From contig MGQB01000018.1 in NCBI GenBank assembly GCA_001797675.1, positions 30,495 to 94,494 of the forward strand: DNA of 64,000 bases, written 5' to 3'. A program made the translations under genes and the position numbers. Shown piece after piece: positions 1 through 64,000 of the stretch. Under the pieces are notes generated by a model. It saw only the letters and a list, made by a program, of their open reading frames with translations. It did not search any database and was not told the DNA's origin. The stretch is from Deltaproteobacteria bacterium RBG_13_43_22. Lineage in GTDB: Bacteria; Desulfobacterota; RBG-13-43-22. Each line of letters begins with the position of its first letter. Positions within the stretch are counted from its first letter, which is position 1.

Positions 1-13
1 TCCCTGACCAAAA

Positions 14-125
14 GATATTTGAAATTCTGGAATCCAGGAGACAGGAGCCAGAATTCAGAATGAGAAGGAATCGGTTACAAGATTTATGGTTTTATTCTGG
101 CTTCTGGATTCTGACTCCTGGATTC
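14..125. repeat. Heptamer-word hairpin repeat (arms about 30-61 / 94-125); 5' flank gatatttgaaattct shared with the element at 56774
   Basis: Right arm reads CTGGCTT CTGGATT CTGACTC CTGGATT. It is the imperfect reverse complement of the left arm (gaatccaggagacaggagccagaattcagaat). The 15-nt flank at 14-28 is identical to 56774-56788. Confidence 0.7.
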
Positions 126-188
126 TAAGTATTGCAGCAAAGATCGAATAATAAATTCTTGGATAATGGTTTGTTAGAAGCTAATCCT

Positions 189-869
189 TCAAGTCCTATA
201 TTTCCCCGGATCCCGAATCCCTGCTTCGGCAAATCCCTTGAGCCTTAAAAGACAAGCGTCGCACTTCCCGCAGGCCTCACCCTTGAACGACGGATCATAA
301 CAGGTACTGGTCAGGCTGAAATCAACGCCCAGTTCCAGCCCCTTTTTGATAATCTGGGCCTTATTTAAATGGATAAGGGGCGTATGGATTTTGATTTTTT
401 TCCCTTCAACACCGGCCCTGGTGCCCAGGTCGGCCGTTCTCTCGAAGGCCTCGATAAACTCCGGCCGGCAATCGGGGTAGCCGCTGTAATCCAGGGCATT
501 GACCCCAATAAAAATATCTCTTGCCCCCAGCACTTCCGCCCAGGCCAGGGCCAGGGAAAGAAAGATGGTATTGCGGGCCGGAACATAGGTAATCGGGATA
601 TCCCTGGGGATCTCTTCCAAATCACGATCCTTCGGCACCTCGATGTCTGCTGTTAAAGCCGAACCGCCGAAACGACTTAAATCCACATCAAAAATCCGGT
701 GTTCGGTCACCTGGAAGTGACCGGCAATCCGTCCGGCTGCCTCGATTTCCCATTGGTGCCGCTGGCCGTATCTAAAGGTCAAGGCATAAAGTTCATACCC
801 TTGTTTTTTGGCCACCGCCAGGGTGGTGGAGGAATCCAATCCCCCGCTTAAAAGGACGATTGCTTTCAT
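189..869 (-). CDS. queC: 7-cyano-7-deazaguanine synthase
   Basis: 226-aa ORF with N-terminal PP-loop LLSGGLDSS and a C-terminal Cys cluster (CGKCDAC), as in QueC. Confidence 0.9.
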
Positions 870-1129
870 ACCCTCTCCATAAAATAGGTTGGATTATGTT
901 ACCATAAAGGCCATACCCGGACAATAATAACATGGAGGTCATCCCCAAGGGAATCGCCGGAGCGGGAAGTATTCCAGGAGTTCAAGGCCAAGGGTTCGAG
1001 GGAAAAGGAAAAGGACAAAGAGATGAAACCTCTTATTTTCACTTGACTTGTTAACTTCCCTTCTTTATGCTTTCTCCATCGAAAAATAAATTCTTGTAAC
1101 TTCATGGGGTAACCGTATTATTTTGAAGA

Positions 1130-2116
1130 GTGGCTAACCTTATGCTCATAAAAACATTAATATCTTTGGTTATTTTTGCCTTGATTTATTTTGGAATTGC
1201 CGTTGGATTAATTTTTATCGGGAAGCCCAAAGAGCCGGATCAGACCGGGCGAAGGATAGCCTTTGATGAGTTAGTGATAGATTACTCAAGACTGCCGAAA
1301 CTGAACACCTTTACAGCCAGAAACAACACCAGTTTATCTTATCGGGTCTATCCATCTAAATCAAGTAATGCCCTGATACTCCTGCACGGCTCAGGCTGGC
1401 ATAGCCGGTATTTCCTGCCCTTGGCCGAATTCATTAGTTCGGAGGGTTCGGCTCAGGTCTATACCCCGGATTTAAGGGGACATGGCTCTGCTCCTGAAAG
1501 ACGGGGTGATGTCGATTATATCGGACAATTGGAAGATGATCTGGCTGACTTTATCGCCTCTATCCGAAAAGATAATCCAGGCATAAAAAAATTGATTGTC
1601 GGCGGTCATTCTTCCGGAGGCGGACTGGCCATACGTTTTGCCGGAAGCCGATATGGCAAACAAGCAGACGCCTACTTGTTGCTTTCTCCCTTTCTTAAAT
1701 ATAACGCTCCGACCATGCGGCCGAATTCAGGCGAATGGGCCCGTCCTTATACCCAACGCATCATCGGACTGACCCTGCTCAATAATGTGGGGATTCATCG
1801 GTTGGATTATTTGACGGCCATGGAGTTCAATATGCCCCAGGAAGTTCGTGATGGGACTGAAACCCTTGCTTACTCGCATCGACTCAACACGTCTTACGCC
1901 CCCCGTGATTATAAAAAAGATCTGAAAGCGGCAACCCAACCCATATTGGTTGTTGCCGGGACGAAAGACGAGGCCTTCATCGCCGATCAATTTGAACCGG
2001 TCTTTTCGTCATATACCAATGCCCAGGTAAGGCTTCTGCCGGGTGTAACCCACATGGGACTCGTGGTTGGTCCTGAAATACGACCGGTGGTCAAAGAATG
2101 GCTTGAAGGGCCTTAG
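1130..2116 (+). CDS. Membrane-anchored alpha/beta-fold hydrolase (lysophospholipase-like)
   Basis: N-terminal hydrophobic helix, HG motif (LLHGSG) and nucleophile elbow GGHSSGG. The start may be GTG 1130 or ATG 1142. Confidence 0.75.
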   Translation: MANLMLIKTLISLVIFALIYFGIAVGLIFIGKPKEPDQTGRRIAFDELVIDYSRLPKLNTFTARNNTSLSYRVYPSKSSNALILLHGSGWHSRYFLPLAEFISSEGSAQVYTPDLRGHGSAPERRGDVDYIGQLEDDLADFIASIRKDNPGIKKLIVGGHSSGGGLAIRFAGSRYGKQADAYLLLSPFLKYNAPTMRPNSGEWARPYTQRIIGLTLLNNVGIHRLDYLTAMEFNMPQEVRDGTETLAYSHRLNTSYAPRDYKKDLKAATQPILVVAGTKDEAFIADQFEPVFSSYTNAQVRLLPGVTHMGLVVGPEIRPVVKEWLEGP

Positions 2117-2191
2117 GGGAGGACATCCAATAGAGCCATTCTTTATCTTCTCTTCAACTCTTTCCAAAAAATACTATTTTCCATCAAATCC

Positions 2192-4885
2192 TTAAATGCT
2201 TCTCAAGGCTTCTTTAACCCGTTCCGGGGTGAAGGGAACTTGGCGCAAACGGATGCCGGCCGCCTGAAAAACCGCATTGGCGATAGCCGCCGGGGCCGGT
2301 CCCATGGCCCCCTCGCCCACACCCAGATAAGGCTGTCCCGGTTGGTTGAGCAATACGGTTTCGATCTTGGGTGCATCGGGAAAGCGGAAAATCGGGTAGC
2401 TGTGCCAGTCGACGCTGATGACGCCGTGTTGGTCAAAGGCCACCTGTTCCTTCAGGGTCCAACTGGCCGACTGGATAAAGGCCCCTTCGATCTGGCTGCT
2501 CACGGCCTCGGGGTTGACGATCTGTCCCACATCGGCGGCCAGGACGGCCCGTTCCAGTCCTATCAGGCCGCTCGTTCGGTTTACGCGCAAGGCCACGAAA
2601 ACCGCCGTATAACATTGCCGGTTTTTATAGCGGGACAGGGCGATACCGTACCCCAGGTCCTTCTCTTCACCTTTTTTATCCGGCTTCCAACCCGCTTTTT
2701 CAAATACCGCATTAAGGACGGCCCGAGCCCTTTTGTCGGCTAAATTGCGGAGGCGAAATTCCACTGGATCGATGTTGGCTACCCAGGCCAGCTCGTCCAT
2801 AAACGATTCAATGGCAAAGATATTGGCATAGGAACCTAATCCTCTCAAGGCTGAGACGCGCAATGGACTATCCGCTAAAAAGTGTTTGACAATGCGCCGC
2901 CGGGGAAAGGTGTAGATCGGATCGGCGTTGCGGTGAATACCGACATGATAGGCCATGACGGGAAAGGGCCGGGGCTGTTTAAAGGGTTTGGCCAGATGCC
3001 AGGAAGACAGTAAACCGGAACTTTCTTTTGACGGTCGCGAACGTCCCATATGGGTGTATCCCCGGACATCGTGGTTCCAATCGATCACTTCGCCTCTGCT
3101 GTTCAGGCTGGCTTGCATTTGGACAATAGTGGCCGCACCATAAGGTTCCCAGGTATTCTCCTCGATCCGCGCCCACTTGAGCGATACGGGCCGTCCGGGA
3201 AGGGCCCGGGCCAGCAGGGCGGCATCCAGGGCGGCATCATCCGCCCCATTGTGACCGTAACAACCCGGTCCATCCCTATGGATGACATGGATGTCGTTCT
3301 TATCCATTTCCAAGACCTGAGCCAGGGCCGACCTTAAAGGAAAAGCCCCCTGGGTATGAGACCAGACGGACAGCTTGCCGTCGATCAGTTGGGCTACAGC
3401 AGCCGAGGGACCCAGAGAGGCATGCATATGATAAGGCCGAAAGTATGTTTCAGCCAAAGTATGGGCCGCTTCGGCCGGCGTTTCAATGGGAGGTACCGGG
3501 GTCTCCACCGGGGTCCCTTCGACTACGAGGAAGGCCTGATCCGGTTGGCTCAGCATATGTTCGAACAGGGTCTCATAGGTGGGGAGGGTCGCCTCGGTCT
3601 TCCAGACGGCGGATTTTCGAAGGGCTTCCACCGCTTGAACGGCCTGTTCTTCGCGCTCGGCGATAACGGCCAGAAAGTTGCCGTCACGAACCCATTTAAG
3701 GACGCCCGGCATTGAATTTACGGCCTCTCCATCCACGGAAACCAGTTTGGCTCCGTAATTAGGTGGGCGGACCACCCGGCCGTGAACCATTCCCGGAAAC
3801 TCCAGATCCTGGACAAAACGGGCCCGTCCGGTCACCTTGTCCAGCAGATCAAGACGATATAGGGACTGCCCGACAATTTGATATTTTTCGGGTGATTTAA
3901 GAAAACCTATCCCCATGACCTTGGTATTGAATTTTTTCCCTCCGAAAAGTTCCCAGTAGGTCACTTGGGCTCCGGTGACCGGATCGGTAATGGTACCGTC
4001 GAATAAAGTAAGGTTCTCTACGGGTGCATCCAATCTCTCCCCGGCCGCCTCAAGCAATAGTTGCCTGGCCTCGGCAGCGGCGTTGCGGATGGCGTTGCCG
4101 GAGGTCTCCAGAGACAGACTGCTGGCGGTAACCCCTTCGTTGGGAGACTCAGCCGTATCGGCCGTCACCACCCGGATGCGGTCCAGAGACAGGTCCAGTT
4201 CTTCAGCCCCGATCATGGCCACAGAGGTCTTGATGTCCTGACCGAGTTCCGCCTTACCGGTAAAAATGGTCACGGTTTCATCGGTATTGATGCGCACCCA
4301 TGAGTCCAGATCCGGGGTATGCATAAGAGAGCCGGCCAGGCCGTCGGCCGGAACCGGAGCTTCCGTTCCTGATAAAGAATCCGGTTCTTGGTTGAATCCT
4401 TCCCGAAATGAGGGGGTATCAACAGGATGCCCAGCCGCCCGTTTGACAGCCCTGAGAATCCGATCATAGATACCGCAGCGGCACAGATTGTTGGCAATTG
4501 CGGCCCTGATTTCCGCATCGGTTGGATCGGGATTTCGGTCCAGGAGGGCCTTGGAGGCCATGATCATGCCGGAGACACAAAAACCGCACTGGACGGCATG
4601 TTCTTCCATAAAGGCCTTCTGAAGGGGATGGAGATTCCCGGGGGTTCCCAGGCCTTCCAGGGTGGTAATCTCACGGCCCTGAACGGAACGAACCGACAGA
4701 CGGCAGGAGGGTACGGCCTGGCCGTCGATCAGGATCGTGCAGGCCCCGCATTGTTCCAAACCGCAGGCGAACTTGGCCGCTTTTAAACCCAGATCGTTGC
4801 GCAAAACATAGAGCAAGGGTGTTTCCGGATCGACCTGAACCTGATGCATCTGGCCGTTTACTTTTAAATGAATCTCTCGAACCAT
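2192..4885 (-). CDS. Fused [2Fe-2S] small subunit + molybdopterin-binding subunit of an IorA/IorB-like (isoquinoline 1-oxidoreductase / aldehyde dehydrogenase type) molybdenum hydroxylase
   Basis: 897 aa. The N-terminal roughly 150 aa has the two [2Fe-2S] Cys patterns (CGLEQCGACT; CGFC; CRCG). The remainder resembles IorB-type Mo-binding subunits. Confidence 0.8.
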   Translation of the reverse strand: MVREIHLKVNGQMHQVQVDPETPLLYVLRNDLGLKAAKFACGLEQCGACTILIDGQAVPSCRLSVRSVQGREITTLEGLGTPGNLHPLQKAFMEEHAVQCGFCVSGMIMASKALLDRNPDPTDAEIRAAIANNLCRCGIYDRILRAVKRAAGHPVDTPSFREGFNQEPDSLSGTEAPVPADGLAGSLMHTPDLDSWVRINTDETVTIFTGKAELGQDIKTSVAMIGAEELDLSLDRIRVVTADTAESPNEGVTASSLSLETSGNAIRNAAAEARQLLLEAAGERLDAPVENLTLFDGTITDPVTGAQVTYWELFGGKKFNTKVMGIGFLKSPEKYQIVGQSLYRLDLLDKVTGRARFVQDLEFPGMVHGRVVRPPNYGAKLVSVDGEAVNSMPGVLKWVRDGNFLAVIAEREEQAVQAVEALRKSAVWKTEATLPTYETLFEHMLSQPDQAFLVVEGTPVETPVPPIETPAEAAHTLAETYFRPYHMHASLGPSAAVAQLIDGKLSVWSHTQGAFPLRSALAQVLEMDKNDIHVIHRDGPGCYGHNGADDAALDAALLARALPGRPVSLKWARIEENTWEPYGAATIVQMQASLNSRGEVIDWNHDVRGYTHMGRSRPSKESSGLLSSWHLAKPFKQPRPFPVMAYHVGIHRNADPIYTFPRRRIVKHFLADSPLRVSALRGLGSYANIFAIESFMDELAWVANIDPVEFRLRNLADKRARAVLNAVFEKAGWKPDKKGEEKDLGYGIALSRYKNRQCYTAVFVALRVNRTSGLIGLERAVLAADVGQIVNPEAVSSQIEGAFIQSASWTLKEQVAFDQHGVISVDWHSYPIFRFPDAPKIETVLLNQPGQPYLGVGEGAMGPAPAAIANAVFQAAGIRLRQVPFTPERVKEALRSI

Positions 4886-4948
4886 GTTTTCCTCCTAAGG
4901 GCGATAAAGAGGATAAATTTTTCAAGGAAAAATAAAGTTATCGTTTTG

Positions 4949-4977
4949 AGGATATTGAGACTAATCCGGGATGTCAA
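4949..4977 (-). promoter_or_regulatory. Putative sigma-70 promoter for the 2192-4885 gene
   Basis: The minus strand reads TTGACA-N17-TATCCT about 65 nt upstream of the ATG. Confidence 0.35.
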
Positions 4978-5122
4978 GAAAGAACTGGGAAATCCGTCAA
5001 TTGGGAAGTCCTCAAAAAACCAGGTACCGTTGTCTCCAATTTAAGGCAAATTATTCACAATTGGGGAGGTTCAGGAAAAATCTGAACCCGTCCCCGATTT
5101 CTTCAGGTTTTTCCCTTTTCGA

Positions 5123-5151
5123 TTGATTTTAACTGTTGGATATGTTTTAAT
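5123..5151 (+). promoter_or_regulatory. Putative sigma-70 promoter with no downstream CDS
   Basis: TTGATT-N17-TTTAAT on the plus strand, about 80 nt upstream of an intrinsic terminator. Confidence 0.25.
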
Positions 5152-5228
5152 TTGTTCATTAAAAAATAAGCGTTCCTCCAATCGGCAACCCCAAACCCGA
5201 GAGGCTGGTCCAAGAAGCAGTCCGACAA

Positions 5229-5266
5229 GACCCCATTTTTCAAAAAAGAAATGGGGTTTTTATTTT
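5229..5266 (+). terminator. Rho-independent terminator (orphan, plus strand)
   Basis: Stem ccccattt / aaatgggg followed by tttttatttt. No plus-strand CDS lies upstream. Confidence 0.6.
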
Positions 5267-5337
5267 GATGTGGATGATAAAAGGGAGTAGAATAATTGGA
5301 TTAAATCAAAAACAATCGGACAAATGGGAGGAAATAA

Positions 5338-5359
5338 GTTGTTTTAGAACCAACGTCCC
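5338..5359 (+). repeat. Copy 1 of the roughly 20-bp terminal motif (gttgttttagaACCAACGTCCC)
   Basis: 19/22 identical to 8765-8786 in direct orientation. Its core is the inverted complement of 7703-7725. Confidence 0.7.
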
Positions 5360-5420
5360 GTCCCACGCTTGCATGTGCCTTCGGCACCGCAAGCTCGTGC
5401 CACGGGTCAACGCCGCATTA
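5349..5420. repeat. attC/REP-like imperfect palindrome S0
   Basis: Arms cccgtcccacgcttgc / gcaagctcgtgccacggg with bulges and a loop containing GCCTTCGGC. The 22-nt 3' motif gccacgggtcaacgccgcatta is identical to 6262-6283. Confidence 0.6.
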
Positions 5421-5441
5421 GCTACATAAGGGATTGGTACT

Positions 5442-6131
5442 ATGCCTGAAGTTGCAATCCATTTTGCTGTGAAGAATAGTTTGGGTAACAGATCCAGCAT
5501 TTGGAAATGCTGGGCTAATATGGGAAACGGCAAGAATGACGTCTATGTCACGAATAGGGCTATAGGGAAGGCCGTAAAAACAAGCCTGCACGAATCCGGT
5601 TCATGGCATATCGCATTTGATTCGCGCTTCCTCAAAGAAGAAATCCAAGAAGAGAGTCGTTTACTATCAAATCGTTTCGTTGATAGATGGTCAAGGCCCG
5701 CTGAAATTGGTGCGGGGTGCACATTGGCTTTACGTATCATAATTCCCGAAGATACGATTACGATTCCCATGAGGAACACAGATCCCAATTCGACAGTCTG
5801 GATTTCAGCACCACCATCCGGTAAAGCAGTCGAGATTGTTTTGCTCTTGACGGCACCTCATTTCAAAACCTTGGGCTGGCCAGGGCGTGATACAATGGGG
5901 GCGCAGTTGCTTGAGAGTTTTCAGATTGAAAATGGCTATCGTTGCTGGATAGTTTACTATGTTATTGATAAACCTAAGATGGACCCCAGAAAGGGAGTAC
6001 CCACGTACTTCAAATCTGGAAAGCGAAACATTCAGAAAAGCCGAAAATACCGAGCCGTCATTTTTAGCGAATCGAAGGATGGCTCTCGTATTCTTTTTGA
6101 ATGCAATGTTCAAATACAAATGACCAGCTAA
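5442..6131 (+). CDS. Hypothetical protein (cassette-like ORF A)
   Basis: 229-aa ORF with no motif I recognise. It starts about 20 nt after palindrome S0. Confidence 0.5.
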   Translation: MPEVAIHFAVKNSLGNRSSIWKCWANMGNGKNDVYVTNRAIGKAVKTSLHESGSWHIAFDSRFLKEEIQEESRLLSNRFVDRWSRPAEIGAGCTLALRIIIPEDTITIPMRNTDPNSTVWISAPPSGKAVEIVLLLTAPHFKTLGWPGRDTMGAQLLESFQIENGYRCWIVYYVIDKPKMDPRKGVPTYFKSGKRNIQKSRKYRAVIFSESKDGSRILFECNVQIQMTS

Positions 6132-6148
6132 CCCGGCATTCAAGCGGA

Positions 6149-6186
6149 GCGCCAACAGCCGCGTCCGCTTAATTCTTTGTTGGCGC
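6149..6186. repeat. Short inverted repeat GCGCCAAC-N22-GTTGGCGC (S1a)
   Basis: Perfect 8-bp complementary boxes directly after the ORF A stop. A nested stem aagcgga/tccgctt lies inside. Confidence 0.5.
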
Positions 6187-6197
6187 CGCCGCAGGCG

Positions 6198-6283
6198 GCA
6201 CCAACAAAGCCATTGGACCCGATGTCCCTCGCTGCGTGGCCTTCGGCCCCCGCAGCAGCGGGCCACGGGTCAACGCCGCATTA
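6198..6283. repeat. attC/REP-like imperfect palindrome S1b (homologous to S0)
   Basis: Arms acccgatgtccctcgctgcg / cgcagcagcgggccacgggt, loop GCCTTCGGC, and the same 22-nt 3' motif as S0. Confidence 0.6.
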
Positions 6284-6297
6284 TGTGAAGGAGACCA

Positions 6298-6975
6298 ATG
6301 GACAAAGTACCTCAAATCGACAACGGAAAAAGACCGGAGGACTTTATCAATATTGTCAATCTACCCCACTTCCCAAGTAACACTCCATTTGGGAACCTCC
6401 TGCTTAAGGGCATGAACATAGTTCGTCGAATTGACAAGGTCAATTTGGAAATACGCCGTGTTTTTGGCTCCTATGTCCATCCGTCAAACCAAGACATAAA
6501 CAACCCGAACCCCCATCAGGACGTACTCGAACATCAATTCTATGCGGAACAGGTCGTTTATTGGTTGCGCAAAACGGCTGATGAAATCGTGGCCCTTGCG
6601 TATGTCATCAATCAGCACAGAAACACTGGGAGTTGGCCCGAATCGGTGCAAGTCGATTCTATCTCGGGTTTGAAAAACAGCCATTCGGAGGAACTCCGTC
6701 TCCTCTTTAAACCACACGAGGGGTTTCTCTCGACCCTCAACGAGATCGCGAATGCCTTCAAGCACTCGTTCATAAATACCGACATGACTTTGATTGGTTC
6801 TGAATACCCTGTTGTCTTCGCTCTCGGGTTGAAGTACAACAAACTGAGCAATCAGCCGAAGTTTTACACGGTCAGCTTCGCGGAGATGATCACTGCTTTC
6901 TCAGCATTCTACAAGCAATCCATGGCAGGGATTCAGGGGTGGGTCACATTCAGCAACGATAGCGACAAACCATGA
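6298..6975 (+). CDS. Hypothetical protein (cassette-like ORF B); weak HEPN-like N-x3-H motif
   Basis: 225-aa ORF with ANAFKH at residues 151-156. No other recognisable domain. Confidence 0.5.
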   Translation: MDKVPQIDNGKRPEDFINIVNLPHFPSNTPFGNLLLKGMNIVRRIDKVNLEIRRVFGSYVHPSNQDINNPNPHQDVLEHQFYAEQVVYWLRKTADEIVALAYVINQHRNTGSWPESVQVDSISGLKNSHSEELRLLFKPHEGFLSTLNEIANAFKHSFINTDMTLIGSEYPVVFALGLKYNKLSNQPKFYTVSFAEMITAFSAFYKQSMAGIQGWVTFSNDSDKP

Positions 6976-6982
6976 AAGGCGC

Positions 6983-7041
6983 ACATAACCCGTCGTTCCA
7001 CCGGATTGCTTACGCTCCCGGTGAACTCGGCGTTGGCTTGT
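6983..7041 (+). repeat. attC-like site S2 (59 bp)
   Basis: 5' ACATAAC, then imperfect arms ccgtcgttccaccgg / ccggtgaactcggcg with bulges, then 3' GTTGGCTTGT. The 3' box is the exact reverse complement of the 5' box of S3. Confidence 0.5.
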
Positions 7042-7089
7042 AGAAAATTACATCCTAAGATTTAGTTTGATAGGAGAAATGGGAGCAAT

Positions 7090-7647
7090 ATGAGATTGAT
7101 ACATTGGAGCTATTTCCTTGCCTTGGAAGAAGACTTTCTACGACTTGGCAGATTTGTAGAATTCAACAGTAAGAATTTCGCCACTTTCTCCCTTGAAATG
7201 GCACATCTGTTGCTGGCAGCTTCATCAGAAACCGATGTGGTACTCAAAATGCTGTGCAAGCTGTTCGCGCCTGATGCACAAAACGAAGCCAACTATCGTG
7301 CAACTATTCCGCAAAACATATCTGATTTTACGAAATTGAAGGTTGATATGCCAAGGTATGAACTGAGTTTCCAGCCATGGCAGCCTTGGGACAGTAATCA
7401 AACGCCTGATTGGTGGACAGCGTATAACAAAGTTAAGCATGAGCGTGATTCATACTATGAAAAGGCAAACCTTGGAAACGTCCTTCAGTCCATGGCGGCC
7501 CTTTTTGTGAGCAACCTTTACCTTTATAAGGACTTGGCTAATAAAGGCGAGTTGAGCCCTTGGCCGCAGCTCTTTTACCCTGAAGATCAGTATAGCACAG
7601 GAGTTACGCCCGGAGAAGGAGGCTGGGCGTTGGTTTGTAAGCTTTAA
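7090..7647 (+). CDS. Hypothetical protein (cassette-like ORF C); possible divergent HEPN-like protein
   Basis: 185-aa ORF. Helical N-terminus with an acidic patch (LALEEDFLRLGRFVEF) and WWTAYNKVKHER at residues 108-119. Confidence 0.5.
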   Translation: MRLIHWSYFLALEEDFLRLGRFVEFNSKNFATFSLEMAHLLLAASSETDVVLKMLCKLFAPDAQNEANYRATIPQNISDFTKLKVDMPRYELSFQPWQPWDSNQTPDWWTAYNKVKHERDSYYEKANLGNVLQSMAALFVSNLYLYKDLANKGELSPWPQLFYPEDQYSTGVTPGEGGWALVCKL

Positions 7648-7650
7648 CTC

Positions 7651-7720
7651 ACAAGCCAACAAGTAAATCCAGCGGACGGCTTACAGCCGCCGCTGATTTG
7701 AAGAAAGGGGGACGTTGGTG
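7651..7720 (+). repeat. attC-like site S3 (70 bp), abutting the left inverted repeat of the Y1 element
   Basis: 5' ACAAGCCAAC, arms aaatccagcggacggc / agccgccgctgattt with two extrahelical bases, loop GCTTAC as in S2, and 3' GTTGGTG. Confidence 0.5.
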
Positions 7721-8793
7721 CTGAATTGACTTGACAAGGGTTTATATGGGGTTTAAACAGTAAATTATGCCAAGACAAGCGAGACTTGATGCACCAGGGA
7801 CCTTGCACCATGTTATGGGGCGGGGAATTGAGGGTGCCAAGATATTCAGAAATAAGCCGGATCGGGAGGATTTCGTCAGGCGAGTGGCCGACCTCTGTCG
7901 GGGGGGTTATATTATAATCTATGCCTGGGCACTGATGCCTAATCATTTTCATCTTTTGATCAGGACCCACGAACATCCTCTTTCAACAGGCATGAGGAAA
8001 CTTCTAACGGGTTATGTGGTGAATTTTAACCGGCGTCATAAGCGATTCGGACATCTCTTTCAGAACAGGTTTAAATCGATTATCTGTGAAGAAGATCCCT
8101 ATTTGTTGGAGCTCACCAGATATATCCATCTCAACCCTTTGCGGAAGGGGTTGGTTGAAGGAATGGAGGAACTTAAGAATTATCCCTGGACCGGGCATTC
8201 AGCCATTCTGGGCGAAACGAAGCAGAACTGGCAGGATAACGATGCAGTACTTTCCTATTTCAGTTCCAGGAAAAAAAAGGCCATTTTGCTTTATGAGAAA
8301 TTTGTTACCGAAGGGATTACCCAGGGTAGGAAACCTGAGTTGGTGGGGGGTGGGTTAATTCGGAGCATGGGGGGATGGTCTGAGGTTCTTGCTTTAAGGA
8401 GAAAAGATAAAAGACTTGTTTCGGACGAGAGGGTTTTGGGAAGTGGCGAATTTATTCGGGGCCTGTTTTCAGAGGCGGAGCAGAGAGCGAAGGAAACGCT
8501 GAGATTCTCGGAGAAGGTAATTGATTTGGCTTCGTTGGCTCGGGAAATAGTTAAAGAAGTAGGGATAAAGGAGTCGGAGTTAAGGTCAGGCAGCCGACAA
8601 AAACAGGTTTCTAAAGTAAGAAGGCTGTTTTGTCAAGTAGCGGTTAAGAAGATGAGATATCCTGGGGCAGAAGTAGCCCGTTTTTTGGGTGTGACGACTT
8701 CAGCCGTCAATCGGTTAGCCAATTCAACCCAAGGGGAATAACAGGGATATGGTTTTATTATTAAATTGTTTCAGCACCAACGTCCCCTTTTTT
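7703..8793 (+). mobile_element. Y1/HUH transposase element bounded by 18-22 bp inverted repeats
   Basis: ggggACGTTGGTGCTGAA (7707-7725 region) is the perfect reverse complement of TTCAGCACCAACGTcccc (8770-8787 region). The pair encloses only the transposase-like gene. Confidence 0.7.
7767..8741 (+). CDS. IS200/RAYT-like Y1 (HUH) transposase with C-terminal DnaA-C-like helix-turn-helix
   Basis: 324 aa with HUH motif PNHFHLLI, catalytic-Tyr region LTRYIHLNPL, and C-terminal HTH GAEVARFLGVTTSAVNRL. Confidence 0.8.
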   Translation: MPRQARLDAPGTLHHVMGRGIEGAKIFRNKPDREDFVRRVADLCRGGYIIIYAWALMPNHFHLLIRTHEHPLSTGMRKLLTGYVVNFNRRHKRFGHLFQNRFKSIICEEDPYLLELTRYIHLNPLRKGLVEGMEELKNYPWTGHSAILGETKQNWQDNDAVLSYFSSRKKKAILLYEKFVTEGITQGRKPELVGGGLIRSMGGWSEVLALRRKDKRLVSDERVLGSGEFIRGLFSEAEQRAKETLRFSEKVIDLASLAREIVKEVGIKESELRSGSRQKQVSKVRRLFCQVAVKKMRYPGAEVARFLGVTTSAVNRLANSTQGE

Positions 8794-8905
8794 GGGAAGA
8801 AGATTTTATTACGCCTGACCGGCATAGCCTGTTGGGTTCGCACCAGCAGAGCCGGTGGTTTAATCTTCATTATAAAGGATCATTTCGATCATAAAGGAGG
8901 AAACC

Positions 8906-9997
8906 ATGAAAGGAAAAGTCGCTATCTTTGCCGGACCGATGAATGATATGGAATTCCGTGAATATCCGCTTCCGGAGGTAGGGGCGGACGATATACTGGT
9001 CAAGATTCACCGCGCCAATATTTGTGGGTCCGACCTGCATATCTGGCGGGGCCATGGACCCGGAATGCCCAGGAAAAGACCCACCGTACCCGGGCACGAG
9101 ATGGTAGGAGAGATCTTTCGTCTCGGAAAAAATGTCCGATCCGATTGTCTCGGGCAACCCCTGGAGGAAGGAGATCGTATTGCCTACTCTTACTTTTCGG
9201 CCTGCGGTGTTTGTCCGGCTTGTCTGAACGGGTCACCGGCTTGTCCGAACCGGTATCGAAACTGGATGCAGGACGCCAATGAATCCCCACATTTCCGGGG
9301 TGCCTATGGTGAGTACTATTACCTTCATAAAGGACAAACCGTCTGCAAGATCCCCCCCGAGCTCAGCGATGAAATCGTCGCGCCGGTGAATTGCGCCCTG
9401 TGCGAGTCGATTTACGGGCTCGATCAAATCGGTATTCGATTAGGAGACACACTCGTCGTCCAGGGGGCAGGCGGCCTGGGATTGTACGCAACCGCTGTGG
9501 CCAAGGATATGGGTGCCGCCCAGGTGATCGTCTTTGACAAGCTTCCCGATCGCCTTGAACTGGCCAAGGCATTCGGTGCAGATTGGGTGGTAAACGTTGA
9601 CGAAGTGGATGAAAAGGGACGCAGGGAGATTGTATTCGATCGAACACGCGGACAGGGTGCCGACGTTGTCGGTGAGTTCGTTGGAGCACCTCAGGCCGTC
9701 GAGGAAGGAATTCGGCTTCTTCGCCAGGCCGGGAGGTACTTCTGGGTGGGTAACATCACGCCCGGTACGGGGTCGAACCTTGATCCGGGTACGGTCGTTC
9801 GGGGTTCTCAAACCATCCGGGGCATTGCCGTGTATGAACCCTGGGTCCTGCCGCGGGCCATCGACTTTCTGGTTCGACGGAGAAACGTCTATCCCTTTGA
9901 AAAGATCATTTCCAACACCTTTCCCTTTGAGGAAATCAACAAGGCCTTCCACTTTGCCAACGAGGGAAAGGCCATACGAGTATCATTAAAGATGTAA
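8906..9997 (+). CDS. Zinc-dependent alcohol dehydrogenase family (MDR) oxidoreductase
   Basis: 363 aa with catalytic Zn motif GHEMVGEI, structural Zn Cys cluster CGVCPACLNGSPACPN and Rossmann motif VQGAGGLG. Confidence 0.8.
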   Translation: MKGKVAIFAGPMNDMEFREYPLPEVGADDILVKIHRANICGSDLHIWRGHGPGMPRKRPTVPGHEMVGEIFRLGKNVRSDCLGQPLEEGDRIAYSYFSACGVCPACLNGSPACPNRYRNWMQDANESPHFRGAYGEYYYLHKGQTVCKIPPELSDEIVAPVNCALCESIYGLDQIGIRLGDTLVVQGAGGLGLYATAVAKDMGAAQVIVFDKLPDRLELAKAFGADWVVNVDEVDEKGRREIVFDRTRGQGADVVGEFVGAPQAVEEGIRLLRQAGRYFWVGNITPGTGSNLDPGTVVRGSQTIRGIAVYEPWVLPRAIDFLVRRRNVYPFEKIISNTFPFEEINKAFHFANEGKAIRVSLKM

Positions 9998-10044
9998 TTT
10001 CCTCGGATTGCTGGGCCGTTTAAGATAGTAATAAGGAAAAATAA

Positions 10045-10791
10045 ATGAAAGTCGTCTACCATAAGGATTATAACCAAGTCTATTCGTCCGACCCCGCTTC
10101 CGCCGCCGGAAGAATTCGAACCATCGAAATGGAACTGCGGGGAAAGGTCCACTTTATTACACCTCTTGCGGCAACACGAGAGGATATTCTCATGGTGCAC
10201 ACACCGGAACACATTAGTTCCGTCGAACGAGAGGGGGTCTATGATATCGCCGCATTGGCCGCAGGAGGCGCCATCGAAGCGGCGCAAATCGGATTAAACG
10301 AACCTTGTTTTGCCGTGATTCGCCCGCCGGGACATCACGCTTCGGCCTCAAGTGCATGGGGTTTTTGTTATTTTAACAATATGGCGATCGCCCTGGAAAA
10401 AATAAAACGCGAAGGAAAAATTAATAAAGCTTTTATTCTGGATTTCGATCTGCACTTCGGGGACGGGAATGTCAATATTCTGAGCGGCAAGGGATATTGT
10501 ACCATTTTTAATCCGGGGCCGGAAAACCGCAACGAATATTTAAAAAGCGTGGAGGCCGCTCTGGCGCAGACGGATGCCGACATGATCGCCGTTTCTGCCG
10601 GATTCGATAACCACGAAGAGGATTGGGGGGGCCTGCTGAAAACCGAAGATTATACCTTTATGGGAAAACTGGTAAGGAAAACCGCCGAACGCAATAAAGG
10701 CGGCTGTTTCGGCATTTTAGAAGGGGGCTACAATCACGGGGTTTTGGGTAAAAATGTGCTGGCCTTTATCGAAGGGCTGAAAGGAAAGTAG
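10045..10791 (+). CDS. Histone deacetylase-family amidohydrolase (short form)
   Basis: 248 aa with IRPPGHHA and DFDLHFGDG metal and active-site motifs. Confidence 0.8.
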   Translation: MKVVYHKDYNQVYSSDPASAAGRIRTIEMELRGKVHFITPLAATREDILMVHTPEHISSVEREGVYDIAALAAGGAIEAAQIGLNEPCFAVIRPPGHHASASSAWGFCYFNNMAIALEKIKREGKINKAFILDFDLHFGDGNVNILSGKGYCTIFNPGPENRNEYLKSVEAALAQTDADMIAVSAGFDNHEEDWGGLLKTEDYTFMGKLVRKTAERNKGGCFGILEGGYNHGVLGKNVLAFIEGLKGK

Positions 10792-11350
10792 AATAATTGT
10801 GAATGATAATAATAACCTTGTCCACTTCTTTCACTTCTTTAGTTATCCGAAAAACAAGACCCCGGCCTTTGTTTTCTGTCCTTGTTCGTGAAATTTTTTG
10901 TTGGTTAAGTTGTTTCTTTATTGAATTTTGTTGAAAAACTCCCCATCTTAGAGAGATGGCCGGAAGCCTTAAGAAGGTGGTCTTGGGGTTAGAGCCTACG
11001 GCCAACTGTCACAACCGCGTCCCGCTGAAAGCGGGATCAGTGAGCAAAGGGTAAACCGATTCTCTTGACAGGGTTAATACTTAGGATGTCCCAATCTCTT
11101 TTTCATATCAGATTATTACTATCTCATCCGGCATGGGATTTTTCAACCAAAACGATCATGCCTGCCCTCGACGAAGCCCCGTATTTTTAAAAAAACCCTT
11201 AAGTTCCAACAAGATATTTCCGAAAAACAATCAGGAGAAGAAAAATAGAGGTTCTCCGGGTGGCAGCCTCATGTTTTGGCCTAGGGGTTTCGAGCGGAGA
11301 GCAACCTGGCTGGAAGGCCCATAAAATTACCAAGAAAGGTAAAAATAACA

Positions 11351-12172
11351 ATGGCATATGACATTTCCTTAACCCAAGGAATGCGTGCCAATTTAATCAG
11401 TTTGCAGTTGACCAGTAAACTTGTTAGCGTCGCTCAGGCCCGTTTGTCCACCGGTAAAAGGGTGAATACGGCCATAGATGATCCGGTCAACTACTTTGCC
11501 GCACAGGACCACCTGACCCGGACGGCCGATCTGGCTTCCCGGAAGGTCGGTATGGGTGAGGCTATCAATATTGTAGCCGCGGCCGATAAGGGGATAACCG
11601 CCATCAATGCTTTGATTGAGCAGGCCAAAGCTATTGCCACATCGGCCCTGGCCATCAAGGATTCCGATTCCAGACAATTTTATGAAACCCAGTTCAACGC
11701 GGTTATGAGTCAAATTACGGACGTAGCGAAGGATTCCGGGTATAAGGGGACTAATCTCCTGGATGCAGGTTCCTTCGATGTCAAATTCAATGAAGACGGT
11801 TCCTCCAAACTGACGGTGAGCGGTTTTGGAGCGACTACTTTGAGTGAGATCGGATTACGCTTTGCAATGAATTGGCAATTTTTTGATGACATATCCATCA
11901 ACGATGACCTGTCAGGGATTGGAACGGCCTGCGAGATTTTAAGAACCAAGGCCAAAACCCTGGCGTCTAATATGAATGTCATCACCACCCGTCAGGATTT
12001 TACAAAAAACATGATCGATACCCTGAAAACCGGTGCTGATGATTTGACTTTGGCCGACATGAATGAAGAATCGGCTAATTTGCTCATGCTTGGAATCCGT
12101 CATTCTTTAGGCAGGGTTTCACTCTCTATTGCCTCCAAGGCGGCCCAGTCCGTTTTGAGACTATTCGAGTAA
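11351..12172 (+). CDS. Flagellin (short, about 273 aa type)
   Basis: N-terminal LSTGKRVNTAIDDP and a C-terminal helical segment ending SVLRLFE. Length and termini resemble short alphaproteobacterial-type flagellins. Confidence 0.75.
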   Translation: MAYDISLTQGMRANLISLQLTSKLVSVAQARLSTGKRVNTAIDDPVNYFAAQDHLTRTADLASRKVGMGEAINIVAAADKGITAINALIEQAKAIATSALAIKDSDSRQFYETQFNAVMSQITDVAKDSGYKGTNLLDAGSFDVKFNEDGSSKLTVSGFGATTLSEIGLRFAMNWQFFDDISINDDLSGIGTACEILRTKAKTLASNMNVITTRQDFTKNMIDTLKTGADDLTLADMNEESANLLMLGIRHSLGRVSLSIASKAAQSVLRLFE

Positions 12173-12448
12173 CGATAAATATTTTTATTAAATATAATAA
12201 AATTATTGGATCCTGATTACTATCGATTGTTTGCCCGAAAAAGGTCTCTTCAGGTGGCCCCTCCCGTTAAGTTTAAATATCCAGAAAAAATTTTTTGAGC
12301 TAAAGTCCTTATCTCTTCCCTTGGTGTTGAAGCTGCAGGTATAATAACAACTGCCCGGAATAAGCAAAAGAGGATAAAGTTGTTAATAACCATGGCAAGC
12401 CGGATTATCAGAGGCGACCCTCTTCACGAAAAAGGTAAAACGCTTCTT

Positions 12449-13204
12449 CTATTTTATCCACAGGGATAGTAACAGCACTCCTGCCATAAGGATAATGGGG
12501 ATCCAATGAAGAAGGGGTATTTTTGAAAGGCGGGAAGGGAGGTTCTCTTGATAACCCCGGGCGGCCAGGGCAAAGGTCACCTCTTCAACCTCGAGAATGG
12601 AACGGCGAAGAACAGGCAGGGCAATAAATTTCGCTTTCCGAACTGGATTGAAGTTCCGATCCCCCAGGCGCGCTTGGTGCGCTGCCCTGACTTCTTCGAC
12701 CTGGTCCAGGATACGCGAAAAAAATCTTAAGGCAAGGGAAACCATCAAACCGATTCTGCGCTCCGGTAAAAAAGGGATGGGCTTTAGCATCCAGACAAGG
12801 ACCTCACATACGTCTCGCGGCCGGGTGGTGGCGGTGAAAAGGAGGGCATAACCGATCATAAGTCCCAACCGCCAGGAGGTCAGTCCTCCCTGAAGGAGAC
12901 CTTCTTGACTGACAGGAAGCCAGGGGAAAAGAGGTAATCGACCTCCGGGGGTCAGAAAAATCTGAAAAAGAAAGAGGACAAAAAGAAAGATCGCCCAGAA
13001 TTTGAAATCCTTAAAGAATAATCTAAACGGCAAACGGGAAAGAAAAAAGAGAAAGAACAGAAAGATCGAATCAAGGAAAAACCAAAAGATCGATGTTTGA
13101 ATCAGGGTTGCAGTGATCAGTAACAGTCCCAAAAATCTGCAACGGGCATCCCAACGGTGAAGAAAGGAGTCTCCCGGAAAATAATGAAAGACTATTCGAG
13201 CCAA
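12449..13204 (-). CDS. bioN: ECF transporter transmembrane (T) component, BioN/CbiQ family
   Basis: 251-aa polytopic membrane protein that overlaps the upstream ATPase gene and is clustered with bioY. Confidence 0.75.
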   Translation of the reverse strand: MARIVFHYFPGDSFLHRWDARCRFLGLLLITATLIQTSIFWFFLDSIFLFFLFFLSRLPFRLFFKDFKFWAIFLFVLFLFQIFLTPGGRLPLFPWLPVSQEGLLQGGLTSWRLGLMIGYALLFTATTRPRDVCEVLVWMLKPIPFLPERRIGLMVSLALRFFSRILDQVEEVRAAHQARLGDRNFNPVRKAKFIALPVLRRSILEVEEVTFALAARGYQENLPSRLSKIPLLHWIPIILMAGVLLLSLWIK

Positions 13205-13935
13205 GAGAGCTTCTCACCTCCCAGCAAAACATAGCACGGGGGTCTGACCCCAAAGCGCGGTAATTCTTTAAAAAGGTCCTCGGGATTTCCTGAAATCTTA
13301 ATCTCTCCGCTTTGAAGGACGGCGATCCGATCGACATGGGCGCTCACTTTTTCGACATCGTGGGTGGCCACAATTAACGTATTGCCTTCCTGATGCCATT
13401 GAATCATATACGTTACTATTTCCCGTATACCCTGGTAATCGAGATTGGCAAAGGGTTCATCGAAGAGAATCACCTGGGGTTTCATGGCCATCACCCCGGC
13501 AATGGCCAGCCGCCTTTTCTCCCCTCCGGAAAGCAAATAACAGGGTTTTTCAGCCAGGTTTTCAATCCCCATCTTATGGAGGGCCCAATTAACCCGATTA
13601 TCGATTTCCGTTGGGGCGAGCCCTAAATTTTCAGGCCCGAAAGCCACATCCTCCCTGACCGTCTCACCGACGATCTGACTGTCGGGATCCTGGAAAACAA
13701 TTCCCATCAACGTTCTTATTTCCCGGGAATTACGGATGGGATCAAAACCGTTAATGTCGATTGATCCCGAAGTGGGTTTCAGAAGGCCGCTCATGGTCCT
13801 TAGCAAGGTAGTCTTGCCGCTTCCGTTCGGTCCGCAAATAAGGAGAAATTCTCCCCGGGAGATATTAAGGCCGACGCCCTTCAGGGCACAGGTGCCGTCG
13901 GGATAATTGAGATAAAGGTCTCGGATTCGGATCAT
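13192..13935 (-). CDS. bioM: ECF transporter ATPase (A) component, BioM/CbiO family
   Basis: Walker A GPNGSGKTT, signature LSGGEKRR and Walker B ILFDEP. Confidence 0.85.
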   Translation of the reverse strand: MIRIRDLYLNYPDGTCALKGVGLNISRGEFLLICGPNGSGKTTLLRTMSGLLKPTSGSIDINGFDPIRNSREIRTLMGIVFQDPDSQIVGETVREDVAFGPENLGLAPTEIDNRVNWALHKMGIENLAEKPCYLLSGGEKRRLAIAGVMAMKPQVILFDEPFANLDYQGIREIVTYMIQWHQEGNTLIVATHDVEKVSAHVDRIAVLQSGEIKISGNPEDLFKELPRFGVRPPCYVLLGGEKLSWLE

Positions 13936-14001
13936 TTTTTATTTAATAAAAAAAGGTTCCTTTCCCAATAAGTTGGGAGAAAAGGCTCGAGGGTCTTGGG
14001 A

Positions 14002-14550
14002 TCATTCGGGAACAGATCGTATTGGCCGGTCCAGAATCGGTTTTACGGAACGAAGCAGGATGACAGCTACGACAGCCTTCAGTGCATCTCCCGGGATAAA
14101 GGGAACCATCCCGACCATCCAGGCTTTATTCCAGGTCATTTTGGTGATCGCCTTAAGCCAGGGAACTCCCAGGCCATAAATGATAAGCGATCCGAAAATG
14201 ACGGCGATCACACTGCCGGTCATGGACCGGCGAAAACGCTCGGAGATGAATCCGGTTGTCCAGGCAGAAAGAATAAATCCGAAAAGATAACCGCCCGTAG
14301 GGCCGAAAAGATGGGCCAGTCCTCCCCTGCCGCCGGAGAAGACCGGCAGACCGATGGCCCCAACCAATAGATAAAGCGCGGCGCTGGCCGCTCCCCAACG
14401 GGCTCCCAGAAGAAGTCCTGAAAGGAGAACGAAAAGGTTGGTCAGGACCACAGGGACCGGTCCTATGGGGACATGGATAAAAGCGCCTGCTGCCATCAGG
14501 CTGGCCATAAGGGAACAAAGCACCACGGATCTTAATTTTTCGATAGGCAT
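14002..14550 (-). CDS. bioY: Biotin ECF transporter substrate-specific (S) component
   Basis: 182-aa, six-helix protein with BioY-type sequence (VPVVLTNLFVLLSG..GPTGGYLFGF). Confidence 0.85.
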   Translation of the reverse strand: MPIEKLRSVVLCSLMASLMAAGAFIHVPIGPVPVVLTNLFVLLSGLLLGARWGAASAALYLLVGAIGLPVFSGGRGGLAHLFGPTGGYLFGFILSAWTTGFISERFRRSMTGSVIAVIFGSLIIYGLGVPWLKAITKMTWNKAWMVGMVPFIPGDALKAVVAVILLRSVKPILDRPIRSVPE

Positions 14551-14565
14551 ATAGACCTCTTTTAG

Positions 14566-14597
14566 TTGTTAACCAATTTACTTTTATTAGTTAACAA
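14566..14597 (-). promoter_or_regulatory. BirA-type biotin operator upstream of bioY
   Basis: Perfect inverted repeat TTGTTAAC-N16-GTTAACAA, 16 nt upstream of the bioY start. It matches the TGTnAACC-N14-16-GGTTnACA bio-operator pattern. Confidence 0.65.
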
Positions 14598-14720
14598 ATT
14601 AAAACAGGTCTGTCAACTCTATTCCTTAATGATATTGAGGGGGGGGTAATATCCTTCGTCATTCCGGGCTTGACCCGGAACCTAGGAACTTTATGTTTAT
14701 AATGAGACTGTTATTCCGGA

Positions 14721-15410
14721 TTATCCACCGATGGTTTTAAGAAAATTTTCGATCGCGTGGTTGGCCTCTAAAGGTTTTTCGGCAAAAACCATATGGGTCC
14801 CGCCCTCAATGATAACTGCCTTGGCGTTAGGCATGTGGCCGGCCAGATAATGGGAATACTTGGGCGGTGTCATTACATCCTGATCACCACACAGAGCCAG
14901 GGTGTGCACATCGATTTGGGCTAAGCGATCCATGATGTCGAACCGATCACAGGCCTTCAAGTCGTTTAGCTCTGCGGTCGGCCCGTTTTCTGTTGACCGG
15001 CGTTTGAGAACCGAGGCCAGTTCAGGGTCGATGAGATCAAAGGCGGTATTCAGTGGGTTTTCAATCTCGGGGTCTTTAATAACCTTTTCCAGCGCTTCGA
15101 GGAATTGGGGATGGACCCGGAGCCGGGCTCCGCTGCCCACGGTTATTATTGCCGCCAAATCCTTCGGATACTTTAAGGCATACAATAAGGCGATTCCACC
15201 GCCCAGGGAATGTCCCACCAGGACTACCTGCCGGTATCCCGCCTCTTGAACGGCACTCCGTAGCCATTCGACATAGCCGTCTATGGTTGTGATAAGTTCT
15301 CCTTCCGGATGGCCCGGAAGATCCAGGGCAATGCTGCCCTTGAAATACTGGGTCTGATAAATCCATGATTCCTTACTGCCGCCGGAACCATGAATGAATA
15401 TCAATTGCAT
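14721..15410 (-). CDS. Alpha/beta-fold hydrolase (possibly a BioH-like carboxylesterase)
   Basis: 229 aa with HGSGG and nucleophile elbow GHSLGG. The BioH-like guess rests on adjacency to bioYMN only. Confidence 0.65.
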   Translation of the reverse strand: MQLIFIHGSGGSKESWIYQTQYFKGSIALDLPGHPEGELITTIDGYVEWLRSAVQEAGYRQVVLVGHSLGGGIALLYALKYPKDLAAIITVGSGARLRVHPQFLEALEKVIKDPEIENPLNTAFDLIDPELASVLKRRSTENGPTAELNDLKACDRFDIMDRLAQIDVHTLALCGDQDVMTPPKYSHYLAGHMPNAKAVIIEGGTHMVFAEKPLEANHAIENFLKTIGG

Positions 15411-15544
15411 AGAGTTTACCTCCCTGTGTACGGATTTTCTTTTTTGAGGGTATGGTTATCGAACCATCCCGTTTCCTAAACGGACTCGGCCGGTTTAGAG
15501 AATCCGGGGGGGCCGAGCCGTTCTTGTGCTTTTCTCCATTTTGA

Positions 15545-16609
15545 TCATTCGCCAAAAAATTGATTCATGTTGAGAAGCAGATCGGTCTGGCCTGAGACGG
15601 TATATTTGCCCTCCATCAGCATCTGAGCTCCATCGGCCTTACGAGTCAGGATATCCATCCAAACTTCAAAGGGCGTTTCAACGGTCAAATCCGGATTGGC
15701 GATTTGACCTGCCCCAGCCGTAAATTTTCCGTTTTCAAAAGAAAAATAACAACGGCCCTCCACCTGACCGGAAAAGTTGTACTGCATGGTCATCTTGGCA
15801 TCTCCGGCTTTTTCGGGGTTGAAGCCGACCTGCATAACGGCTAGGAATGTTTCAATCGAGTTTGGACGTGGAATCATACCCCGCTTTTGAAATTCGCCCA
15901 TGGTGACGCCTTCGTCGATGCAGGTCTGCCAGGCCAAATTTCCCAAGGATGTAAATTTTTCAAAGTGGGTAAAGGGTTTTTTGATCCGATCCAGGGTTTC
16001 CGGGGAAATTTTTTTGGATTCAACCAGCTCTCTCCCTCCCTGAACCGTAGCCTTAAGGATATCACTAATGCCTTTATCGGTTGTTTTTTGCCCGAGCATC
16101 TCTGCCGATGTCCGGTAGATTTCGGCCACTAATCGACCTTGGAATAAAAAGTGGATATAGGATCGGAGCTGATCAAAAACGCTTTCTTCGGGAAAGCCGG
16201 CCACGGACAATACCACCGTAAGGGGAAACTGGTGGCGCAAGGGATGGCTGGTAACCCCGTTTCGTTTTACCAAAAAAGGCTGGGCTATGGGTAACGTGCG
16301 CTCGATAAAGGTTTTCATCAGGGCATTAACGGTAAAATGGTAAAGGGGGGTGGCTAAAACGGACAGATCACATTCCAAATATTTTGGATAGATTTCTTTG
16401 GTCATGTCGTCTTGATGTATGCAGATGCCGGGGGTTTTGGTCCAGCAGGTAAAACATCCGCTGCAGTATCTGATTTTCTTTTTATGCAGATTGATGACCT
16501 CCACCTCGGCCCCGGCCTCCCGCATACCCTGAACCAGATGGTCCAGCATGATTTCCGTTTTGCTCACATCCCCGACTCTTGCACTGGAATTAAGGGCCAA
16601 TACTTTCAT
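15545..16609 (-). CDS. Flavodoxin-like NAD(P)H-dependent FMN reductase fused to a C-terminal SCP2 sterol-carrier-like domain
   Basis: N-terminus MKVLALNSSAR..CSGCFTCW (iron-sulfur flavoprotein-like). The C-terminal roughly 100 aa is SCP2-like. Confidence 0.65.
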   Translation of the reverse strand: MKVLALNSSARVGDVSKTEIMLDHLVQGMREAGAEVEVINLHKKKIRYCSGCFTCWTKTPGICIHQDDMTKEIYPKYLECDLSVLATPLYHFTVNALMKTFIERTLPIAQPFLVKRNGVTSHPLRHQFPLTVVLSVAGFPEESVFDQLRSYIHFLFQGRLVAEIYRTSAEMLGQKTTDKGISDILKATVQGGRELVESKKISPETLDRIKKPFTHFEKFTSLGNLAWQTCIDEGVTMGEFQKRGMIPRPNSIETFLAVMQVGFNPEKAGDAKMTMQYNFSGQVEGRCYFSFENGKFTAGAGQIANPDLTVETPFEVWMDILTRKADGAQMLMEGKYTVSGQTDLLLNMNQFFGE

Positions 16610-16672
16610 TGTATCCTCCTATAGATTCTTACAAATTAAATTTGAAAATTTATCTCTAACATTTTATTCAAC

Positions 16673-16904
16673 GGTCATAGGGAGTCTTGTTTTTTTGGGT
16701 TGTCCCCCCATAAGCCATAAGCTTCTTTGCCGGGCCATCGTTTGAACCTAATTCGTTGGCAGGCCCCTGGGGGCCTCCAGGACCATTACTCGAAACAGGC
16801 TTGGGTGTATGCCCTGCCTCGAATCAAACTTTGCTGGACTGGCCGGGTTTGAAAATCATAATTACCCTTTGGACAATCCCCAAAAAACAAGACTCCCTAT
16901 GACC
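16673..16904. repeat. MITE-like element with roughly 32-bp terminal inverted repeats
   Basis: ggtcatagggagtcttgttttttt..gtcc (16673-16705) is the near-perfect reverse complement of ggacaatccccaaaaaacaagactccctatgacc (16871-16904). Confidence 0.7.
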
Positions 16905-16933
16905 CTCCCAATTTCAAATAGGTTTGGTTGATT

Positions 16934-17803
16934 TTATTCCCACCGGACCTTGATCGGTTGTCGGGGTACGGTTTTCAAGAATTGCAGTTTGGGGTAGCCC
17001 AAAATCATGGTGTCAAACACCTGATGACCGGGCGGTAGATTAAGTTCTTCTTTCATGGGCGGATAGTATTCGGCCACCACTTCCAGAAGGCCTATATAGC
17101 AGGATTCCAGACCCATGGTTCGGGCGGTCAAAGCCATAGTGTGAGCGACCAGGACCGCGTTGTCTTTAGGAGCACTGGTGGGTGCGATGGAATGAAAGAT
17201 CATCAGAACCGGCGCCTTATAAAAAATCGGGTCCCGTCCCGATTCTTTTTCTTTGCTAAACCTTTCCCCGAGACCGATCGAACGAAAAGTCATTTTATAG
17301 TCCTGAGTATCCTGCTTGCCCTCAGCCTCAAGTCTGTCGATTTTCTTCTTTACCCGATCCCCGATCCAGATGAAATAATCAATGGCCAAATCCGATAGTT
17401 TTGCGATTTTGGCCGGATCCGTGTAAATAATAACTTCCACGTTTTGAACGTTGCTTCCAGTCGGCGCCCATCGACCGGCTTCCATGAGAAGTTCAAGGTC
17501 TTTTTGAGGGACTTTTTTATCCAGAAAATGACGGTGACTGCGTCTTTCCTTGAGAAAGCGAAGGAACGTTTCGGTTTCATAGTTGACGTTTCGATCGACT
17601 TCGGTAAATTCATCCAGGGCCAATTTTGAATGAATAATGGCCCCGGTCGGGCAAAGAGATACGCAATGACCGCAGAGGATACAATTCTCTTCATTGGAAT
17701 TCGTAAGGATTTCTCCGCCATTATCGGTAAAACATCTGGGGCATCGGGTTGCACAAATGCCGCAACCCGTACATTTTTCTTCATCGATTACAACCCAACT
17801 CAT
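16934..17803 (-). CDS. Nitroreductase-family protein with N-terminal 2x[4Fe-4S] ferredoxin domain
   Basis: CTGCGICATRCP and CILCGHCVSLCP motifs followed by a nitroreductase fold. The start is placed at the internal ATG preceded by GGAGAA; the ORF extends to 17845. Confidence 0.75.
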   Translation of the reverse strand: MSWVVIDEEKCTGCGICATRCPRCFTDNGGEILTNSNEENCILCGHCVSLCPTGAIIHSKLALDEFTEVDRNVNYETETFLRFLKERRSHRHFLDKKVPQKDLELLMEAGRWAPTGSNVQNVEVIIYTDPAKIAKLSDLAIDYFIWIGDRVKKKIDRLEAEGKQDTQDYKMTFRSIGLGERFSKEKESGRDPIFYKAPVLMIFHSIAPTSAPKDNAVLVAHTMALTARTMGLESCYIGLLEVVAEYYPPMKEELNLPPGHQVFDTMILGYPKLQFLKTVPRQPIKVRWE

Positions 17804-17965
17804 CTCTTTTCTCCATTCAATTTTTTTTATTTTATGAAATTTCAATCTTAGGATAATGATAGGGCCTGACAGGAAAAAAAGAATTTGAAGGTTTTTTTCT
17901 CAACCTGTTGGGGATCCTGAGCAACCTCGATCCGCTTCCTTTGAAAACGAAGGCTTCTCTATTTC

Positions 17966-18532
17966 TTATAACCCGATTTCTTTGGCCACTTCACGCATAC
18001 CCATGATCACATCCTGAATGAGTTCCTCTAATCCGACCCCCAGCATCTGCAGGCCTTTTTCAATGACTTCCCGATTGACCCCGGCGGCAAAATTTTTCTG
18101 TTTCCATTTTTTCAAAACCGATTTGGCCTCTAGGTCCAAAACGCTTTTGGATGGGCGGACCAGGGCGGCCGCCGTTACCAGTCCGGTCAATTCGTCGATG
18201 GTATATAGGGTTTTTTCCAAATCCGTCAACGGTTCTACTTCATTGCACAAGCCCCACCCATGAGAGATCACCGCCCGAATAGTCTCTTCCGGCCAGCCCT
18301 GTTCCTCCAGAATGGTTTTGGTTTTCTGACAATGCTGTTCGGGAAATTTTTCGTAATCCAGATCGTGGATCAGTCCAATGATTCCCCATCGTTCTTCGTT
18401 TTCCCCTTTTTTTCGGGCCAGATAACGCATCACCGCTTCCACGGCCAGGGCATGATGGATCAGGGCCTCATTTTGATTGTATTTTTGAAGTAAGCTCCAG
18501 GTCTCTTCACGATTTGGAGTATATCTGTCCAT
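17966..18532 (-). CDS. HD-domain phosphohydrolase
   Basis: 188 aa with H..HD motif (LIHDLDYE). Confidence 0.7.
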   Translation of the reverse strand: MDRYTPNREETWSLLQKYNQNEALIHHALAVEAVMRYLARKKGENEERWGIIGLIHDLDYEKFPEQHCQKTKTILEEQGWPEETIRAVISHGWGLCNEVEPLTDLEKTLYTIDELTGLVTAAALVRPSKSVLDLEAKSVLKKWKQKNFAAGVNREVIEKGLQMLGVGLEELIQDVIMGMREVAKEIGL

Positions 18533-18544
18533 TATCCCTTTCCT

Positions 18545-19726
18545 TTAATTAAACAACCCTGTTTCCCCAAATTCCCTGATTTCCTGTTCGCTGTAACCAA
18601 GCTCCAGCAAAATTTCTTTGGTGTGGGTTCCAACCGGCAATCCCACTTGGTCATATTGGGGAGGGGTTTCGGAAAACTTGATGGGGCTGGCTATTTGTTT
18701 TACTCGACCCCCATCAGGGAGGGGTACTTCGACTACCATCCCCCTATCTTGGACCAAATGGTCGTTCAGGGCCTCGAACAGTGTCAATACCGGCTCTACA
18801 CAAGCATCATACTGTTGAAACCAGACGGTCCATTCATCCCGTGTTTTGGTTTTGATGATATCCCGCACCTCTTGTTTGACCTTCCGAACATTTGGAGGAA
18901 GTACACCGCCTGGAATCAAATCCGGGCGGTCGATGGCCTGACAAAAGGCGGCAAAGAATTGGGGCTCCAGCCCGCCGAAGCTGATATATTGTCCATCTTT
19001 GGTTTCATAAAAATCATATAACGATCCGCCATTTAATAGATGGCCTTCCCGTCCGGGTTCATGACCGTTCACCAGAAAGGAGGCCCCGACCATGGCCGTA
19101 AAGGCGATCATGCCGTCGGTCATAGAAATGTCCACAAACTGTCCTTGGCCTGTGGTCTGACGATAAATGACGGCCGAGAGGAGACCGATGATGGAATTAT
19201 AGGACCCGGAAGCAATATCGGCGATTTGCATGCCGGTCAGCACAGGCCCGGTTTCTTTTCGGCCGGAATAAGACATGAGCCCGGACCGGGAAAGATAGTT
19301 GATGTCATGCCCGGCCCGGCCGGTCATAGGACCGGTTTGACCGTATCCGGTCAGTGAACAATATATAAGGCGTGGATTCAGTTCTGTTAATTTTGGATAA
19401 TCCAGACCAAACTTGGCCATGACACCCGGCCGGAATTGTTCGATCAAAATATCGTAGGTGGTGATCAGTTGTTGGACGATGCGTACTCCTCTCGGGTCTT
19501 TCAGGTTCAAGGTCATGGAGCGTTTGCCTCGTCCTAAGTAAGCCGAACTGGAAGAGATCCCCGTTTCCCCGATTAAAGGAGGCATCATGGTGGTTAAATC
19601 CGGTCGGGAACCGGAAACGATCCGCAATACCTCGGCCCCGAGATCCGACAGCATCATGGTGGCATAGGGACCGGGCAATAAGGTGGTGAAGTCTAATATT
19701 TTCAATCCTTGGAGAGGTCCAGCCAT
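18545..19726 (-). CDS. Family III CoA-transferase (CaiB/BaiF; racemase-like)
   Basis: 393 aa with N-terminus PLQGLKILDFTTLLPGPYATMMLSDLGAEV, typical of the family. Confidence 0.85.
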   Translation of the reverse strand: MAGPLQGLKILDFTTLLPGPYATMMLSDLGAEVLRIVSGSRPDLTTMMPPLIGETGISSSSAYLGRGKRSMTLNLKDPRGVRIVQQLITTYDILIEQFRPGVMAKFGLDYPKLTELNPRLIYCSLTGYGQTGPMTGRAGHDINYLSRSGLMSYSGRKETGPVLTGMQIADIASGSYNSIIGLLSAVIYRQTTGQGQFVDISMTDGMIAFTAMVGASFLVNGHEPGREGHLLNGGSLYDFYETKDGQYISFGGLEPQFFAAFCQAIDRPDLIPGGVLPPNVRKVKQEVRDIIKTKTRDEWTVWFQQYDACVEPVLTLFEALNDHLVQDRGMVVEVPLPDGGRVKQIASPIKFSETPPQYDQVGLPVGTHTKEILLELGYSEQEIREFGETGLFN

Positions 19727-19810
19727 TGTTAAGGTTCCTTATTAGATTCTTAAACTAATCAGGTTGAGAAGTTCTCTTTAATGTCGGGAAAAATCATATC
19801 GTTGTAAACC

Positions 19811-19910
19811 CCAAATTCAAAGTCCAAATGGGCCATGTTCAAAACGTTTGGGTTTTGAATTCTGGTTATTTAAATTTGTTTTGTGCTTCGAATTTCGGAT
19901 TTCAAATTGG
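19811..19910. repeat. Partial heptamer-word repeat (cgaaat/ccgaaa family)
   Basis: Contains caaaacgtttgggttttgaa..tttgttttgtgcttcgaatttcggattt, homologous to arms of the elements at 23944 and 49962. Confidence 0.55.
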
Positions 19911-19943
19911 CAATCTAAAATTCCAAATAACTTTGGTGGGGTT

Positions 19944-20948
19944 TTATGATGTAATCCCCAATTTCTTTTCCAGGCGACTCAGGTTTTCCCGGTCTCCCAG
20001 GGCCACCAATATATCCCCTTCCTGGATCTTGGCTTGGAAAGAAGGATTAAAAATCATATCACCGGATTTTTTCTTGATGGCAACCACGATGAGGTCATAA
20101 TCTTGACGGATACCCGAATCCATCAGGGTGAGGTCTCTAATTTCGGACTTTTCTCCGACGATCAATTCCTCCATCTGGAGATCCAGGCTGCGATTGTGCA
20201 TGGCCAGTTCAATAAAATCAATGACCGTGGGGCGCAGGATGGTGTTGGCCATACTGCGGGCCCCGATGTCATACGGGGAGACAACCTTGTCGGCCCCGGC
20301 CCTGGTCATTTTAATGATCGATGATTCTTCGGCTGCCCGGGCCAAGACAAATAAATCGGGCTTTAACCCCCGGGCCGTTAGAGTGATATAGACATTATCG
20401 GCGTCAGAGGAAGCGGCGGCAACCAGACCTTTGGCCCTTTCAATCCCTGCCTTGAGCAGGTTTTCCTCTGAAGTGGCCTCCCCCAGGACATATAATATTT
20501 TTTTTTCCTGAAAAAGAGGGATGCACCCAGGGTCTTTTTCAATGACGACTACCTCCAAGGGTTTCTCCATCAGGAGCTGGGTTACGGTACGGCCGATACG
20601 GCCAAAACCGCAGATAATAAAATGCCCGCTGATTCGGTCGATCTGTTTTTCCAACTTTCTCCTCCCTAAAACATCTTTTATGGTTCCTTCGACCATCATT
20701 CTAGTTATACTACCCAGAAAATAAAGGATAAATCCCACTCCGGAGACGATCAGGAATATGATAAAAATCCTTCCGGCTTGGCTTAAGGGATGGACTTCCT
20801 GAAATCCAACCGTGGTGAGGGTGATAACCGTCATATATAAGGCTTCCAGGGCATCCCAGCCTTCGATGACCATAAATCCGACACAACCACCTATAATGAT
20901 TAATAAGAAGACAAAAAGGTCGAGGATAAAACGGGTCGTGAATCGCAT
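19944..20948 (-). CDS. Two-TM potassium-channel-like protein with RCK (TrkA-N/TrkA-C) domains
   Basis: Pore region TLTTVGFQEV, Rossmann IICGFGRIG and a C-terminal TrkA-C-like domain. Confidence 0.8.
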   Translation of the reverse strand: MRFTTRFILDLFVFLLIIIGGCVGFMVIEGWDALEALYMTVITLTTVGFQEVHPLSQAGRIFIIFLIVSGVGFILYFLGSITRMMVEGTIKDVLGRRKLEKQIDRISGHFIICGFGRIGRTVTQLLMEKPLEVVVIEKDPGCIPLFQEKKILYVLGEATSEENLLKAGIERAKGLVAAASSDADNVYITLTARGLKPDLFVLARAAEESSIIKMTRAGADKVVSPYDIGARSMANTILRPTVIDFIELAMHNRSLDLQMEELIVGEKSEIRDLTLMDSGIRQDYDLIVVAIKKKSGDMIFNPSFQAKIQEGDILVALGDRENLSRLEKKLGITS

Positions 20949-21734
20949 CTAACCCGTAACTGGTTTAAGGGGTGAGGGCGTTTGAGCCTTTTGGGAACCG
21001 ACGACCATTACCTCAAGATAGACAATTCCCCGGGGCATAGATGGGAAAAGGATCATGAAGGGGAGGGTTTTCCCGGGTAAGACTCGAACATTGGGCGAGA
21101 ACCGTTCCGGTTGGGTCGATTGGAGCTGACTGATTTCTTCCAATGAAAGGCTTTCTAATTCCTCGGAGGACAACGCCCAACCGGCATAGACTTCTCGGCT
21201 CATGGCTACCTTATTTTCGGCCGTTTTTAAGGAGCCGCGGATTTTAATTTTTTGCCGGATGTCCGGATAGCCGTTCTTGATTTCACCTTCAATAACAATA
21301 AATTGGCCGATCTTATTATTTTCTTTAATATAATTTTTATATTTGCCGAGGATTATTTTTTGGTTCCCCTCCGGGTCCACCGGAATAAAAAAGATCTTCG
21401 ACCAGGTATCGGCCAAATTCCAATTAGGATGAAGGTATCGAATATAAAAAAAGCGGGTGGTCAGGGCAATCAGAATCAAAAAAACGATGGTCCCTAATGT
21501 CCAAAAGATTTTCCTAGCAGGCTGCATTTGCATGGCAACCGCTTCTTCTTCAAAGCTCAGGGACGACTTTGGGTTTGGATCCGATTCAAAAAGACTTTGG
21601 ACCTCTGAGAAAGAAGGGATTTCAGCCCAAAAAATATGACCGCAGCGCGTGCATCGAACTTTGGAACCAAAGGGTTCCAGAAGTTTTTGATCCAGGTGAT
21701 AAGAGGTGGCGCACTTTTCACAGCTGATAATCAA
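20949..21734 (-). CDS. MJ0042-type zinc-ribbon protein with TM helix and DUF3426-like C-terminus
   Basis: N-terminal CEKC..17..CTRC zinc ribbon, followed by one hydrophobic helix. Confidence 0.6.
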   Translation of the reverse strand: MIISCEKCATSYHLDQKLLEPFGSKVRCTRCGHIFWAEIPSFSEVQSLFESDPNPKSSLSFEEEAVAMQMQPARKIFWTLGTIVFLILIALTTRFFYIRYLHPNWNLADTWSKIFFIPVDPEGNQKIILGKYKNYIKENNKIGQFIVIEGEIKNGYPDIRQKIKIRGSLKTAENKVAMSREVYAGWALSSEELESLSLEEISQLQSTQPERFSPNVRVLPGKTLPFMILFPSMPRGIVYLEVMVVGSQKAQTPSPLKPVTG

Positions 21735-21769
21735 GAGGACCTCCTTATAAAACCGAAAAAAGCCAACGA

Positions 21770-22297
21770 TTAAAATTGTAGATGATAAAGGCCCGGGAGG
21801 TGCCGATATTGTTCATCAAAGTCCAGCCCGTAACCCACAATAAATCCTTTGGAAATGGAAAACCCGCAATAGTCGACGGTGATAGGGACTTCCCGTCGTT
21901 CGCTTTTGTCAATCAAGGCACAAATCCTCACTGATCTGGGATTTTCTTTCATCAGGAATTCTTGCAGGAATTTCAAGGTCAGCCCGCTGTCCACGATGTC
22001 TTCTACCACCAGGATGTGTTTATCCCTGATCGGGAGTTCAATGGATTTGGTTAATCGAATTTTCCCCTGGCTTTGGCTCTGACTGCCGTAGCTGGCCAAG
22101 CGGACAAAATCGAGTTTAACGGGAATGGAGAGGTTTCTGGCCAGATCGGACATAAACACAAAGGCCCCTTTCAAAACCCCGATCAGGATCAGTTCTTCCT
22201 TTTTGTAATCTTTTGATATTGAAAGGGCCAGTTCTTTAACCCTTTTCTGGATCTCCCTCTGCGAATAAAGTCTTTCTTTTTTAACTGGAAACGGCAT
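21770..22297 (-). CDS. hpt: Hypoxanthine phosphoribosyltransferase
   Basis: PRPP-binding motif VVEDIVDSGLT. The start is set at the internal ATG with an AGGAAG RBS; the ORF extends to 22339. Confidence 0.85.
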   Translation of the reverse strand: MPFPVKKERLYSQREIQKRVKELALSISKDYKKEELILIGVLKGAFVFMSDLARNLSIPVKLDFVRLASYGSQSQSQGKIRLTKSIELPIRDKHILVVEDIVDSGLTLKFLQEFLMKENPRSVRICALIDKSERREVPITVDYCGFSISKGFIVGYGLDFDEQYRHLPGLYHLQF

Positions 22298-22546
22298 CGC
22301 TTTTCTTCCTTTTATTAAAAAAAACATAGTCCAAAGCATTCAAAAAGTCAATCAAGATAACTTCAGCGATAAAAAGTCAATAATATTTCCCCCCCCCCCA
22401 GGAAATCCCGCTCCGTTAGCATTCTTCCGACACTTGAGATGTATTCCGCAACTTCATCCCGCCGGCATCGGGAACTGAACTGATTCGTCCCCGGCCTGCA
22501 GAATGCAGAAAGGACCCTTCAGAAGCCAGCCCGGATCGTTTTTTTC

Positions 22547-22575
22547 TTGAATTGTACTCATTTTCCCCTTATATA
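22547..22575 (+). promoter_or_regulatory. Putative sigma-70 promoter of fabD
   Basis: TTGAAT-N17-TATATA, about 30 nt upstream of the fabD ATG. Confidence 0.35.
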
Positions 22576-22605
22576 TAAAGCAAAATTTATCAGGAGAAGT
22601 CTTTT

Positions 22606-23547
22606 ATGAACCTTAAGGCCTTTTTATTCCCCGGGCAGGGATCCCAGTATGTAGGAATGGGTAAAGAGTTGTATGACCAATTCCCCCCGGCCAGGGAAAT
22701 TTTTAAAAAAGCAGAGGAGATAACCGGTCTACCGATAAAAGAATTGTGTTTTAACGGGCCGTTGGAAGATCTGACCTTGACCGGAAACCTGCAACCGGCC
22801 ATCACCACGGTCAATCTGGCTATCGGCGCCTGTTTAGAGGGAAAAGAGGTAATACCGGACCTGGTAGCCGGGCATAGCCTGGGTGAATATTCGGCCCTTT
22901 ATACAGCCGGAGTGATTAGCTTAGAGGATACCTTAAGGCTGGTCAAGATCCGGGGGGCCTTGATGGATCAGGCGGCTCAAAAAAATCCAGGGGCCATGGC
23001 CGCCGTCATGGGGCTGTCTTCCGAAACCTTGGAGGGCATTCTTACGGAACTGAAGAGACAAGGGGCCATCGGGGCTGCTAATTATAATACCCCGGATCAG
23101 ACCGTTATCTCGGGGAGCAAACCGCTCATTGAAAAGGCGATCCAACAGGTGGCCCAATCGGGTGGCAAGGCCGTTCCCTTGGCGGTCAGCGGGGCCTGGC
23201 ACAGCCCTTTAATGGAAGAGGCCATGGAGGCTTTTAAGGAAATCATTGCCTCCGTCCCATTCAACCCTCCCCGATTTACCTTGTTTTTAAATGTGACCGG
23301 AAAAGCAGAAACCGATCCGGCAAAGATAAAAGAAATCATGGGACGCCAGATCGGACAGTCGGTTCGTTGGACGGAACTGGTCAATAATCTGATGACCCAA
23401 GAGGTTTCCCGCTTTATTGAAGTAGGTCCCAAAAAAGTTCTCCTCGGTTTGGTTCGAAAATGCCTATCCAAGGAGTATGCTTATCGGGCTTATAATGTCG
23501 AGGATCTGAAATCCTTGGAGGCTCTCTTAGCCGCCGAAAAAACTTAG
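22606..23547 (+). CDS. fabD: Malonyl-CoA:ACP transacylase
   Basis: GQGSQYVGMG and active-site GHSLGEYSA. Confidence 0.9.
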   Translation: MNLKAFLFPGQGSQYVGMGKELYDQFPPAREIFKKAEEITGLPIKELCFNGPLEDLTLTGNLQPAITTVNLAIGACLEGKEVIPDLVAGHSLGEYSALYTAGVISLEDTLRLVKIRGALMDQAAQKNPGAMAAVMGLSSETLEGILTELKRQGAIGAANYNTPDQTVISGSKPLIEKAIQQVAQSGGKAVPLAVSGAWHSPLMEEAMEAFKEIIASVPFNPPRFTLFLNVTGKAETDPAKIKEIMGRQIGQSVRWTELVNNLMTQEVSRFIEVGPKKVLLGLVRKCLSKEYAYRAYNVEDLKSLEALLAAEKT

Positions 23548-23696
23548 GTAATCGTCGGCTGTCAGGGATAGCCATCATTCCCCCCGTTTTTCTCATGGAC
23601 ATCGAAGGGGATATTAGGGATCGAGACAGCCAGCTATTTCATGCCGATAGGCAGAAATTTCGAAATCCAAAATCAGCAATCAATAGAGGATTGGTT

Positions 23697-23900
23697 ATGC
23701 CGAAAGTTGTTTTCCAGGAAGAACGTTGCAAGGGTTGTGGACTTTGTGTCCTGGCCTGCCCCAAAAAAAGTATCGTTATCGGTGACAAGCTTAACAACCA
23801 GGGTTTTACCGTAGCTTGTTTAGCCCCGGATGATCAATGCACCGGGTGCGCCCTTTGTGCGGAGATGTGTCCCGACGTGGTTATTGAGGTTTGGAAATAA
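23697..23900 (+). CDS. 2-oxoacid:ferredoxin oxidoreductase delta subunit (2x[4Fe-4S] ferredoxin)
   Basis: 67 aa from the internal ATG, with CKGCGLCVLACP and CTGCALCAEMCP. It precedes the alpha/beta/gamma subunit genes. Confidence 0.75.
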   Translation: MPKVVFQEERCKGCGLCVLACPKKSIVIGDKLNNQGFTVACLAPDDQCTGCALCAEMCPDVVIEVWK

Positions 23901-23943
23901 AATTAGGCTGAAGGTTAGCCAAAAATATTTGCATTTTTGGCTA

Positions 23944-24131
23944 AAATCCGAAATCCGAATTTCGAAATCCGAAACAAATTCAAATGATCAAATTTTAAAA
24001 TTCAAAACGTTTTTGTTTTGGTCATTAAGATTTTGGACCTTCGCGCTTGTTTCGGATTTGTTCCCTGTGGTCACTCCTATCCCGATTGTATCGGGACGGG
24101 TTCCCGGTTTCGTGCTTCGAACTTCGGATTT
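23944..24131. repeat. Heptamer-word hairpin repeat (cgaaat/ccgaaa family) with a nested insertion
   Basis: Left arm AAATCCG AAATCCG AATTTCG AAATCCG AAACAAA. The right arm is interrupted by about 45 nt carrying its own hairpin (tcccgattgtatcggga). Homologous to 49962-50138. Confidence 0.7.
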
Positions 24132-24218
24132 AAAGATTACACCGGTTCAAATGTCAGAAACAAGTTCTAAGATCGGGTAAGAAAAATTCTAAAAGCTGAA
24201 GGATGGTTAGGAGTTCCT

Positions 24219-25271
24219 ATGTCAAAACCCAAGGTTGAATTGGTGAATGGTAATGAGGCGATAGCTCGAGGGGCTATGGCCGCCGGCTGCAAATTTTATT
24301 TCGGATACCCCATCACCCCCCAAAATGAAATCCCTGAATATTTATCCAAACACCTACCGGATATAGATGGGACCTTTATTCAGGCCGAAAGTGAAATTGC
24401 CTCCATAAACATGCTCCTGGGTGCCGGAGCCACCGGGGCCAGGGCCATGACCTCGTCCTCCAGTCCGGGGATTTCCTTGAAACAGGAGGGGATTTCCTAT
24501 ATGGCCGGATCCGAGATACCCGGAGTCATCGTCAACATGAGCCGTAGCGGCCCTGGATTGGGAGGAATTTCTCCGTCTCAAGGGGATTATTTTCAGGCCA
24601 CCCGGGGAGGAGGGCACGGGGATTACCGGACCATCGTTCTGGCCCCTTTTTCCGTCCAGGAGAATTATGATCTGACAATAAAGGCCTTTGACCTTGCCGA
24701 CCAATACCGCAATCCGGTGATGATCCTGGGAGATGCCTTGCTTGGACAGATGAAGGAGCCGATCATCTTACGCGATAATAAACCAGGGAAATTCGACAAA
24801 CCTTGGGCTTTAACCGGGGCTAAAAACCGCAAACCCCAGTTTTTAAAAAGCCTTTATCTAAACGAAGGGGATTTGACCCAGCATAATTGGAAGTTATTTC
24901 AAAAATACCAGCAGATGAAGGCCGAGATCCAATATGAAACCTATCGGATCGAGGATGCCGATATGGTAGTGGTCTCTTTTGGATCCGTGGCCCGTATCAT
25001 TAAATCTTCGATCAATATGGCCCGGGATAAGGGGATGAAAGTCGGGCTTTTTCGACCCGTCACCTTATACCCGTACCCGGAAGAAATATTGAGACGCCTA
25101 TCCCAAAAAGTCCATCATTTCTTTGCAGTGGAATTGAATACCGGCCAGATGGTAGAGGATGTGAAGTTGTCCGTAGACAAAGGATCCCGGGTGGATTTTT
25201 ACGGTCGGCCGCCCGGCTCGATTCCCACCCCCAATGAATTGTTTGATGAAATACAGAAAGTATATCGGTGA
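24219..25271 (+). CDS. 2-oxoacid:ferredoxin oxidoreductase alpha subunit
   Basis: 350 aa with N-terminus [32 protein letters not shown], typical of KorA/PorA/VorA. Confidence 0.85.
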
Positions 25272-26029
25272 GAAGCATGAAACAAGTATTTAAGCGTCCC
25301 AATAGTTTAAGAGATGTGCCATTTCATTTTTGCCCCGGATGTCATCATGGGATCATCCATCGTCTGGTAGCCGAATGTATTGATGCTTATGATCTTAGAG
25401 AGAAAACCGTCTGCGCCGCTTCGGTAGGTTGCTCGGTATTTATGTATGATTATTTTGACATAGACGTCTGTGAGTCTCCCCACGGACGGGCGGCGGCGGT
25501 GGCTACAGGGATCAAAAGGGCCTTGCCGGAATGTTTCGTGTTTACCTACCAGGGGGACGGGGATTTAGCCGCCCTGGGCATTGCCGAAGGCGTCCATGCC
25601 GCCAACCGAGGAGAAAATATTACCATCATCTTTGTCAATAACACCGTTTATGGGATGACCGGAGGACAGATGGCCCCGACGACTATGTTGGGACAGGCGA
25701 CAACCACCTCCCCGTTCGGTCGGGATTTTCGGAGGGAAGGATATCCGATCCGGATGGCCGAACTCTTGTCTATGACCGAGGGAACGGCATTCTCCGCCCG
25801 GGTAGCCGTCAATACACCCAAAAATCTTATGCAAGCCAAAAAGGTCTTGAAAAAGGCTTTTGAGGTCCAGCTCCGCAACCAGGGTTTTTCCTTTGTCGAA
25901 TTTCTTTCCAGTTGTCCCACTAACTGGAAGATGTCCGCTGAACAAGCCAACCAGCGGGTCCATGACGAGATGATCCCCTATTTTCCATTGGGGGTTTTTA
26001 AGGAGAAATCGGAAACGGATATACTTTAA
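25268..26029 (+). CDS. 2-oxoacid:ferredoxin oxidoreductase beta (TPP-binding) subunit
   Basis: FCPGCHHG and GDGD TPP motifs. The start is ambiguous (GTG 25268 overlapping the alpha stop, or ATG 25277). Confidence 0.85.
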
Positions 26030-26035
26030 ATTAGA

Positions 26036-26088
26036 GTTGAAGGCTCAAAGCTCAAAGTAATAGGTTGGTAGGCTTTCCGCCTTGAGCG
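26036..26088. repeat. Heptamer-word repeat (gctcaaa family)
   Basis: AAGGCTC AAAGCTC AAAGTAA ... ccgccttgagcg, filling the beta/gamma intergenic spacer. Confidence 0.5.
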
Positions 26089-26104
26089 ATAAAGGAGATT
26101 TTAG

Positions 26105-26656
26105 ATGTACTTCGATGTCATCATCGCCGGTTTCGGCGGACAGGGGGTCCTGTTATTGGGTAACCTTCTAACTTATGCGGCCATGGTAGAAGGCCGCCAT
26201 GTTACTTACATGCCCGTTTATGGAGTGGAGATGCGCGGCGGAACAGCCAATTGCACGGTGGTCATATCCGATCAGGAAATCGGTTCCCCAGTCATCCATC
26301 ATCCGGTAACCGCTGTAGTCATGAATAAGCCGTCCCTGGTGAGATTCGGAGCCATGGTCCAACCGGGAGGCTGGCTGTTTGTCAATTCTTCATTGATTGA
26401 TGCCGCAGAAGGGGATTATTCAAAAATAAAAATGATTATGGTCCCCACCATTGAATTAGCCGCTAAGGCCGGGGACCCACGATTGGCCAATATGGCCATG
26501 CTGGGGGCCATGATCGAAGAAACAAAAGCCATCACCCAGGAGGCCGTGGTTAAAGCATTTAAACAGGCCCTGGATAAACGCTATCACAAGATGATTCCCA
26601 TCAACACCGCCGCCATCGAGGAAGGTGCCCGATTTATCCGGGAGGGAAAACGTTAA
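26105..26656 (+). CDS. 2-oxoacid:ferredoxin oxidoreductase gamma subunit
   Basis: 183 aa with N-terminus IIAGFGGQGVLLLG, typical of gamma subunits. Confidence 0.85.
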   Translation: MYFDVIIAGFGGQGVLLLGNLLTYAAMVEGRHVTYMPVYGVEMRGGTANCTVVISDQEIGSPVIHHPVTAVVMNKPSLVRFGAMVQPGGWLFVNSSLIDAAEGDYSKIKMIMVPTIELAAKAGDPRLANMAMLGAMIEETKAITQEAVVKAFKQALDKRYHKMIPINTAAIEEGARFIREGKR

Positions 26657-26746
26657 CAATTCGTATCAGAAAGCCGGATCTTCTCCCTGTAATAGGCTTG
26701 AGATTTAAAAAATATTTTTTAATAGTAAAAGGGAGAAAGTTGAGGG

Positions 26747-26995
26747 TTACCAAGGAATTGGTGTTTTGGAATCTTCGCTTTTTTCATGTTCGTTAGGGTC
26801 ATTTACCTTAAAGGGAGATTTCAAAATAGCCATTTTTTGAGGTTCTGACACAATCAGATCAAACTCAAAGGTATTTAAAAGTTGAATCGTCTGGGGAATG
26901 GTGACCGGGGAGACGACCTTGACCCCATCTCGAATAATCCAATATGTGATTTTATAATCTGAATCTATATGTAAAATGATGACCGGGAGGTGCAT
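26747..26995 (-). CDS. Hypothetical small protein (weak receiver-like pattern)
   Basis: 82-aa ORF with a weak RBS. The pattern VIILHIDSD...QLLNTFEFDLIVSE loosely recalls a REC domain with Glu in place of the acceptor Asp. Confidence 0.3.
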   Translation of the reverse strand: MHLPVIILHIDSDYKITYWIIRDGVKVVSPVTIPQTIQLLNTFEFDLIVSEPQKMAILKSPFKVNDPNEHEKSEDSKTPIPW

Positions 26996-27096
26996 GGGTT
27001 TTTTCTCTTTTCAATGAGATTAATCGAATAATAGGATTCCCCCATCTTAATCCTCCCACCATGAAAAGTGCGAAACAGGGGCTTTCACCAAATCCA

Positions 27097-27342
27097 TTAA
27101 AACTGCGAGGCCGGACTGTTAATCAACGGGCATTCTTGACAGCGTGAAAGGCCTTGAGAGACGAAATAATTGAAAAGATCTTCAACCCTATAGGTCTCAA
27201 ACTTTTTCCGATGGGCGGCCTTTCGTCGTTTGAGACAAGCCTCTTCCGATATCTTCAAATTACCCGGTTGAAAAGGACAATCAATGATTTTGTCCTGGTT
27301 TAAAGAATAGTATTCCTTAATCAACAATTCGGTATGGGTCAT
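27097..27342 (-). CDS. Hypothetical small Cys-containing protein
   Basis: 81-aa ORF with a strong RBS (GAAGGAGGAGTCC-ATG) and Cys residues at C22, C36 and CxxC near the C-terminus. Confidence 0.5.
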   Translation of the reverse strand: MTHTELLIKEYYSLNQDKIIDCPFQPGNLKISEEACLKRRKAAHRKKFETYRVEDLFNYFVSQGLSRCQECPLINSPASQF

Positions 27343-27766
27343 GGACTCCTCCTTCTAACTAATATTCTCCTTTCATTGTTCTTCTGGTTTGACTCGACGT
27401 TTTCTATTTTTTGGTTTCTAACCCATCATTCCCATAGCCGGTCGGTTTGGTTATCAAAAATGGAAAAGTTGGCAATCAGGGCTTCTTGAAGGAAAAGAGA
27501 GTCTGCCTGATCCTTGTTATAAATAAAATTACTTTGCAAAGCCTATGCCATAAAGCTAAAATATTTTTATTTAATTATTATAATGGGTTACCTTTTTAAA
27601 GATCAATCAATAGAGAAGGATTTGCACAATTTAATGTGAATGTGAACAATTTTTTTTCTAACAATCCGCTCAGGGATGGCAGGAAGGAATTCTTCGATCA
27701 TACCCCCCCATTAAGAAGCTTGACAGGACCTTTGATTGTTCCCATAATAAGAATGAAACGGAAGAT

Positions 27767-27887
27767 TCCTTGCACCAAGGTGCTGTCCCGCCGGAAGCGG
27801 GATTCCAGGCAAGGTTAATAATCCCCTCTCTAATCCCGCCAACGGCGGGACAATCACATCGGTGGCCTGACGGGGATGCGCTCGCTG
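27767..27887. repeat. Structured repeat core shared with 56821-56932
   Basis: ccttgcaccaaggtgctgtcccgccggaagcgggattccaggcaagg ... ggggatgcgctcgct. It has nested stems ccttgc/gcaagg and tcccgc/gcggga. Confidence 0.6.
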
Positions 27888-28096
27888 TCTATGGTCTATG
27901 GGGAGCTTTAAAAAATGTTCAATTTTGTTCAAGGTCAAGAAAGACGATAATTTTTTCCACAGGAACACATTTAGTATTTGGAGGTTTAAAATTTGAATTG
28001 GACGTCGAGATTGGGCAAAAGGGGCATTTTTTCAAAGCGCTACTATGATTAAAGGATGGTTAGGGGGATCTACTATATTTTTGAGGAGGTGATTTT

Positions 28097-28222
28097 TTGG
28101 CAAAACATAAAAAGATTGAACGGGTACGGGAAATTGACCGGAGACGGCAACGGCGAGAAAAAAGGAAAAAATTAGCTGCTAAGGCTGGAAGGGAGGCAGC
28201 GGCTGCCGCTCCTCAAGCCTAA
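28097..28222 (+). CDS. Candidate small basic protein (41 aa, TTG start)
   Basis: GAGGAGG RBS 7 nt upstream of TTG. Translates to AKHKKIERVREIDRRRQRREKRKKLAAKAGREAAAAAPQA. It falls below the ORF-track length cutoff. Confidence 0.3.
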   Translation: MAKHKKIERVREIDRRRQRREKRKKLAAKAGREAAAAAPQA

Positions 28223-28232
28223 AATGATACAA

Positions 28233-28336
28233 GGCTGCAGGATGCAAGATGCCGGAGGGACGAGGGATGATTTTTCTAACATCGTCCAAGCGAAGCGGTC
28301 GTCCCTCGTCCTTCGTCCATTTTGCATCCTGCAGCC
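28233..28336. repeat. Heptamer-word hairpin repeat (gagggac/gatgcaa family)
   Basis: GGCTGCA GGATGCA AGATGCC GGAGGGA CGAGGGA TGATTTT pairs with gtcgtccctcgtccttcgtccattttgcatcctgcagcc. Degenerate words continue to about 28430. Confidence 0.7.
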
Positions 28337-28439
28337 TGCATCAGGTATCCGGCATCGGGAATCGTCCCCCATCCTTTCATCCCGTATTCTGAAATCCGAA
28401 ATCCGCAATCGAAAACCGTCCTGCATCTGCCATCAGCCG

Positions 28440-29390
28440 TCATCTCTCATTAACCGTATGCCCATAAGATTCTTCAATCGTTTTTACCAGACGAGTCAGC
28501 AGGACATTGACCGGCACTGGAATCCCATAATCCAAACCTTCCCTCATAACCACCCCATTGATAAAATCGATTTCGGTCTTATTCTTCTTCAGGATATCCT
28601 GGAGCATGGAAGAAACATTGGTACTGGTAAGACGGCAGACTTTTTTGACTTGGGTTAAAGGGTCGGGGTAGATAAACTCAACACCCTTCTTTTGCCCGAC
28701 CAAAATTCCTTCTTGAACTGCCTCCTCTAAAATCTTTAGGGTGCCTGGAAATTCAATAAGTTTCCCGTTCTGTAAATGGGTTAGGGCCGTCAGAGCATTT
28801 ATTCCGATATTGATCAACAGCTTACTCCAGATCAGGTTTTCAATCTTGGGGACCAGTTGGGTGACAAAACCGGACTCGCTTAATAACGCTTTGACTTGGT
28901 TTAATTGTCGGTCACCGGCAGGGTCATCGTCGTCTTTAAAGAATCCATATCCAATAAAGGTATCACCCTGCCCTGCGTGGCGTACATGACCCGGCCCCAG
29001 ATCGGTAGCCCCGTGAGAAGTAATCCCGGCCAGGATTTTTTCTTTTGGAAGATAGTTCCCCAAAATTTCAACGTTGCCCACACCATTCTGAAGGGTTAAT
29101 ACAAAAGGATTCGGACCAATGCCTTGAAGAGTTTCGGCCACGGTACGGGTATCATAGGCCTTGACACAGCAAATGATCACTTCAGTTTGGGACAAATCCG
29201 ACGGATCCAAAGTGGCAGGCACCTTGACTTGAAAGGTTCCTTCAAATCCCTCTAGGATCAAACCCTGGTGATTGAGGATCTCGACCCGCTCTCGGAGGTG
29301 ATCCAAAAGGGTTACTTTATTACCGGCATGGGCGATCTTTCCGGCCAACAGACACCCCATGGCCCCAGGGCCGATTATACCTATTTTCAT
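28440..29390 (-). CDS. panE: 2-dehydropantoate 2-reductase
   Basis: 316 aa with N-terminal Rossmann MKIGIIGPGAMG and an ApbA/PanE-like C-terminal domain. Adjacent to panB. Confidence 0.85.
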   Translation of the reverse strand: MKIGIIGPGAMGCLLAGKIAHAGNKVTLLDHLRERVEILNHQGLILEGFEGTFQVKVPATLDPSDLSQTEVIICCVKAYDTRTVAETLQGIGPNPFVLTLQNGVGNVEILGNYLPKEKILAGITSHGATDLGPGHVRHAGQGDTFIGYGFFKDDDDPAGDRQLNQVKALLSESGFVTQLVPKIENLIWSKLLINIGINALTALTHLQNGKLIEFPGTLKILEEAVQEGILVGQKKGVEFIYPDPLTQVKKVCRLTSTNVSSMLQDILKKNKTEIDFINGVVMREGLDYGIPVPVNVLLTRLVKTIEESYGHTVNER

Positions 29391-29433
29391 CCGCTCTCCA
29401 TTTTAGTCTTACTTGATATTTTTACTATAACTA

Positions 29434-30294
29434 TTATTTTTCTTTATGTATTTTATTAACCATTATTTTACTTAACTCGTCGGCTTCCATAACAAACGTA
29501 TGTTCTGGACCTGGAAATTTTCCGGTTTCAACCTCATTCTTGTAAATTTCAACCGCTTCCTTAATCATTGGGAATAACTTAATGTATTGTTTTACAAATT
29601 TTGGAGTAAATCTTTCAAATAAACCTAACAGGTCGTTGGTAACCAAAACCTGGCCGTCGCATGCCGGACCGGCCCCGATTCCGATAGTAGGAATTTTTAA
29701 AGATTGGGAAATCAGACCGGCCAATTTATCGGGAATACATTCTATAACGATTGAACAAGCCCCGGCTTCTTCCAGGGCCTGGGCCGAATCCAACAACCTC
29801 TGGGCTGAGACCGCATCCTTTCCCTGGACCCTGAAGCCTCCTAATTGACCGGCGGTTTGGGGGGTCAGTCCGATGTGGGCCATAACCGGGATCCCGGCCA
29901 GGGTGATCCTCTTGACTGTTTCGACTACTTCTAATCCCCCTTCTAATTTCACCGCATCGCACCCGGCCTCTTTCATGAATCGCCCGGCGTTTCTGATCGC
30001 CTCTTCCCGACTGATGTTATAGGACATAAAAGGCATGTCACCAACTAAAAAAGCATAGCGCACTCCTCGGCGAACCGCTTTGCAATGATGGATCATCTCA
30101 TCCATGGTCACCGGAACGGTGGACTCATACCCTAAAACCACCATGCCCGCAGAATCGCCCACCAGGATCATATCTATTCCGACCTGGTCAATAAAAGAGG
30201 CCATGGCAAAATCATAGGCGGTTAACATGGTGATTTTTTTGCCTTCTTTTTTTTTACCCATCAAATCTTGAATAGTAACCTTCTTTCGTTCCAT
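29434..30294 (-). CDS. panB: 3-methyl-2-oxobutanoate hydroxymethyltransferase
   Basis: 286 aa with ITMLTAYD and LVGDSAGMV motifs typical of PanB. Confidence 0.9.
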   Translation of the reverse strand: MERKKVTIQDLMGKKKEGKKITMLTAYDFAMASFIDQVGIDMILVGDSAGMVVLGYESTVPVTMDEMIHHCKAVRRGVRYAFLVGDMPFMSYNISREEAIRNAGRFMKEAGCDAVKLEGGLEVVETVKRITLAGIPVMAHIGLTPQTAGQLGGFRVQGKDAVSAQRLLDSAQALEEAGACSIVIECIPDKLAGLISQSLKIPTIGIGAGPACDGQVLVTNDLLGLFERFTPKFVKQYIKLFPMIKEAVEIYKNEVETGKFPGPEHTFVMEADELSKIMVNKIHKEK

Positions 30295-30502
30295 AACTCC
30301 CTCCTGATCGATTGGAAAAACCAGTCGATGTTCAAAAGTTCTTTGTTCGAAGTTCGAAGTTTGGGGTATTGAAGTTTTCCTCCGAACGGATCACTAATTA
30401 CTCCGAACTGGTGTCCAAAAAAAACCCCCGGACATAGTCCAGGGGTCTTTGAATTTCGTTTCCCCGTCCCAGTCCATCTGGTGGATCCAAGCGGTTAAAA
30501 AT

Positions 30503-30570
30503 CTTTTGCGAGTTTAAGGTTACCTGTTTCGGGTTAAAAAATTATTAACCCCGCAACTCGTAACCCGTAA
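30503..30570. repeat. Heptamer-word repeat (gttacgg/ccgtaac family)
   Basis: ttaaccccgcaactcgtaacccgtaac with partial complement upstream. Related to 53921-54001. Confidence 0.5.
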
Positions 30571-30577
30571 CTTTATT

Positions 30578-31468
30578 TTAAACGCCCGCCGCCACCTTGG
30601 CGGCCTTGACCGTATTCTTCATCAACATGGTGATGGTCATTGGTCCCACTCCGCCCGGTACCGGGGTTATCAACCCGGCCTTTTCCTTCACCGGTTCAAA
30701 ATCAACATCTCCGGCCAGGATGGCCTTGCCTGATTCGCTCATCCCAATCCTATTGACACCCACGTCAATAACCGCTGCTCCTTCTTTAACCCAGTCGGCT
30801 TTGACATATTTGGGCACGCCTGCGGCTACAATCAGGATATCGGCCCGTCGGCAGTGTTCGATCATCTTTTCCGGAGGTGTACCGGTATGGACTATGGTCA
30901 CCGTAGAATTAGCCCCATCTTTTTTCTGCAGCATGATATTGGCAATGGGTTTCCCGACGATATTGGAACGCCCAACCACCACCAGCTCGGCGCCCTTGGT
31001 CTTGACACCGGAACGGACCAGGAGCTCTTGAATCCCAGCCGGTGTACAGGGAAGATAATCGGCCTCTCCGATCATCAGTTTGCCTACATTGACCGGATGG
31101 AATCCGTCCACATCCTTTTTGGGATCAATGGCGTAGAGGACATTGGTCTCGTTAACATGTTTGGGAAGGGGTAACTGTACCAGGATCCCGTGAATCTTTG
31201 CATCCTTATTATACTGGTCTATCAAGGCCAAAAGGGCTGCTTCGCTGATGTCGGCCGGTTGATTGTCCTGGATGGAATAGAACCCTAATTCTTTGGCTGT
31301 TTTTTGTTTTCCGGTTACATAGCTGACCGAGGCTGGATTTTCACCAACCAGGATAGTCACCAATCCAGGGACAATCCCCGTCTTAGCCTTTAACTGGTCC
31401 ACTTCCCGTTTAAGTTCTTCTCGAATTTGTTTGGCCACTTCAGCGCCGCTGATAATCTTTGCTGCCAT
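30578..31468 (-). CDS. folD: Bifunctional methylene-THF dehydrogenase / methenyl-THF cyclohydrolase
   Basis: 296 aa with LVQLPLP, GFHP.N.G and VVGRSNIVGKP motifs. Confidence 0.9.
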   Translation of the reverse strand: MAAKIISGAEVAKQIREELKREVDQLKAKTGIVPGLVTILVGENPASVSYVTGKQKTAKELGFYSIQDNQPADISEAALLALIDQYNKDAKIHGILVQLPLPKHVNETNVLYAIDPKKDVDGFHPVNVGKLMIGEADYLPCTPAGIQELLVRSGVKTKGAELVVVGRSNIVGKPIANIMLQKKDGANSTVTIVHTGTPPEKMIEHCRRADILIVAAGVPKYVKADWVKEGAAVIDVGVNRIGMSESGKAILAGDVDFEPVKEKAGLITPVPGGVGPMTITMLMKNTVKAAKVAAGV

Positions 31469-31650
31469 GCCTATCTCCTTTCCCCTTTGAATAAAATAAA
31501 TTGACGTTACCTAAACCTAAAGTGATAAATTTGCAACAATCGACCAAGTTGGCTCTTGTGCTTAATTTATTTTTTATTATCAAATTATTAGCCTTTGCGT
31601 CAACAAAAATATGATTTACTCTCCTGCCAAATTATGCTATTAAATAAATT

Positions 31651-31989
31651 ATGAGACTTATATTAATCAAGTGGTTCATCAATGCCCTGGCCATTTATGT
31701 TACTTCCTATCTGGTCAAGGGAATCGAGTTCACCGGAGCCGCGGCCCTGATTATGGCCGCCGCTTTGCTGGGTATACTGAACGCCCTTATTCGTCCCATC
31801 CTGATCATCCTGACTTTGCCGATCAATATCCTTACCTTAGGGCTTTTTACCCTGATCATCAACGGCGGCATGCTCTGGTTCGTCTCCCTCTTAATAAAAG
31901 GGTTTATCATTCAAGGTTTTTGGCCGGCGGTAATCGGGGCCTTGATGATCAGTATTGTCAGTTGGATAATCAATTGGGTGATACGCTAA
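31651..31989 (+). CDS. DUF360 / phage-holin-4-family membrane protein (YvlD-like)
   Basis: 112 aa with four hydrophobic helices. Preferred over the overlapping non-hydrophobic frame 31671-32036. Confidence 0.7.
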   Translation: MRLILIKWFINALAIYVTSYLVKGIEFTGAAALIMAAALLGILNALIRPILIILTLPINILTLGLFTLIINGGMLWFVSLLIKGFIIQGFWPAVIGALMISIVSWIINWVIR

Positions 31990-32002
31990 CCATAATAAAG
32001 AA

Positions 32003-32115
32003 ACCGGATATCGGATGCCGGATTGAATGCAAATGAGGGACGAAAGACGATGGACGATTTTTCATCCCTCGTCTTAGCGATGCGATTGTCCCTCGTCCAT
32101 CAGGCATCTAACATC
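32003..32115. repeat. Heptamer-word hairpin repeat (gagggac family)
   Basis: GGATATC GGATGCC GGATTGA ATGCAAA TGAGGGA CGAAAGA CGATGGA CGATTTT followed by the complementary catccctcgtc...gtccctcgtccatc. Confidence 0.65.
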
Positions 32116-32128
32116 TTCGAGAGGACTC

Positions 32129-33211
32129 ATGGCTCAGATAGACGCTTTCTTTAAACTAATGAATGAGCAAGGGGCATCGGATCTTCACCTGTCTTCCGGC
32201 TCACAGCCGATCCTTCGGATTCGCGGAGAATTGGAACGAATAAAATATAATGTCCTTGAGAACGACGAACTGAAAACCCTTCTCTACGAAATCACCCCGG
32301 AGGAAAAAATCAAACAATTTGAAGAGACGGGGGATTTGGATTTCGCTTATGAAATTCCCGGATTGGCCCGGTATCGAGTCAACTTCTTCCGCCAGCTTTA
32401 CGGGGTTGGTGCGGTTTTCCGGGAGATCCCAAGTAAAATTGCAACGGTAGAAGAATTAGGGCTTCCCATGGTCATTAAGCGGCTGGCCTTATTACCCAAG
32501 GGGTTGGTCCTGGTTACCGGTCCGACCGGCAGCGGAAAATCAACCACCTTGGCGGCTATCATCGACCATGCCAACCGTTCCCGTAAGGATCACATTTTAA
32601 CCATAGAAGACCCTATCGAATTTGTGCATCCCAATATTAATTGCACGATCAATTACCGGGAAATCGGACGTCATACCCGATCGTTTGCCGCTGCCCTCAG
32701 AGGAGCCTTAAGGGAAGACCCCGATATTATTCTGGTAGGGGAGATGAGAGACCTGGAAACGGTTTCCCTGGCCGTTGAAGCAGCGGAAACCGGCCATCTG
32801 GTTTTTGCTACCGTGCACACGATAAGTGCCTCGAAGACCGTCGACCGGATTATTGAAGTCTTCCCCGCGGATCAACAGGCTCAGATTCGGGCTACGCTGG
32901 CTGATGCCATTCGGGCTGTTATCTCCCAGACCCTTTTTAAGCGAATCGACCGAAAAGAAAGAATAGCGGCGCTGGAAATCATGATCGCCACCCATGCTGT
33001 GCGTAATTTGATCCGGGAAGGAAAAACCTATCAAATTCCATCGGTCATTCAAACCGGGAAAAAATATGGCATGCAATCCTTGGATGATGCTATAATGGAT
33101 TATTTAAAAAAAGGGTGGATTTCCGGAGAAGAGGCCTATAATAAGTGCATTGCTAAAGAAAAATTTAAACCTTTTATGGGAGATTTAGTCACCGATTTTA
33201 CGGAAATATGA
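32129..33211 (+). CDS. pilT: Type IV pilus retraction ATPase
   Basis: 360 aa with Walker A GPTGSGKST, Asp box, Walker B ILVGEMRD, and a His box with AHLVFATVHT-like sequence. Confidence 0.9.
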   Translation: MAQIDAFFKLMNEQGASDLHLSSGSQPILRIRGELERIKYNVLENDELKTLLYEITPEEKIKQFEETGDLDFAYEIPGLARYRVNFFRQLYGVGAVFREIPSKIATVEELGLPMVIKRLALLPKGLVLVTGPTGSGKSTTLAAIIDHANRSRKDHILTIEDPIEFVHPNINCTINYREIGRHTRSFAAALRGALREDPDIILVGEMRDLETVSLAVEAAETGHLVFATVHTISASKTVDRIIEVFPADQQAQIRATLADAIRAVISQTLFKRIDRKERIAALEIMIATHAVRNLIREGKTYQIPSVIQTGKKYGMQSLDDAIMDYLKKGWISGEEAYNKCIAKEKFKPFMGDLVTDFTEI

Positions 33212-33216
33212 TAAGA

Positions 33217-33296
33217 AACTGAAAGTTCAAAGCTCAAGGCATAAAGTAACTGCAACTACCCTATTGAAGAAAGGTTTTTCCTTTGAGCTTTTAGCT
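33217..33296. repeat. Heptamer-word hairpin repeat (gctcaaa family)
   Basis: AGTTCAA AGCTCAA GGCATAA ... cctttgagcttttagc, occupying the pilT/pilU spacer. Confidence 0.55.
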
Positions 33297-33316
33297 AATA
33301 ATTATGGAATATTTTT

Positions 33317-34483
33317 ATGCGCCTAGCTGAACTTGATTTCATCCTATCCAAAATCGTTGAGCATTTTCCTCAAATTTCGGATATTAATATGACGGTCGGC
33401 CGCCCCTTCCAGGTAGAGGTTCATGGAAACCTCGTACCCGTTCATTTAAATTTATCCACCAAAGTGTTAACACCATTTCAGACAGAGGCGATTGCCCTGA
33501 ATCTTCTACGTTCGGACCCCAGAAAAATTGAAACTCTGCTCAAAGAAGGTTCCTGCGACTTATCCCATTCCATCCAGGATAAGGTGCGCTTCCGGGTCAG
33601 TGTTTTTTCTCAAAAAAATAATTATAGTATCATCATGCGCAAACTGCCGATCGAGATTCCCACTATTGAGCAATTGGGCTTGCCCTCGGTTTTTAAAAAA
33701 ATGGCCCGGGACAAAAACGGGATTATCCTGTTCACCGGTGCTACCGGAACCGGAAAAACCACTTCTTTAGCGGCCATTCTTGATGCCATCAACGAGAGCG
33801 AACCAGTGCATGTCATCACCCTGGAAGATCCGGTTGAATTGGTTCATTCCCATAAAAAGGCCACTTTTAATCAACGGGAATTAGGGGCCGATTTTGATTC
33901 TTTTGCCCATGGACTGCGGGCCGCCTTGCGGCAAGCCCCCAAAGTCATCCTGGTGGGAGAAATCAGAGACCGGGAGACCATGGAAATCGCTTTAACCGCC
34001 GCTGAAACCGGCCATTTGGTTCTCAGCACCCTCCATACGGTCGATGCCACACAAACTTTGAACCGCGTTCTAGGCTTTTTCGATCAGGAAGAAGAAAGAC
34101 AAATTCGGATTCGTTTGTCCGGAGCCCTTCGCTGGATAATAAGCCAAAGGCTCCTCCCTCGAGTCGATCAGGGGCGCGTGGCTGTTTTTGAGATCATGGT
34201 CAATAATATTCGGGTTCAAGATCTGATCCTGCACGGGGAATCGGAAGATAAAACCTTCTATGAAATTATAGAGACCAGTCAGCCCTTTGGGTGTCAAACC
34301 TTCGATCAGGATATCATTTCGAAATTCCAGCAGGGTCTCATTTCCGAAGAGACGTCCATGCTCTTCGCCTCCAGGCGGGCCATCGTTCAACGTGGACTGG
34401 ACCAGATTAAAAGCCGTCGAGGTGAAAAAACTACCGATATCGAAGGTCTTGCTCTGGATAATGAATATCAGAAACAATTCTAA
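33317..34483 (+). CDS. pilU: PilT/PilU-family type IV pilus ATPase paralogue
   Basis: 388 aa with Walker A GATGTGKTT, ILVGEIRD and GHLVLSTLHT. Confidence 0.75.
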   Translation: MRLAELDFILSKIVEHFPQISDINMTVGRPFQVEVHGNLVPVHLNLSTKVLTPFQTEAIALNLLRSDPRKIETLLKEGSCDLSHSIQDKVRFRVSVFSQKNNYSIIMRKLPIEIPTIEQLGLPSVFKKMARDKNGIILFTGATGTGKTTSLAAILDAINESEPVHVITLEDPVELVHSHKKATFNQRELGADFDSFAHGLRAALRQAPKVILVGEIRDRETMEIALTAAETGHLVLSTLHTVDATQTLNRVLGFFDQEEERQIRIRLSGALRWIISQRLLPRVDQGRVAVFEIMVNNIRVQDLILHGESEDKTFYEIIETSQPFGCQTFDQDIISKFQQGLISEETSMLFASRRAIVQRGLDQIKSRRGEKTTDIEGLALDNEYQKQF

Positions 34484-34504
34484 TGAATCAGGAAGAATCA
34501 CTTC

Positions 34505-34972
34505 ATGAGCCGACTGTGGACAGGATCAGAAAATAATCCTTTTGCGGATCGAACGGTTTTGGTTGCCTGTCAATCCCCTTGGGTTGAACCTCTAACCAAG
34601 ACCATTCGTGAGGAAGCCGGACAGCCCTTAATCGTTAAAAAAATGGAGGAGGTATTTCCCATTCTTCAATTTGGCCAACCTGAATGGTTTATCCTTTCAG
34701 AAGGTTTTGATGCCGATCCTTCCCAGTCAAACCCTTTGCTGGAATATTTGCAAAATATGCCTACAGGACAAAGAAGAGAAATTTTTTTAGTCTGGATCGG
34801 TACCAATATCAAGTCCGGAGATATCCTGTCTGCCTTTTCTTATAGTGTGAATTTAGTGATTCATCCCGACCAACTTTCGGAAATCGCCAAACAGATAAAA
34901 AAATCATGGTTGATGTGGAGGGATCTATACCAGGTTTTTGTTCAAATCCGTCTGCGAACGACCGGCTATTAA
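34505..34972 (+). CDS. Hypothetical protein
   Basis: 155-aa ORF, 21 nt downstream of pilU and co-directional. No recognised motif. Confidence 0.5.
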   Translation: MSRLWTGSENNPFADRTVLVACQSPWVEPLTKTIREEAGQPLIVKKMEEVFPILQFGQPEWFILSEGFDADPSQSNPLLEYLQNMPTGQRREIFLVWIGTNIKSGDILSAFSYSVNLVIHPDQLSEIAKQIKKSWLMWRDLYQVFVQIRLRTTGY

Positions 34973-34982
34973 CTCAATTCCG

Positions 34983-35258
34983 ATGAATATAAAAACCCAA
35001 CAACGGCAGCTCCGTTTACAAAATTGCCTCCAGACCATCCTGGAAGTGCATGAGTTTATGGGAGGACAGGCAATACACTTGGATATCATTCATCAATTGG
35101 AAAATCTGAGAGCATTGATAACCCATTTTCAGCCCGAACAGCTCAGCGAACAGGACCTGAAAAAGATTGAAGAATCCACCAATCATCTCCTTCGGGAATT
35201 GGCTAAGATTTTCCACATTAAAAAATTAGGCATGCTCTATGGCGGGAATTATCATTGA
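34983..35258 (+). CDS. Hypothetical helical protein
   Basis: 91 aa from the internal ATG (MNIKTQQ...). The longer track ORF (34938) overlaps the previous gene. Confidence 0.45.
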   Translation: MNIKTQQRQLRLQNCLQTILEVHEFMGGQAIHLDIIHQLENLRALITHFQPEQLSEQDLKKIEESTNHLLRELAKIFHIKKLGMLYGGNYH

Positions 35259-35267
35259 ATTATTGCC

Positions 35268-35364
35268 GGTTGCGGTTTTTAGATTTCGGAATACAAAAAG
35301 ACACGGGATGAAAGACGAAGGATGATTTTTTTTACCCCGCATTCCGAAATTCGCAATCCGAAAT
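35268..35364. repeat. Heptamer-word hairpin repeat (mosaic of the cgaaat and gatgaaag words)
   Basis: atttcggaat / attccgaaat arms. The core gggatgaaagacgaaggatg matches the reverse complement of the tail of the 28233 element. Confidence 0.6.
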
Positions 35365-35366
35365 GG

Positions 35367-36050
35367 TCAACCCCACCGGGTTTTATAACCGCAAACCTGA
35401 TCGGCCTCGATCATAAGCGTATTTAAGCGTCTCTCAACCTCCAGCCGCAAAGCCTCCATCTCCATTTCGGTGGACTCTTTAGGCACATTCAGGGGAGAGC
35501 CATAAGAGATAACCACTTCGCTGAAGGGCCAGGGGATCATGGTCTTGTCCCAGGTCTTTTCAAGCGTTACCGCCCGTCGGGCTGACCAGATGAAGGGAAG
35601 CAAAGGGACACCGGTTTTTTGGGACAACACCAGGAGACCCTTCTTGGCCTTATAACGAGGTCCTTGGGGTCCATCTAACACGGTGGAACAAGCCCGGTTC
35701 CCTTCTTTTAAATATCTGATCATTTGGATCAAGGCTTTTTCCCCTCCCCGTTTGGAAGAACCCCTTACCGGAATAACGCCGCATTTCTGGGCAAACCGGG
35801 CCAGATATTCACCATCCCGACTTTGACTGAACATAATCATGGGGTGAAACGGACCATAATAATAGCAGGAAAAAATGGAGGTCCGATGCCAGGTAACACC
35901 GATAACTTGGCGGGATCCTAAGAAGAACTCCTTATAAAGTTCCTCATGCAACATCCTTATACGACAGGTCCTGAACCAGGCTTTGAATAAAAGGTGAGCA
36001 AAGCTAATCAGGGCGCCCGTACCCCATTGCAGTGGCAAGGTCAGACCCAT
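35367..36050 (-). CDS. DUF374-family lysophospholipid acyltransferase-like protein
   Basis: 227 aa with SQSRDGE and GPQGPRY motifs typical of DUF374/LPLAT-like proteins. Confidence 0.65.
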   Translation of the reverse strand: MGLTLPLQWGTGALISFAHLLFKAWFRTCRIRMLHEELYKEFFLGSRQVIGVTWHRTSIFSCYYYGPFHPMIMFSQSRDGEYLARFAQKCGVIPVRGSSKRGGEKALIQMIRYLKEGNRACSTVLDGPQGPRYKAKKGLLVLSQKTGVPLLPFIWSARRAVTLEKTWDKTMIPWPFSEVVISYGSPLNVPKESTEMEMEALRLEVERRLNTLMIEADQVCGYKTRWG

Positions 36051-36056
36051 TTTGGT

Positions 36057-36467
36057 CTAATGTTCTCCCTTGGGGAAAGGGATTTTATGAAATTCCACCC
36101 CTTCTTCTTTTAATACTTTTTCCTCATCGGCCGTCGAAGTCCCTCGGATATTTCGTTTATCGGCAACCCCATAGTGGATTTTTAAGGCCTCTTTGGCAAA
36201 TTCGGTCCCCACCTCTTCGAAATTCTCTTCAATATATTTATAAAAATGCCGTAATTGCTTAGTTGGACTGTCAACCGCTTCGTTCTCGTTGGAAAGGCGA
36301 GAGGAGCGTTTAATGGCTACGGGGGACAAGACTTGGTTGACCTGATTATCATCACAAACCGGGCATCGGATTTCACCGTTCCTCTTTTGTTGGTAAAAGG
36401 TTTCTGTATTCGAAAACCAGCCTTCGAAAAAATGATCATTGGCACAACGTAAATCAAGAACCATCAT
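36057..36467 (-). CDS. DUF1178-family zinc-ribbon protein
   Basis: N-terminus LRCANDHFFEGWF...CPVC is typical of DUF1178. Confidence 0.65.
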   Translation of the reverse strand: MMVLDLRCANDHFFEGWFSNTETFYQQKRNGEIRCPVCDDNQVNQVLSPVAIKRSSRLSNENEAVDSPTKQLRHFYKYIEENFEEVGTEFAKEALKIHYGVADKRNIRGTSTADEEKVLKEEGVEFHKIPFPKGEH

Positions 36468-36581
36468 AATATTATGTTGTTTCTCCTCATTGCAAGGGGT
36501 CGAGGATTTCAGTGAAATACTTAAGGCAGAAAAATATTTTCCTTCGACCTCTTGACTCCCGGCCCCCTCGAGTCCTGTTTT

Positions 36582-37364
36582 TCAAATCTTCCCCTCTATC
36601 ATTAGATCCTTCAACACTTGTCGAATATCCAAACCTTTTTCTTTGAGTCCTTGATGGCCGTAGTTCATATTGGCCTCCAGAACCATCCAGCCTTTTTCGG
36701 AAGTATGACATAAATCCAGTCCTACGTCATTAAAATTGCACCTCCGGGTGATCTGCCCGGCAAAAGCCAAGGCCTCATCCGGAATATCGCTGAACTCGAT
36801 GGAAGCACCCTGGGCCAGATTGTTCCGAAATTCGCCCTGGAGGGCAATCTTCCAATATGATAAAATAACCTGATGACTGATAAGGATCACCCGCAGATCT
36901 CGATCCAGGGGAAGGTATTCTTGAATATAAGCCACGGGGGATCGGTGCAGATAACGTCTCAACTCTTCATGGTTATGGATCAAAAAAACCCCCCGTCCCA
37001 TGGAAGACCCCCGAGGGATTTTGGCAATAAACGGAAATGGAAAATCTTTCTGAATCCTTTTTTTTTGTTGACCGAAATAGACCCGTGTCCGGGGATGAGG
37101 GATCTGTAATAATTGAAACAGCGTAGTCTGTTTGATCTTGTCGCCTGAATAAACATAGGTTTCCCGGCTGGGAAAAATTTTTTTGCCCATGGTCAAAAAC
37201 AGATCAACATAAAGCTGCGTTGGATAGTAGACCTTTTCGGCGGCCCTGATCCTCTGTTTCTCCTCTTGACTGTAATCGGAAAAGTTAGGCCGGGTCTGGA
37301 TGATCGTCACGTCCGGACACTCTTTAAACCGATGACTGAAAGTAATAGGGGATCCCTGGGTCAT
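36582..37364 (-). CDS. ATP-grasp (RimK-like) ligase family protein
   Basis: 260 aa with PFIAKIPRGSSMGRGVFL, YIQEYLP and EANMNYG elements of the ATP-grasp fold. Confidence 0.65.
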   Translation of the reverse strand: MTQGSPITFSHRFKECPDVTIIQTRPNFSDYSQEEKQRIRAAEKVYYPTQLYVDLFLTMGKKIFPSRETYVYSGDKIKQTTLFQLLQIPHPRTRVYFGQQKKRIQKDFPFPFIAKIPRGSSMGRGVFLIHNHEELRRYLHRSPVAYIQEYLPLDRDLRVILISHQVILSYWKIALQGEFRNNLAQGASIEFSDIPDEALAFAGQITRRCNFNDVGLDLCHTSEKGWMVLEANMNYGHQGLKEKGLDIRQVLKDLMIEGKI

Positions 37365-37495
37365 AATAAATCCGAAAAATTTAAGGAATAGGTCAGCCGT
37401 CTCGGCCGACCCTTTCCTATCGGCCTGTTGTCAGACAGGATGCCCGAGCTATTGATCTTTCTCTAAGGAGCTGTCAGTTATGTTCTGTTTTGAGC

Positions 37496-38320
37496 TTATC
37501 GAATAACCGATTTACGGGGATAATAACCGGTCTTAACAGTGGCATTGGGCCCAATGATGCATTTCGGTCCCAACAGCGTTCCGGGATTGGTAACGGAATT
37601 GCAGCCGGTCTCCGTTTGATCTCCCATAACTGCCCCCAGCTTTCTGAGGCCGGTGTCGTAGGTTGTGCCGCCGTCTTTGATTTTGATGGTATTTTTTACC
37701 ACTTTCAAGTTGGCCAGTTTGGTCCCGGCCCCCAGATTACAGTCTTTTCCTAAAATACTGTCTCCGATGTAAGCAAAATGACCGGCTTTAGCTCCGTCCA
37801 TCATAATGGAATTTTTCATTTCGGTTACATGACCTACCACACAACGATCTCCCACCAGGCAGCCGCCGCGCAGATAGGCCCCCTGCCGAACCTCGGTTTG
37901 CCGGCCGATATAGGCCGGACTCTGGATGAAGACCCCGGTTTCTATCACCGTTCCTGGTCCTATATAAATTTCCTTTCCTACCAGGGTAACCCCCCCATAC
38001 AGGACAATGGCATCTTTCACTTCCTGATTTTCATAAAAAATCCTGAATTGATCTTTGGTGGCATCTCCGGGAATAATCGATAACCCCTCTTCCAAAAGCC
38101 GTCCCTGGGTTATAACGACCATTCGGGATAAAAAAGGGCCTTTGGATAATAGGCCTTCCAGATTGGGGTGAACCCGGGATTGTAAATAAGGTTTTATCCT
38201 CGGCAAAACCTCCCAGATCTGCTCAACACCGGAGAAGAGATCTTGGTGTTCCCAATCCGAATACTCAAAAAAGTCTTTTGGGTTGAACATACAAATTTTC
38301 CTCAAAAAAGTCGAAAACAA
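37496..38320 (-). CDS. Left-handed beta-helix (hexapeptide-repeat) transferase-like protein
   Basis: The C-terminal two-thirds shows repeated [LIV]G-x4 hexapeptide periodicity. The start is uncertain (ATG at 38320 or 38290). Confidence 0.6.
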   Translation of the reverse strand: MFSTFLRKICMFNPKDFFEYSDWEHQDLFSGVEQIWEVLPRIKPYLQSRVHPNLEGLLSKGPFLSRMVVITQGRLLEEGLSIIPGDATKDQFRIFYENQEVKDAIVLYGGVTLVGKEIYIGPGTVIETGVFIQSPAYIGRQTEVRQGAYLRGGCLVGDRCVVGHVTEMKNSIMMDGAKAGHFAYIGDSILGKDCNLGAGTKLANLKVVKNTIKIKDGGTTYDTGLRKLGAVMGDQTETGCNSVTNPGTLLGPKCIIGPNATVKTGYYPRKSVIR

Positions 38321-38360
38321 ATAAGTGACGAAGTTAAAATAAAAATTTAATCCGTAATTG

Positions 38361-38431
38361 CTGACAGCTCAAAGCTGAAAGGAAAAACAATTTCTTTGGG
38401 CCTTGAGCTTTCTTCTTTGAGTTTTCAGCTA
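38361..38431. repeat. Heptamer-word hairpin repeat (gctcaaa/gctgaaa family)
   Basis: ctgacagctcaaagctgaaagg ... TTGGGCC TTGAGCT TTCTTCT TTGAGTT TTCAGCT. Confidence 0.6.
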
Positions 38432-39208
38432 CCAGATATACCGGACCGGTACTCCACGTTCTTTTAAATAATCCTTGATTTGACGGACGGTATAGGTTCC
38501 ATAGTGAGTCATAGAGGCGATCAGGGCTGCGTCGGCCTTTCCTTCGGTTAGAACCTGACCAAGATGTTCCGGAAGTCCGGCCCCGCCGGAGGCAATGACC
38601 GGTATGGAAACGGCCTCGGAAATCAATGGGGTCAAGTTCATTTCATAACCTTTTTGGGTTCCGTCGGCATCAATGGAATTCAAACAAATTTCACCGGCCC
38701 CCAGTCTTTCCGCCTCTCTGGCCCACCACAAGGCATCTATCCCGGTCAATATCCGGCCCCCGTGGATGACCATCTCATAGCCGGAAGGAACGGCTGCATG
38801 AGGGGGAACTTTTTTTACATCCATTCCCAACACAATACATTGCCCGCCAAAGGCTTGCGCCCCCTCTTGAATCAAAGCAGGGTTATTGATCGCCGCGGAA
38901 TTAATACTGACCTTTTCTGCGCCGGCTAAAAGGACCTGCCGCATATCTTCCAGACAGGCGATCCCCCCCCCTACGGAAAAAGGAATAAAAATTTCTTCAG
39001 CCACCCGCTGAACCACCTCGATCATGATCGCCCTTTTTTCCGCTGAGGCCGTGATATCGTAGAAGACCAGTTCATCCGCCCCTGCTTCATAATAAAAACG
39101 GGCCATTTCTACCGGATCCCCGATGTCTATATTATTTTTAAACCGGATTCCTTTGGTGGTTTTACCGTCCCGCACATCCAGACAGGGAATAATGCGTTTA
39201 GTCAGCAT
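38429..39208 (-). CDS. hisF: Imidazole glycerol phosphate synthase cyclase subunit
   Basis: 259 aa with [18 protein letters not shown] and SGGAG motifs. Confidence 0.9.
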
Positions 39209-39836
39209 CCTTTCCCTCCCATTCGGAAAAGGCCTTTAATAAGGCCAGCCCAGGAGGCCCGCTCTTTTCAGGATGGAATTGAAGGGCTACCAGATTCCTA
39301 AAGGCCACCGCGGAAGGAAAATAAAATCCATAGTGGGTCCGGCCTAAAATAAGATTCTCTTCCCGGGGAACCGGATAATAGGAATGGACAAAATAAAAAA
39401 CGCTCTCAGGCGGAATGGCTCGAACCAATGGGTGATCCCGAGTCCATTCCACCCGGTTCCAGCCCATGTGGGGGATTTTTAAATGTTTTCCCTCCTCGTC
39501 CCGGTGGGGATCGGGAAAACGAATCACTTCCCCCGGCAGGATTCCTAAACAGGAAGTTTGATTTTCCTGGCTGAATTCCAAAATGATTTGGGTACCGAGA
39601 CAAATCCCCAGCAGAGGACGTCCGGAAAAAAAATAAGTTTTGATGGCTTTATCCAACCCGGTAGTCTGAATAGCCTTCATAGCCTCGCCTGCGGCACCCA
39701 CCCCTGGAAAAATAACCCGGTCCGACTGCAAAACCAATTCGGGGTCGTTGGTAATCCGGCAGGGAATGGACAGGTTTTTCAAGGCCCGTTCCACACTGGT
39801 CAAATTACCCGCCTTATAGTCTATGATACTGATCAT
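39198..39836 (-). CDS. hisH: Imidazole glycerol phosphate synthase glutamine amidotransferase subunit
   Basis: 212 aa with catalytic LGICLG, HSY and QFHPEKS. Overlaps hisF. Confidence 0.9.
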
Positions 39837-39937
39837 GGACTTTTTTTAACGCAAACACCCTTTCTTGTCAATGTCTTATCTTACCTTGCCCCCCTTCACT
39901 TTGCCATAACTATTTCAATTAACCCCACTTTCAAAAT

Positions 39938-40149
39938 CGGGAGTGAAGGAGCTTTGGGGGGGTTGCCAACCTAAACCCTGTAAACATCGTTCCCCGGCTG
40001 AATATTGAAACGTCTTTTGAAAGCAGGCCGAAAAAAAATCCAATAAAAGCAGGGGTGAGTAGCTTGTTTTATTGGAACGGAAGCATTAGGGTCGGAATGA
40101 TGCAGGAGTTCCCCTTTTGGACAACCCCCCAAAACCCCCCTCACTCCCG
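39938..40149. repeat. Roughly 190-210-nt conserved element, copy 1 (homologous to 57432-57625), flanked by 28-bp inverted repeats
   Basis: Shared blocks gaaagcaggccgaNaaaaaaatccaa and cattaggg..g.atgatgcaggag.tc.ccttttggacaacc. Flanking inverted repeat cgggagtgaaggagctttgggggggttg / caaccccccaaaacccccctcactcccg. Confidence 0.65.
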
Positions 40150-40207
40150 AGAAATCTGGTCTTTCAACTGGCCGGGTTGTCAAAAGAGAATGGGGGGCAA
40201 GCCTATC

Positions 40208-41914
40208 TTACCCTTCGGGAAATATAACAATAAATTCAGTCCCTTGCCCGGGAGAACTGTTCAGTCGAATCTTACCCCCGCGATCGGATATTATTTTTTG
40301 AACAATGCTCAATCCCAGTCCGGTTCCCCGATCTTTGGTGGTATAAAAAGGTTCGAATATTTTAGCTTGATCCATTGCCTGGATACCGGGACCATTGTCC
40401 CTAATTCTGATTTCGATACATGGCTCACCCATTTCGGTTTGATGATGGCGGGCTCCGATGAAAATCTCTCCGTTGGAAGGGACGGCCTGGAGGGCGTTAA
40501 TCAGGAAATTCCACAAAACCTGGGACAACTCTCCGGTTGATATTTTAAAGAAAAGATTGGGTTCGACATCCAGTTTCCAGGAAATGGTCTGGGGGGATTC
40601 TTTATTTTCTCTAATCAGGTCAATCGTTTCAAGAATGATATTTGAGATATCGAGCCGGGATTCGATCGTCTGGACCGATCTGGTAAAGGCCAAGAAATCG
40701 TTCATCAATAAATCCAATTTGGTTACTTCCCTGGAAATAATTTTCAGAAGACGTTCCCCTGTCCCTTTTTCTTTATATTCATCCCTCAAAACCTGAATCG
40801 ATCCGCTGATGGAAGCCAAGGGGTTTTTGACTTCGTGAGCAATCCCGGCAGCCATCTTCCCCATTAAGGCCAAACGATCCACCTGACGCAAGTGGTCCTC
40901 CATGGCCTTGATTTCAGAAATATCCTTAAAAGAAAAGATATTCCCTATTCCGTAGGACTGATCTTCTTTAACCCGGTTAAAGGAAAAACCCAACCTTGCG
41001 ACCGACCCATTCGGATCTTCGTAGGAGGTTTCCTGTCGGGTTACTTCGGCAAGCGCATTCGGACCTGGGCCAAGATCCAGATCAGGAAATACCGTCGTCA
41101 AGGGCTTATTTATTAACTCACCTGAATTTCGACCTAAAATTCTCTCCCCGGCCCGATTGATGCTTTGAATCTTATTTTCAAAATCTAAGGTGATCAATCC
41201 GATGTCCAGGTTTTCAATAATAATACGGTTCAATTCTTTTAATTGAACAATATTCTTCTTTTGAATTTCAATCTGGCTTCTTTGCACTCGGGATTGTTCG
41301 GAAAAAAAACTGCTTAAATAACCGGTAAAAAAGAATCCCATCCCATTCATAACGATTTGATAAATAAGATATCTCTGTGAATAGGATGGCGGTTGATCCG
41401 TCAGTCCATAATAAAAAGGGATTTTCCCCGTCCCTTGAAGCAAAAGGAGGAGGGCGTACAATACGCCCGCATAACTCGCCGCCAATATTCCGCCCAAACG
41501 AAAAAACAGGGTGCCGCTGGCTAAAATAACCAGAAAATAGAGGTACAGGAAAAAACTCTCAATGCCGCCGGTAACATAGACCACGGCCGTTACAAAAAGT
41601 CCATCAATGAACAACTGGAAAAGAGCGATCGGTTGGATAGCCGCTCTCTTTAAAAGGAAAAAGATATAGAGGATGGAAAAAAAATATTGCAGCGCAATTA
41701 GAAAATATAAAGGAGGAAAAGAAAAAGGAAATAGAAAAAGGTTCTCTTTTTCGTGAAGGAAAGCGGTCAGCAAAAGAAAGAGGGAAATGAAAACCAGTCG
41801 CCACAGAATAAGCCATCGGGTTTTTCTTGAGAAATCTTCTTCAATATAAAACCAGTTCCTTGAAGAAATTTCCTCCCCCGAGCTGAGAGGATTACTGGAA
41901 AAAGGGGGTTTCAT
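40208..41914 (-). CDS. PilS-like sensor histidine kinase
   Basis: Polytopic N-terminal membrane region, PAS-like segment, H-box AHEVKNPL and ATPase boxes DNGPGI, GTGLGLS. Directly downstream of pilC. Confidence 0.8.
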   Translation of the reverse strand: MKPPFSSNPLSSGEEISSRNWFYIEEDFSRKTRWLILWRLVFISLFLLLTAFLHEKENLFLFPFSFPPLYFLIALQYFFSILYIFFLLKRAAIQPIALFQLFIDGLFVTAVVYVTGGIESFFLYLYFLVILASGTLFFRLGGILAASYAGVLYALLLLLQGTGKIPFYYGLTDQPPSYSQRYLIYQIVMNGMGFFFTGYLSSFFSEQSRVQRSQIEIQKKNIVQLKELNRIIIENLDIGLITLDFENKIQSINRAGERILGRNSGELINKPLTTVFPDLDLGPGPNALAEVTRQETSYEDPNGSVARLGFSFNRVKEDQSYGIGNIFSFKDISEIKAMEDHLRQVDRLALMGKMAAGIAHEVKNPLASISGSIQVLRDEYKEKGTGERLLKIISREVTKLDLLMNDFLAFTRSVQTIESRLDISNIILETIDLIRENKESPQTISWKLDVEPNLFFKISTGELSQVLWNFLINALQAVPSNGEIFIGARHHQTEMGEPCIEIRIRDNGPGIQAMDQAKIFEPFYTTKDRGTGLGLSIVQKIISDRGGKIRLNSSPGQGTEFIVIFPEG

Positions 41915-41947
41915 AGACCGGATTTCTCAATGAATCAAGAAGAATTT

Positions 41948-43156
41948 TCACCCTGTAATGGCTTCTCCCATTTTAAAAATCGGGAGGTACATGGAAATGA
42001 CCAGCCCCCCGACAATCCCCCCTAAAACGACCATCATGATCGGCTCCATCATGGAAGTCAGGGTACTGACAGCGGCATCCACATCATCATCGTAAAAATC
42101 GGCAATTTTATTAAGCATGGTATCCAACTCCCCGGAAGCCTCCCCGACCCCGATCATCTGGGTTACCATAGGGGGAAAAACTTTGCTTTCCGCCAACGGT
42201 TCGGAAATCGTCCTTCCTTGAGCAATGCTTCCTCTGGCTTTATAAATAGCCTTTTCCACCACCTTATTCCCGGCGGATCTGGCCACAATGTCCATGGCTT
42301 CTAAAATGGGCACCCCGCTGCTGACCATGGTCCCAAAGGTCCTGGTAAACTTGGCCACAGCCACTTTTCTCAGTAACATGCCGAAAATCGGCAGTTTCAG
42401 GGAAAGATCGTCCATCAGGTATTTACCTTTTTCTGTCCGATAAAACTGGCGAAAAATAAAAATGAAGGCCCCGGCCCCAAGAAAAATAAAAATGATGTTG
42501 CCACTCACAAAACGGCTGAGAGCGATTACAATTTGGGTAGGAGCCGGCAGGGCTTGTCCCACTTCGGAAAACATCTTTTCGAAAATCGGGATGACAAAAA
42601 TCAAAATAACCGCCGTAACAATCACCGCTATTCCCGTAACAACCGCCGGGTAAACCATAGCCCCCTTGACTTTCTTTTTGAGTTTCTCGCTCTTTTCAAT
42701 GTAACTGGAGAGGCGGTTTAAAATCACATCCAGTATACCGCCGGTTTCCCCGGCTTCCACCAGATTAATGTAGAGTTGATCAAAGACCCGGGGGTATGCT
42801 TTTAATGCTTCAGCGAGAGATTGACCGCTTTCCACATTCCCCTTGACCTGATTAATGACATTGGAAAATGCAGCGTTTTCTTGTTGAGTGGCCAGAATAT
42901 TTAAGCATTGGACTAAAGGGAGGCCGGCGTTGATCATCGTGGCAAATTGCCGAGTGAAGATTACGATTAATTTTTTGGGAATTTTTTTCCGGAAAGTCAG
43001 TTTTTTAGCCGATTCTTCCCGTTTTTCCTGAATACGACCAGGGAGGATTCCCATTTTTCGAAGCTGCAAACGGGCAACGGCTGGATTATCGGCCACCAGT
43101 TCCCCTTTTTTCTTTTCCCCCTGTTTTGATTTTCCTTCCCAGTTATAGGTCGGCAT
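41948..43156 (-). CDS. pilC: Type IV pilus assembly platform protein (GspF family)
   Basis: 402 aa with a duplicated GspF domain and three TM segments. Confidence 0.9.
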   Translation of the reverse strand: MPTYNWEGKSKQGEKKKGELVADNPAVARLQLRKMGILPGRIQEKREESAKKLTFRKKIPKKLIVIFTRQFATMINAGLPLVQCLNILATQQENAAFSNVINQVKGNVESGQSLAEALKAYPRVFDQLYINLVEAGETGGILDVILNRLSSYIEKSEKLKKKVKGAMVYPAVVTGIAVIVTAVILIFVIPIFEKMFSEVGQALPAPTQIVIALSRFVSGNIIFIFLGAGAFIFIFRQFYRTEKGKYLMDDLSLKLPIFGMLLRKVAVAKFTRTFGTMVSSGVPILEAMDIVARSAGNKVVEKAIYKARGSIAQGRTISEPLAESKVFPPMVTQMIGVGEASGELDTMLNKIADFYDDDVDAAVSTLTSMMEPIMMVVLGGIVGGLVISMYLPIFKMGEAITG

Positions 43157-43429
43157 AATCGGTTCCTTTTAGCGGAGAAACTTATTAAGTCGCTCTGAAA
43201 AGTTAACTCCTAATGGATCAATCCTGACCGCTGCATAAAAAGTCCATCTGTGGTGTTGCACTGCCCCCTTCTTCATTGCGGGGTACTTCTATGAAACCCT
43301 CATTTCTTAGAATTTCTTCGCGTACACTGCAACCCTCAGTCCCACCCTTTCAGGATGGGGGCCGGTTTGCCCGCCTGGTCTCTGGAGTTTTTTACTGGTC
43401 CGCCCCTTTGATGACTTTTTACGAGTTTA

Positions 43430-45127
43430 TCAATCCTTATCCGTAACCCTGATGACTTCTTCCAGAGTGGTAACCCCTTCCAATACTTTAGTTAATCCGC
43501 TCTCCCGGAGTGTCTTCATTCCCTCCATACGAGCGACTTTTTTAATTTCGGCCGCAGAAGCCCTTTCAAAAATCAGTTCTTTAAGTTTTTCAAAAAAGGG
43601 CAATACTTCATAAATGGCGATCCGCCCTTTATACCCTGAAAAATTGCAGGACGGACATCCGACGGTTTCCGACAGGGTATGGACGGTTGGATCTAAATTA
43701 AATTCCTTCAAAAGATCCGTGGACGTTTCTACCTTTTTTTTGCAGTTGGGGCAAAGTTTTCGAACCAACCTTTGGGCCACTACCAAATTGACCGAAGAAG
43801 CGACCAGAAACGGTTCGACCCCCATATCCAACAATCGGGTAACGGTATTGGAGGCATCGTTGGTATGCAGGGTGCTCAGGACCAGATGCCCGGTTAAAGC
43901 CGCCTTGATGGAAATTTCCGCCGTGTCCTTATCCCGTATCTCACCCACCATGATAATATCGGGATCCTGGCGAAGAAAGGAGCGCAATACATTGGCAAAA
44001 GAAAGCCCGATTTCTTCGTGAACCTGAACCTGATTGATCCCAAAAATATTTAATTCAACCGGATCCTCGGCGGTGGAAATGTTTTGGGTGGTTTTGTTTA
44101 ATTCACCGAGGGTGGAATAAAGGGTCGTAGTCTTACCGCTTCCCGTAGGACCGGTCACCAGGATCATCCCATAAGGCTTATGGACCGCCTCATTAAATTT
44201 GGTCAGGGCCTCCGTTTCAAAACCGAGTCGTTCCAGATCCACTTGGAGGTTCGTTTTATCCAGAAGACGCAGGACGACTTTTTCTCCAAACAAGGTCGGC
44301 AATACCGAAACCCGAAAATCCATTTCACGGTTTTCTCCAAAGCGTAATTTCAACCGGCCGTCCTGGGGGAGCCTCCTTTCGGCAATGTTCAGGTTGGACA
44401 TTATTTTTAAACGAGAGATCATGGCATTTTTCAGCTTTACCGGGGGATTCATGATCTCATAGAGGACGCCGTCAATCCGATATCGAACCCGGAAAGCGCG
44501 GTCATAGGTTTCAAAATGGATGTCGCTGGCGCCCCTTTTGATGGCATCCACCAGCAGGAGATTGGCCAGTTTGACCACCGGGGCCTCTTTGGCGGCGATC
44601 TCTAAATTAACTTCATCGAGATCTTCTTCGGGATGAACAAAATCCACTTCCAACTCTTTAAGGTCTTCCAAAGCCTGAGTCAGGGTGGATGTCAGACTGT
44701 AGTGTTTGTCCAGGGCCTCCCTAAGATTTTTTTCCGTGGAAAGAAATAGTTGGATGTTGCTTCCCGTCAAAAATTTCAGATCATCCAGGGCAAAGATATT
44801 GGAAGGATCGGCAATAGCCATCTTCAGGGTGGCCCCTTCTTTGCCGATGGGCAGGATTTCATATTTTCGGGCGATATTATCCGGGATCAGGTCGGTCAAG
44901 GACGGGTCGAACTCAATCCGGGAAAGGTCGATGATCGGCAGTCCGAATTGCTTCGATAAAAAAAGCAAAAGGGTCTGCTCATCGATAAACCCTTTTTCAA
45001 TTAAAAGGGTGCTGATTTTAGGCTGCCCACCCCGGCGTTTTTGTTCTGCAAAGACCTCATCCAGTTGTTTGGCGGAAATCTTTTGTTCCCGGAGTAATAA
45101 TTCCCCAATGCGGTTGCTTTTTAACAT
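43430..45127 (-). CDS. pilB: Type IV pilus assembly ATPase (GspE family)
   Basis: 565 aa with N-terminal GspE-N domain, Walker A GPTGSGKTT and tetracysteine CPNC...CPSC. Confidence 0.9.
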   Translation of the reverse strand: MLKSNRIGELLLREQKISAKQLDEVFAEQKRRGGQPKISTLLIEKGFIDEQTLLLFLSKQFGLPIIDLSRIEFDPSLTDLIPDNIARKYEILPIGKEGATLKMAIADPSNIFALDDLKFLTGSNIQLFLSTEKNLREALDKHYSLTSTLTQALEDLKELEVDFVHPEEDLDEVNLEIAAKEAPVVKLANLLLVDAIKRGASDIHFETYDRAFRVRYRIDGVLYEIMNPPVKLKNAMISRLKIMSNLNIAERRLPQDGRLKLRFGENREMDFRVSVLPTLFGEKVVLRLLDKTNLQVDLERLGFETEALTKFNEAVHKPYGMILVTGPTGSGKTTTLYSTLGELNKTTQNISTAEDPVELNIFGINQVQVHEEIGLSFANVLRSFLRQDPDIIMVGEIRDKDTAEISIKAALTGHLVLSTLHTNDASNTVTRLLDMGVEPFLVASSVNLVVAQRLVRKLCPNCKKKVETSTDLLKEFNLDPTVHTLSETVGCPSCNFSGYKGRIAIYEVLPFFEKLKELIFERASAAEIKKVARMEGMKTLRESGLTKVLEGVTTLEEVIRVTDKD

Positions 45128-45360
45128 AAAAGTTTGGATTCTTCTTTAATCAAGATGGAAGCAATGCTCCAAGAGGTTGAAAGTTCTATGAAATTAATGG
45201 CTTCAGGAGTTCGGTAAACGGTTTTCCCTTGAGCCTTGGACCTGGTAGCGCCGCAACAATTTGATCTCTTGAGTCTTTTTTTGGTTGCCTGGCGCCCCTC
45301 GAAGGAGCCTGGTGGTTATTTACCAGCCCGATATTATTTTAACATTTTTCATAAAAATAA

Positions 45361-45389
45361 TTGACATTTTAAAAAAAATAATATAAACT
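45361..45389 (+). promoter_or_regulatory. Putative sigma-70 promoter of the PxxKW gene
   Basis: TTGACA-N17-TAAACT (alternative -10 TATAAA with a 15-nt spacer), about 30 nt upstream of the ATG. Confidence 0.4.
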
Positions 45390-45418
45390 GTTAAATTTAA
45401 GGAAAGGGGGTGATTATC

Positions 45419-45697
45419 ATGGTTTGTTCAACCTCAAAAAACGGAATTGCCTGCACCTTCATGAGCCCCAAGGGGTGTTCGTTTAATGGAGGATCTTGCC
45501 ATCCTATTATCGAACAATGTGAAGGCTGTGACCGGAGCAAAGGATTCGAAAGCGGAACCTATTGCCTTTCCTATCCCGATCCTTCCCAAAAATGGAAATT
45601 AGGAAACTGCAATTTAGCCACTCACATAAAAAAAACCCCGGTCCAAGCCGCCGCCAAGATGAATCCATTGAAGGCCTCCAAACGCAGCGCCCGATAG
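45419..45697 (+). CDS. PxxKW-family cysteine-rich small protein
   Basis: 92 aa from ATG 45419 (RBS AAGGAAAGGGGG), nine Cys including CxxC, and motif YPDPSQKWKLGNC. Confidence 0.55.
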   Translation: MVCSTSKNGIACTFMSPKGCSFNGGSCHPIIEQCEGCDRSKGFESGTYCLSYPDPSQKWKLGNCNLATHIKKTPVQAAAKMNPLKASKRSAR

Positions 45698-45820
45698 GTT
45701 TCCTTGTTGGAACCGAAAAAACCCCTGGTGCCATGAGCCTTCTTGCAAGCCCAAGAAGGCTCACACCGGCCGGGAACCCCCCGTATAATACATCCAAAAT
45801 CCATTATAGCTCAAGCCTGA

Positions 45821-45846
45821 AAGCTGAAAACAGCTTTTTTTATTTT
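45821..45846 (+). terminator. Rho-independent terminator
   Basis: aagctg-aaaa-cagctt followed by tttttttatttt. Confidence 0.5.
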
Positions 45847-45872
45847 AAACCTTGAACGTCAAACTTTTTTCT

Positions 45873-47063
45873 TTATAGCTCTCGAAGAACCTTTTCTAGC
45901 CGATCCATCCCTTTTTCAATTTGCATCAGGGACGTGGCATAGGAAAAGCGGACACAGCTCTCTTCCCCAAAGGCCGCCCCGGGTACCACGGCAATCAGGG
46001 CTTTTTCCAACAGGTAATCGGCTAAATCCAAAGAATTCTTTAATATCCGATCCCCAGCTTTTCGTCCGTAATAGCTTGAGAAAGCTGGAAATATATAGAA
46101 TGCCCCCTGGGGAAGGGTCGTTTTCACACCCGGCAGGGCCTTCAACCTCTCGGCGATATAGACCCTTCGGCGATCAAACTCAATCACCATTTGTTTAACA
46201 AAGTCCTGAGGACCCATTAAGGCCGCCACACTCGCTTTTTGAGCAATGGAGGTCGGATTGGAAGTGCTGTGGCTTTGTATCATATCTATGGCTTTAATTA
46301 TTTCAGCCGGTCCCGCCAGATAGCCGATTCGCCAGCCGGTCATGGCATAGGTCTTGGAGGCCCCGTTCACGATAATGGTCCTCTCTTTGAACCGGGAATC
46401 GAGCATGGCCAAATTGGAAAAAGATTGATTGTCAAAAAGTATTTTGTCGTAGATGTCGTCGCTGACCACAGTCAAGTCTTTTTCTAAGATCACCTTTCCC
46501 AAAGCCTCTAATTCTTTCCTCGAATAGACCGATCCGGTTGGATTGGAGGGACTGTTCAAGATGATCGCCCTCGTCCGGGCGGTAACCGCCGACTTCAGTT
46601 CTTCAGGGGTTAATTTAAAGCCGTTTTCCTCTTGAGTGGGAACAATGATCGGGTTGGCCCCGGCCAGGAGGATCATGGGCGGATAGGAAACCCAGTAAGG
46701 GGCCGGAACGATCACATCATCCCCGGGTCCCCACAAAGCCTGGGCAATGTTATAGAGGGCATGCTTCCCTCCACAGGTCACCACGACTTCATTGGCCTTA
46801 TAATCCAATCCCAGATCTTCTTTAAACCGAAACACAACGGCTTCTTTGAGCTCATCGATTCCGCTGACCGGCGTATATTTGGTAAAGCCTTCCCGAAGGG
46901 CCTGAATAGCGGCTTCCTTAATGTGTTCCGGTGTGTCAAAATCAGGTTCTCCGACCCCGAAACTGACGATATCCAGGCCGGATTTTTTCATGGCCTTGGC
47001 CTTGGCATCGACCGCCAAGGTCAGGGATGGCTTGATCTGTCCAATCCGCTCCGCTATTTTCAT
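45873..47063 (-). CDS. Class I pyridoxal-phosphate aminotransferase (aspartate aminotransferase-like)
   Basis: PLP-Lys region SKTYAMTGWRIGY. The start is at the internal ATG with a GAGGAGG RBS; the ORF extends to 47096. Confidence 0.88.
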   Translation of the reverse strand: MKIAERIGQIKPSLTLAVDAKAKAMKKSGLDIVSFGVGEPDFDTPEHIKEAAIQALREGFTKYTPVSGIDELKEAVVFRFKEDLGLDYKANEVVVTCGGKHALYNIAQALWGPGDDVIVPAPYWVSYPPMILLAGANPIIVPTQEENGFKLTPEELKSAVTARTRAIILNSPSNPTGSVYSRKELEALGKVILEKDLTVVSDDIYDKILFDNQSFSNLAMLDSRFKERTIIVNGASKTYAMTGWRIGYLAGPAEIIKAIDMIQSHSTSNPTSIAQKASVAALMGPQDFVKQMVIEFDRRRVYIAERLKALPGVKTTLPQGAFYIFPAFSSYYGRKAGDRILKNSLDLADYLLEKALIAVVPGAAFGEESCVRFSYATSLMQIEKGMDRLEKVLREL

Positions 47064-47091
47064 ATTCACATCCTCCTCAAAAAAAACTGTT

Positions 47092-47282
47092 TTCACCGCC
47101 GAGACGCTGAGACCGCAAAGAAGTTAATTTATCGATAGCCGATGAGAGGTCGGCAATCGATAACCTTCGCTACCCTCCGGGTAATTAGTTGGCCGGAGGC
47201 CAGAGCTGTTTTATTCAATCCCGCCTCTCACGGGATTGAACAATAATGATTCTCTCTGCGTTCTTTGCGTCTTTGCGGTGAA
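47092..47282. repeat. Roughly 190-bp inverted-repeat-flanked (MITE-like) element, copy 1 (homologous to 58678-58865)
   Basis: Arms ttcaccgccgagacgctgagaccgcaaagaag / ctctctgcgttctttgcgtctttgcggtgaa. Internal ttggccggaggccagag and hairpin caatcccgcctctcacgggattg are shared with copy 2. Confidence 0.7.
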
Positions 47283-48029
47283 CAAAAATTTTTTCAAATG
47301 AATAAAAAATTCCCGGTTTCCCTTGGCCCCTTGAATCGGGGATTCAATGGTTCCCAAGACCGAAAAACCAATTTCATTACAAAAATGGATCAAATTTTCA
47401 ACCACGGTCTTCCGGTCCTCATCATTTCGCACCACCCCCCCCTTTCCCACTTTCCCCTTCCCAACTTCAAATTGGGGTTTAATCAGGGCCACGATTTCCC
47501 CCTGGTCCTTCAGGATGGGGACCAAAGGGGGAATAATCAATTTCAACGAAATAAATGAGGTGTCTATCACGATGAAATCCGCCGGTTCTCCAATGTCGGT
47601 CGGGGTCAGAAATCGGGCATTCTTTCTTTCCATGACCTTTACCCGGGGATCCTGACGGATCTCCCAGGCCAATTGGCCATAGCCCACATCGATGGCATAA
47701 ACCCGTTTGATCCCTCTTAAAAGCAGACAGTGACTGAATCCCCCGGTGGAGGCCCCGATGTCCAAGGCGATCCGGTCTTTGACTTCGATCCGAAAACTCT
47801 CCAAGGCCTTTTCTAGTTTGACTCCCCCGCGGCTTACATAAGGGTGTTCCGCTTGCCTTACCTCAACCGGGAGATTGGAATCCACCGTCTTACCCGGTTT
47901 GGCGATAGGAATCTGGTTGACTCGCACCATCCCGGAATAAATCAAAGCCCGGGCCTTCTCCTGAGAAGAGGCCAAACCCTTTTCCAGTAATAGCCGATCC
48001 AATCGAATCTTAGGATTTTTCGCAACCAT
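47211..48029 (-). CDS. tlyA: TlyA-family rRNA (cytidine-2'-O)-methyltransferase
   Basis: S4 domain followed by the FtsJ-like SAM motif DIGASTGGF. The last roughly 25 codons (..FTAKTQRTQRESLLFNPVRGGIE) are encoded by the repeat at 47092-47282. Confidence 0.85.
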   Translation of the reverse strand: MVAKNPKIRLDRLLLEKGLASSQEKARALIYSGMVRVNQIPIAKPGKTVDSNLPVEVRQAEHPYVSRGGVKLEKALESFRIEVKDRIALDIGASTGGFSHCLLLRGIKRVYAIDVGYGQLAWEIRQDPRVKVMERKNARFLTPTDIGEPADFIVIDTSFISLKLIIPPLVPILKDQGEIVALIKPQFEVGKGKVGKGGVVRNDEDRKTVVENLIHFCNEIGFSVLGTIESPIQGAKGNREFFIHLKKFLFTAKTQRTQRESLLFNPVRGGIE

Positions 48030-49938
48030 GAAGTTCTTCCGTCATGACCTTATAAATTCCTTCCGCATCCAGCCCGTACAGATTCCGTATCTTTTTGGAA
48101 GGACCTTGTTCTACAAAACTATCGGGGATACCTATGGAGCGGACCCGTATGCCCTGGGTCTGAAACTGATGGAGCTTCTCCATGACCCCACTCCCCAAGC
48201 CCCCCTGGGTCATGTTCTCTTCCACGGTGATGATAACGGAAAACTTCTGGGATATCTCGGTCAACAGCCCTTCATCCATGGGTTTTAAAAAACGGGCATT
48301 GACCACCATCGCTGATCTTCCTTGTAAGGCCAGCCGTTCAGCCGCTTCCATGGCCGGATAAACCGTATTCCCGATTGCCAGGATGACCAGATCCTCCCCT
48401 TCTTTTACAATCTCCCATTTCCCCAGGGAAATCATCTGAACCTCTTCACTGATGGTCACCCCTATTCCGACCCCTCTGGGGTAACGAATCACCACCGGAC
48501 GGTTATAGGTCATGGCGGAAAAAAGCATGGCCCGTAATTCCCCTTCGTCCTTTGGGGCCATGATCACCAGATTGGGCAAGGCCCGCAGGAAAGAAAGATC
48601 AAAAAGACCTTGATGCGTTGGCCCGTCCTCACCGACAATCCCGGCACGATCCAGGGCGAAGATGACCGGAATATTCGGGAGACAAACATCCAGCAGGATT
48701 TGATCGTAGGCCCTTTGGATAAAGGTGGAATAGATGGCCACAACGGGTTTTAGACCCTCCAAAGCCAATCCGGCGGCAAAGGTTACGGCATGCTGTTCAG
48801 CAATTCCCACATCATAAAAACGTTGAGGAAATCTTTGGGCAAAGAGGTTTAATCCGGTGCCTTCGGGCATGGCCGCGGTAATAGCCACCACTCCCGGATG
48901 TTTTTCTGCCAGGGCCACCATGGTTTTTCCGAACACTTCGGTATAAGTGGGAAACTCAGACGGCTTCTTTAAACTCGGATCATCGGCTTCGAGATCAAAA
49001 GGACCAACGCCATGGAAATAGCTGGGGTTTTTTTCCGCCGGTAAATACCCCATGCCTTTGGTGGTCAAAACATGAACCAGAACCGGGGCCTGGATATGGC
49101 GGATATTTTCGAAAGTGGCGATCAGGTCCTCCACCCGGTGGCCTCGTACCGGTCCCACATAATCAAAGTGTAAAGCGGCAAAAAGCATCCCCGGAGTAAA
49201 AAACCCGGTAAATGAATCTTCACTTTTTTTGGCCCACTGAACCAGATTCTCCCCAATACCCGGGATGGATTTGAAAAATGACTCCATTTCCCTTTTGAAC
49301 TGCACAAATCCTTTTCCGGTCAGGCGTTTGCTTAAAAAAGAAGAAAGGGCCCCCACATTCGGCGAAATGGACATCTCGTTGTCGTTCAAGACCACGATCA
49401 GATCCTTGTTAAGATGTCCGGCCTGGTTCAGTCCTTCAAAAGCTTCTCCCGCGGTCATAGATCCATCGCCGATAACGGCTATGATTTTGGAAGGTTCCTT
49501 TTTTAATTCCTTGGCCGCCGCGATCCCCAATCCGACCGAAATGGAGTTTCCGCTGTGACCGGTATCAAAAATATCATGGGGGCTTTCCTGCCGCTTGGGA
49601 AAACCGCTTAACCCCCCAAAAGTCCTCAGGGTAGGAAATTGATCTTTTCTACCGGTCAGGATTTTATGGGTATAGGACTGATGCCCGACATCCCAAATTA
49701 TCTTATCTTCGGGGCTCTTAAATACATAATGGAGGGCAATGGTCAATTCAACCACCCCCAGGTTGGGAGCCAGATGGCCTCCATTTTTTGAAACGGTTTC
49801 TATAATCAGTTTCCGAACTTCTTCAGCCAACTGCTTCAGCTGGGGCATGGACAGGGATTTCAGGTCATTGGGACCTAAAATAGTATCCAAAAGGGAAGTC
49901 CGGTTTTCTTCGATGTTGATTTTTATTTTTTGATCCAT
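48010..49938 (-). CDS. dxs: 1-deoxy-D-xylulose-5-phosphate synthase
   Basis: 642 aa with TPP motif GDGSMTAGEAFEGLN and a transketolase-like middle and C-terminal domain. Confidence 0.92.
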   Translation of the reverse strand: MDQKIKINIEENRTSLLDTILGPNDLKSLSMPQLKQLAEEVRKLIIETVSKNGGHLAPNLGVVELTIALHYVFKSPEDKIIWDVGHQSYTHKILTGRKDQFPTLRTFGGLSGFPKRQESPHDIFDTGHSGNSISVGLGIAAAKELKKEPSKIIAVIGDGSMTAGEAFEGLNQAGHLNKDLIVVLNDNEMSISPNVGALSSFLSKRLTGKGFVQFKREMESFFKSIPGIGENLVQWAKKSEDSFTGFFTPGMLFAALHFDYVGPVRGHRVEDLIATFENIRHIQAPVLVHVLTTKGMGYLPAEKNPSYFHGVGPFDLEADDPSLKKPSEFPTYTEVFGKTMVALAEKHPGVVAITAAMPEGTGLNLFAQRFPQRFYDVGIAEQHAVTFAAGLALEGLKPVVAIYSTFIQRAYDQILLDVCLPNIPVIFALDRAGIVGEDGPTHQGLFDLSFLRALPNLVIMAPKDEGELRAMLFSAMTYNRPVVIRYPRGVGIGVTISEEVQMISLGKWEIVKEGEDLVILAIGNTVYPAMEAAERLALQGRSAMVVNARFLKPMDEGLLTEISQKFSVIITVEENMTQGGLGSGVMEKLHQFQTQGIRVRSIGIPDSFVEQGPSKKIRNLYGLDAEGIYKVMTEELHGCEKS

Positions 49939-49961
49939 ATTTGATCTATCACAATTGAATC

Positions 49962-50138
49962 AAATTCGAATTTCGAAGCACGAAACTCGAAACAAATCTA
50001 AAATTCAAAAACCACATTGTCTAATTATCCCCGATCGTTCACACAACTCCCTTAGCAAGGAGAGAGAAAAGGTGGGGGTGGTTTTGGATTTTGATCATTT
50101 GAATTTGTTTCGAATTTGGAGTTTCGGATTTCGGATTT
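49962..50138. repeat. Heptamer-word hairpin repeat (cgaaat/ccgaaa family) with a roughly 65-nt unique core
   Basis: Left arm AAATTCG AATTTCG AAGCACG AAACTCG AAACAAA TCTAAAA TTCAAAA. The right arm is its imperfect complement, ending gtttcggatttcggattt. Confidence 0.75.
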
Positions 50139-50182
50139 AACTTGACCTCTCATTTTTTTCATTTTGGTTCGTTTGGAAAAAT

Positions 50183-51079
50183 TCACCTGTCTCTGGAAAG
50201 GATATAAGTCCCTATTTCAATCAATGACTGCCCCCTTTTACCGAAAATCCGGATATCTCGCTTGGCTTCATCCAATAATTTATTCCCCAGGATTTTGGAT
50301 GGTTCCACCCCTATCAATACCGGAAAAGTGGCCTTGGCCTTTTCTTCATCCGTCCCTGTTTTTTTTCCCATGATCTTGGCCTGCCCTTCCACATTCAATA
50401 AATCGTCTTTGATCTGGAAGGCCAGACCGATTTTCTCTCCAAATTTTTTTAAAGCTCGGATTTCTCCGGGTGATCCCTCTCCTATCAGCCCTCCGCAGAC
50501 CAAAGAAGCCTTAATCAAGGCCCCGGTTTTATGGTTGTGGATATATCTTAACCAGGCCATAGAAACCTTTTTATTCTCGGCCTCCAGATCGGCTTCCTGC
50601 CCGGCCACCATACCCTGGATGCCGGCCGCTCCGGCAATCTCCCGGATCACTTTAATTCGGATCTGGGCCGGAACCTTCTTCATGACCTCCTTACGACTCA
50701 GCAAAGAAAAGGCTTCGGTCAGCAAGGCATCACCGGCCAGGATAGCCGTGGCCTCACCGAATTTTTTATGACAACTCAGTCGCCCTCTTCGATAATCATC
50801 ATTATCCAAAGCCGGGAGATCATCATGAATAAGCGAATAAGTGTGGATATATTCCAAAGCACAGGCCGCAGGCAAGGCCTTGTTCACTCCCCCTCCCACA
50901 GCCTTGCAGGCCATCAAACACAAAATCGGCCGGATCCGCTTACCTCCGGCAAATAAACTGTATTCCATGGCCTTTCGGATCCTATGGACATGCCTATCTG
51001 GAGGCGGGAAATAGGACCTGAGCGTCCCATCGACCAATTCCTGAAATTTCTTAAGCTCGATAACCGGCGTATTAACCAA
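50183..51079 (-). CDS. ispA: (2E,6E)-farnesyl diphosphate synthase (polyprenyl synthetase)
   Basis: First DDxxD-type motif LIHDDLPALDNDDYRRG and second motif FQIKDDLLN. The start is placed at TTG 51079, 1 nt after the xseB stop; the track ORF extends to 51217. Confidence 0.85.
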   Translation of the reverse strand: MVNTPVIELKKFQELVDGTLRSYFPPPDRHVHRIRKAMEYSLFAGGKRIRPILCLMACKAVGGGVNKALPAACALEYIHTYSLIHDDLPALDNDDYRRGRLSCHKKFGEATAILAGDALLTEAFSLLSRKEVMKKVPAQIRIKVIREIAGAAGIQGMVAGQEADLEAENKKVSMAWLRYIHNHKTGALIKASLVCGGLIGEGSPGEIRALKKFGEKIGLAFQIKDDLLNVEGQAKIMGKKTGTDEEKAKATFPVLIGVEPSKILGNKLLDEAKRDIRIFGKRGQSLIEIGTYILSRDR

Positions 51080-51080
51080 C

Positions 51081-51350
51081 TTAATCCTTTTCCTCTTCAA
51101 AGGGAAAGGGCTGGGGCTGCAAACTCCCATCTTCGGATTTAAGGAGAATCTCCACCCTTTTTTGGATCTCGGCCAGTCGTTCGGAACAGATTCGGGAAAG
51201 CCGCATCCCTTCCTCAAACAGTTTCATGGAATCTTCCAAAGAAAGGTCGCCGCCTTCTAATTTACTAACGATCGTTTCTAATTTTTTGAAGGTGTCTTCA
51301 AATCGCTCCTTGGACAAAAGAACCTTCCTCCTTTTTTCTGGTCTGCTCAA
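51081..51350 (-). CDS. xseB: Exodeoxyribonuclease VII small subunit
   Basis: FEDTFKKLETIVSKLEGGDLSLEDSMKLFEEG is typical of XseB. The start is ambiguous because the ORF overlaps the xseA 3' end. Confidence 0.8.
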   Translation of the reverse strand: MSRPEKRRKVLLSKERFEDTFKKLETIVSKLEGGDLSLEDSMKLFEEGMRLSRICSERLAEIQKRVEILLKSEDGSLQPQPFPFEEEKD

Positions 51351-52668
51351 CCAAACAATCCATTTCCCCGTGAGCTATGAACACCCGAATCTCCTGACCG
51401 GGATGGGCGTCCTCCACTTTTTTTACCAAACTTAATTCCGGCAAGGTCCGAACCAGGGCATAACCCCGATCCAGGACCCCCCAGGGGCTCAAGGCCTGAA
51501 GGGTTTTATTCTGAGACTTCAGAACCATCTGGGTTTGTTCCAGTCTTCTGCTCATCAGTCCTTTTATTTTAAGTTTTTGTATTTCCAGACGGTTGTTTCC
51601 GGCCAGGATCTTATCCTGGGGGTTCCTTATCAATAATTTTTCCTGAATCCAACCCAGCGTATCCAGTTTTTTCCCCAGGACCCCTCGAAGGGCCAAGCGA
51701 AGACGGATACCATAGTCATCCAGTCGCAAGAAAAGATCAATCAAACGTCGGCGGGGATCTCCGATTCGTTTCTGAAAATGAAACAGTTTTTCTTCATAAA
51801 GATCTGTTTTTTGAAGGACCTGCTGAACCAGACGATCCCGGAGCTCCCTGATTCGGGATTCCCATTCCGCCTGAGGTTGAATCAATAACTCGGCTGCCGC
51901 CGAAGGGGTTGAGGCCCTTAAATCAGCCGTAAAATCGGCGATGGTAAAATCCACTTCGTGCCCGATGGCTGATAGAACAGGAATGGAAGAAGCGGCAATG
52001 GCCCGGGCCACCCGTTCTTCATTGAAAGGCCAAAGGTCTTCAAGGGAGCCTCCCCCCCGAGCCAAAACAATGACCTCTATCCCTAAAGAAGACCGGTTCA
52101 GATCTCTGATGGCTTCCTCAATTTCGAAAGAGGCGGCCTCTCCTTGAACCAAAACCGGGTAGATATAAACTCGAATGTTTCGGAAGCGGCGATATAGTAT
52201 CCTCAAAAAATCCTGAATCACGGCCCCGGTCGGAGAGGTGACCACTGCCACTCGCCCAGGCAAAAGGGGCATCGGTTTCTTTCGGCCCGGGTCGAACAAG
52301 CCTTCTTTGAATAACCGTTCCTTTAACTTTTCAAAGGCCAGTTGAAGGGCCCCCCAACCCTTCAGTTCCATTCTTTCGATGATAATTTGGTATTCCCCCC
52401 GGCCGGCATAGACACTTAGACGGCCGAAACAGAGAACTTGAAGCCCGTTTTCGGGCCTGAAGGAAAGTCCCGACTGCCCGGATTTAAAAAAAACAGCCCG
52501 TATCTGACTCGCTGCATCTTTCAAGGTAAAATAGCAATGCCCGCTGGGAGGAATCCGAAAATTGGAGATCTCCCCTTCCAGCCAGAGGAAGGGAAATTCT
52601 TCTTCCAACAGGTCTTTTATCTCCTCGGTCAGCCGGGTAACGGTATAAATTTTTTCCGGAAAATCCAT
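51298..52668 (-). CDS. xseA: Exodeoxyribonuclease VII large subunit
   Basis: 456 aa with an N-terminal OB-fold (VWLEGEISN-like FLWLEGEISNF), then a catalytic domain and a long helical C-terminus. Confidence 0.9.
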   Translation of the reverse strand: MDFPEKIYTVTRLTEEIKDLLEEEFPFLWLEGEISNFRIPPSGHCYFTLKDAASQIRAVFFKSGQSGLSFRPENGLQVLCFGRLSVYAGRGEYQIIIERMELKGWGALQLAFEKLKERLFKEGLFDPGRKKPMPLLPGRVAVVTSPTGAVIQDFLRILYRRFRNIRVYIYPVLVQGEAASFEIEEAIRDLNRSSLGIEVIVLARGGGSLEDLWPFNEERVARAIAASSIPVLSAIGHEVDFTIADFTADLRASTPSAAAELLIQPQAEWESRIRELRDRLVQQVLQKTDLYEEKLFHFQKRIGDPRRRLIDLFLRLDDYGIRLRLALRGVLGKKLDTLGWIQEKLLIRNPQDKILAGNNRLEIQKLKIKGLMSRRLEQTQMVLKSQNKTLQALSPWGVLDRGYALVRTLPELSLVKKVEDAHPGQEIRVFIAHGEMDCLVEQTRKKEEGSFVQGAI

Positions 52669-52963
52669 ATGGTTATCATTTTAAAGGAAAATTGTTTTTT
52701 TAGCAAGGATTTTTGATATTCCAAGTTTCCTATTATACTTTAACTGAACCGGTCAGAAGTCGAAAATCATTTTTCCGGGTCATTTCGGGAAAGCCGGAAT
52801 CCAGCATTTTTAAGTAATCAATAATCTTCCGGGGCAAGCTTGGTGACGATTATTTACGAGTTCATTAAGAATTAATGAGTCATCGAAAGTAACTTGATTT
52901 TCACTCCCTTCCTATGAGAAAATCCCGAATCTGAAATATAACTTTTTTTATAGTGAGGTTTCC

Positions 52964-53860
52964 ATGACCGGGCTTCGTTCAATCGGAAAATTTCAATATC
53001 GGACACCGAATTCATTAACCGAAGTGCTGAAGATTTTGGAAATGCCGACCCTTGCCGGCAAGATTCTTTCCGGGGGTACCGACCTGATTTTGCAAATGAA
53101 ACAGGGGCTTTTAAGTCCTTCGCTGATAATCGATGTAAAGCAAGTCCCCGAACTGAATAGACTGGAGTGGGACCCACAAAGGGGGTTACGTCTCGGCGCC
53201 GCAGTGCCCCTCAGCAGACTGCTGGCCTTCACCGAGCTGCCCAAGGAATTCAGTCTGCTGTTACAGGCGTGCTCCCTTATAGGGTCCATGCAGATAAAAA
53301 ACCGAGGCACCGTCGGGGGAAATATTTGTAACGCCGCCCCTTCGGCAGATTCGGCCCCTCCATTATTGTGTTTGGGAGCCAGGGTCATTTTGGCCTCCAG
53401 CCAGGTCACCCGCACCATGACCCTGGATGACTTCTTCCTGGCACCGGGAAAGACCGCTTTAGCCGAACATGAACTCCTCTTGGAAATAGAAGTCCCGATG
53501 CCCCCCGCTCCTTCGGCCGGTTGTTACTTAAGACATACCGCCAGAGAAGAAATGGATATCGCCGTTGCCGGAGTGGCCGCTTTTTTAACCTTATCTTCGA
53601 AAAATGGGCAATTGCAGTCCGCTCGAATCGCCCTTGGGGCCGTGGCGCCTACCCCTATCAGGGCCTATGGGGCGGAAGCGACTCTGGTCGGCAAAGCGGT
53701 AACGCCGGAACTGATTGAACAGGCCGCTGAACGGGCTGCCGGGGAAGCGGACCCGATTTCGGATTTGCGCGGTTCTTCGGAATATCGACGGGAATTAGTG
53801 CGGGTACTCACCCGAAGAGCCTTGAGGAGTGCGTGTAAAGAACTCGGTATTAAGGTTTAG
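52964..53860 (+). CDS. Molybdenum hydroxylase FAD-binding (medium, CoxM/XdhB-like) subunit
   Basis: 298 aa with GGTDL and TVGGNICNA FAD-binding motifs. Confidence 0.85.
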   Translation: MTGLRSIGKFQYRTPNSLTEVLKILEMPTLAGKILSGGTDLILQMKQGLLSPSLIIDVKQVPELNRLEWDPQRGLRLGAAVPLSRLLAFTELPKEFSLLLQACSLIGSMQIKNRGTVGGNICNAAPSADSAPPLLCLGARVILASSQVTRTMTLDDFFLAPGKTALAEHELLLEIEVPMPPAPSAGCYLRHTAREEMDIAVAGVAAFLTLSSKNGQLQSARIALGAVAPTPIRAYGAEATLVGKAVTPELIEQAAERAAGEADPISDLRGSSEYRRELVRVLTRRALRSACKELGIKV

Positions 53861-53920
53861 GATAAAAGATCAAATTCTTACATGGTTAAGTCTGAGAATT
53901 TATCTTTGACTTTAATTTTT

Positions 53921-54001
53921 GTTACGGGTTACGGGTTGCGGGTTTAGAAATCGAAATCCTTTCTCTAAAAAACTCGCAACTCGTAACCCGCAACTTGCAA
54001 C
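53921..54001. repeat. Heptamer-word hairpin repeat (gttacgg/ccgtaac family)
   Basis: GTTACGG GTTACGG GTTGCGG GTT ... AACTCG CAACTCG TAACCCG CAACTTG CAAC. Confidence 0.7.
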
Positions 54002-54048
54002 AGAATAAGTTCAAATATCTTTGGTCAGCTTTAAGGAGCGGAAGAACC

Positions 54049-54516
54049 ATGAAAATCAATGTCAATGGTCGGGATTACAAGATCGCCGCCAAGCCGTGGC
54101 GCACCTTATTGGAGGTGCTTCGTTATGAACTGGGATTCACCGGAACCAAAGAAGGCTGCGGCACCGGAAGCTGCGGTTCCTGCACGGTTCTCATGGACGG
54201 CAAGGCGGTCAACGCCTGCCTGGTCTTTATTGCCGAGGCCAAGGGGAAAGCCATCACCACGATTGAAGGATTATCCCGGGAAGGAAAACTCCATCCGCTG
54301 CAGCAGGCCTTCATCGATGAAGGTGCGGTGCAATGCGGTTTTTGCACTCCGGGAGTGATTCTTACGGCCAAAGCCTTTCTGGATTCCAATCCGCAGCCTT
54401 CCGAATCTCAAATAAGAGAAGCCATTGCCGGTAATCTCTGCCGTTGCACCGGCTATGATAAGATCGTACGGGCCATCATGAACGCTGCTCAGGCAGCAGA
54501 TAAAGGGAGAGTCTAA
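54049..54516 (+). CDS. Molybdenum hydroxylase [2Fe-2S] (small, CoxS-like) subunit
   Basis: 155 aa from the ATG preceded by AAGGAG, with CGTGSCGSCT and CGFCTPG...CRCTGY. Confidence 0.85.
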   Translation: MKINVNGRDYKIAAKPWRTLLEVLRYELGFTGTKEGCGTGSCGSCTVLMDGKAVNACLVFIAEAKGKAITTIEGLSREGKLHPLQQAFIDEGAVQCGFCTPGVILTAKAFLDSNPQPSESQIREAIAGNLCRCTGYDKIVRAIMNAAQAADKGRV

Positions 54517-56762
54517 TGTCGAAATATTCCGTGGTCGGTCGGCGTTTACCCAGAGTGGACGCTCTCAGCAAGGTGACCGGGGAGGCCGTTTTCAGCGGCG
54601 ATATTGCCTTGCCCCATCTGCTTCACGGCAAGGTGCTCAGAAGCCCCTATTCCCATGCCGTAATCCGTCGTTTGGATGTAAGGAAAGCGCAGGGCCTGGA
54701 TGGGGTCATGGCCATTATTACCGCCTCGGACGTACCTGGATATAAAAAAAGGAGTGAACTAACCTTCTCCGAACTACCGCACCTGGCCAAGGATAAGGTG
54801 GTCTATGCGGAACAACCTGTGGCGGCAGTGGCGGCTTTAAGCAAGGAGATCGCCGAAAAGGCCCTGGACCTCATCCGGGTGGATTATGAAGCCTTGCCCC
54901 CGGTCCTCGACCCGTTGGAGGCCATGGAGCCGACTTCGCCGTTAATCCATCAGGATCTATATACCAATATCATACCCAATCCCGAACCCGGCAAAAAGGA
55001 CCGGCCCAGTAATATTGCCTATCACGTGAAAATCAATAAAGGGGATTTGGAAGCCGGATTCAAGGAAGCCGATATGATCCTGGAAAACACCTATCGTACC
55101 CAAAAGGTTCACCATGGATTTATTGAGCCCTTTGCCGCCGTGGCAGCCGCAGATGCTAACGGGAAGGTGACGGTCTGGACCCAGAGCCAGGGCCTGTTCA
55201 TAGCCCGGCAGATGATTGCCCAATTCCTGGACTTACCCCGAAACCGGGTTAAAGTGATTCCCGTGGAAATAGGCGGCGCCTTCGGGGGTAAAACTTATCA
55301 GCCCCTGGCCCCCCTTTGTGCCCTGCTGGCCATGAAATCCGGACGCCCGGTCCGGATGGAGATGACCCGGGACGAAGTGCTGAAAGACAGCCGCCCGGCC
55401 CCCGAATCCATCATTACCGTCAAGATGGGCGTTACCGATCAGGGCACCATTACGGCCGCTTCAGCCGAATTAATCTATGATGCTGGGGCCTTTCCGGAAA
55501 TGTCCCACGGTATGTTCACCAGCAGCAATGTATTTTGTCAGTATAAAATTCCCAATTTAAGTCTTGACACCAAAGACGTGCTCACCAATAAGGTGCCCTC
55601 GGCTTACTACCGCGCCCCGGGGATTCCCCAGGCCCACTTTGCCATCGAATCCCATCTGGATATTATCGCCCGGAGACTAAAAATGGACCCATTGGAACTA
55701 CGTATTCAAAATGCGGCCGTAAAGGGGGATACGCTGCCTAACGGGGAAATATTACCCCGGGTGGGATTTAAGGAAAGCCTCGAGAAGATGGCGGAGTATT
55801 TGAAACAGAAAGGAAATTTAACCGGCAGGAACCGGGGCCGGGGCATTGCCTGCGGGTTCTGGCACGGTGCCGTGGGAAGCTTCGGGGCTTACATCCAGGT
55901 CAACAACAACGGCTCGGTAAACCTGATCCTTGGCATTACCGACATTTCCGGCAGCCGCACCAGTATCGCTCAAATCGTCGCCGAAGAGCTCGGACTTCCA
56001 TTAAACAAAGTAACGGTGGTCATCGGTGATACGGAGACCGCTCCCTGGGCGACCATGTCGGTAGGCAGTCTGACCGTCTATTCATTGAGTACTGCGGTTT
56101 ACCGCGCCTGTCAGGATGTTAAGGCCCAGATGGGCTCTCTGGCCGCAAAAAAACTTGGGGCGGACCCTTCCGAGATCGAATTTTCCAAGGGGCTTTTTCA
56201 GGTAAAAGGAAATACCGAAAAATCCATCTCCTTTACGGAAATAGCCAGATCAACGGCGATGACTTTCGGCAAAGGACCCGTCTTAGGACGAGGCGCCTTG
56301 GACGGGCTTCCCCCTGCCCCTACCCTATCCGTTCACGCAGCGGACGTGGAAGTTGACGATGAAACCGGGAAGGTCAGGATCAAAGCCTATGCCGTGGCCC
56401 AGGATGTGGGCTTGGCGATCAATCCCCTTTCCGTTGAAGGCCAGATCCAGGGCGCCGTCACCCAGGGTATCGGCTGGGCCTTGATGGAGAACTATATTTT
56501 TGAAAAGGGCGTGATGCAGAATACCACCCTTCTCGATTATCGAATGCCTACCGCCACCGATGTTCCCATGATCGAGGTCTTGATCGTTGAGGTCGGCTCT
56601 TCCAGGGGGGTTTACGGTTTAAGACACGTGGGTGAGCCGCCCATGATACCCGTCCTGGCGGCGGTGGCCAACGCCGTTCACAGCGCCACGGGAGTAAGAT
56701 TCAAGGAGTTGCCCTTGACTCCGGAGGTTGTATTAAAGGGCATAAAACAAAGGGACAAATAA
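54516..56762 (+). CDS. Molybdenum hydroxylase molybdopterin-binding (large, CoxL/XdhA-like) subunit
   Basis: 748 aa; the ATG overlaps the small-subunit stop. Has aldehyde oxidase/xanthine dehydrogenase a/b-hammerhead and Mo-binding regions (AYYRAPG, GEPP near the C-terminus). Confidence 0.85.
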   Translation: MSKYSVVGRRLPRVDALSKVTGEAVFSGDIALPHLLHGKVLRSPYSHAVIRRLDVRKAQGLDGVMAIITASDVPGYKKRSELTFSELPHLAKDKVVYAEQPVAAVAALSKEIAEKALDLIRVDYEALPPVLDPLEAMEPTSPLIHQDLYTNIIPNPEPGKKDRPSNIAYHVKINKGDLEAGFKEADMILENTYRTQKVHHGFIEPFAAVAAADANGKVTVWTQSQGLFIARQMIAQFLDLPRNRVKVIPVEIGGAFGGKTYQPLAPLCALLAMKSGRPVRMEMTRDEVLKDSRPAPESIITVKMGVTDQGTITAASAELIYDAGAFPEMSHGMFTSSNVFCQYKIPNLSLDTKDVLTNKVPSAYYRAPGIPQAHFAIESHLDIIARRLKMDPLELRIQNAAVKGDTLPNGEILPRVGFKESLEKMAEYLKQKGNLTGRNRGRGIACGFWHGAVGSFGAYIQVNNNGSVNLILGITDISGSRTSIAQIVAEELGLPLNKVTVVIGDTETAPWATMSVGSLTVYSLSTAVYRACQDVKAQMGSLAAKKLGADPSEIEFSKGLFQVKGNTEKSISFTEIARSTAMTFGKGPVLGRGALDGLPPAPTLSVHAADVEVDDETGKVRIKAYAVAQDVGLAINPLSVEGQIQGAVTQGIGWALMENYIFEKGVMQNTTLLDYRMPTATDVPMIEVLIVEVGSSRGVYGLRHVGEPPMIPVLAAVANAVHSATGVRFKELPLTPEVVLKGIKQRDK

Positions 56763-56773
56763 TCCTAACCAGG

Positions 56774-57008
56774 GATATTTGAAATTCTTGAATTCAGAAT
56801 CCAGGAGTCAGAATTGAAGCTCCCTGCAACAAGGTGCAGTCCCGCAGGGCGGGATTCCAGGCAAGGAAAGGGTTTATTTGTTGTAGTTCGCTCGCTAACC
56901 CACGCAGCAAGCTGCGGGGAATGCGCTCGCTATTCCTGTTCAAAATGAGAGCGAATCGTTGCTGAGGTTTGATATTTTTTTCTGAATTCTGATTTCCGGC
57001 TCCTGAAT
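56774..57008. repeat. Heptamer-word hairpin repeat carrying a nested structured core (56821-56932)
   Basis: Flank gatatttgaaattct is identical to 14-28. Arms gaattcagaatccaggagtcagaat / TTCTGAA TTCTGAT TTCCGGC TCCTGAA. The core is homologous to 27767-27887. Confidence 0.7.
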
Positions 57009-57051
57009 GCTTTCTATGAATATCCCGATTATTTCCGCAGGTCTTGAAAAA

Positions 57052-57330
57052 ATGGGCACTCTGGTCAAAATAGCCCCGATTTTACAAGAACAGGTCAAGA
57101 TTCCCGACAAGGTGGAAGTTCAGGGGAAAACCATCGGAGAATGCCTGGACGATCTTATCCGGCAATACCCGGAAATTAGAAGCTGGCTGTTTGATCCTAA
57201 TGATCTGCTTCGGGTTTTAATCACCATCAACCATGAGGCGATCTTGGCTTTGAACACTAAAAGCCATCTGTCCAGGACCCTCAAACCGGACGACGAGATT
57301 CGAATACTGGCCGTTTATGCAGGGGGCTGA
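57052..57330 (+). CDS. MoaD/ThiS-family ubiquitin-like sulfur-carrier protein
   Basis: 92 aa ending ..DEIRILAVYAGG (C-terminal Gly-Gly). The start is uncertain; the ORF opens at 57007 inside the repeat. Confidence 0.6.
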   Translation: MGTLVKIAPILQEQVKIPDKVEVQGKTIGECLDDLIRQYPEIRSWLFDPNDLLRVLITINHEAILALNTKSHLSRTLKPDDEIRILAVYAGG

Positions 57331-57431
57331 ACAAAACCGAAAAGGGGCAGGCCCTATTCACTGTCCAAATTGAAAGGTCCGAAAAAAGTTTATTGCCTTT
57401 CCTTTTTCCTTCCCGAATTTCTATTTTCATC

Positions 57432-57625
57432 GTTGTCAACCCAAAACCTGTGAGCCACCTTCCCCCAGCTGAACCTTGAACTGTCCTTGGAAAGCAGGCC
57501 GACAAAAAAATCCAAAAAAAGCAATAGTGATCAGCTTTCTTCAGTTCAACGTTAACATTAGGGCTGGTATGATGCAGGAGGTCACCTTTTGGACAACCAT
57601 AAAAAAAGCCCCCTTACTTCCGGGA
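57432..57625. repeat. Roughly 190-nt conserved element, copy 2 (homologous to 39938-40149)
   Basis: Same ordered blocks as copy 1 (gttgtcaacccaaaacctgt..., gaaagcaggccgacaaaaaaatccaa, cattagggctggtatgatgcaggaggtcaccttttggacaacc). Confidence 0.65.
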
Positions 57626-57766
57626 AAACAGATCCTTCCACCGGGCAAGTTGTAAAAAGTGAAAGGGGGCGAGTTTAGGCAATGGATTGACATCAATGGT
57701 GGTAAATGATACGAAACAAAGAAGACTGTTTTCGATGTCTCTAACCAAATCAAAGGAGGGGTAACC

Positions 57767-58627
57767 ATGGAGTATAAACATATTATTTATCAGCCGGGGA
57801 AAGTGGCACGAATCCTCCTCAATCGTCCCAGATTTCTGAATGCCCAGAGTTATCTTTTGCTGGAAGAGGTGGATTCGGCCCTCAAGATGGCGGCCAAGGA
57901 TCCGCAGTGCGGCGCCATTGTCCTCTCGGGTCTTGGCCGGGCCTTTTCGGCGGGGCACGATATCGGAACCGAGGAAGACAAAGAATACAAACAACAGCAG
58001 GGGTATGCCGTTCGCGCCGAACAGGGGTTGACTCCCTGGTTTGAAGATATGCGAAAAGTTTATATCGAATTTTGCCTGGCCTGGCGTAACCTGCCCAAAC
58101 CCACCATAGCCATGGTCCATGGATATTGCATCTTCGGCGGCTGGATGGTGGCTGCCTCTATGGACATTATCTTCGCCGCCGAGGATGCTCAATTTCTTCC
58201 CGGTTTCGTCGAGTATTTTTCCGTACCATATGACATAGGACCCCGGCGGGCCAAGGAAATCCTTTTTGAACACCGTTTTATGACCGCCCAGGAGGCTTTC
58301 TCCTATGGCTTCATCAATAGGGTATTTGATCCGGAAACCTTGGAGAAAGAGACCCTGGCCTATGCCGAACGGGTGGCGGAAAACTACCTGGACATTCCTT
58401 ACTGGGTGAGACTATGTAAATTCTCCATCAATCACATGGAAGAAACCATGGGTCTAAACGCCGAGGTCGAATCGTCCTTTAATAATTTCTGTCTCATGAC
58501 GGCAACGCGGACCGGAACCATGGCTCCGCCAAGCGAAGGCGGTTTTGCCAGGACCAACATAGCCAAGAAAAATTATGAACTTTCCCTGCCCTGGCTGAAA
58601 AAAGCCGGCCTGAGCAGAAAAGACTAA
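57767..58627 (+). CDS. Enoyl-CoA hydratase/isomerase (crotonase) family protein
   Basis: 286 aa with RPRFLNA..., oxyanion-hole region GLGRAFSAGHD and IAMVHGYCIFGG. Confidence 0.8.
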   Translation: MEYKHIIYQPGKVARILLNRPRFLNAQSYLLLEEVDSALKMAAKDPQCGAIVLSGLGRAFSAGHDIGTEEDKEYKQQQGYAVRAEQGLTPWFEDMRKVYIEFCLAWRNLPKPTIAMVHGYCIFGGWMVAASMDIIFAAEDAQFLPGFVEYFSVPYDIGPRRAKEILFEHRFMTAQEAFSYGFINRVFDPETLEKETLAYAERVAENYLDIPYWVRLCKFSINHMEETMGLNAEVESSFNNFCLMTATRTGTMAPPSEGGFARTNIAKKNYELSLPWLKKAGLSRKD

Positions 58628-58677
58628 CCAAACATATTTGAATTCTTGTATTAAATTAGCTTGTTGAAACAACTGCT

Positions 58678-58865
58678 TTCACCGCAGAGACACAGAGAGC
58701 GCAGAGAAAAAAATTCTCCATTGCAGGTGAGAGTCCTGCAATAGAGAAGCTTCGCTGCCCTTTGGGCAATGATTTGGCCGGAGGCCAGAGGTGGTTTGAA
58801 CAATCCCGCCTCTCACGGGATTGTTCAAAAAAATCCCTTTGCGTTCTTTGCGGCTTTGCGGTGAA
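58678..58865. repeat. Roughly 190-bp inverted-repeat-flanked (MITE-like) element, copy 2
   Basis: Arms ttcaccgcagagacacagagagcgcagagaa / ctttgcgttctttgcggctttgcggtgaa. Same internal hairpins as 47092-47282. Confidence 0.7.
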
Positions 58866-58919
58866 TAAAAGTTCTTTTTTAAAAACTTAGAGTGTTTACG
58901 AATAAAGGAGGTCACCAGT

Positions 58920-59690
58920 ATGTCTGACACCGTTTTGTATGAAGTGAAGAACAACATAGCCTATATTACCCTTAACCGACCGGAAAAATTAAACGCCTTC
59001 AATCTGGAAATGAGTTTTGCCCTGCGGGACACCTGGAAGCGTTTCGAAAAAGATGATGCGGCCCGAGTCGCCATCTTGAGCAGTAATGGCAAGTCCTTCT
59101 CCGTCGGGGTCGATCTGACGGATGAAGATCGAACAATGGGAAAGGCCTGGGAATACCACGAGGCCTACCCCTTGAATGGCACGGACCTTTTCAAGCCGAT
59201 CGTCGGAGCCGTTCGCGGCTACGCCCTCGGATTGGGGTACATCATTTCAGTGACGGGATGTGATATCACCATTGCCTCCGAAAATGCCGTTTTCGGCTAT
59301 CCGGAAAGCAGAGCCGGTGTGGCTCAGATCCCGCCTCAATATGCCCCCTATATGCCTTTCAAGATCGCCCTGGAATTCATGCTCCTCTCCTGGAAAGGCG
59401 GACGCCTGATGAGTGCCAAGCGAGCTATGGGATTCGGCTTGGTCAACGATGTCGTGGCCGATGCCGATTTGATGAATGAAGCCGAAAAATGGGCGGACCT
59501 GTTGAAGCAGGTCCCACCACTTTTTATTCGGTCGGTGAAATATGGGTACTACACCCAGACGGAACGGTCTGCCCGAAAAGTGGAGAGAGAGTATGTGGAC
59601 TATGTTTTGCCCCAGGAATTGAGCGAAGATCGGCAGGAGGCCGCCAATGCCTTTGTCGAAAAAAGAGAACCGCATTTCAAGGGCAAATAA
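58920..59690 (+). CDS. Enoyl-CoA hydratase/isomerase (crotonase) family protein
   Basis: 256 aa with ITLNRPEKLNA, GKSFSVGVDL and VRGYALGLG. Confidence 0.85.
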   Translation: MSDTVLYEVKNNIAYITLNRPEKLNAFNLEMSFALRDTWKRFEKDDAARVAILSSNGKSFSVGVDLTDEDRTMGKAWEYHEAYPLNGTDLFKPIVGAVRGYALGLGYIISVTGCDITIASENAVFGYPESRAGVAQIPPQYAPYMPFKIALEFMLLSWKGGRLMSAKRAMGFGLVNDVVADADLMNEAEKWADLLKQVPPLFIRSVKYGYYTQTERSARKVEREYVDYVLPQELSEDRQEAANAFVEKREPHFKGK

Positions 59691-60052
59691 AAAGATACCA
59701 GGGTTAAGATTTACTTTATTTTTATATTAGGGGTTGGAACAGACCAGACTATTTCTATTGCCCGACTCACAGTAGCCGAATAGAACCCGGAGCTAACCCG
59801 CAGATCGTTTGCGAAGGGTCTGGGTTGAGCGACTGGATAGATTTTGTGCCTTACGAATTTTTGTTTTTTGGGCCGGTCGAAACATCCAAACTTACCCTTC
59901 TGATTTAAACAGCTTCTAATTTTGAATGGGATTCAGCTAATAACTCCTTAAAATACGAATATATTTTTTTGTTTTCATTTGCAACTCCGCTAATAATCAG
60001 TTATCTTTAGAGAAAGAAATGATAACGGCCGTTCACAAAATCGGGAAATGAA

Positions 60053-61417
60053 ATGAAAGAAGAACCTTTGAAAATACATAGTGAGACCCTTTTTGAGGCG
60101 GTCTTGAATACCGTCAGTGACGCCATCACCGTAATCGACAAGGATTTGAACGTCCTTTTCCAGAACGAGGCCGTCCAACAAACCTACGGGCCCAAAATCG
60201 GGGAGAAGTGTTATGCAGCTTACCGTGGGCGCCAGGAGCCTTGCGAAAACTGTATCATCCTGGATGTCATAAAAGATGGAAAACCCAAAAGAGCGCTTCG
60301 GGACGTTCAACTGCCCGACGGCAATATTCTTTGGATGGAGGTTTTTTCAGGACCCTTTAAGGATAGGCAAGGAAAGATCATCGGGGCCACGGAGGTTGTT
60401 CGCAATGTAACGGAACAAGTCCGGCTTTCCGAAGAGTGCGTCACCCTCCGTCGGGAGATGGAACGCCAGGCCCAGTTTAATAACATCATCACCCAGTCCA
60501 AAAGGATGAAAGCGATCTTTCGACTCATCGAAAGGGTGGCCTCCACCATGAGCTCGGTGTTGATTACCGGGGAGTCCGGAACCGGGAAGGAGCTCATTGC
60601 CCGGGCCATTGTTTTTAACTCCGACCGAAAGGACAAGCCTTTCGTAACGGTCAATTGCGGGGCTATCCCGGAAAACCTGCTCGAGTCGGAGCTTTTCGGT
60701 CACGTGCGCGGATCATTTACGGGGGCGATTAAGGATCACAAGGGCCTCATTGAGACGGCCGATAGCGGCACCCTCTTCCTTGATGAAGTCGGAGAGATCC
60801 CTTTACCGGTTCAGGTCAAACTGCTTCGCTTTCTCCAGGAAGGGGAAACCCGCCGAGTCGGAGACACAAAGGTCCGAAAATTTGATGTCCGAATCATCTC
60901 CGCCACAAACCGTAATCTGGAAGAGGCCATCCGTGACGGGATATTCCGGGAAGACTTATTCTTCCGTTTAAATGTGATCCCCATTTTTCTGCCTCCGCTT
61001 CGGGAAAGAAAGGAGGACATCCCTCCCCTGGCCAATCATCTTCTTCAGCGTCTTTGTGATGCCCATTCCCGCAATGTGACGGGGATCTCATCGCAAACCC
61101 TCAGGGCATTTATGACCTACCCCTGGCCTGGAAACGTGAGAGAGATGGAAAATGTGATTGAATATACCTTACACCTCACCGACGAAGGGAATCCCATTCG
61201 ACCGGAACAGCTTCCCCCAAAACTGTTGTCTAAAACAGAGGTTTCCTGGAGTCCTCAGGATTTTGTCTCTATTGAAGAATATACCAAACAGTCCATCCAA
61301 GCCTTGCAGAGCGATCATTCCGAAGACCAAATTGCCGAGAAATTGGGCATCAGCCGAAAAAACTTATGGGAGAAACGAAAAAGATGGGGTCTGGTGAGAC
61401 CTGAAAAAGCCGTTTGA
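60053..61417 (+). CDS. Sigma-54-dependent transcriptional activator (PAS-AAA+-HTH)
   Basis: Walker A GESGTGKE, GAFTGA-type loop GSFTGA, ESELFGH, Walker B LFLDEV and a C-terminal Fis-type HTH. Confidence 0.9.
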   Translation: MKEEPLKIHSETLFEAVLNTVSDAITVIDKDLNVLFQNEAVQQTYGPKIGEKCYAAYRGRQEPCENCIILDVIKDGKPKRALRDVQLPDGNILWMEVFSGPFKDRQGKIIGATEVVRNVTEQVRLSEECVTLRREMERQAQFNNIITQSKRMKAIFRLIERVASTMSSVLITGESGTGKELIARAIVFNSDRKDKPFVTVNCGAIPENLLESELFGHVRGSFTGAIKDHKGLIETADSGTLFLDEVGEIPLPVQVKLLRFLQEGETRRVGDTKVRKFDVRIISATNRNLEEAIRDGIFREDLFFRLNVIPIFLPPLRERKEDIPPLANHLLQRLCDAHSRNVTGISSQTLRAFMTYPWPGNVREMENVIEYTLHLTDEGNPIRPEQLPPKLLSKTEVSWSPQDFVSIEEYTKQSIQALQSDHSEDQIAEKLGISRKNLWEKRKRWGLVRPEKAV

Positions 61418-61734
61418 TCTAATCTTGACCAGTTTGTAAAAAGTCTCCGAAACCCGAGTTACGTCATTCCGGTCCCGCATCAAGTGCGGGATAAACTCCA
61501 ACCGGAATTCTTCTCTGTGGTGAAGCCATGGGTTATCTGCCCCTATGTCCGATCAGATAGTTCCCGTGCCCCAAACACACATAGATTATAAGTATAATGT
61601 CCCCGGAATACCGCACATGTGGTCTTCTGTCAGGCCCTTAGTGGTGCACTTTGAACTGGAATCTGCCTTTCATCGAAATAAATTGGTATGGTGTCCCCTG
61701 ATTTTGTATTTTGCCCTGATTTGAAAAGTTCGCA

Positions 61735-61978
61735 GGGTCAAATCTTAAATATACATAAATTTCAAGATTTCTTGCTGCCTTGAATGAGAAAACATGGTGA
61801 CACCTTACTAGTTTCTTCGTACTACCGTAATGTCTTTCTTTTTCCGTAACGCGCCTGCTCGTCTTTCAGATCAAATCGGGTACTTCTTTCGGCTCAGTTG
61901 TATTCTATTTAAAGTGAACGTCATACTGGGGTAGGTTTCATGCGACCTCTGGTCATGTGTACATTTAAGATTTGATCC
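61735..61978. repeat. Pair of roughly 22-bp inverted repeats at the island junction (IS/MITE remnant?)
   Basis: gggtcaaatcttaaatatacat (61735-61756) versus atgtgtacatttaagatttgatcc (61955-61978). A 9-bp direct repeat catgcgacc lies at 61939 and 61983. Confidence 0.55.
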
Positions 61979-62036
61979 TCGGCATGCGACCACCATTTTC
62001 AGGCTTCATAAGTCAAACGGAGACCTGTCCCCTTTA

Positions 62037-62654
62037 TTATTTTGTTAATCTCTCAGATAAACCCAAAAAATAATCGCTTAGCAAAAGAAAAATAATTTTA
62101 GTTGCCCCTCTTTTTTTCATAATTAATAAGTCTGCCATCGTAGGGTTGAGTGAATATAAATATCCCAATTGATCCTTCACGAATTTTTCAAATTTATTTA
62201 TTGCAGAAGTGGATCTATGTGCAATAGCGTTCCTGATTATACGAATCTCGAATAGTTTATCTGGAGAATCGATTAACTTTTGAACTCTTGAATTTGCTCT
62301 AAAGAAATCATTAATTCTTTGTTTAACTAATGCTGAATCAAGCCAATCTAAGTATTCTTTATCCCTTTCACGTCTAGTTGCATTGATTTTTTTAAAAGCA
62401 TCATTCTTATTTCTTTGACTTGTAATTAAAGGCTTAATTTCATATCCTGATCTAGTTTTTCCAACACATAGACATCTCAAAAAGTATTCTTCACTAAAAA
62501 CTTCCCAGGACACAACAAGTCGAATGAAACAACCTTCAATATGGGTGTCACGCTCTAGACTAGCTGGCTGAGATGAAAGCCCAAGGACAATCCTGTTCAA
62601 TTCTTCAACTTCTTTTTTGAAATGAAAGAATATTGATGTTAGAGAATAAGCCAT
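62037..62654 (-). CDS. HEPN-domain protein (MAE_28990/RiboL-PSP-like), predicted RNase effector
   Basis: 205 aa, all-helical by composition, with a canonical R-x4-H motif (IRNAIAHRS, residues 140-148). The ATG is 1 nt after the DUF262 gene stop. Confidence 0.6.
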   Translation of the reverse strand: MAYSLTSIFFHFKKEVEELNRIVLGLSSQPASLERDTHIEGCFIRLVVSWEVFSEEYFLRCLCVGKTRSGYEIKPLITSQRNKNDAFKKINATRRERDKEYLDWLDSALVKQRINDFFRANSRVQKLIDSPDKLFEIRIIRNAIAHRSTSAINKFEKFVKDQLGYLYSLNPTMADLLIMKKRGATKIIFLLLSDYFLGLSERLTK

Positions 62655-62655
62655 A

Positions 62656-63687
62656 TCACTTGATCAGTTTAGCAATTTCTTTATGTCTAAATTTGCGCTG
62701 AGCAACATTACCAGTTGCTTGTTTAAATTTCGACTTGAAAACTGGATCATAATCTGGCCGTATATATTTAACACTGAACTCTTCTAATGAGATAATACTT
62801 TTTTCAATATCAATACTACCTGTTTTTTCTTCCTCTTGTCCTTCAAATCCAAATAAGCGTGCATATACTACAAGGAATATAGAGAAAAACATGAATTTTG
62901 GTTTAAACACATTTTTTATATGTTGTGATTCAAATAAATTCCCTAAAACTGTTATTACAGAATTAAAATTATTGTAAATTTCCTTTTTTATAGGAAGATC
63001 ATCATCATACTCACCATACATTCTATCGACTGCAGGGGAACTTGCTGATTTAATTCCTTGCATTAATGTATAAATGATATCAGATACAAGTGAGGCATCA
63101 GCCATCCTTGCTATCATATTTGGCGTTAGTATTTTAAAATCTATCCAAAAAGTATGATATTCTGCTGCGATTTCATAAATCAAAGTTTTCATTTCACCTG
63201 CATAAAGTGAATTTCTTTTTTCTTGAGTATTAAGTGGTAGGCTGAAAGAATTTAACCGAGAAAAAATCGAGATAATGTCACTTTCTGAAGCCCCTTTTAC
63301 AGAAATAAAAGAGACTTCAAAATCTTCTATCATTTGTTGTTCACTTCTAGGAAGCTGGCTGTATGTCAGTCCTACAAAGTTTTCGTCAAATATATTTTTC
63401 GATAAATTAAATTCATTGTTATAGAATTCCACAATTGTCGATATTCTCTGCTGGCCATCGATTATTTCTTTTCGTCTTTTACCTTCATCATTTACAAAAT
63501 CTCTTAGGTAAATTGGCGGCAATGGAAAATTGTTCATAATAGTGTCAATAAGAGCAGTTTTTGCTGTCAAAGGCCACCCTGTCCTTCTCCGCTGATATTT
63601 GGGTTGTATTGAAAGTTCTCGGCTTTTGAGAAGCCGTACAATGTCTAAAATGCTATACATTCTTTGTGATAGTTGAATTTTTGCCAT
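62656..63687 (-). CDS. DUF262 (ParB-like NTPase/nuclease N-terminal domain) protein lacking a DUF1524 nuclease half
   Basis: 343 aa with signature IIDGQQRISTI at residues 75-85. The C-terminal region is helical and has no His-Me/HNH motif I can see. Confidence 0.8.
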   Translation of the reverse strand: MAKIQLSQRMYSILDIVRLLKSRELSIQPKYQRRRTGWPLTAKTALIDTIMNNFPLPPIYLRDFVNDEGKRRKEIIDGQQRISTIVEFYNNEFNLSKNIFDENFVGLTYSQLPRSEQQMIEDFEVSFISVKGASESDIISIFSRLNSFSLPLNTQEKRNSLYAGEMKTLIYEIAAEYHTFWIDFKILTPNMIARMADASLVSDIIYTLMQGIKSASSPAVDRMYGEYDDDLPIKKEIYNNFNSVITVLGNLFESQHIKNVFKPKFMFFSIFLVVYARLFGFEGQEEEKTGSIDIEKSIISLEEFSVKYIRPDYDPVFKSKFKQATGNVAQRKFRHKEIAKLIK

Positions 63688-63828
63688 GTTTTTTTACCCC
63701 CCTTGTTGCTCTCATTTATTGATAAACATAGCCAAGATCAATCCATGTTTCTATGCGTATGCTATAAATAGGGACGTTTTATTGGAAATTATATTATTTT
63801 ATGGACACCTAATCCTGATTTATATCAA

Positions 63829-63999
63829 CTACATCGTACTTATATCAATATGCTTAAAGGGTTGGTATCGCTCAATTCTTTCTATAAAGCCTAAAGAGTC
63901 TAAATTCTTATTAATGCTCTCCGGGTCATGTCGTGGGCAAAAATAAAAAATTCCTTCATCCTCTCTTCTAATGCAAACTTCCTTTATATATGATGGTGG
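63829..63999 (-). CDS. 3' end of an ORF running off the window (partial)
   Basis: An open minus-strand frame from the window edge to TAG at 63829-63831. It encodes ..EDEGIFYFCPRHDPESINKNLDSLGFIERIERYQPFKHIDISTM and has the same AT-rich composition as the DUF262/HEPN pair. Confidence 0.3.
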   Translation of the reverse strand, partial: PPSYIKEVCIRREDEGIFYFCPRHDPESINKNLDSLGFIERIERYQPFKHIDISTM

Positions 64000-64000
64000 A

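What the first reader, a model, noticed from the sequence alone, without database searches (positions are those of the whole stretch)
14..57008. Pervasive intergenic hairpin repeats whose arms are built from degenerate 7-nt tandem words
At least 13 intergenic spacers contain long imperfect inverted repeats whose arms parse cleanly into heptamers. Examples are AAATCCG AAATCCG AATTTCG AAATCCG AAACAAA (23944), GGCTGCA GGATGCA AGATGCC GGAGGGA CGAGGGA (28233), GGATATC GGATGCC GGATTGA ATGCAAA TGAGGGA CGAAAGA CGATGGA (32003), GTTACGG GTTACGG GTTGCGG (53921), CTGGCTT CTGGATT CTGACTC CTGGATT (94-125) and TTGGGCC TTGAGCT TTCTTCT TTGAGTT TTCAGCT (38394). Several word families exist: cgaaat/ccgaaa, gagggac/gatgcaa, gctcaaa, gttacgg and ccagaat. 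The families are mosaic: the 35268 core equals the reverse complement of the 28233 tail. The elements carry variable or nested cores. Heptameric tandem repeats (STRR) are known from heterocystous cyanobacteria. I am not aware of a described family of heptamer-periodic hairpin elements in this kind of genome. Possible roles are REP/BIME-like mRNA-stability or attenuation hairpins, protein-binding arrays, or substrates of the Y1 (RAYT-like) transposase at 7767.
Basis: seen in the sequence. Interest (0 to 1): 0.65.

Follow-up and report, generated by a model that had tools for sequence, protein, structure and literature searches.

The report
Gene-less relatives of four-helix-bundle gene cassettes
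The heptamer-built hairpins between genes are real, and the best-studied ones are stripped-down copies of a small, widespread mobile cassette that normally carries a 'four-helix-bundle' gene (the kind first seen inside 23S rRNA intervening sequences), which may explain why 7-base repeats are so common between bacterial genes.

Summary
Intergenic DNA of this Desulfobacterota-like window has a strong 7-nt periodicity (z = 9.6 against shuffles; none in coding DNA). About 16 spacers carry long imperfect inverted repeats with 7-nt arms (8-nt in two).

They are not local slippage products and are not tied to the Y1 transposase-like gene at 7767. They are dispersed families shared with very distant genomes (37-66% GC; Planctomycetota, cyanobacteria).

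For the AAATCCG family, full-length copies elsewhere carry a PF05635 gene between the same arms. PF05635 is the 23S rRNA intervening-sequence, or "four helix bundle", Avd-like protein. The window's copies keep only the gene's start codon region and the sequence after its stop. The CAGAATC/CAGGAGT family matches both ends of a Nostoc punctiforme cassette.

Of 17 PF05635 loci from at least five phyla, 13 have strongly 7- or 8-nt periodic flanks, against 2.6% of control genes. A 623-nt cassette with a 9-bp duplication is present or absent among the window's own strains, and one hairpin is swapped whole.

The published precedent is the Coxiella 23S rRNA IVS: S23p ORF, tandem heptamers, RNase III cleavage. 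RNase III processing of these 3'-UTR stems is inferred, not shown. The reason for a 7-nt period stays open.

The parts
9..28 (-). Edge motif AGAATTTCAAATATCTTTTG (reads CCAAAAGATATTTGAAATTCT on the + strand), next to the family B hairpin. Role unexplained.
   Evidence: Seven sites with at most 3-4 mismatches against 0.3 expected, all at the outer edges of hairpins.
30..125 (+). Family B hairpin (CAGAATC/CAGGAGT words; arms 30-61 and 94-125). The loop keeps ATGAGA...CAAGATTTATGG, a remnant of a four-helix-bundle gene start.
   Evidence: Inverted repeat I4, 84% complementary; fold of -62.6 kcal/mol; aligns to both ends of the Nostoc punctiforme pNPUN02 PF05635 cassette, 31 of 39 at the 3' end.
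13936..14001 (-). Solo 3'-end remnant of a 123-aa-type cassette: GACCCTCGAGCC, the hairpin TTTCTCCCAACTTATTGGGAAAGGAAC, then a T-run.
   Evidence: Read. The same hairpin closes the cassettes in L237 and L087.
19806..19914 (-). Family A (AAATCCG) gene-less element, truncated on its 3' side.
   Evidence: nhmmer hit at 19847-19914, E = 2.2e-8, to the family profile; sequence.
23938..24144 (+). Family A gene-less element. The 5' arm is AAATCCG x4 followed by AAACAAATTCAAATGATCAAA (cassette 5'UTR and start codon). The CGGATTT arms lie at 24025-24059 and 24100-24131.
   Evidence: nhmmer E = 7e-17; inverted repeats I6, I8 and I12; 88% identical over 99 nt to the unrelated contig L103.
26036..26090 (+). 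Family D hairpin (GCTCAAA words), directly after the stop codon at 26029.
   Evidence: Tandem Repeats Finder row 26043-26057; lag-7 match 0.47 for the spacer; fold.
28232..28337 (.). Family E hairpin (GGATGCA / GAGGGAC / GACGAAG words), 39-nt arms.
   Evidence: Inverted repeat I1, 85% complementary; -112 kcal/mol for the region.
28391..28418 (.). Family A arm fragment (GAAATCC GAAATCC GCAATCG AAAAC), next to the family E hairpin.
30510..30574 (-). Family C hairpin (GTTACGG/GTTGCGG words), directly after the stop codon at 30578.
   Evidence: 22 nt, 95% identical to 53921-53942; fold.
32003..32100 (+). Family E hairpin between the stop at 31989 and the pilT start at 32129.
   Evidence: -49 kcal/mol.
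33224..33296 (+). Family D hairpin between two pilT-like genes.
   Evidence: Inverted repeat I21; 33274-33296 is similar to the reverse complement of 38366-38388.
35263..35370 (.). Composite element: outer family A-type arms (CGGAAT/ATTCCGAAAT) around a core of family E-type words.
   Evidence: Inverted repeat I13.
38362..38428 (-). Family D hairpin after the stop codon at 38429.
   Evidence: Lag-7 match 0.49 for the spacer.
47080..47294 (.). Period-8 hairpin (CGCAGAGA / CTTTGCG words) with a structured core shared with 58678-58865.
   Evidence: Inverted repeat I2.
49956..50150 (-). Family A gene-less element with a 95-nt core.
   Evidence: nhmmer E = 7e-14 and 7.5e-7 for the two arms; 49 nt, 92% identical to 23944-23992.
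52939..52947 (+). Empty target TAACTTTTT. In strains L085 and L087 a 623-nt PF05635 (pseudo)gene cassette sits here, flanked by a duplication of these 9 bp.
53921..53994 (+). Family C hairpin in the coxM-coxS spacer. In strain L087 it is replaced whole by a different heptamer element, within the swapped stretch 53906-54006.
   Evidence: Inverted repeat I11, 88% complementary; allele swap and contig breaks at 53905.
56792..57008 (+). Family B hairpin whose 169-nt core contains another repeat (56825-56866, similar to 27771-27814).
   Evidence: Inverted repeat I16.
58678..58865 (.). Second period-8 hairpin, with the edge motif at 58628-58647.
   Evidence: Inverted repeat I9.

Best explanation
The hairpins are members, almost all gene-less, of a widespread class of small palindromic cassettes. 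The complete form carries a PF05635 gene in the loop. PF05635 is the 23S rRNA intervening-sequence protein, also called 'four helix bundle protein', and is Avd-like. In the complete form, arrays of degenerate 7-nt words (sometimes 8-nt) in inverted orientation bracket the gene. The stem pairs the gene's ribosome-binding and start region with the sequence just after its stop.

Internal loss of the gene leaves a 100-200 nt hairpin, much as a MITE derives from a transposon. Such hairpins far outnumber full copies. The cassettes land downstream of host stop codons, are exchanged or replaced between near-identical strains, and nest inside one another.

Shown here: the periodicity, the family structure, the derivation of families A and B from gene-bearing cassettes, the general association of PF05635 genes with 7/8-nt periodic flanks, and the insertion and replacement polymorphisms.

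Inferred by analogy with 23S rRNA IVSs: once transcribed as part of a host 3' UTR or intercistronic spacer, the long imperfect stem is a substrate for RNase III. Cleavage would separate the flanking cistrons and reset mRNA ends, and in full copies it would free the buried start codon.

Not explained: how the cassettes move, and why the period is 7.
For: 1. Lag-7 periodicity occurs only in intergenic DNA, z = 9.6.

2. The families are dispersed within the window: 49 nt at 92% identity between 23944 and 50138, 42 nt at 86% between 14 and 56774, and 22 nt at 95% between 30550 and 53921.

Of the 82 matches read on the first 80 loci, about 70 have the AAATYCG/AAGCACG heptamers on one side and GACCAAAAT.CAAAAC on the other. 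The host contigs span 37-64% GC, and one is a Planctomycetota MAG.

4. That conserved core is the 5'UTR, the ATG and the first codons of a PF05635 gene in the full-length copies L133, L164, L215 and L223; L184 carries the same arms and 5'UTR.

5. Other PF05635 subfamilies have other word families: L203, L100, L087, L237 and L247.

6. In annotated plasmids of cultured bacteria the same holds for Nostoc punctiforme, Nostoc PCC 7120, Pseudanabaena, Calothrix, Azospirillum, Riemerella and Picosynechococcus.

7. With one uniform test, 10 of 17 PF05635 loci reach at least 16 of 21 matches at lag 7 and 3 more reach at least 17 of 21 at lag 8. Among 935 control genes, 21 do so at lag 7 and 3 at lag 8.

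8. The window's family B element aligns to both ends of the N. punctiforme cassette, including ATGAGA...CAAGATTT and the bases beyond the 3' arm.

9. A 623-nt cassette with a 9-bp duplication is present or absent among strains that are 99.8-100% identical. The hairpin at 53906-54006 is replaced whole in one such strain, and two contigs end exactly at the junction.

10. The same coxM-coxS spacer holds a periodic hairpin with different words in relatives at 74-84% protein identity.

11. The Coxiella IVS combines an S23p ORF, terminal inverted repeats, tandem GACAGAT heptamers of variable number, and RNase III cleavage at the first repeat (PMC4990558).
Against: No PF05635 gene or clear gene remnant lies in the window itself, apart from the short family B remnant.

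Families C (GTTACGG), D, E and F are linked to cassettes only by shared architecture or by similar words. No gene-bearing copy was found for family C.

The arms of one copy pair no better with each other than with arms of other copies (-30.0 against -31.1 kcal/mol). So there is no copy-specific covariation to prove selection for the stem.

Among metagenome copies of family A, orientation relative to neighbouring genes is only weakly biased: 42 against 25 on the 5' side, and 31 against 30 on the 3' side (with crude ORF calls).

Four of the 17 PF05635 loci fall below the strict periodicity threshold.

RNase III cleavage, transcription of the elements and any mobility mechanism are untested. The cassettes encode no recognisable transposase.
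Confidence: 0.62

Rival explanations
1. The arrays are ordinary simple-sequence repeats. Polymerase slippage, with an intrinsic preference for 7-nt units, makes them locally in each spacer. The inverted pairing arises locally too, for example by template switching.
For: Heptamer repeats are over-represented in many bacteria, and a polymerase-footprint explanation has been proposed (Mrazek 2007, as cited in PMC4692102). In 1.23 Mb from 80 other species, period 7 also exceeds the other periods that are not multiples of 3: 43 segments against 4-9. Heptamer copy number varies among Coxiella strains.
Against: The same words, together with flanking non-repetitive sequence, recur at unlinked loci and in genomes of 37-66% GC. 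Local slippage cannot produce that. Strains at 99.9% identity show no unit-number differences in any arm across 20 kb holding six elements. The arrays are degenerate rather than perfect. Slippage may still lengthen or shorten arms once an element is in place.
Confidence: 0.12
2. They are REP/BIME-like elements mobilised by the Y1 (RAYT-like) transposase-like protein encoded at 7767-8741.
For: The protein has a Y1_Tnp domain and resembles REP-associated tyrosine transposases (E = 3e-16). The hairpins are intergenic imperfect palindromes in several families. One contig, L218, has an IS200-like gene next to a cassette.
Against: The Y1 gene's own flanking inverted repeat (AAAGGGGGACGTTGGTGCTGAA) is unrelated to any heptamer word and is single-copy in the window. 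Its flanks have no lag-7 signal. Its score is below the family cut-off (59.6 against 80). The hairpin families occur in phyla-wide contexts that correlate with PF05635 genes, not with Y1 genes. Action in trans cannot be excluded.
Confidence: 0.05
3. They are host-evolved 3'-end or intercistronic RNA structures (terminators, stabilisers, or arrays for an RNA-binding protein such as a cold-shock protein or CsrA). They are kept because they regulate the adjacent genes, and PF05635 genes merely tend to insert into them.
For: All 16 elements follow a stop codon, and none lies in a divergent spacer. The coxM-coxS spacer keeps a periodic hairpin across relatives at 74-84% protein identity. Many words contain GGA. 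CspB binds heptamers (PMC4679880).
Against: No U-tracts follow the stems. Terminator-like sites are not enriched (27 against 28.4 expected), and none coincides with a full hairpin. Gene-less family A and B copies carry the start codon and first codons of the cassette gene, which points to derivation from the cassette rather than the reverse. There is no Rfam match even at E = 0.5. The two views are not exclusive, since host benefit could follow insertion.
Confidence: 0.15

Closest known systems
[quoted passage not shown]
   Same: A stem formed by terminal inverted repeats, with a PF05635 ORF in the loop. Tandem heptamers (GACAGAT x2-3) lie just upstream of the ORF start, and their number varies. 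The element is AT-richer than its host and is regarded as a selfish element of unknown mobility. RNase III cuts in the stem at the first repeat (PMC4990558).
   Different: The window's elements lie in mRNA 3' UTRs and intercistronic spacers, not in helix 25 or 45 of 23S rRNA. They have lost the ORF. They come in several word families and in many copies per genome. RNase III cleavage has not been shown for them.
Xanthomonas GGGAATC heptamer repeats, including 70-75 convergent (inverted) pairs per genome (Rehm et al. 2015, PMC4692102)
   Same: Intergenic arrays of a degenerate heptamer, typically about 4 units, often as two arrays in inverted orientation that can form stem-loops. They are transcribed and are variable between species.
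   Different: A single G-rich word, studied as a G-quadruplex former, with no link drawn to PF05635 genes. Here there are several non-G-rich word families plus conserved non-repetitive cores.
Cyanobacterial STRR heptanucleotide repeats, and TAACTGA repeats of Beggiatoaceae, cyanobacteria and Bacteroidetes (MacGregor 2015, PMC4679880)
   Same: Tandem heptamers confined to intergenic DNA, in several word families per genome, with a patchy cross-phylum distribution that suggests horizontal spread. The CAGGAGT/CAGAAGT words flanking the N. punctiforme PF05635 gene match the window's family B.
   Different: They are described as direct repeats, often just upstream of start codons. Hairpin architecture and association with a gene cassette were not reported.
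REP/REPIN elements with RAYT transposases, and MITEs
   Same: Short, abundant intergenic palindromes, non-autonomous and derived from or dependent on a gene-bearing element. They nest and form mosaics, and they can act as mRNA 3'-end structures.
   Different: There is no associated tyrosine or DDE transposase. The arms are periodic word arrays rather than one conserved palindrome. A 9-bp duplication was seen only for the one gene-bearing insertion.

Membership tests
IVS-type PF05635 (S23p / four-helix-bundle) cassette | Terminal inverted repeats that form a long stem around the element | tested here: met
   Arms of 22-42 nt at 70-88% complementarity in all listed elements.
IVS-type PF05635 (S23p / four-helix-bundle) cassette | A PF05635 ORF in the loop | tested here: not met
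   No PF05635 ORF in the window. The window copies are gene-less. Full-length relatives with the same arms do carry it (L133, L184, L215, L223). Strains L085 and L087 of the same species carry a PF05635 pseudogene cassette at 52939-52947.
IVS-type PF05635 (S23p / four-helix-bundle) cassette | Tandem heptamers next to the ORF start, inside the stem (as in Coxiella) | tested here: met
   precedent.
IVS-type PF05635 (S23p / four-helix-bundle) cassette | Excision or cleavage by RNase III | not testable with these tools
   Needs RNA-end mapping or an in vitro assay.
IVS-type PF05635 (S23p / four-helix-bundle) cassette | Location in helix 25 or 45 of 23S rRNA | tested here: not met
   No rRNA or tRNA genes in the window. 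The elements lie after protein-gene stop codons.
MITE-like derivative of a gene-bearing element | Keeps both ends of the full element and lacks the internal gene | tested here: met
   Family A: the 5'UTR, ATG and first codons, plus the post-stop region, are retained. Family B: both ends align to the N. punctiforme cassette. Not shown for families C to F.
MITE-like derivative of a gene-bearing element | Target-site duplication and a transposase acting in trans | tested here: inconclusive
   A 9-bp duplication was seen for one gene-bearing insertion. No duplication was defined for the gene-less copies. No transposase was identified.
REP/BIME with RAYT | The RAYT gene is flanked by copies of the genome's REP sequence | tested here: not met
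   The Y1 gene is flanked by a unique 18-nt inverted repeat unrelated to the hairpins. It scores below the RAYT model cut-off.
Heptanucleotide SSR / STRR | Tandem 7-nt units confined to intergenic DNA | tested here: met
Heptanucleotide SSR / STRR | Unit-number polymorphism between close strains (slippage) | tested here: not met
   No unit-number change in 20 kb (L090) or 13 kb (L084) of strains at 99.9% identity or more. The only differences are whole-element replacement or insertion.
Intrinsic terminator | A G+C-rich stem followed directly by a U-tract | tested here: not met
   No T-runs after the 3' arms. The scan finds no enrichment and no hit on a full hairpin.

The most novel reading that the evidence does not exclude
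Much of the long-noted excess of heptanucleotide repeats in bacterial intergenic DNA (cyanobacterial STRR, Xanthomonas GGGAATC, Beggiatoa TAACTGA and the arrays seen here) is the footprint of one super-family of PF05635 (Avd-like four-helix-bundle) cassettes and their gene-less derivatives. Each protein subfamily would travel with its own word family. The 4-5 heptamers per arm could be the binding array for the pentameric protein, which would tie the repeat period to the element's propagation or to its RNase III-dependent expression.
Probability: 0.35. Interest if true: 0.85.

Novelty: new variant of a known kind. Interest (0 to 1): 0.68.

Why it matters
Heptamer repeats have been catalogued in bacteria since 1990 (STRR) and were shown to be over-represented in 2007, without an accepted origin or function. 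PF05635 'four helix bundle' genes are among the most common uncharacterised small genes in cyanobacteria, Bacteroidota, Planctomycetota and Desulfobacterota. They are known mainly from rRNA intervening sequences and as the Avd partner of diversity-generating retroelements.

If the two puzzles are one, three things follow. There is a testable model for what the repeats are. Thousands of 'orphan' intergenic hairpins get an annotation. And an abundant class of parasitic elements is identified that sits in host 3' UTRs, where it could reshape mRNA processing and operon stoichiometry.

There is also a practical point. These elements break metagenome assemblies: contigs L085 and L086 end exactly at one. 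They also spawn spurious ORF calls.

Tried and rejected
1. Identifying the source genome with a PilT-based scan of species genomes. PilT is too conserved: the best hit was 75% identical and the window's own genome was not retrieved. The 80 loci were reused as a control set.

2. Rfam at gathering thresholds and at E up to 0.5: nothing.

3. Copy-specific covariation between the two arms of family A, using duplex energies of own against foreign partners: no signal, permutation p about 0.88.

4. Orientation bias of family A relative to neighbouring genes in metagenome contigs: weak, and limited by crude ORF calls.

5. Intrinsic-terminator reading: rejected.

6. Searching papers for the repeat sequences themselves: only chance primer matches.

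7. Viral-contig scan for family C (GTTACGG): no hits. No gene-bearing partner was found for that family.

8. Retrieving Mrazek et al. 2007: not held, so it is cited only through PMC4692102.

9. The edge motif CCAAAGATATTTGAAATTCT: checked by eye against the IHF and sigma-54 consensus sequences recalled from memory, with no convincing match. It remains unexplained.

Full report
**The window.** It is about 47% G+C and encodes PilT-type ATPases, pyruvate:ferredoxin oxidoreductase, molybdenum hydroxylases, DXP synthase and similar proteins. The closest PilT and CoxM relatives are uncultured Desulfobacterales and Thermodesulfobacteriota. Nearly identical contigs, 99.6-100% (99.8-100% apart from L088), exist in several metagenomes (L081-L090).

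**Checking the observation.** With long ORFs masked, 12.8 kb of intergenic DNA matches itself at lag 7 in 29.6% of positions, against 25.8% in 200 dinucleotide-preserving shuffles (z = 9.6). There are echoes at lags 14 and 21. Coding DNA shows only the codon period. Eight segments reach at least 16 of 21 matches at lag 7, and all are intergenic. Periods 4, 5, 8, 10, 11 and 12 give none. Two further elements, 47080-47294 and 58678-58865, have the same build but an 8-nt period. All 16 elements lie downstream of a stop codon, and none lies in the five divergent spacers. None has a U-tract, and a terminator scan finds no enrichment. Rfam has nothing for them, even at E = 0.5.

**They are dispersed families, not local products.** Inside the window, 49 nt of the element at 23944 are 92% identical to the reverse complement of the one at 50138. 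14-55 matches 56774-56815 at 86%. 30550-30571 matches 53921-53942 at 95%. The shared stretch of the first pair includes a non-repetitive part, GAAACAAATTCAAATGATCAAA. Among the 82 matches read on the first 80 loci, about 70 carry AAATYCG / AAGCACG / AAATCCG heptamers on the 5' side and GACCAAAAT.CAAAAT.CAAAAC on the 3' side. Most have a complementary CGGATTT-type arm 60-130 nt downstream, for a total span usually of 125-180 nt. The host contigs range from 37% to 64% G+C. The 64% G+C contig carries a protein whose 90%-identity cluster includes a Planctomycetota MAG protein on a contig of the same length. A profile of the family finds three copies in the window: 19847-19914, 23938-24144 and 49956-50150. 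Hairpins of the CAGAATC/CAGGAGT family also occur on contigs of 46% and 66% G+C. Heptamer-armed hairpins with other words occur in Nitrospinota, Verrucomicrobiota and other Desulfobacterota loci.

**What the conserved core is.** In some copies the two arms are 370-700 nt apart. In L133 the interval is an ORF whose ATG is the ATG of the conserved AAATTCAAATGACCAAAA. That ORF and its relatives in L184, L164, L215 and L223 are PF05635 / TIGR02436 proteins: the 23S rRNA intervening-sequence protein, or 'four helix bundle protein', related to the Avd protein of diversity-generating retroelements. The common 130-180 nt hairpin is therefore a full cassette that has lost its gene. It keeps the 5' arm, the 5'UTR, the start codon and about 8 codons, and then the post-stop region and the 3' arm. 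The retained 5' and 3' parts are complementary, so in a full copy the stem buries the start region. Only 2 of the 82 pattern matches (L133 and L164) begin such a gene, so gene-less copies vastly outnumber full ones.

**Generality.** Every other PF05635 gene in the roughly 2.3 Mb gathered is also bracketed by short-period arrays, with different words:
- L203: GTGTCGA GGGTCGA / CCCTCGA CACCCGA.
- L100: TTTTGGA x4 / AATCCAA x4.
- The 123-aa subfamily (L237, L247, L087): GGATTCAA GGGGTCAA / CCCTTGAA, which has period 8 and overlaps the last codons.

A tblastn of plasmids found 34 records, mostly Nostocales. All eight regions I read show the pattern in at least one flank:
- N. punctiforme: CAGGAGT CAGGAGT CAGAAGT ... 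ATGAGA / TTCTGAC TCCTGGC.
- Pseudanabaena: long AAAGCTA arrays on both sides.
- Nostoc PCC 7120: CTTCTGC/CCTCTGC.
- Calothrix: AAAAGCT words, at and just after the gene's 3' end only.
- Azospirillum: CAGAGGA CGGATGA / CCGTCCT CTGTCTT.
- Riemerella: GGTTTAA GGTTCAA / CCTTGAA.
- Picosynechococcus: period 8.

With one uniform criterion, 13 of 17 PF05635 loci are strongly periodic at lag 7 or 8 in a flank. Among 935 control genes, 24 flank hits (21 at lag 7, 3 at lag 8) meet the same criterion. The window's family B element aligns to both ends of the N. punctiforme cassette, including the remnant ATGAGA...CAAGATTT (M R .. Q D L) and the bases beyond the 3' arm, 31 of 39. Families A and B are therefore tied to gene-bearing cassettes by sequence. 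Families D and E are tied only by similar words, and family F only by its architecture and 8-nt period. For family C I found no gene-bearing copy.

**Mobility and turnover.** Against the window, contigs L085 and L087 carry a 623-nt insertion at 52939-52947. It is flanked by a duplication of TAACTTTTT and encodes a PF05635 gene with an in-frame stop, that is, a decaying cassette. In L087 the whole hairpin at 53906-54006 is replaced by an unrelated 112-nt element with ATCCAGC words, while the flanks are 99.8% identical. Contigs L085 and L086 end exactly at that junction, as expected if both alleles coexist in those samples. The same coxM-coxS spacer in relatives at 74-84% protein identity also holds a periodic hairpin with yet other words, and in two relatives an IS630-like insertion as well. 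In contrast, no heptamer-number differences occur between the near-identical strains, which argues against ongoing slippage as the main process. Cores of some hairpins contain other repeats: 56825-56866 is similar to 27771-27814, L215 has an insertion inside its 3' arm, and L164 has a hairpin inside the gene's 5' end. That is nesting.

**Comparison with what is known.** The literature held here describes several related things:
- Heptamer repeat excess and STRR (PMC4692102, PMC4679880).
- Paired inverted GGGAATC arrays in Xanthomonas.
- The Coxiella burnetii 23S rRNA IVS, a stem-loop with terminal inverted repeats and an S23p (PF05635) ORF. Two or three tandem GACAGAT heptamers precede the start codon, and RNase III cleaves at the first repeat (PMC4990558).

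I found no paper that connects PF05635 genes with heptamer repeats in general, or that describes gene-less derivatives in mRNA spacers. The library is incomplete, so this is absence of evidence only.

**The Y1 hypothesis.** The protein at 7767-8741 is RAYT-like but scores below the family cut-off. Its gene is bracketed by its own perfect 18-nt inverted repeat, 7708-7725 / 8770-8787, which is unrelated to the hairpins. Its flanks lack any period-7 signal. Nothing links it to the hairpins.

**Mechanism and status of each step.**
- Shown: periodic inverted arms; family structure across phyla; derivation of families A and B from PF05635 cassettes; the association of PF05635 genes with 7/8-nt arrays; insertion with a 9-bp duplication; allele replacement.
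- Inferred from the IVS precedent: the transcribed stems are RNase III substrates. They would cut host transcripts after the stop codon or between cistrons, and in full copies would expose the buried start codon.
- Unknown: the enzyme that moves the cassettes, and the reason for the 7-nt period. The typical 4-5 units per arm and the pentameric structure reported for the Xanthomonas S23p protein (as cited in PMC4990558) invite a binding-array model, but that is speculation. Own arms pair no better than foreign arms, so there is no covariation evidence for selection on individual stems.

**Verdict.** It is wrong on the Y1 link. The most useful result is the tie to four-helix-bundle gene cassettes, which makes the origin of bacterial heptamer repeats directly testable.

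Noticed in passing
window 52939-52947; L087 210-841; L085 9344-9975: A 623-nt cassette encoding a PF05635 protein with an in-frame stop is inserted, with a 9-bp duplication (TAACTTTTT), upstream of coxM in two metagenome strains. It is absent from the window.
   Followed up: yes
window 5399-8790: The Y1 (RAYT-like) gene at 7767-8741 has its own perfect 18-nt inverted repeat (7708-7725 / 8770-8787). It follows three same-strand genes with no Pfam or NCBIfam hit (5442-6131, 6298-6975, 7090-7647), each followed by a G+C-rich hairpin. A 22-nt perfect direct repeat (5399-5420 = 6262-6283) precedes two of them. This may be a separate mobile or defence island.
   Followed up: partly
window 9-28, 16908-16927, 19917-19936, 23919-23938, 54005-54024, 56769-56788, 58628-58647: The motif CCAAAGATATTTGAAATTCT (7 sites against 0.3 expected) lies at the outer edge of hairpins of different families. 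In 6 of 7 cases it sits between a stop codon and the hairpin. It could be an older outer palindrome, an insertion target or a processing signal.
   Followed up: partly
window 39937-40150 and 57457-57600: A non-heptamer repeat family: a hairpin with G-runs (TCGGGAGTGAAGGAGCTTTGGGGGGG...), in two copies at 88-94% identity over about 110 nt.
   Followed up: no
window 16673-16699 / 16878-16904: A 27-nt inverted repeat, 96% complementary, with 178 nt between the arms, in the spacer after the gene ending at 16934. It is not heptamer-periodic.
   Followed up: no
window 47122-47252 and 58707-58836: The two period-8 hairpins share a structured core (GGCCGGAGGCCAGAG plus a perfect small hairpin AATCCCGCCTCTCACGGGATT) with no Rfam match.
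   Followed up: partly
L260 (Pseudanabaena plasmid) and L263 (Picosynechococcus plasmid): Four-helix-bundle genes sit inside CRISPR-Cas operons: between cas6 and cas4, and between cas10/cmr2 and cmr3. Each has its periodic flanks.
   Followed up: no
L092 and L093, 10897-12300: Relatives at 74% CoxM identity carry an IS630-like (DDE_3) insertion in the same coxM-coxS spacer that holds the swapped hairpin. That spacer appears to be an insertion hotspot.
   Followed up: no
L117 1253-1684 (- strand): One family A element carries a different cargo between its arms, a 143-aa ORF that looks HEPN-like by eye. It was not checked against Pfam.
   Followed up: no

What the first reader, a model, noticed from the sequence alone, without database searches (positions are those of the whole stretch)
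5338..8793. 3.45-kb accessory island delimited by three copies of a roughly 20-bp motif, with a Y1/HUH transposase and three orphan ORFs as possible cargo
Seen in the sequence: gttgttttagaACCAACGTCCC (5338-5359) and attgtttcagcACCAACGTCCC (8765-8786) are 19/22 identical direct repeats. The reverse-complement copy ggggACGTTGGTGCTGAA lies at 7703-7725. The middle and right copies form perfect 18-bp inverted repeats around a single gene encoding an IS200/RAYT-like Y1 transposase (HUH = HFH, YIHLNP Tyr region, C-terminal DnaA-C-like HTH). The left and middle copies form an inverted pair around three same-strand orphan ORFs (229, 225 and 185 aa). The block sits between a Mo-hydroxylase gene and a Zn-ADH gene and looks lower in G+C than either. 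Inference: either a cargo-carrying non-autonomous element lies back-to-back with its autonomous partner, or one composite element is mobilising three unknown genes. Classic IS200/IS605 Y1 elements lack terminal inverted repeats, so this architecture is atypical.
Basis: partly seen in the sequence, partly recalled or inferred. Interest (0 to 1): 0.7.

Follow-up and report, generated by a model that had tools for sequence, protein, structure and literature searches.

The report
Y1 "TIRtron" beside integron cassettes
The block is not one cargo-carrying transposon but two known kinds of mobile DNA lying side by side: a small inverted-repeat-flanked tyrosine (Y1/HUH) transposase unit of a described type, and three integron-style gene cassettes that carry their own attC recombination sites.

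Summary
Three copies of the ~22-nt motif lie at 5336-5359, 7704-7725 and 8770-8791, and nowhere else in the 64 kb. The last two form a 22-nt inverted repeat around an intact Y1/HUH gene with an HTH tail.

That unit is a known architecture: a "TIRtron"/TIRYT (Di Nocera 2013), TnpA-Y1 subclass 2.1.2 (Quentin 2018). In 54 relatives' loci the same 1.04-1.15 kb unit runs from GGG(G)ACG to CGTCCC(C). Two copies in one MAG are 98.6% identical exactly tip to tip.

ORFs A-C are not cargo. The repeat tips point towards them, so they lie outside both ends. Genuine mini-derivatives have tips outward.

Each ORF instead ends in an integron attC site. A covariance model built only from sites outside the window ranks the sites after ORF B (36.6 bits) and ORF A (32.9 bits) first in the whole window. 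The third site is truncated exactly where the TIRtron's left repeat begins. No integrase is detectable, so this is a CALIN-type array.

ORF B and C homologues occur elsewhere separately, without a TIRYT gene. The solo copy is a family-typical stray repeat (extra copies at 18 of 55 units). Island G+C equals the window mean.

Verdict: an ordinary mosaic with some interesting family-level details.

The parts
5178..5226 (+). Spacer element 'E' (blocks CCAATCG / GAGGCTGGTC / GTCCGAC).
   Evidence: by eye on the alignment; MAFFT mis-registers the window row; no Rfam match
5227..5260 (+). Terminator-like hairpin (14 pairs followed by a T-run), followed by a weak sigma-70-like site at 5265-5293.
   Evidence: consensus scan only
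5336..5359 (+). Solo TIR copy, with tip GTCCC at 5355-5359 pointing right. It is identical over 24 nt to the right-end TIR of relative L009. The tip is tandemly duplicated (GTCCCGTCCC, 5355-5364).
5354..5423 (+). D1 copy 1: a long imperfect hairpin ending CTCGTGCCACGGGTCAACGCCGCATTAGCT. It is an attC-like but non-canonical element in the 5' leader of ORF A.
   Evidence: D1 family 5370-5420 / 6233-6283; -18 kcal/mol, z -2.8
5442..6131 (+). ORF A (229 aa): cassette gene with a confident all-beta model and unknown function.
6126..6185 (+). attC site of cassette A: R'' AGCTAAC (contains the ORF A stop codon), L'' ATT-C-AAGCGGA, 15-nt loop, L' TCCGCTT-AAT, R' GTTGGCG.
   Evidence: (strict geometry scan), (32.9 bits, E=2.8e-6 with a model built without window sequences; parallels the verified aadA1 attC)
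6175..6209 (+). Strong 16-bp hairpin formed by the R' of attC-A (GTTGGCG) and a downstream R''-like CACCAAC.
   Evidence: I4; -16.8 kcal/mol, z -5.0
6199..6286 (+). D1 copy 2, in the 5' leader of ORF B: R''-like CACCAAC, TTG-G-ACCCG / CGGGT-CAA arms, ending ATTATGT.
   Evidence: (-22.5 kcal/mol, z -2.2)
6298..6975 (+). ORF B (225 aa): cassette gene of unknown function. Homologues occur in an integron array (L091) and between toxin-antitoxin modules (L093).
6983..7038 (+). attC site of cassette B: R'' ACATAAC, L'' GTT-C-CACCGGA, L' CCCGGTG-AAC, R' GTTGGCT.
   Evidence: z -2.1, full attC-like fold; 36.6 bits, E=2.6e-7; best hit in the window
7090..7647 (+). ORF C (185 aa): cassette gene with a helical, weakly HEPN-toxin-like model. 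Homologues sit in defence islands and directly after a type I R-M operon.
7654..7703 (+). Truncated attC of cassette C: R'' AGCCAAC (7654-7660), L'' AAT-C-CAGCGGA (7666-7676), L' CCGCTG-ATT (7690-7698), spacer TGAAG. The expected R' position (7704) is where the TIR begins.
   Evidence: geometry met without GTT; z -4.7; partial match to model positions 13-41, 12.3 bits
7704..7725 (+). Left terminal inverted repeat (LE) of the TIRtron, AAAGGGGGACGTTGGTGCTGAA; outer tip GGGGG at 7707-7711.
   Evidence: (I1)
7767..8741 (+). TIRYT gene (324 aa): Y1/HUH core (NHFH 59-62, YIHLNP 119-124) plus a C-terminal DnaA-C-like HTH. It is intact and full length relative to the family.
8770..8791 (+). Right terminal inverted repeat (RE), TTCAGCACCAACGTCCCCTTTT; outer tip CCCC at 8784-8787.
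   Evidence: (I1)
8792..8878 (+). Strain-specific remainder of the variable slot. Homology with the alternative strain contig L120 resumes at 8879.

Best explanation
The region is a mosaic of two known kinds of element in a strain-variable slot between the Mo-hydroxylase and ADH genes.

(1) Positions 7704-8791 are a TIRtron. This is a ~1.08-kb unit made of one gene for a TIR-associated tyrosine (Y1/HUH) transposase (TIRYT; TnpA-Y1 subclass 2.1.2, with a DnaA-C-like HTH tail), bounded by 22-nt terminal inverted repeats whose conserved GGGGACG tips face outward. By analogy with other Y1 enzymes, the protein is inferred to cut and rejoin DNA at those tips and to move the unit as a whole. This has not been shown for any TIRYT.

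(2) Positions ~5360-7703 are an integrase-less integron cassette array (a CALIN). It holds three co-oriented single-gene cassettes (ORFs A, B, C), each ending in an attC site. Sites A and B are complete. Site C is cut off at its R' box exactly where the TIRtron's left repeat starts, so the TIRtron most likely inserted into, or recombined at, the last attC. The cassettes would be moved one at a time by an integron integrase supplied in trans, through folded single-stranded attC sites. That is established integron biology and was not tested here.

(3) The third motif copy (5336-5359) is a stray solo TIR of a sister element, of a kind commonly found near these units. It does not delimit a transposable cargo.
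For: TIRtron:
- The family has at least 8000 close homologues.
- Of 80 genomic loci, 54 have the same unit of 1040-1150 bp. The outer tips GGG(G)ACG / CGTCCC(C) are conserved, the inner repeat parts co-vary between left and right arms, and the flanks are unrelated.
- L027 and L028, from one MAG, are 98.6% identical over exactly the 1065 bp from tip to tip.
- Internally deleted mini-units keep their tips outward.
- The HuH and Y motifs and the HTH tail match those published for subclass 2.1, and the TIR architecture was published as TIRtron/TIRYT.

Cassettes:
- A strict attC-geometry scan finds 3 distinct sites in 128 kb of sequence, against a mean of 0.79 hits in shuffles. Two of them lie directly after the ORF A and ORF B stop codons on the + strand.
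- A covariance model built only from non-window sites plus the verified aadA1 attC ranks 6983-7038 (36.6 bits) and 6126-6185 (32.9 bits) first in the whole window. Site C matches in its L box only.
- The L'' box AGCGGA is shared with attC sites in other loci.
- The sites fold as hairpins with an extrahelical base.
- No tyrosine recombinase is detectable in the window.
- ORF B and C homologues sit in cassette arrays, defence islands and toxin-antitoxin contexts, never together and never with a TIRYT gene.

Solo TIR: 18 of 55 units have extra TIR copies within 6 kb, and the solo copy is identical to the right TIR of L009.

Variable slot: contig L120, from the same metagenome, has a different TIRYT (47% identical) directly upstream of the same ADH gene.

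Precedent: 38% of CALINs have a neighbouring IS, and an IS200/IS605 element lies directly after the last attC in H. halochloris.
Against: - The attC calls rest on my own detector and a 10-sequence model, not on IntegronFinder.
- The R' boxes (GTTGGCG, GTTGGCT) depart from GTTRRRY at the last two or three positions.
- The spacers are unusually long and carry extra structured repeats (D1, E) that I cannot explain.
- L086, which shares D1, E and an ORF C homologue, has no canonical attC by the same model.
- No integrase is known for this genome, and the tblastn test used sequences recalled from memory.
- No empty site was found, so the insertion history, including 'TIRtron inserted into attC-C', is inferred from one junction. 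Other TIRtrons near attC sites do not abut them.
- No TIRYT has ever been shown to transpose.
- L120 could be a chimeric short contig.
Confidence: 0.72

Rival explanations
1. One reading: a composite or cargo-carrying Y1 transposon. The TIRYT enzyme uses the solo copy together with the left or right repeat to mobilise ORFs A-C, either as a non-autonomous partner element or as one 3.45-kb element.
For: There are three copies of the repeat confined to this locus. The enzyme gene is intact. The Logan unitigs break just left of the solo copy and just left of the left repeat, hinting at population heterogeneity at these junctions. Solo and miniature TIR copies show that the family does generate non-autonomous derivatives.
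Against: The polarity is wrong. Tips face the ORFs, whereas 55 units and three mini-derivatives all have tips facing outward. The solo and right copies are direct repeats, not inverted ones. ORFs A-C each carry their own attC. Their homologues are scattered singly in other contexts without a TIRYT gene. No second copy of the block exists in any collection searched; all copies found are the same locus at 100% identity. Using the solo end and the left end on one strand would, by the IS608 logic, delete the intervening DNA as an end-less circle rather than mobilise it (inference).
Confidence: 0.07
2. A domesticated, immobile TIRYT. The gene is a host-retained RAYT-like enzyme, and its flanking repeats and the solo copy are protein-binding or regulatory sites rather than transposon ends. 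The cassettes are unrelated neighbours.
For: The gene is single copy in the window, and all recovered copies of this exact protein sit in one context. Quentin et al. report low copy number (mean 1.9) and low identity between intragenomic copies (49%) for subclass 2.1. Protein conservation is very high, with top hits at 63-76% identity, as expected under purifying selection. The HTH tail could bind the repeats.
Against: L027 and L028 are near-identical tip-to-tip copies at unrelated sites in one MAG. There are deletion derivatives and stray ends. Many homologues lie on ~1-1.5 kb contigs, consistent with assemblies breaking at repeated copies. Different TIRYTs occupy the same slot in near-identical strains. 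All of this argues for at least occasional mobility.
Confidence: 0.12
3. Functional coupling. TIRYT enzymes act on attC-type hairpins, so TIRtrons home to cassette arrays and can truncate, capture or rearrange cassettes without an integron integrase. The window would show one such event.
For: The left repeat starts exactly at the expected R' position of attC-C. About 10 of 80 TIRtron loci have attC-type sites within 6 kb. Of the 18 model hits, 17 are on the TIRYT gene's strand, or 10 of 11 when the hits at seed sites are excluded, while control loci have none outside a known array. Both systems use single-stranded DNA substrates. In this subgroup the TIR core GTTGGTG resembles the array's R' boxes GTTGGCG and GTTGGCT.
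Against: Most TIRtrons (about 70 of 80) have no attC nearby. In the other array-associated loci the unit lies 350-1400 nt from the nearest attC, with no abutting hairpin. Co-orientation can arise indirectly, because both element types are biased relative to replication. More distant family members have TIRs without GTTGG. IS elements next to CALINs are common in general.
Confidence: 0.08

Closest known systems
TIRtron / TIRYT (Di Nocera et al. 2013, PMC3733652), which is TnpA-Y1 subclass 2.1, subgroup 2.1.2 (Quentin et al. 2018, PMC6006769; Bertels group 1 RAYTs)
   Same: It has a single Y1/HUH gene with HuH motif NH[YF]H (here NHFH) and Y motif Y[IV]HLNP (here YIHLNP). It has FQ at the 'W' position and a C-terminal Bac_DnaA_C-like HTH. 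It is flanked by long terminal inverted repeats that start with GGGG, not by REP hairpins. Stray, dimeric or clustered TIR copies occur nearby.
   Different: The TIR tip here and in the 54 relatives' loci is GGGGACG(T/C), which fits the published GGGGWSAS consensus at 6 of 8 positions. The published set held 26 examples, mostly from other phyla. This Desulfobacterota-centred clade is far larger (at least 8000 proteins) and shows tip-to-tip duplicated copies and mini-derivatives that those papers did not report.
CALIN, a cluster of attC sites lacking an integron integrase (Cury et al. 2016, PMC4889954)
   Same: There are at least two co-oriented attC sites within 4 kb and no integrase nearby. 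It is a short array of unknown-function cassettes, and a transposase gene lies next to it, as for 38% of CALINs.
   Different: The sites were called with an in-house model, not IntegronFinder. The third attC lacks its R' box. The leaders of cassettes A and B carry an extra attC-like hairpin (D1) that has ATT where GTT is expected.
RAYT / REPtron (TnpA-REP with flanking REPs)
   Same: It belongs to the same class-2 Y1 branch (Y---NP motif). The gene is bracketed by inverted copies of a short repeat, and it is single copy in its genome region.
   Different: The flanking repeats are not self-palindromic GTAG-tagged REPs. No high-copy REP family is visible in the 64 kb. The NCBIfam RAYT equivalog score is 59.6, below the cutoff of 80. 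The protein is twice as long because of the HTH tail.
IS200/IS605 insertion sequences (IS608, ISDra2)
   Same: They share the Y1/HUH catalytic domain (Pfam PF01797) and a presumed single-strand cut-and-rejoin chemistry. There is a published case of such an IS directly downstream of a CALIN (ISHahl1, PMC7923331).
   Different: IS200/IS605 transposases are ~150 aa with a Y---Q motif. Their ends are subterminal hairpins without inverted repeats, and tnpB is often present. None of this applies here.

Membership tests
TIRtron / TIRYT (TnpA-Y1 subclass 2.1.2) | Y1/HUH core with HuH motif NH[YF]H and Y motif Y[IV]HLNP | tested here: met
   N59-H60-F61-H62 and Y119-I-H-L-N-P124 are invariant in an 18-sequence alignment. 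Pfam Y1_Tnp E=1.6e-8.
TIRtron / TIRYT (TnpA-Y1 subclass 2.1.2) | C-terminal HTH related to Bac_DnaA_C / HTH_23 / HTH_28 | tested here: met
   Bac_DnaA_C matches residues 259-309 at E=9.5e-4 and 19.6 bits, below Pfam's 31.5 cutoff. Several homologues carry a precomputed PF08299 hit. The tail is strongly conserved.
TIRtron / TIRYT (TnpA-Y1 subclass 2.1.2) | Gene flanked by long terminal inverted repeats rather than REP hairpins | tested here: met
   There is a 22-nt, 95% inverted repeat 41 nt upstream and 28 nt downstream of the gene. The same holds in 54 of about 70 testable relatives.
TIRtron / TIRYT (TnpA-Y1 subclass 2.1.2) | TIR carries the shared motif GGGGWSAS | tested here: inconclusive
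   The tip is GGGGACGT, which is 6 of 8. The clade consensus is GGG(G)ACG(T/C). The published consensus was derived from a small set.
TIRtron / TIRYT (TnpA-Y1 subclass 2.1.2) | Enzyme cuts and joins DNA at the repeats, or moves the unit | not testable with these tools
   There is only indirect support: 98.6% identical tip-to-tip copies in one MAG and deletion derivatives.
IS200/IS605 | Short (~150 aa) TnpA with a Y---Q motif; subterminal hairpins and no inverted repeats | tested here: not met
   The protein is 324 aa, has a Y---NP motif, and has 22-nt terminal inverted repeats.
RAYT / REPtron | Gene bracketed by GTAG-tagged self-palindromic REPs that also form a high-copy family in the genome | tested here: not met
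   The repeat has no GTAG head and is not self-palindromic. There are only three copies in 64 kb. NCBIfam REP_Tyr_transpos scores 59.6 bits against a cutoff of 80. The whole genome was not available.
Integron cassette array (CALIN) | At least two attC sites on one strand within 4 kb | tested here: met
   Sites 6126-6185 and 6983-7038 (+) score 32.9 and 36.6 bits with a model built without window sequences, and they are the top two hits in 128 kb. They are also found by the strict geometry scan. IntegronFinder itself was not run.
Integron cassette array (CALIN) | attC architecture: R'' (RYYYAAC), spacer, L'' with an extrahelical base, variable loop, L', spacer, R' (GTTRRRY) | tested here: met
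   Sites A and B have AGCTAAC/ACATAAC, 5-nt spacers, a 3 bp + bulged C + 6-7 bp L box, and GTTGGCG/GTTGGCT. This is the same layout as the verified aadA1 attC. The R' boxes deviate from RRRY. Site C lacks R'.
Integron cassette array (CALIN) | No integron integrase nearby | tested here: met
   tblastn with IntI1 and XerD sequences recalled from memory finds nothing better than E=0.2 in 64 kb. The IntI1 query did detect a remnant next to the array in L091, so the query works. The rest of the genome was not available.
Integron cassette array (CALIN) | Cassettes are independent units found in different arrays and contexts | tested here: met
   ORF B and ORF C homologues (62-75% identical) occur singly in five other contexts, including an array with canonical attC sites. 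ORF A contexts were not examined.
   The tips at 5359 and 7707 face the ORFs. All 55 units and three mini-derivatives have tips facing outward.

The most novel reading that the evidence does not exclude
TIRYT-type Y1 enzymes are functionally linked to integron-type cassette arrays. On this reading, TIRtrons enter arrays in a fixed orientation, can take the place of an attC R' box (as at 7704), and their stray repeats, together with the attC-like D1 hairpins that carry ATT where GTT is expected, mark an integrase-independent route for rearranging or immobilising cassettes. The data that do not exclude this are as follows. About 10 of 80 TIRtron loci lie within 6 kb of attC sites. Of 18 model hits, 17 are co-oriented with the gene. 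The left repeat replaces the last attC's R' box exactly. D1 occurs in two unrelated arrays.
Probability: 0.08. Interest if true: 0.75.

Novelty: new member of a known kind. Interest (0 to 1): 0.33.

Why it matters
For this window the practical outcome is a corrected annotation. The block is a TIRtron plus a three-cassette CALIN, not a new cargo transposon, and ORFs A-C should be treated as integron cassettes (ORF C is possibly a HEPN-like defence gene).

More broadly, the TIRYT clade found here is very large (at least 8000 close homologues, mainly in Desulfobacterota, Nitrospirota and Methylomirabilota) and has never been studied experimentally. This analysis adds several family-level observations:
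- sharply defined 1.04-1.15 kb units;
- near-identical duplicated copies within one genome;
- mini-derivatives;
- short tandem duplications next to the tips;
- co-orientation with attC arrays.

These give concrete substrates and predictions for anyone testing how a Y1/HUH enzyme can work with terminal inverted repeats, which the IS608 'peel and paste' model does not explain.

Tried and rejected
- Rfam searches of 4800-9200 and of L086 at permissive thresholds gave nothing for the TIRs, attC sites, D1 or E.
- G+C as evidence of foreign origin was rejected, because the island equals the window mean.
- I looked for D1 near other TIRtrons. It is absent; only the TIRs match.
- A D1 17-mer search in IMG/VR gave 12 hits, none with extended context, so they are chance matches.
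- I looked for a target-site duplication or a conserved insertion target for TIRtrons. None was found among the 55 units.
- I tested attC-targeted insertion as a family rule and rejected it. Only the window has a hairpin abutting the left tip.
- The empty-site search via ADH orthologues in metagenomes found relatives at 57-83% amino-acid identity whose DNA matches the window only within the ADH gene, so no empty site. It did reveal the L120 variant.
- Exact-protein look-ups for TIRYT, ORF A, ORF C and ADH found only the same locus at 100% identity.
- Sequence searches of TIRYT (profile and catalytic domain) against PDB found no hit to solved Y1 transposases.
- PDB profile searches for ORFs A-C found nothing significant. 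ORF B and ORF C are unrelated to each other. ORF A's only fold matches are antibody Fabs at TM about 0.19, which is meaningless.
- PADLOC, PHROGs and NCBIfam gave no usable hit for ORFs A-C.
- I considered treating the TIRYT gene itself as a fourth cassette (AACAGG...CCTGTT pairing around the right repeat, GTTGGGT at 8831). It is not supported by the attC model.

Full report
**Observation.** The left copy lies at 5336/5338-5359 (+). The middle copy lies at 7704-7725 as the reverse complement. The right copy lies at 8765/8770-8791 (+). The repeat finder reports the middle and right copies as a 22-nt, 95% complementary inverted repeat. It reports the left and right copies as a 25-nt, 88% direct repeat, and the left and middle copies as a 24-nt, 79% inverted pair. 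With at most one mismatch the 12-nt core occurs only at these three places in the 64 kb. The enclosed 324-aa ORF matches Pfam Y1_Tnp and, weakly, Bac_DnaA_C. It scores 59.6 bits on the NCBIfam RAYT equivalog, below the cutoff of 80. The island's G+C is 0.471, the same as the window mean of 0.474. The two flanking genes (0.55-0.57) are the outliers, so composition is uninformative. The contig comes from 'Deltaproteobacteria bacterium RBG_13_43_22'. The same locus, 100% identical, is present in three other assemblies.

**The transposase unit is a known architecture.** The protein has at least 8000 close homologues. The listed top hits are 63-76% identical over the full length, and many sit on ~1-1.5 kb contigs. 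I fetched 80 genomic loci, mostly Desulfobacterota MAGs, with some Nitrospirota, Methylomirabilota and Elusimicrobiota. In 54 of them the gene is bracketed by 15-34 nt inverted repeats. The left arm ends ~30-45 nt before the start codon, and the right arm starts ~0-40 nt after the stop. The outer tips are conserved as GGG(G)ACG / CGTCCC(C). The inner repeat sequence differs between loci, but the left and right arms co-vary. The unit is 1040-1150 bp long and its flanks are unrelated, with no consistent target sequence or duplication.

The literature already describes this. Di Nocera et al. (2013) named TIR-flanked tyrosine-transposase genes TIRtrons and their proteins TIRYTs, with a shared TIR motif GGGGWSAS, and noted stray TIR families in dimers or clusters. 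Quentin et al. (2018) place 20 of the 26 published examples in TnpA-Y1 subclass 2.1. That subclass has HuH motif NH[YF]H, Y motif Y[IV]HLNP and, in subgroup 2.1.2, a Bac_DnaA_C-like tail. The window protein has NHFH, YIHLNP and that tail.

**The unit is mobile at least occasionally.** Two loci from one MAG (L027 and L028) are 98.6% identical over exactly 1065 bp, tip to tip, with unrelated flanks. Internally deleted mini-units of 150, 188 and 262 nt, with both tips facing outward, occur in L081, L028 and L021. Extra TIR copies (solo ends, mini pairs or tandem arrays) lie within 6 kb of 18 of the 55 units analysed, the window included. The window's solo copy is identical over 24 nt to the right repeat of relative L009, so it is a bona fide family TIR. 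Its tip is tandemly duplicated (GTCCCGTCCC). Many relatives show a similar short duplication next to their tips.

**Why ORFs A-C are not cargo.** The conserved tips define polarity: element DNA lies on the inner side of GGGGACG... and of ...CGTCCCC. In the window the solo copy's tip (5359) and the left repeat's tip (7707) both point towards ORFs A-C, so the ORFs lie outside both ends. This is the opposite of every full unit and mini-derivative in the family. The solo and right copies are direct repeats and cannot be the two ends of one element. By the logic of IS608 chemistry, cutting at a right end and at the next left end on one strand would delete the intervening DNA as a circle without ends. 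It would not mobilise it. This step is inference.

**What ORFs A-C are.** Each ORF is followed by the layout of an integron attC site. For A (6126-6185) this is AGCTAAC, 5 nt, ATT·C·AAGCGGA, a 15-nt loop, TCCGCTT·AAT, 5 nt, GTTGGCG. For B (6983-7038) it is ACATAAC, 5 nt, GTT·C·CACCGGA, a loop, CCCGGTG·AAC, 5 nt, GTTGGCT. This closely parallels the aadA1 attC, which I recalled from memory and then verified as 100% identical in R100 and thousands of other plasmids.

A strict geometry scan of both strands of the window finds three distinct sites, against a mean of 0.79 hits in shuffles. Two of them are these. I then built a covariance model from nine attC sites in other loci plus aadA1, using no window sequence. 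With filters off, its two best hits in the whole window are site B (36.6 bits, E=2.6e-7) and site A (32.9 bits, E=2.8e-6), both full length on the + strand.

The site after ORF C has R'' AGCCAAC, a 5-nt spacer, AAT·C·CAGCGGA / CCGCTG·ATT and a 5-nt spacer. The position where R' should start (7704) is the first base of the TIRtron's 22-nt left repeat. The model matches only its L box. No tyrosine recombinase is detectable in the window with recalled IntI1 and XerD queries. Two complete attC sites without a nearby integrase meet the CALIN definition of Cury et al., who also report that 38% of CALINs have a neighbouring IS. An IS200/IS605 element directly after the last attC of a CALIN has been published.

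**The cassettes are independent modules.** ORF C homologues (65-75% identical) lie in three settings: a long same-strand array of unrelated small genes (L086), a defence island (L090), and directly after a type I R-M operon (L126). ORF B homologues (62-67% identical) lie in an array with canonical attC sites next to an IntI N-terminal remnant (L091) and between toxin-antitoxin pairs (L093). They are never together, never with ORF A, and never with a TIRYT gene.

On function, ORF C gives a very confident helical model (pLDDT 95.7) with weak but consistent matches to HEPN toxins. ORF A is a confident all-beta protein with no meaningful match. ORF B has no match.

**The slot is strain-variable.** A second contig from the same metagenome (L120) is 96.8% identical to the window from 8879 into the ADH gene. 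Upstream, however, it carries a different TIRYT gene (47% identical) with a normal left repeat and no right repeat. The variable segment therefore extends to ~8878 on the right. On the left it starts at or before 5178, where a spacer element (E) shared with L086 begins.

**Is there a deeper link between TIRtrons and attC arrays?** The independent model finds attC-type sites within 6 kb of about 10 of 80 TIRtron loci. Of the 18 hits, 17 are on the TIRYT gene's strand, or 10 of 11 when the hits at seed sites are excluded. Control loci have none outside the known array in L091. In those loci, however, the unit lies 350-1400 nt from the nearest attC, and only the window has a hairpin abutting the tip. 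Most TIRtrons have no attC nearby. Shared bias relative to replication, and shared residence in accessory regions, can explain the pattern. I keep functional coupling as a low-probability novel reading.

**Unexplained.** D1 is a ~70-90 nt imperfect hairpin in the leaders of ORF A and ORF B and in two spacers of L086. It ends in the conserved sequence CTCGTGCCACGGGTCAACGCCGYATTR. It has attC-like traits: an R''-like box, and in copy 2 a 3 bp + bulge + stem arm. All four copies have ATT where an attC has GTT. It is missed by the attC model and by Rfam. It may be a variant or inactivated attC class, or an unrelated leader structure.

**Verdict.** The block is a known kind of Y1 unit (a TIRtron) lying against a small integrase-less cassette array, plus a stray repeat. 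It is a new member of known kinds and of moderate-to-low interest. The family-level observations and D1 are worth a specialist's look.

Noticed in passing
window 5354-5423 and 6199-6286; L086 ~5235-5300 and 6026-6100: D1 is a conserved structured repeat in the leaders of cassette genes, with a 27-nt conserved 3' part CTCGTGCCACGGGTCAACGCCGYATTR. It is attC-like (an R''-like box and bulged arms), but all four copies have ATT where attC has GTT. It is not in Rfam and is not hit by the attC model.
   Followed up: partly
window 5178-5226; L086 ~4370-4420, ~5200-5250, ~6410-6460, ~11900-11960: Spacer element E has three conserved blocks (CCAATCG, GAGGCTGGTC, GTCCGAC) in the same order in the window and in at least three L086 spacers. 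L120:150-175 has a looser resemblance, judged by eye only. There is no Rfam match and its function is unknown.
   Followed up: partly
L010, L031, L036, L048, L058, L060, L073, L074, L078 (flanks of the units); window 5355-5364: Short tandem duplications of the TIR tip plus a few flanking bases lie next to many TIRtron ends, for example CGTCCCC-TATAT-CCGTCCCC-TATAT in L031. This could be a footprint of repeated cutting and rejoining at the tip, or of slippage.
   Followed up: no
L120:1-1607 (JGI Ga0214473_10376079): A near-identical strain in the same metagenome carries a different TIRYT gene (47% identical) directly upstream of the same ADH gene. It has a left repeat and a second upstream tip-like copy (L120:117) but no right repeat. 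This is either a hot spot or replacement at this slot, or a chimeric contig.
   Followed up: partly
L086 (JGI Ga0427919_0005015), 1545-12865: This is a long same-strand array of unrelated small genes (R-M pair, barnase/barstar, hydrolases, an ORF C homologue). Its 200-460 nt spacers hold several repeated modules (E, D1, and three copies of a ~70-nt remnant encoding an HTH C-terminus, ...EIAEHLG.H...SRAIKW...), but no canonical attC by the model. It may be a decayed or non-integron cassette array.
   Followed up: partly
L006-L085, model R1 hits (L011, L019, L026, L029, L053, L054, L057, L062, L078): attC-type sites near TIRtrons are almost always on the same strand as the TIRYT gene (17 of 18 hits). 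In L029 and L078 the unit sits inside an array, with attC sites on both sides.
   Followed up: partly
window 59780-59842 (-): There is a weak full-length match to the attC model (18.6 bits, E=0.026, ATC in place of AAC). It could be a degenerate lone attC or a chance match.
   Followed up: no
window 7090-7647; L090, L126: ORF C family: invariant W..WW..N..KH motif, a confident helical model with weak HEPN-toxin similarity, and homologues embedded after a type I R-M operon and in a TIR/SLFN/PIN/MmeI defence island. It is a candidate defence or toxin gene.
   Followed up: partly
L091:7813-7932 (-): A 40-aa stretch similar to the N-terminus of IntI1 (E=8e-5) lies just upstream of, and divergent from, cassettes with canonical GCCTAAC...GTTGGGC attC sites. 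It is probably an integrase remnant.
   Followed up: no
window 6175-6209 and 7627-7661: Hairpins of the form GTTGG...CCAAC arise where an attC R' box (or coding sequence) is followed by an R''-like box. The first is a 16-bp stem (z -5.0) between attC-A and D1, resembling an empty mini-cassette.
   Followed up: no

What the first reader, a model, noticed from the sequence alone, without database searches (positions are those of the whole stretch)
62037..63687. Tightly coupled DUF262 (ParB-like) + HEPN gene pair in an AT-rich island: candidate uncharacterised defence module
Seen in the sequence: two minus-strand ORFs are separated by a single nucleotide (TGA at 62656-62658, ATG at 62652-62654). 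The upstream 343-aa protein carries the DUF262 signature IIDGQQRISTI. I see no DUF1524/His-Me nuclease half of the kind that completes GmrSD-type type IV restriction enzymes. The downstream 205-aa protein has a canonical HEPN R-x4-H motif (RNAIAH, residues 141-146). The block from about 62.0 kb to the window end is visibly much more AT-rich than the rest of the window, and it begins just after a junction containing IS-like inverted repeats. Established knowledge: DUF262 is the NTP-binding ParB-like module of GmrSD/SspE/DndB-type DNA-sensing defence proteins, and HEPN R-x4-H domains are metal-independent RNases used as abortive-infection and toxin effectors. From memory, computational HEPN-superfamily surveys noted HEPN + ParB-like operons as predicted conflict systems, but I know of no experimental characterisation. 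Inference: this is a split sensor (DUF262) plus effector (HEPN RNase) anti-phage system.
Basis: partly seen in the sequence, partly recalled or inferred. Interest (0 to 1): 0.78.

Follow-up and report, generated by a model that had tools for sequence, protein, structure and literature searches.

The report
DUF262 sensor plus HEPN RNase pair
This is a horizontally acquired two-gene cassette: a ParB-like DUF262 NTPase tightly coupled to a HEPN ribonuclease. It has the same design as the E. coli anti-phage system PD-T4-2, which was validated by experiment, so it is a divergent new example of a known kind of defence system and not an uncharacterised one.

Summary
Two minus-strand genes, 343 aa (62656-63687) and 205 aa (62037-62654), are separated by one nucleotide. 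They lie in a block of 32% GC, against 47.9% in the rest of the window.

The 343-aa protein is a DUF262/GmrSD_N protein with intact QRxxxW, DGQQR and FxxxN motifs and no DUF1524 nuclease. The 205-aa protein is an all-alpha protein. Its R141-N-x3-H146 motif is invariant in 140 distant relatives.

The pair is inherited as a unit:
- Every homologue examined, down to about 25% identity, has the DUF262 gene immediately upstream.
- Nucleotide homology between phyla stops at the two ORFs.
- In one Vibrio-like genome the pair forms a single integron cassette.

The design is not uncharacterised:
- RiboL-PSP-type HEPN "in operon with ParB" was described in 2013.
- PD-T4-2 ("DUF262, HEPN") was shown to protect E. 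coli from T4 in 2022.
- I retrieved PD-T4-2. It has the same gene order and AT-richness. In a gammaproteobacterial MAG the window's family occupies the same integrase-ssrA slot.

By sequence it is not a PD-T4-2 family member. The HEPN protein matches no PD-T4-2_B model, and the DUF262 proteins share 28% identity over the N-terminal domain only. PADLOC-type models would therefore miss it.

Verdict: a divergent member of a known, mechanistically unsolved class. Moderate interest.

The parts
62656..63687 (-). Gene A: a 343-aa ParB-like DUF262 (GmrSD_N) protein. It has an N-terminal NTPase domain (QRxxxW 32-38, DGQQR 77-81, FxxxN 142-146) and a C-terminal helical domain with a conserved FKQATGNxxQRxFRH tail. 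It has no nuclease domain.
   Evidence: Pfam GmrSD_N E=1.3e-21, residues 19-162. PADLOC NsnA 9.2e-44 over residues 3-343, and PD-T4-2_A 1.6e-25 over residues 12-199. The motifs are invariant in 27 homologues. AF2 pLDDT is 85.9; the top PDB folds are SspE 6jiv and BrxU 7p9k (probability 0.98), followed by ParB-CTP, Noc and sulfiredoxin.
62037..62654 (-). Gene B: a 205-aa all-alpha HEPN-type protein, the predicted RNase effector. Its catalytic motif is I-R141-N-A-I-A-H146-R-S, and it has a WExFxEE motif at residues 50-56.
   Evidence: R141, N142, H146 and E51 are invariant in 28 sequences. R141, H146 and E51 are invariant in 140 distant representatives. Pfam HEPN_RiboL-PSP scores 18.8 bits, below the gathering score. 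27/140 relatives hit that family. AF2 pLDDT is 94.8 and pTM 0.90. The best PDB matches are HepT/HEPN-MNT toxins, probability 0.85-0.96, E 0.2-0.6.
62652..62658 (-). Stop/start junction, TGA-T-ATG. There is a 1-nt spacer and no Shine-Dalgarno sequence, which implies translational coupling of B to A.
   Evidence: The spacing is similarly tight in relatives, from -19 to +4 nt.
63697..63704 (-). Shine-Dalgarno-like AAGGGGGG, 9 nt upstream of the ATG of gene A.
   Evidence: Read directly from the sequence. No consensus sigma-70 promoter was found in 63688-64000.
62019..62032 (-). Weak terminator-like hairpin (GGGGACAGGTCTCC plus a T-rich tail), 5 nt after the stop codon of gene B.
   Evidence: It is only a consensus match: 3 were found against 1.3 expected.
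61900..64000 (.). AT-rich block (about 32-33% GC). It is co-extensive with the two genes and their upstream leader, and marks the horizontally acquired cassette.
   Evidence: Nucleotide homology to copies in other phyla is confined to 62035-63695.
61734..61979 (.). Flank, not part of the module: a 246-bp element bounded by a 22-nt imperfect inverted repeat, lying between the sigma-54 activator gene and gene B.
   Evidence: There is no Rfam match and no unusual folding.

Best explanation
The locus is a self-contained, horizontally mobile two-gene anti-phage module of the 'DUF262 + RiboL-PSP-type HEPN' kind. PD-T4-2 is the experimentally validated example of that kind.

Shown here:
- Gene A encodes a ParB/sulfiredoxin-fold DUF262 NTPase with all three nucleotide-pocket motifs intact. 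It also has a helical domain of the type that binds DNA in SspE. It has no nuclease.
- Gene B encodes a small helical protein with an invariant HEPN R-N-x3-H motif.
- The two genes are translationally coupled, always adjacent, co-evolve, and move together as a unit.

Inferred:
- A acts as an NTP-gated sensor of phage DNA. The signal could be a modified base, a replication or recombination intermediate, or simply invading DNA. This is by analogy with GmrSD, BrxU and SspE.
- A holds B inactive in a complex in uninfected cells.
- On sensing, NTP binding or hydrolysis changes the conformation of A. This releases or assembles the HEPN dimer, whose composite R-x4-H site cleaves RNA (tRNA, rRNA or mRNA). 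Translation stops and the infection is aborted.

In this Deltaproteobacterium the cassette is a recent acquisition sitting next to an IS110 element.
For: Domains and motifs.

Folds.

Obligate pairing:
- 14/14 loci from 185,579 species genomes have an A homologue immediately upstream of B. So do all metagenomic loci, including pairs with only 25-36% identity.
- A and B identities correlate across loci, r=0.98.

The unit is exactly two genes:
- Nucleotide homology across phyla stops at the ORF ends.
- In L035 the pair is one integron cassette between attC-like repeats.

Defence and mobile-element context:
- It lies next to a P4-type integrase at ssrA, with type I RM, SIR2 and DUF4145 genes (L037).
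- It lies next to R.HinP1I and a methylase (L025-28).
- It lies next to an integrase at tRNA-Met in V. parahaemolyticus.
- The window copy lies next to an IS110.

Same design as PD-T4-2:
- E. coli PD-T4-2, retrieved via the published lambda-red primer, is DUF262 (364 aa) followed by HEPN (167 aa, RiboL-PSP 31.4 bits), with a 4-nt gap and 33.6% GC. It sits beside a P4-type integrase at ssrA.
- A is homologous to PD-T4-2A (28% identity, E=2e-17; hhalign 98.4%).
- PD-T4-2 protects against T4, both cloned in K-12 and in its native strain (PMC9519451).

DGQQR mutations abolish defence in the GmrSD-like protein HEC-06 (10.1101/2024.01.29.577857).
Against: - There is no experimental data for this family.
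- The HEPN Pfam hit of the window protein is below the gathering score.
- Foldseek matches to HEPN toxins are not statistically significant (E 0.2-0.6).
- B is not recognised by any of the three PADLOC PD-T4-2_B models, nor are 140 relatives.
- Profile-profile similarity to the PD-T4-2B family is confined to the catalytic helix: hhalign probability 21-24%, cross-HMM scores of 11 bits or less. Function therefore cannot be transferred by orthology.
- The window locus and L034 are not in defence islands.
- The sensor role of A, the A-B complex, the RNA target and the abortive-infection outcome are all inference.
- Even for PD-T4-2, no mechanism is published in the searchable literature.
Confidence: 0.7

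Rival explanations
1. It is primarily a toxin-antitoxin or addiction module. B is a HEPN RNase toxin and A is its upstream proteinaceous antitoxin. The main role of the pair is to stabilise the mobile elements or integron arrays that carry it, and any phage defence is incidental.
For: The gene order (neutraliser first, toxin second) and the translational coupling are typical of type II TA pairs. The pair occurs as a cassette in a large chromosomal integron array that also carries a TacA1-type antitoxin. It also lies beside integrases. The closest solved folds to B are HepT toxins of HEPN-MNT TA systems.
Against: A is 343 aa and has an invariant NTPase pocket and a conserved C-terminal domain. 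That is far more machinery than an antitoxin needs, and it is the machinery used for DNA sensing in GmrSD, BrxU and SspE. The system of the same design, PD-T4-2, confers phage defence (PMC9519451). The two readings are not mutually exclusive, because TA-like defence is common.
Confidence: 0.15
2. It is a remnant or minimal form of Menshen (NsnABC). Gene A is an NsnA whose NsnB ATPase and NsnC effector have been lost or lie elsewhere. B is an unrelated neighbour.
For: The best PADLOC hit of A is NsnA (9.2e-44, full length).
Against: The NsnA model is a generic 'DUF262 + helical domain' model; bona fide PD-T4-2A scores even better on it (1.6e-58). No ATPase or NsnC-like gene is adjacent in the window or in any of more than 30 loci. 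B is invariably present and co-evolves with A (r=0.98). The integron cassette contains only A and B. Li et al. 2025 define Menshen by NsnA followed by NsnB and a third gene (PMC12065111).
Confidence: 0.03
3. It is a split type IV restriction enzyme acting on DNA. A recognises modified phage DNA. The DNA is then cleaved either by A itself (as a ParB-like nuclease) or by B acting as a DNase. In that case the outcome is direct immunity and not RNA-targeted abortive infection.
For: A is most similar in fold to SspE and BrxU. PD-T4-2 was selected on T4, whose DNA carries glucosyl-hydroxymethylcytosine, and T4-selected systems generally also protected against T2 and T6 (PMC9519451). ParB-fold proteins have been annotated as nucleases (PMC3710099).
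Against: No DUF1524/His-Me, PD-(D/E)xK or other DNase signature is present in either protein. The invariant motif of B is the metal-independent HEPN RNase motif, and no HEPN DNase is known (established knowledge, PMC3710099). DUF262 domains characterised so far are NTPases and sensors, not nucleases (PMC10952713).
Confidence: 0.1

Closest known systems
PD-T4-2 (Vassallo et al. 2022, E. coli ECOR65; here read from NZ_CP013025.1, locus L024 6001-7603)
   Same: - Two co-directional genes, with DUF262 (no DUF1524) first and a small RiboL-PSP-type HEPN with R-N-x3-H second, a few nucleotides apart.
- Both are AT-rich relative to the host.
- Both are cargo next to a P4-type integrase. The window's family occupies the identical int-ssrA-smpB-ratA-rnfH-bamE slot in L037.
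- The A proteins are homologous over the DUF262 domain (28% identity, hhalign 98.4%).
   Different: - B is 205 aa against 167 aa, and is not detected by any PD-T4-2_B HMM. Profile-profile similarity covers only the catalytic helix (probability 21-24%).
- The C-terminal half of A does not align to PD-T4-2A.
- A has DGQQR where PD-T4-2A has DGLQR.
- There is no experimental evidence for this family.
- Host range differs: this family is in Desulfobacterota, Bacteroidota, Cloacimonadota and marine Gammaproteobacteria, and has no E. coli, plasmid or phage copies.
Ribo L-PSP-HEPN family 'in operon with ParB' (Anantharaman et al. 2013; Pfam PF18735)
   Same: It is the computationally described class to which this pair belongs in architecture. 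Pfam PF18735 aligns to residues 13-154 of B, and many close homologues carry a precomputed PF18735 hit.
   Different: The window protein scores below the Pfam gathering threshold (18.8 against 28.4 bits). Only 27/140 distant relatives reach E<1e-3.
Menshen NsnA (Millman et al. 2022; Li et al. 2025)
   Same: A has the NsnA architecture: ParB-DUF262 plus a C-terminal helical 'ParBDB' domain. It gives a full-length match to the PADLOC NsnA model.
   Different: There is no NsnB ATPase and no NsnC inPIN-nuclease effector. The partner here is a HEPN protein.
GmrSD / BrxU / SspE (type IV restriction and PT-sensing nickase)
   Same: They share a DUF262 NTPase domain with a DGQQR pocket and an adjoining helical domain. 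They are the closest solved folds to A.
   Different: Those are single polypeptides with a C-terminal DUF1524 His-Me DNase. Here there is no DNase, and the effector is a separate HEPN RNase-type protein.
HEPN-MNT (HepT/MntA) toxin-antitoxin systems
   Same: The small helical HEPN toxin fold with R-x4-H is the best PDB match to B.
   Different: The partner is a DUF262 NTPase and not a MNT nucleotidyltransferase. The structural match is weak (TM 0.5-0.6 on the target, E 0.2-0.6).

Membership tests
PD-T4-2 (as defined by PADLOC: PD-T4-2_A + PD-T4-2_B) | Component A is a roughly 350-aa DUF262/GmrSD_N protein without a DUF1524 nuclease. | tested here: met
   Pfam GmrSD_N 1.3e-21 and no other domain; the protein is 343 aa.
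PD-T4-2 (as defined by PADLOC: PD-T4-2_A + PD-T4-2_B) | Component A is best matched, over its full length, by the PD-T4-2_A model. | tested here: not met
   PD-T4-2_A scores 1.6e-25 over residues 12-199 only, and NsnA scores higher (9.2e-44). The E. coli reference gives 2.1e-162 over its full length.
PD-T4-2 (as defined by PADLOC: PD-T4-2_A + PD-T4-2_B) | Component B is matched by a PD-T4-2_B model (PDLC04028-04030). | tested here: not met
   There is no PADLOC hit at E<=1 for B. None of 140 relatives hit, and none of 5 distant partners hit. hhalign of the B family against the PD-T4-2B family gives probability 21-24%. Cross-HMM scores are 11 bits or less. The reference PD-T4-2B scores 7.9e-64.
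PD-T4-2 (as defined by PADLOC: PD-T4-2_A + PD-T4-2_B) | Gene order is A then B, on the same strand and immediately adjacent. | tested here: met
   There is a 1-nt spacer. The same order is seen in all loci and in E. coli.
PD-T4-2 (as defined by PADLOC: PD-T4-2_A + PD-T4-2_B) | The pair confers resistance to phage. | not testable with these tools
   This needs plaque assays. It has been shown only for the E. coli system (PMC9519451).
RiboL-PSP-HEPN + ParB operon class (Anantharaman 2013 / Pfam PF18735) | The HEPN protein belongs to PF18735. | tested here: inconclusive
   B scores 18.8 bits, E=0.0016, against a gathering score of 28.4. 27/140 relatives reach E<1e-3. Many close homologues carry a precomputed PF18735 hit.
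RiboL-PSP-HEPN + ParB operon class (Anantharaman 2013 / Pfam PF18735) | The HEPN gene is in an operon with a ParB-like (DUF262) gene. | tested here: met
HEPN superfamily | It has a conserved R-x4-6-H motif, with a polar residue after R. | tested here: met
   R141, N142 and H146 are invariant in 28 sequences. R141 and H146 are invariant, and N142 at least 90% conserved, in 140 sequences.
HEPN superfamily | It has an all-alpha helical-bundle fold like solved HEPN domains. | tested here: inconclusive
   The AF2 model is confident (pLDDT 94.8) and all-helical. The top Foldseek PDB hits are HepT toxins, but with E 0.2-0.6 and target-normalised TM 0.5-0.6.
Menshen (NsnABC) | It has an NsnA-like ParB-DUF262 + ParBDB protein. 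| tested here: met
   PADLOC NsnA 9.2e-44, residues 3-343.
Menshen (NsnABC) | An NsnB ATPase gene lies immediately downstream of NsnA, followed by an NsnC effector. | tested here: not met
   The downstream gene is the 205-aa HEPN protein, followed by a non-coding junction and a sigma-54 activator gene. No ATPase is present in any related locus.
GmrSD / BrxU / SspE type IV restriction-like enzymes | It has a DUF262 domain with a DGQQR nucleotide pocket. | tested here: met
   D77-R81 are invariant. The fold is closest to SspE and BrxU.
GmrSD / BrxU / SspE type IV restriction-like enzymes | It has a DUF1524 His-Me finger nuclease domain, fused or adjacent. | tested here: not met
   There is no DUF1524 hit in A, B or their neighbours. 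A ends at residue 343.
HEPN-MNT toxin-antitoxin | It has a cognate MNT nucleotidyltransferase antitoxin. | tested here: not met
   The partner is DUF262, and no NTP_transf_2-type gene is adjacent.

The most novel reading that the evidence does not exclude
The pair represents a distinct, unnamed and widely transferred family that current defence-finder models miss. In it, a ParB-fold NTPase that reads DNA directly gates a trans-encoded HEPN RNase: a 'DNA-sensing, RNA-cutting' hybrid between type IV restriction and abortive infection. The family is compact, with both proteins 60-85% identical from Desulfobacterota to Vibrio, and this may make it the most tractable model for solving the still unknown mechanism of the whole PD-T4-2 class.
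Probability: 0.45. Interest if true: 0.55.

Novelty: new member of a known kind. Interest (0 to 1): 0.35.

Why it matters
DUF262 + HEPN systems are validated as anti-phage defences, but their trigger, target and activation mechanism are unknown.

This family widens the class. It shows that the architecture is conserved down to about 25% identity, across at least 230 clusters (50% identity) of the HEPN partner, and that it travels as a minimal two-gene cassette in integrons, ssrA and tRNA islands, and next to IS elements.

It also exposes a detection gap: PADLOC's PD-T4-2_B models miss every one of these partners.

For annotation of this genome the practical result is modest: one small acquired defence or TA-like cassette, not a defence island.

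Tried and rejected
1. Filing the locus as PD-T4-2 proper. Rejected: the B models do not match and the profiles do not align beyond the catalytic helix.
2. Filing it as Menshen. Rejected: no NsnB or NsnC is present, and the NsnA model is generic.
3. Looking for DUF262-HEPN fusion proteins as Rosetta-stone evidence. The two long hits (P0137, P0248) are repeat-protein artefacts.
4. Looking for solved structures by sequence. None were found for either protein.
5. Looking for copies on plasmids, in phages or in IMG/VR contigs. None were found.
6. Rfam scan of the flanks and of the IS110 leader. No match.
7. Treating the 246-bp inverted-repeat element as a structured RNA or DNA. The z-score is -1.1, so it is not supported.
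8. A tRNA as integration site in the window. None found.
9. Promoter prediction upstream of A. No consensus site found.
10. The 'partial upstream ORF' as a third component. It is not conserved in any other locus.
11. A first attempt to scan genomes with a too-diverse alignment failed. It was repeated with a tighter alignment.
12. hhalign against a single PD-T4-2B sequence was uninformative. I therefore spent the third homology search on building a PD-T4-2B family alignment.
Full report
**Observation**

The two minus-strand ORFs are at exactly the stated coordinates: 62656..63687 (343 aa) and 62037..62654 (205 aa). The stop codon of the first (TGA, 62656-62658) and the start codon of the second (ATG, 62652-62654) are separated by one base. 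No Shine-Dalgarno sequence precedes the second ATG. An AAGGGGGG sits 9 nt before the first ATG. The arrangement therefore looks like translational coupling.

The pair is 32.0% GC, with GC3 of 23%. The rest of the window averages 47.9% (sd 2.8, minimum 40.9), and the adjacent sigma-54 activator gene has GC3 of 58%. A 22-nt imperfect inverted repeat (61734-61755 and 61958-61979) does lie at the junction and is unique in the window.

**What the proteins are**

The 343-aa protein (A) matches Pfam GmrSD_N/DUF262 (E=1.3e-21) and nothing else. There are no NCBIfam hits.
- In 27 homologues the three DUF262 motifs are invariant: QRxxxW, DGQQR and FxxxN. A C-terminal FKQATGNxxQRxFRH motif is nearly invariant.
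- Its AlphaFold2 model (pLDDT 85.9) is most similar to SspE and BrxU, then to CTP-bound ParB, Noc and sulfiredoxin.
- No DUF1524 or other nuclease is present.

The 205-aa protein (B) reaches only a sub-threshold Pfam HEPN_RiboL-PSP score (18.8 bits, against a gathering score of 28.4).
- R141, N142 and H146 (IRNAIAHRS) and E51 are invariant in 28 sequences. R141, H146 and E51 remain invariant in 140 representatives down to about 20% identity.
- 27 of those 140 reach PF18735 at E<1e-3.
- Its model is confident (pLDDT 94.8, pTM 0.90) and all-helical.
- The best PDB matches are HepT/HEPN-MNT toxins, although not at significant E-values.

I accept B as a HEPN-type protein, on the motif and family-level evidence and not on its own profile score.

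**The pair is a unit**

The window comes from 'Deltaproteobacteria bacterium RBG_13_43_22'.
- Both proteins have homologues of fixed length (343 and 205 aa) at 58-99% and 60-84% identity. These occur in Bacteroidota, Cloacimonadota, Vibrio, Pseudoalteromonas, Colwellia, Methylobacter, Acinetobacter and others.
- A scan of one genome from each of 185,579 species found only 14 loci. All 14, and every metagenomic locus fetched, carry an A homologue immediately upstream of B.
- This includes pairs with 25-36% identity from Pleurocapsa, Mesorhizobium, Terriglobales and Bacteroidota, and three distant representatives.
- A and B identities to the window proteins correlate at r=0.98. Nucleotide homology between phyla is confined to window 62035-63695.
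- In a Vibrio-like genome (L035) the two genes form one cassette between attC-like repeats in a large integron array. This delimits the functional unit as exactly two genes.

**Context**

L001 is 100% identical to window 61386-64000 and extends past the window end. The next gene there is an IS110-family transposase. The AT-rich block is only the cassette itself. The surrounding genes are metabolic or regulatory (enoyl-CoA hydratases, a sigma-54 activator, CoA ligase), so this is a solitary insertion and not a defence island.

Elsewhere the pair sits in these contexts:
- beside a P4-type integrase at ssrA, with type I RM, SIR2 and DUF4145 genes (L037);
- beside an integrase at tRNA-Met in V. 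parahaemolyticus;
- next to an R.HinP1I/methylase pair;
- in one case in an ordinary chromosomal neighbourhood (L034).

It is AT-rich relative to its flanks in 18 of 20 loci. No copies were found in plasmid, phage or IMG/VR collections.

**Comparison with what is known**

PADLOC models gave the lead. A matches NsnA (Menshen) at 9.2e-44 and PD-T4-2_A at 1.6e-25.

The literature shows three things:
- Anantharaman et al. 2013 listed 'Ribo L-PSP-HEPN ... operon with ParB'.
- Vassallo et al. 2022 isolated PD-T4-2, annotated 'DUF262, HEPN'. HHpred assigned PD-T4-2B to HEPN_RiboL-PSP at 97.8%. They validated it against T4 in K-12 and by deletion in its native strain ECOR65.
- Later reviews still list its mechanism as unknown.

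I recovered the E. coli system by searching the published lambda-red deletion primer against complete E. coli genomes. It matched 17 of 5,426 genomes. In NZ_CP013025.1 the system is a 364-aa DUF262 gene followed, after 4 nt, by a 167-aa 'HEPN domain-containing protein'. It lies between psu and the integrase of a P4-like satellite at ssrA. The architecture, gene order, AT-richness and chromosomal slot are thus the same as for the window's family.

**Membership**

The sequence relationship to PD-T4-2 is distant.
- A and PD-T4-2A share 28% identity over 178 residues of the DUF262 domain (E=2e-17; hhalign 98.4%). Their C-terminal halves do not align.
- B and PD-T4-2B share only the RNAxAH helix.
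- I built a 31-sequence PD-T4-2B alignment. Profile-profile comparison gave probability 21-24%, and cross-HMM scores were 11 bits or less.
- None of the three PADLOC PD-T4-2_B models recognises B, its 140 relatives or the distant partners. They score the E. coli protein at 7.9e-64.
- The NsnA model is generic: it scores true PD-T4-2A at 1.6e-58. No NsnB or NsnC gene accompanies any of these loci, so Menshen is excluded.

The locus is therefore of the PD-T4-2 kind (DUF262 + RiboL-PSP-type HEPN) but is not a PD-T4-2 family member by the models that define that family. Automated defence annotation would miss it.

**Mechanism**

Shown:
- an intact NTPase pocket and a helical domain in A;
- an invariant HEPN catalytic motif in B;
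- coupling, co-inheritance and mobility of the pair.

Inferred from GmrSD, BrxU and SspE (NTP-dependent DNA sensing by DUF262) and from HEPN biology (dimeric, metal-independent RNases used as abortive-infection and TA effectors):
- A senses phage DNA.
- Through NTP binding or hydrolysis, A licenses B to cleave RNA, which arrests translation.

Rivals:
- a mainly addictive TA role (0.15; not exclusive of defence);
- DNA-directed restriction (0.10);
- a Menshen remnant (0.03).

**Verdict**

Its claim that the design is uncharacterised was not: the design was predicted in 2013 and validated in 2022. What is new is a divergent, highly conserved and widely transferred family of that design, which current models do not detect. 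I rate this as moderate interest.

Noticed in passing
window 61734-61979: A 246-bp element is bounded by a 22-nt imperfect inverted repeat (20/22), between the sigma-54 activator gene and the HEPN gene. It is unique in the window, has no Rfam match and is not unusually structured. It may be a MITE-like or IS-end remnant marking the insertion boundary.
   Followed up: partly
L001 7141-8163 (about 0.5-1.5 kb beyond window position 64000): An IS110-family transposase (DEDD_Tnp_IS110 + Transposase_20) lies immediately upstream of the pair, on the same strand. The AT-rich leader upstream of it (L001 6600-7140) gave no Rfam hit.
   Followed up: partly
L035 8777-10723 (CP095351.1, 'bacterium 19MO03SA05'): The DUF262-HEPN pair is a single integron gene cassette flanked by attC-like repeats. 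It sits inside a large cassette array that also carries SMODS, TacA1 and many acetyltransferase cassettes.
   Followed up: partly
L037 8967-14874 compared with L024 5968-11380: In a gammaproteobacterial MAG the window's family occupies the same slot as E. coli PD-T4-2, in the order pair, P4-type integrase, ssrA, smpB, ratA-like, rnfH, bamE. This is despite the two HEPN partners having no detectable sequence relationship. The L037 island also holds type I RM, SIR2_2 and DUF4145 genes.
   Followed up: partly
window 62659-62730 (residues about 320-343 of the DUF262 protein): The C-terminal motif FKQATGNxxQRxFRH is nearly invariant in close homologues. It is recognisable as (R/K)xxT(T/G)...R in pairs at about 30% identity. 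Its function is unknown; it may be a DNA- or phosphate-binding or partner-binding element.
   Followed up: no
20 loci including L024: DUF262-HEPN pairs are AT-rich relative to their flanks in 18 of 20 loci, for example E. coli PD-T4-2 at 33.6% against 51.8% GC. The two exceptions are in hosts that are already at about 26-27% GC.
   Followed up: yes
L034 10615-11157 (Draconibacterium): An extra 180-aa ORF overlaps the stop codon of the HEPN gene by 4 nt. It has no Pfam match and is absent from the other loci.
   Followed up: no
L020 1913-4717: A 934-aa protein lies directly upstream of a distant DUF262-HEPN pair in a Bacteroidota MAG. From its sequence it looks like a large methyltransferase or type IIG-like enzyme. 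It was not scanned against profiles.
   Followed up: no
window 62659-63687 (protein A): PHROG family phrog_2598 (unknown function) matches the DUF262 protein at 2.5e-36, so related DUF262 proteins occur in phage genomes. The HEPN partner has no PHROG match.
   Followed up: no
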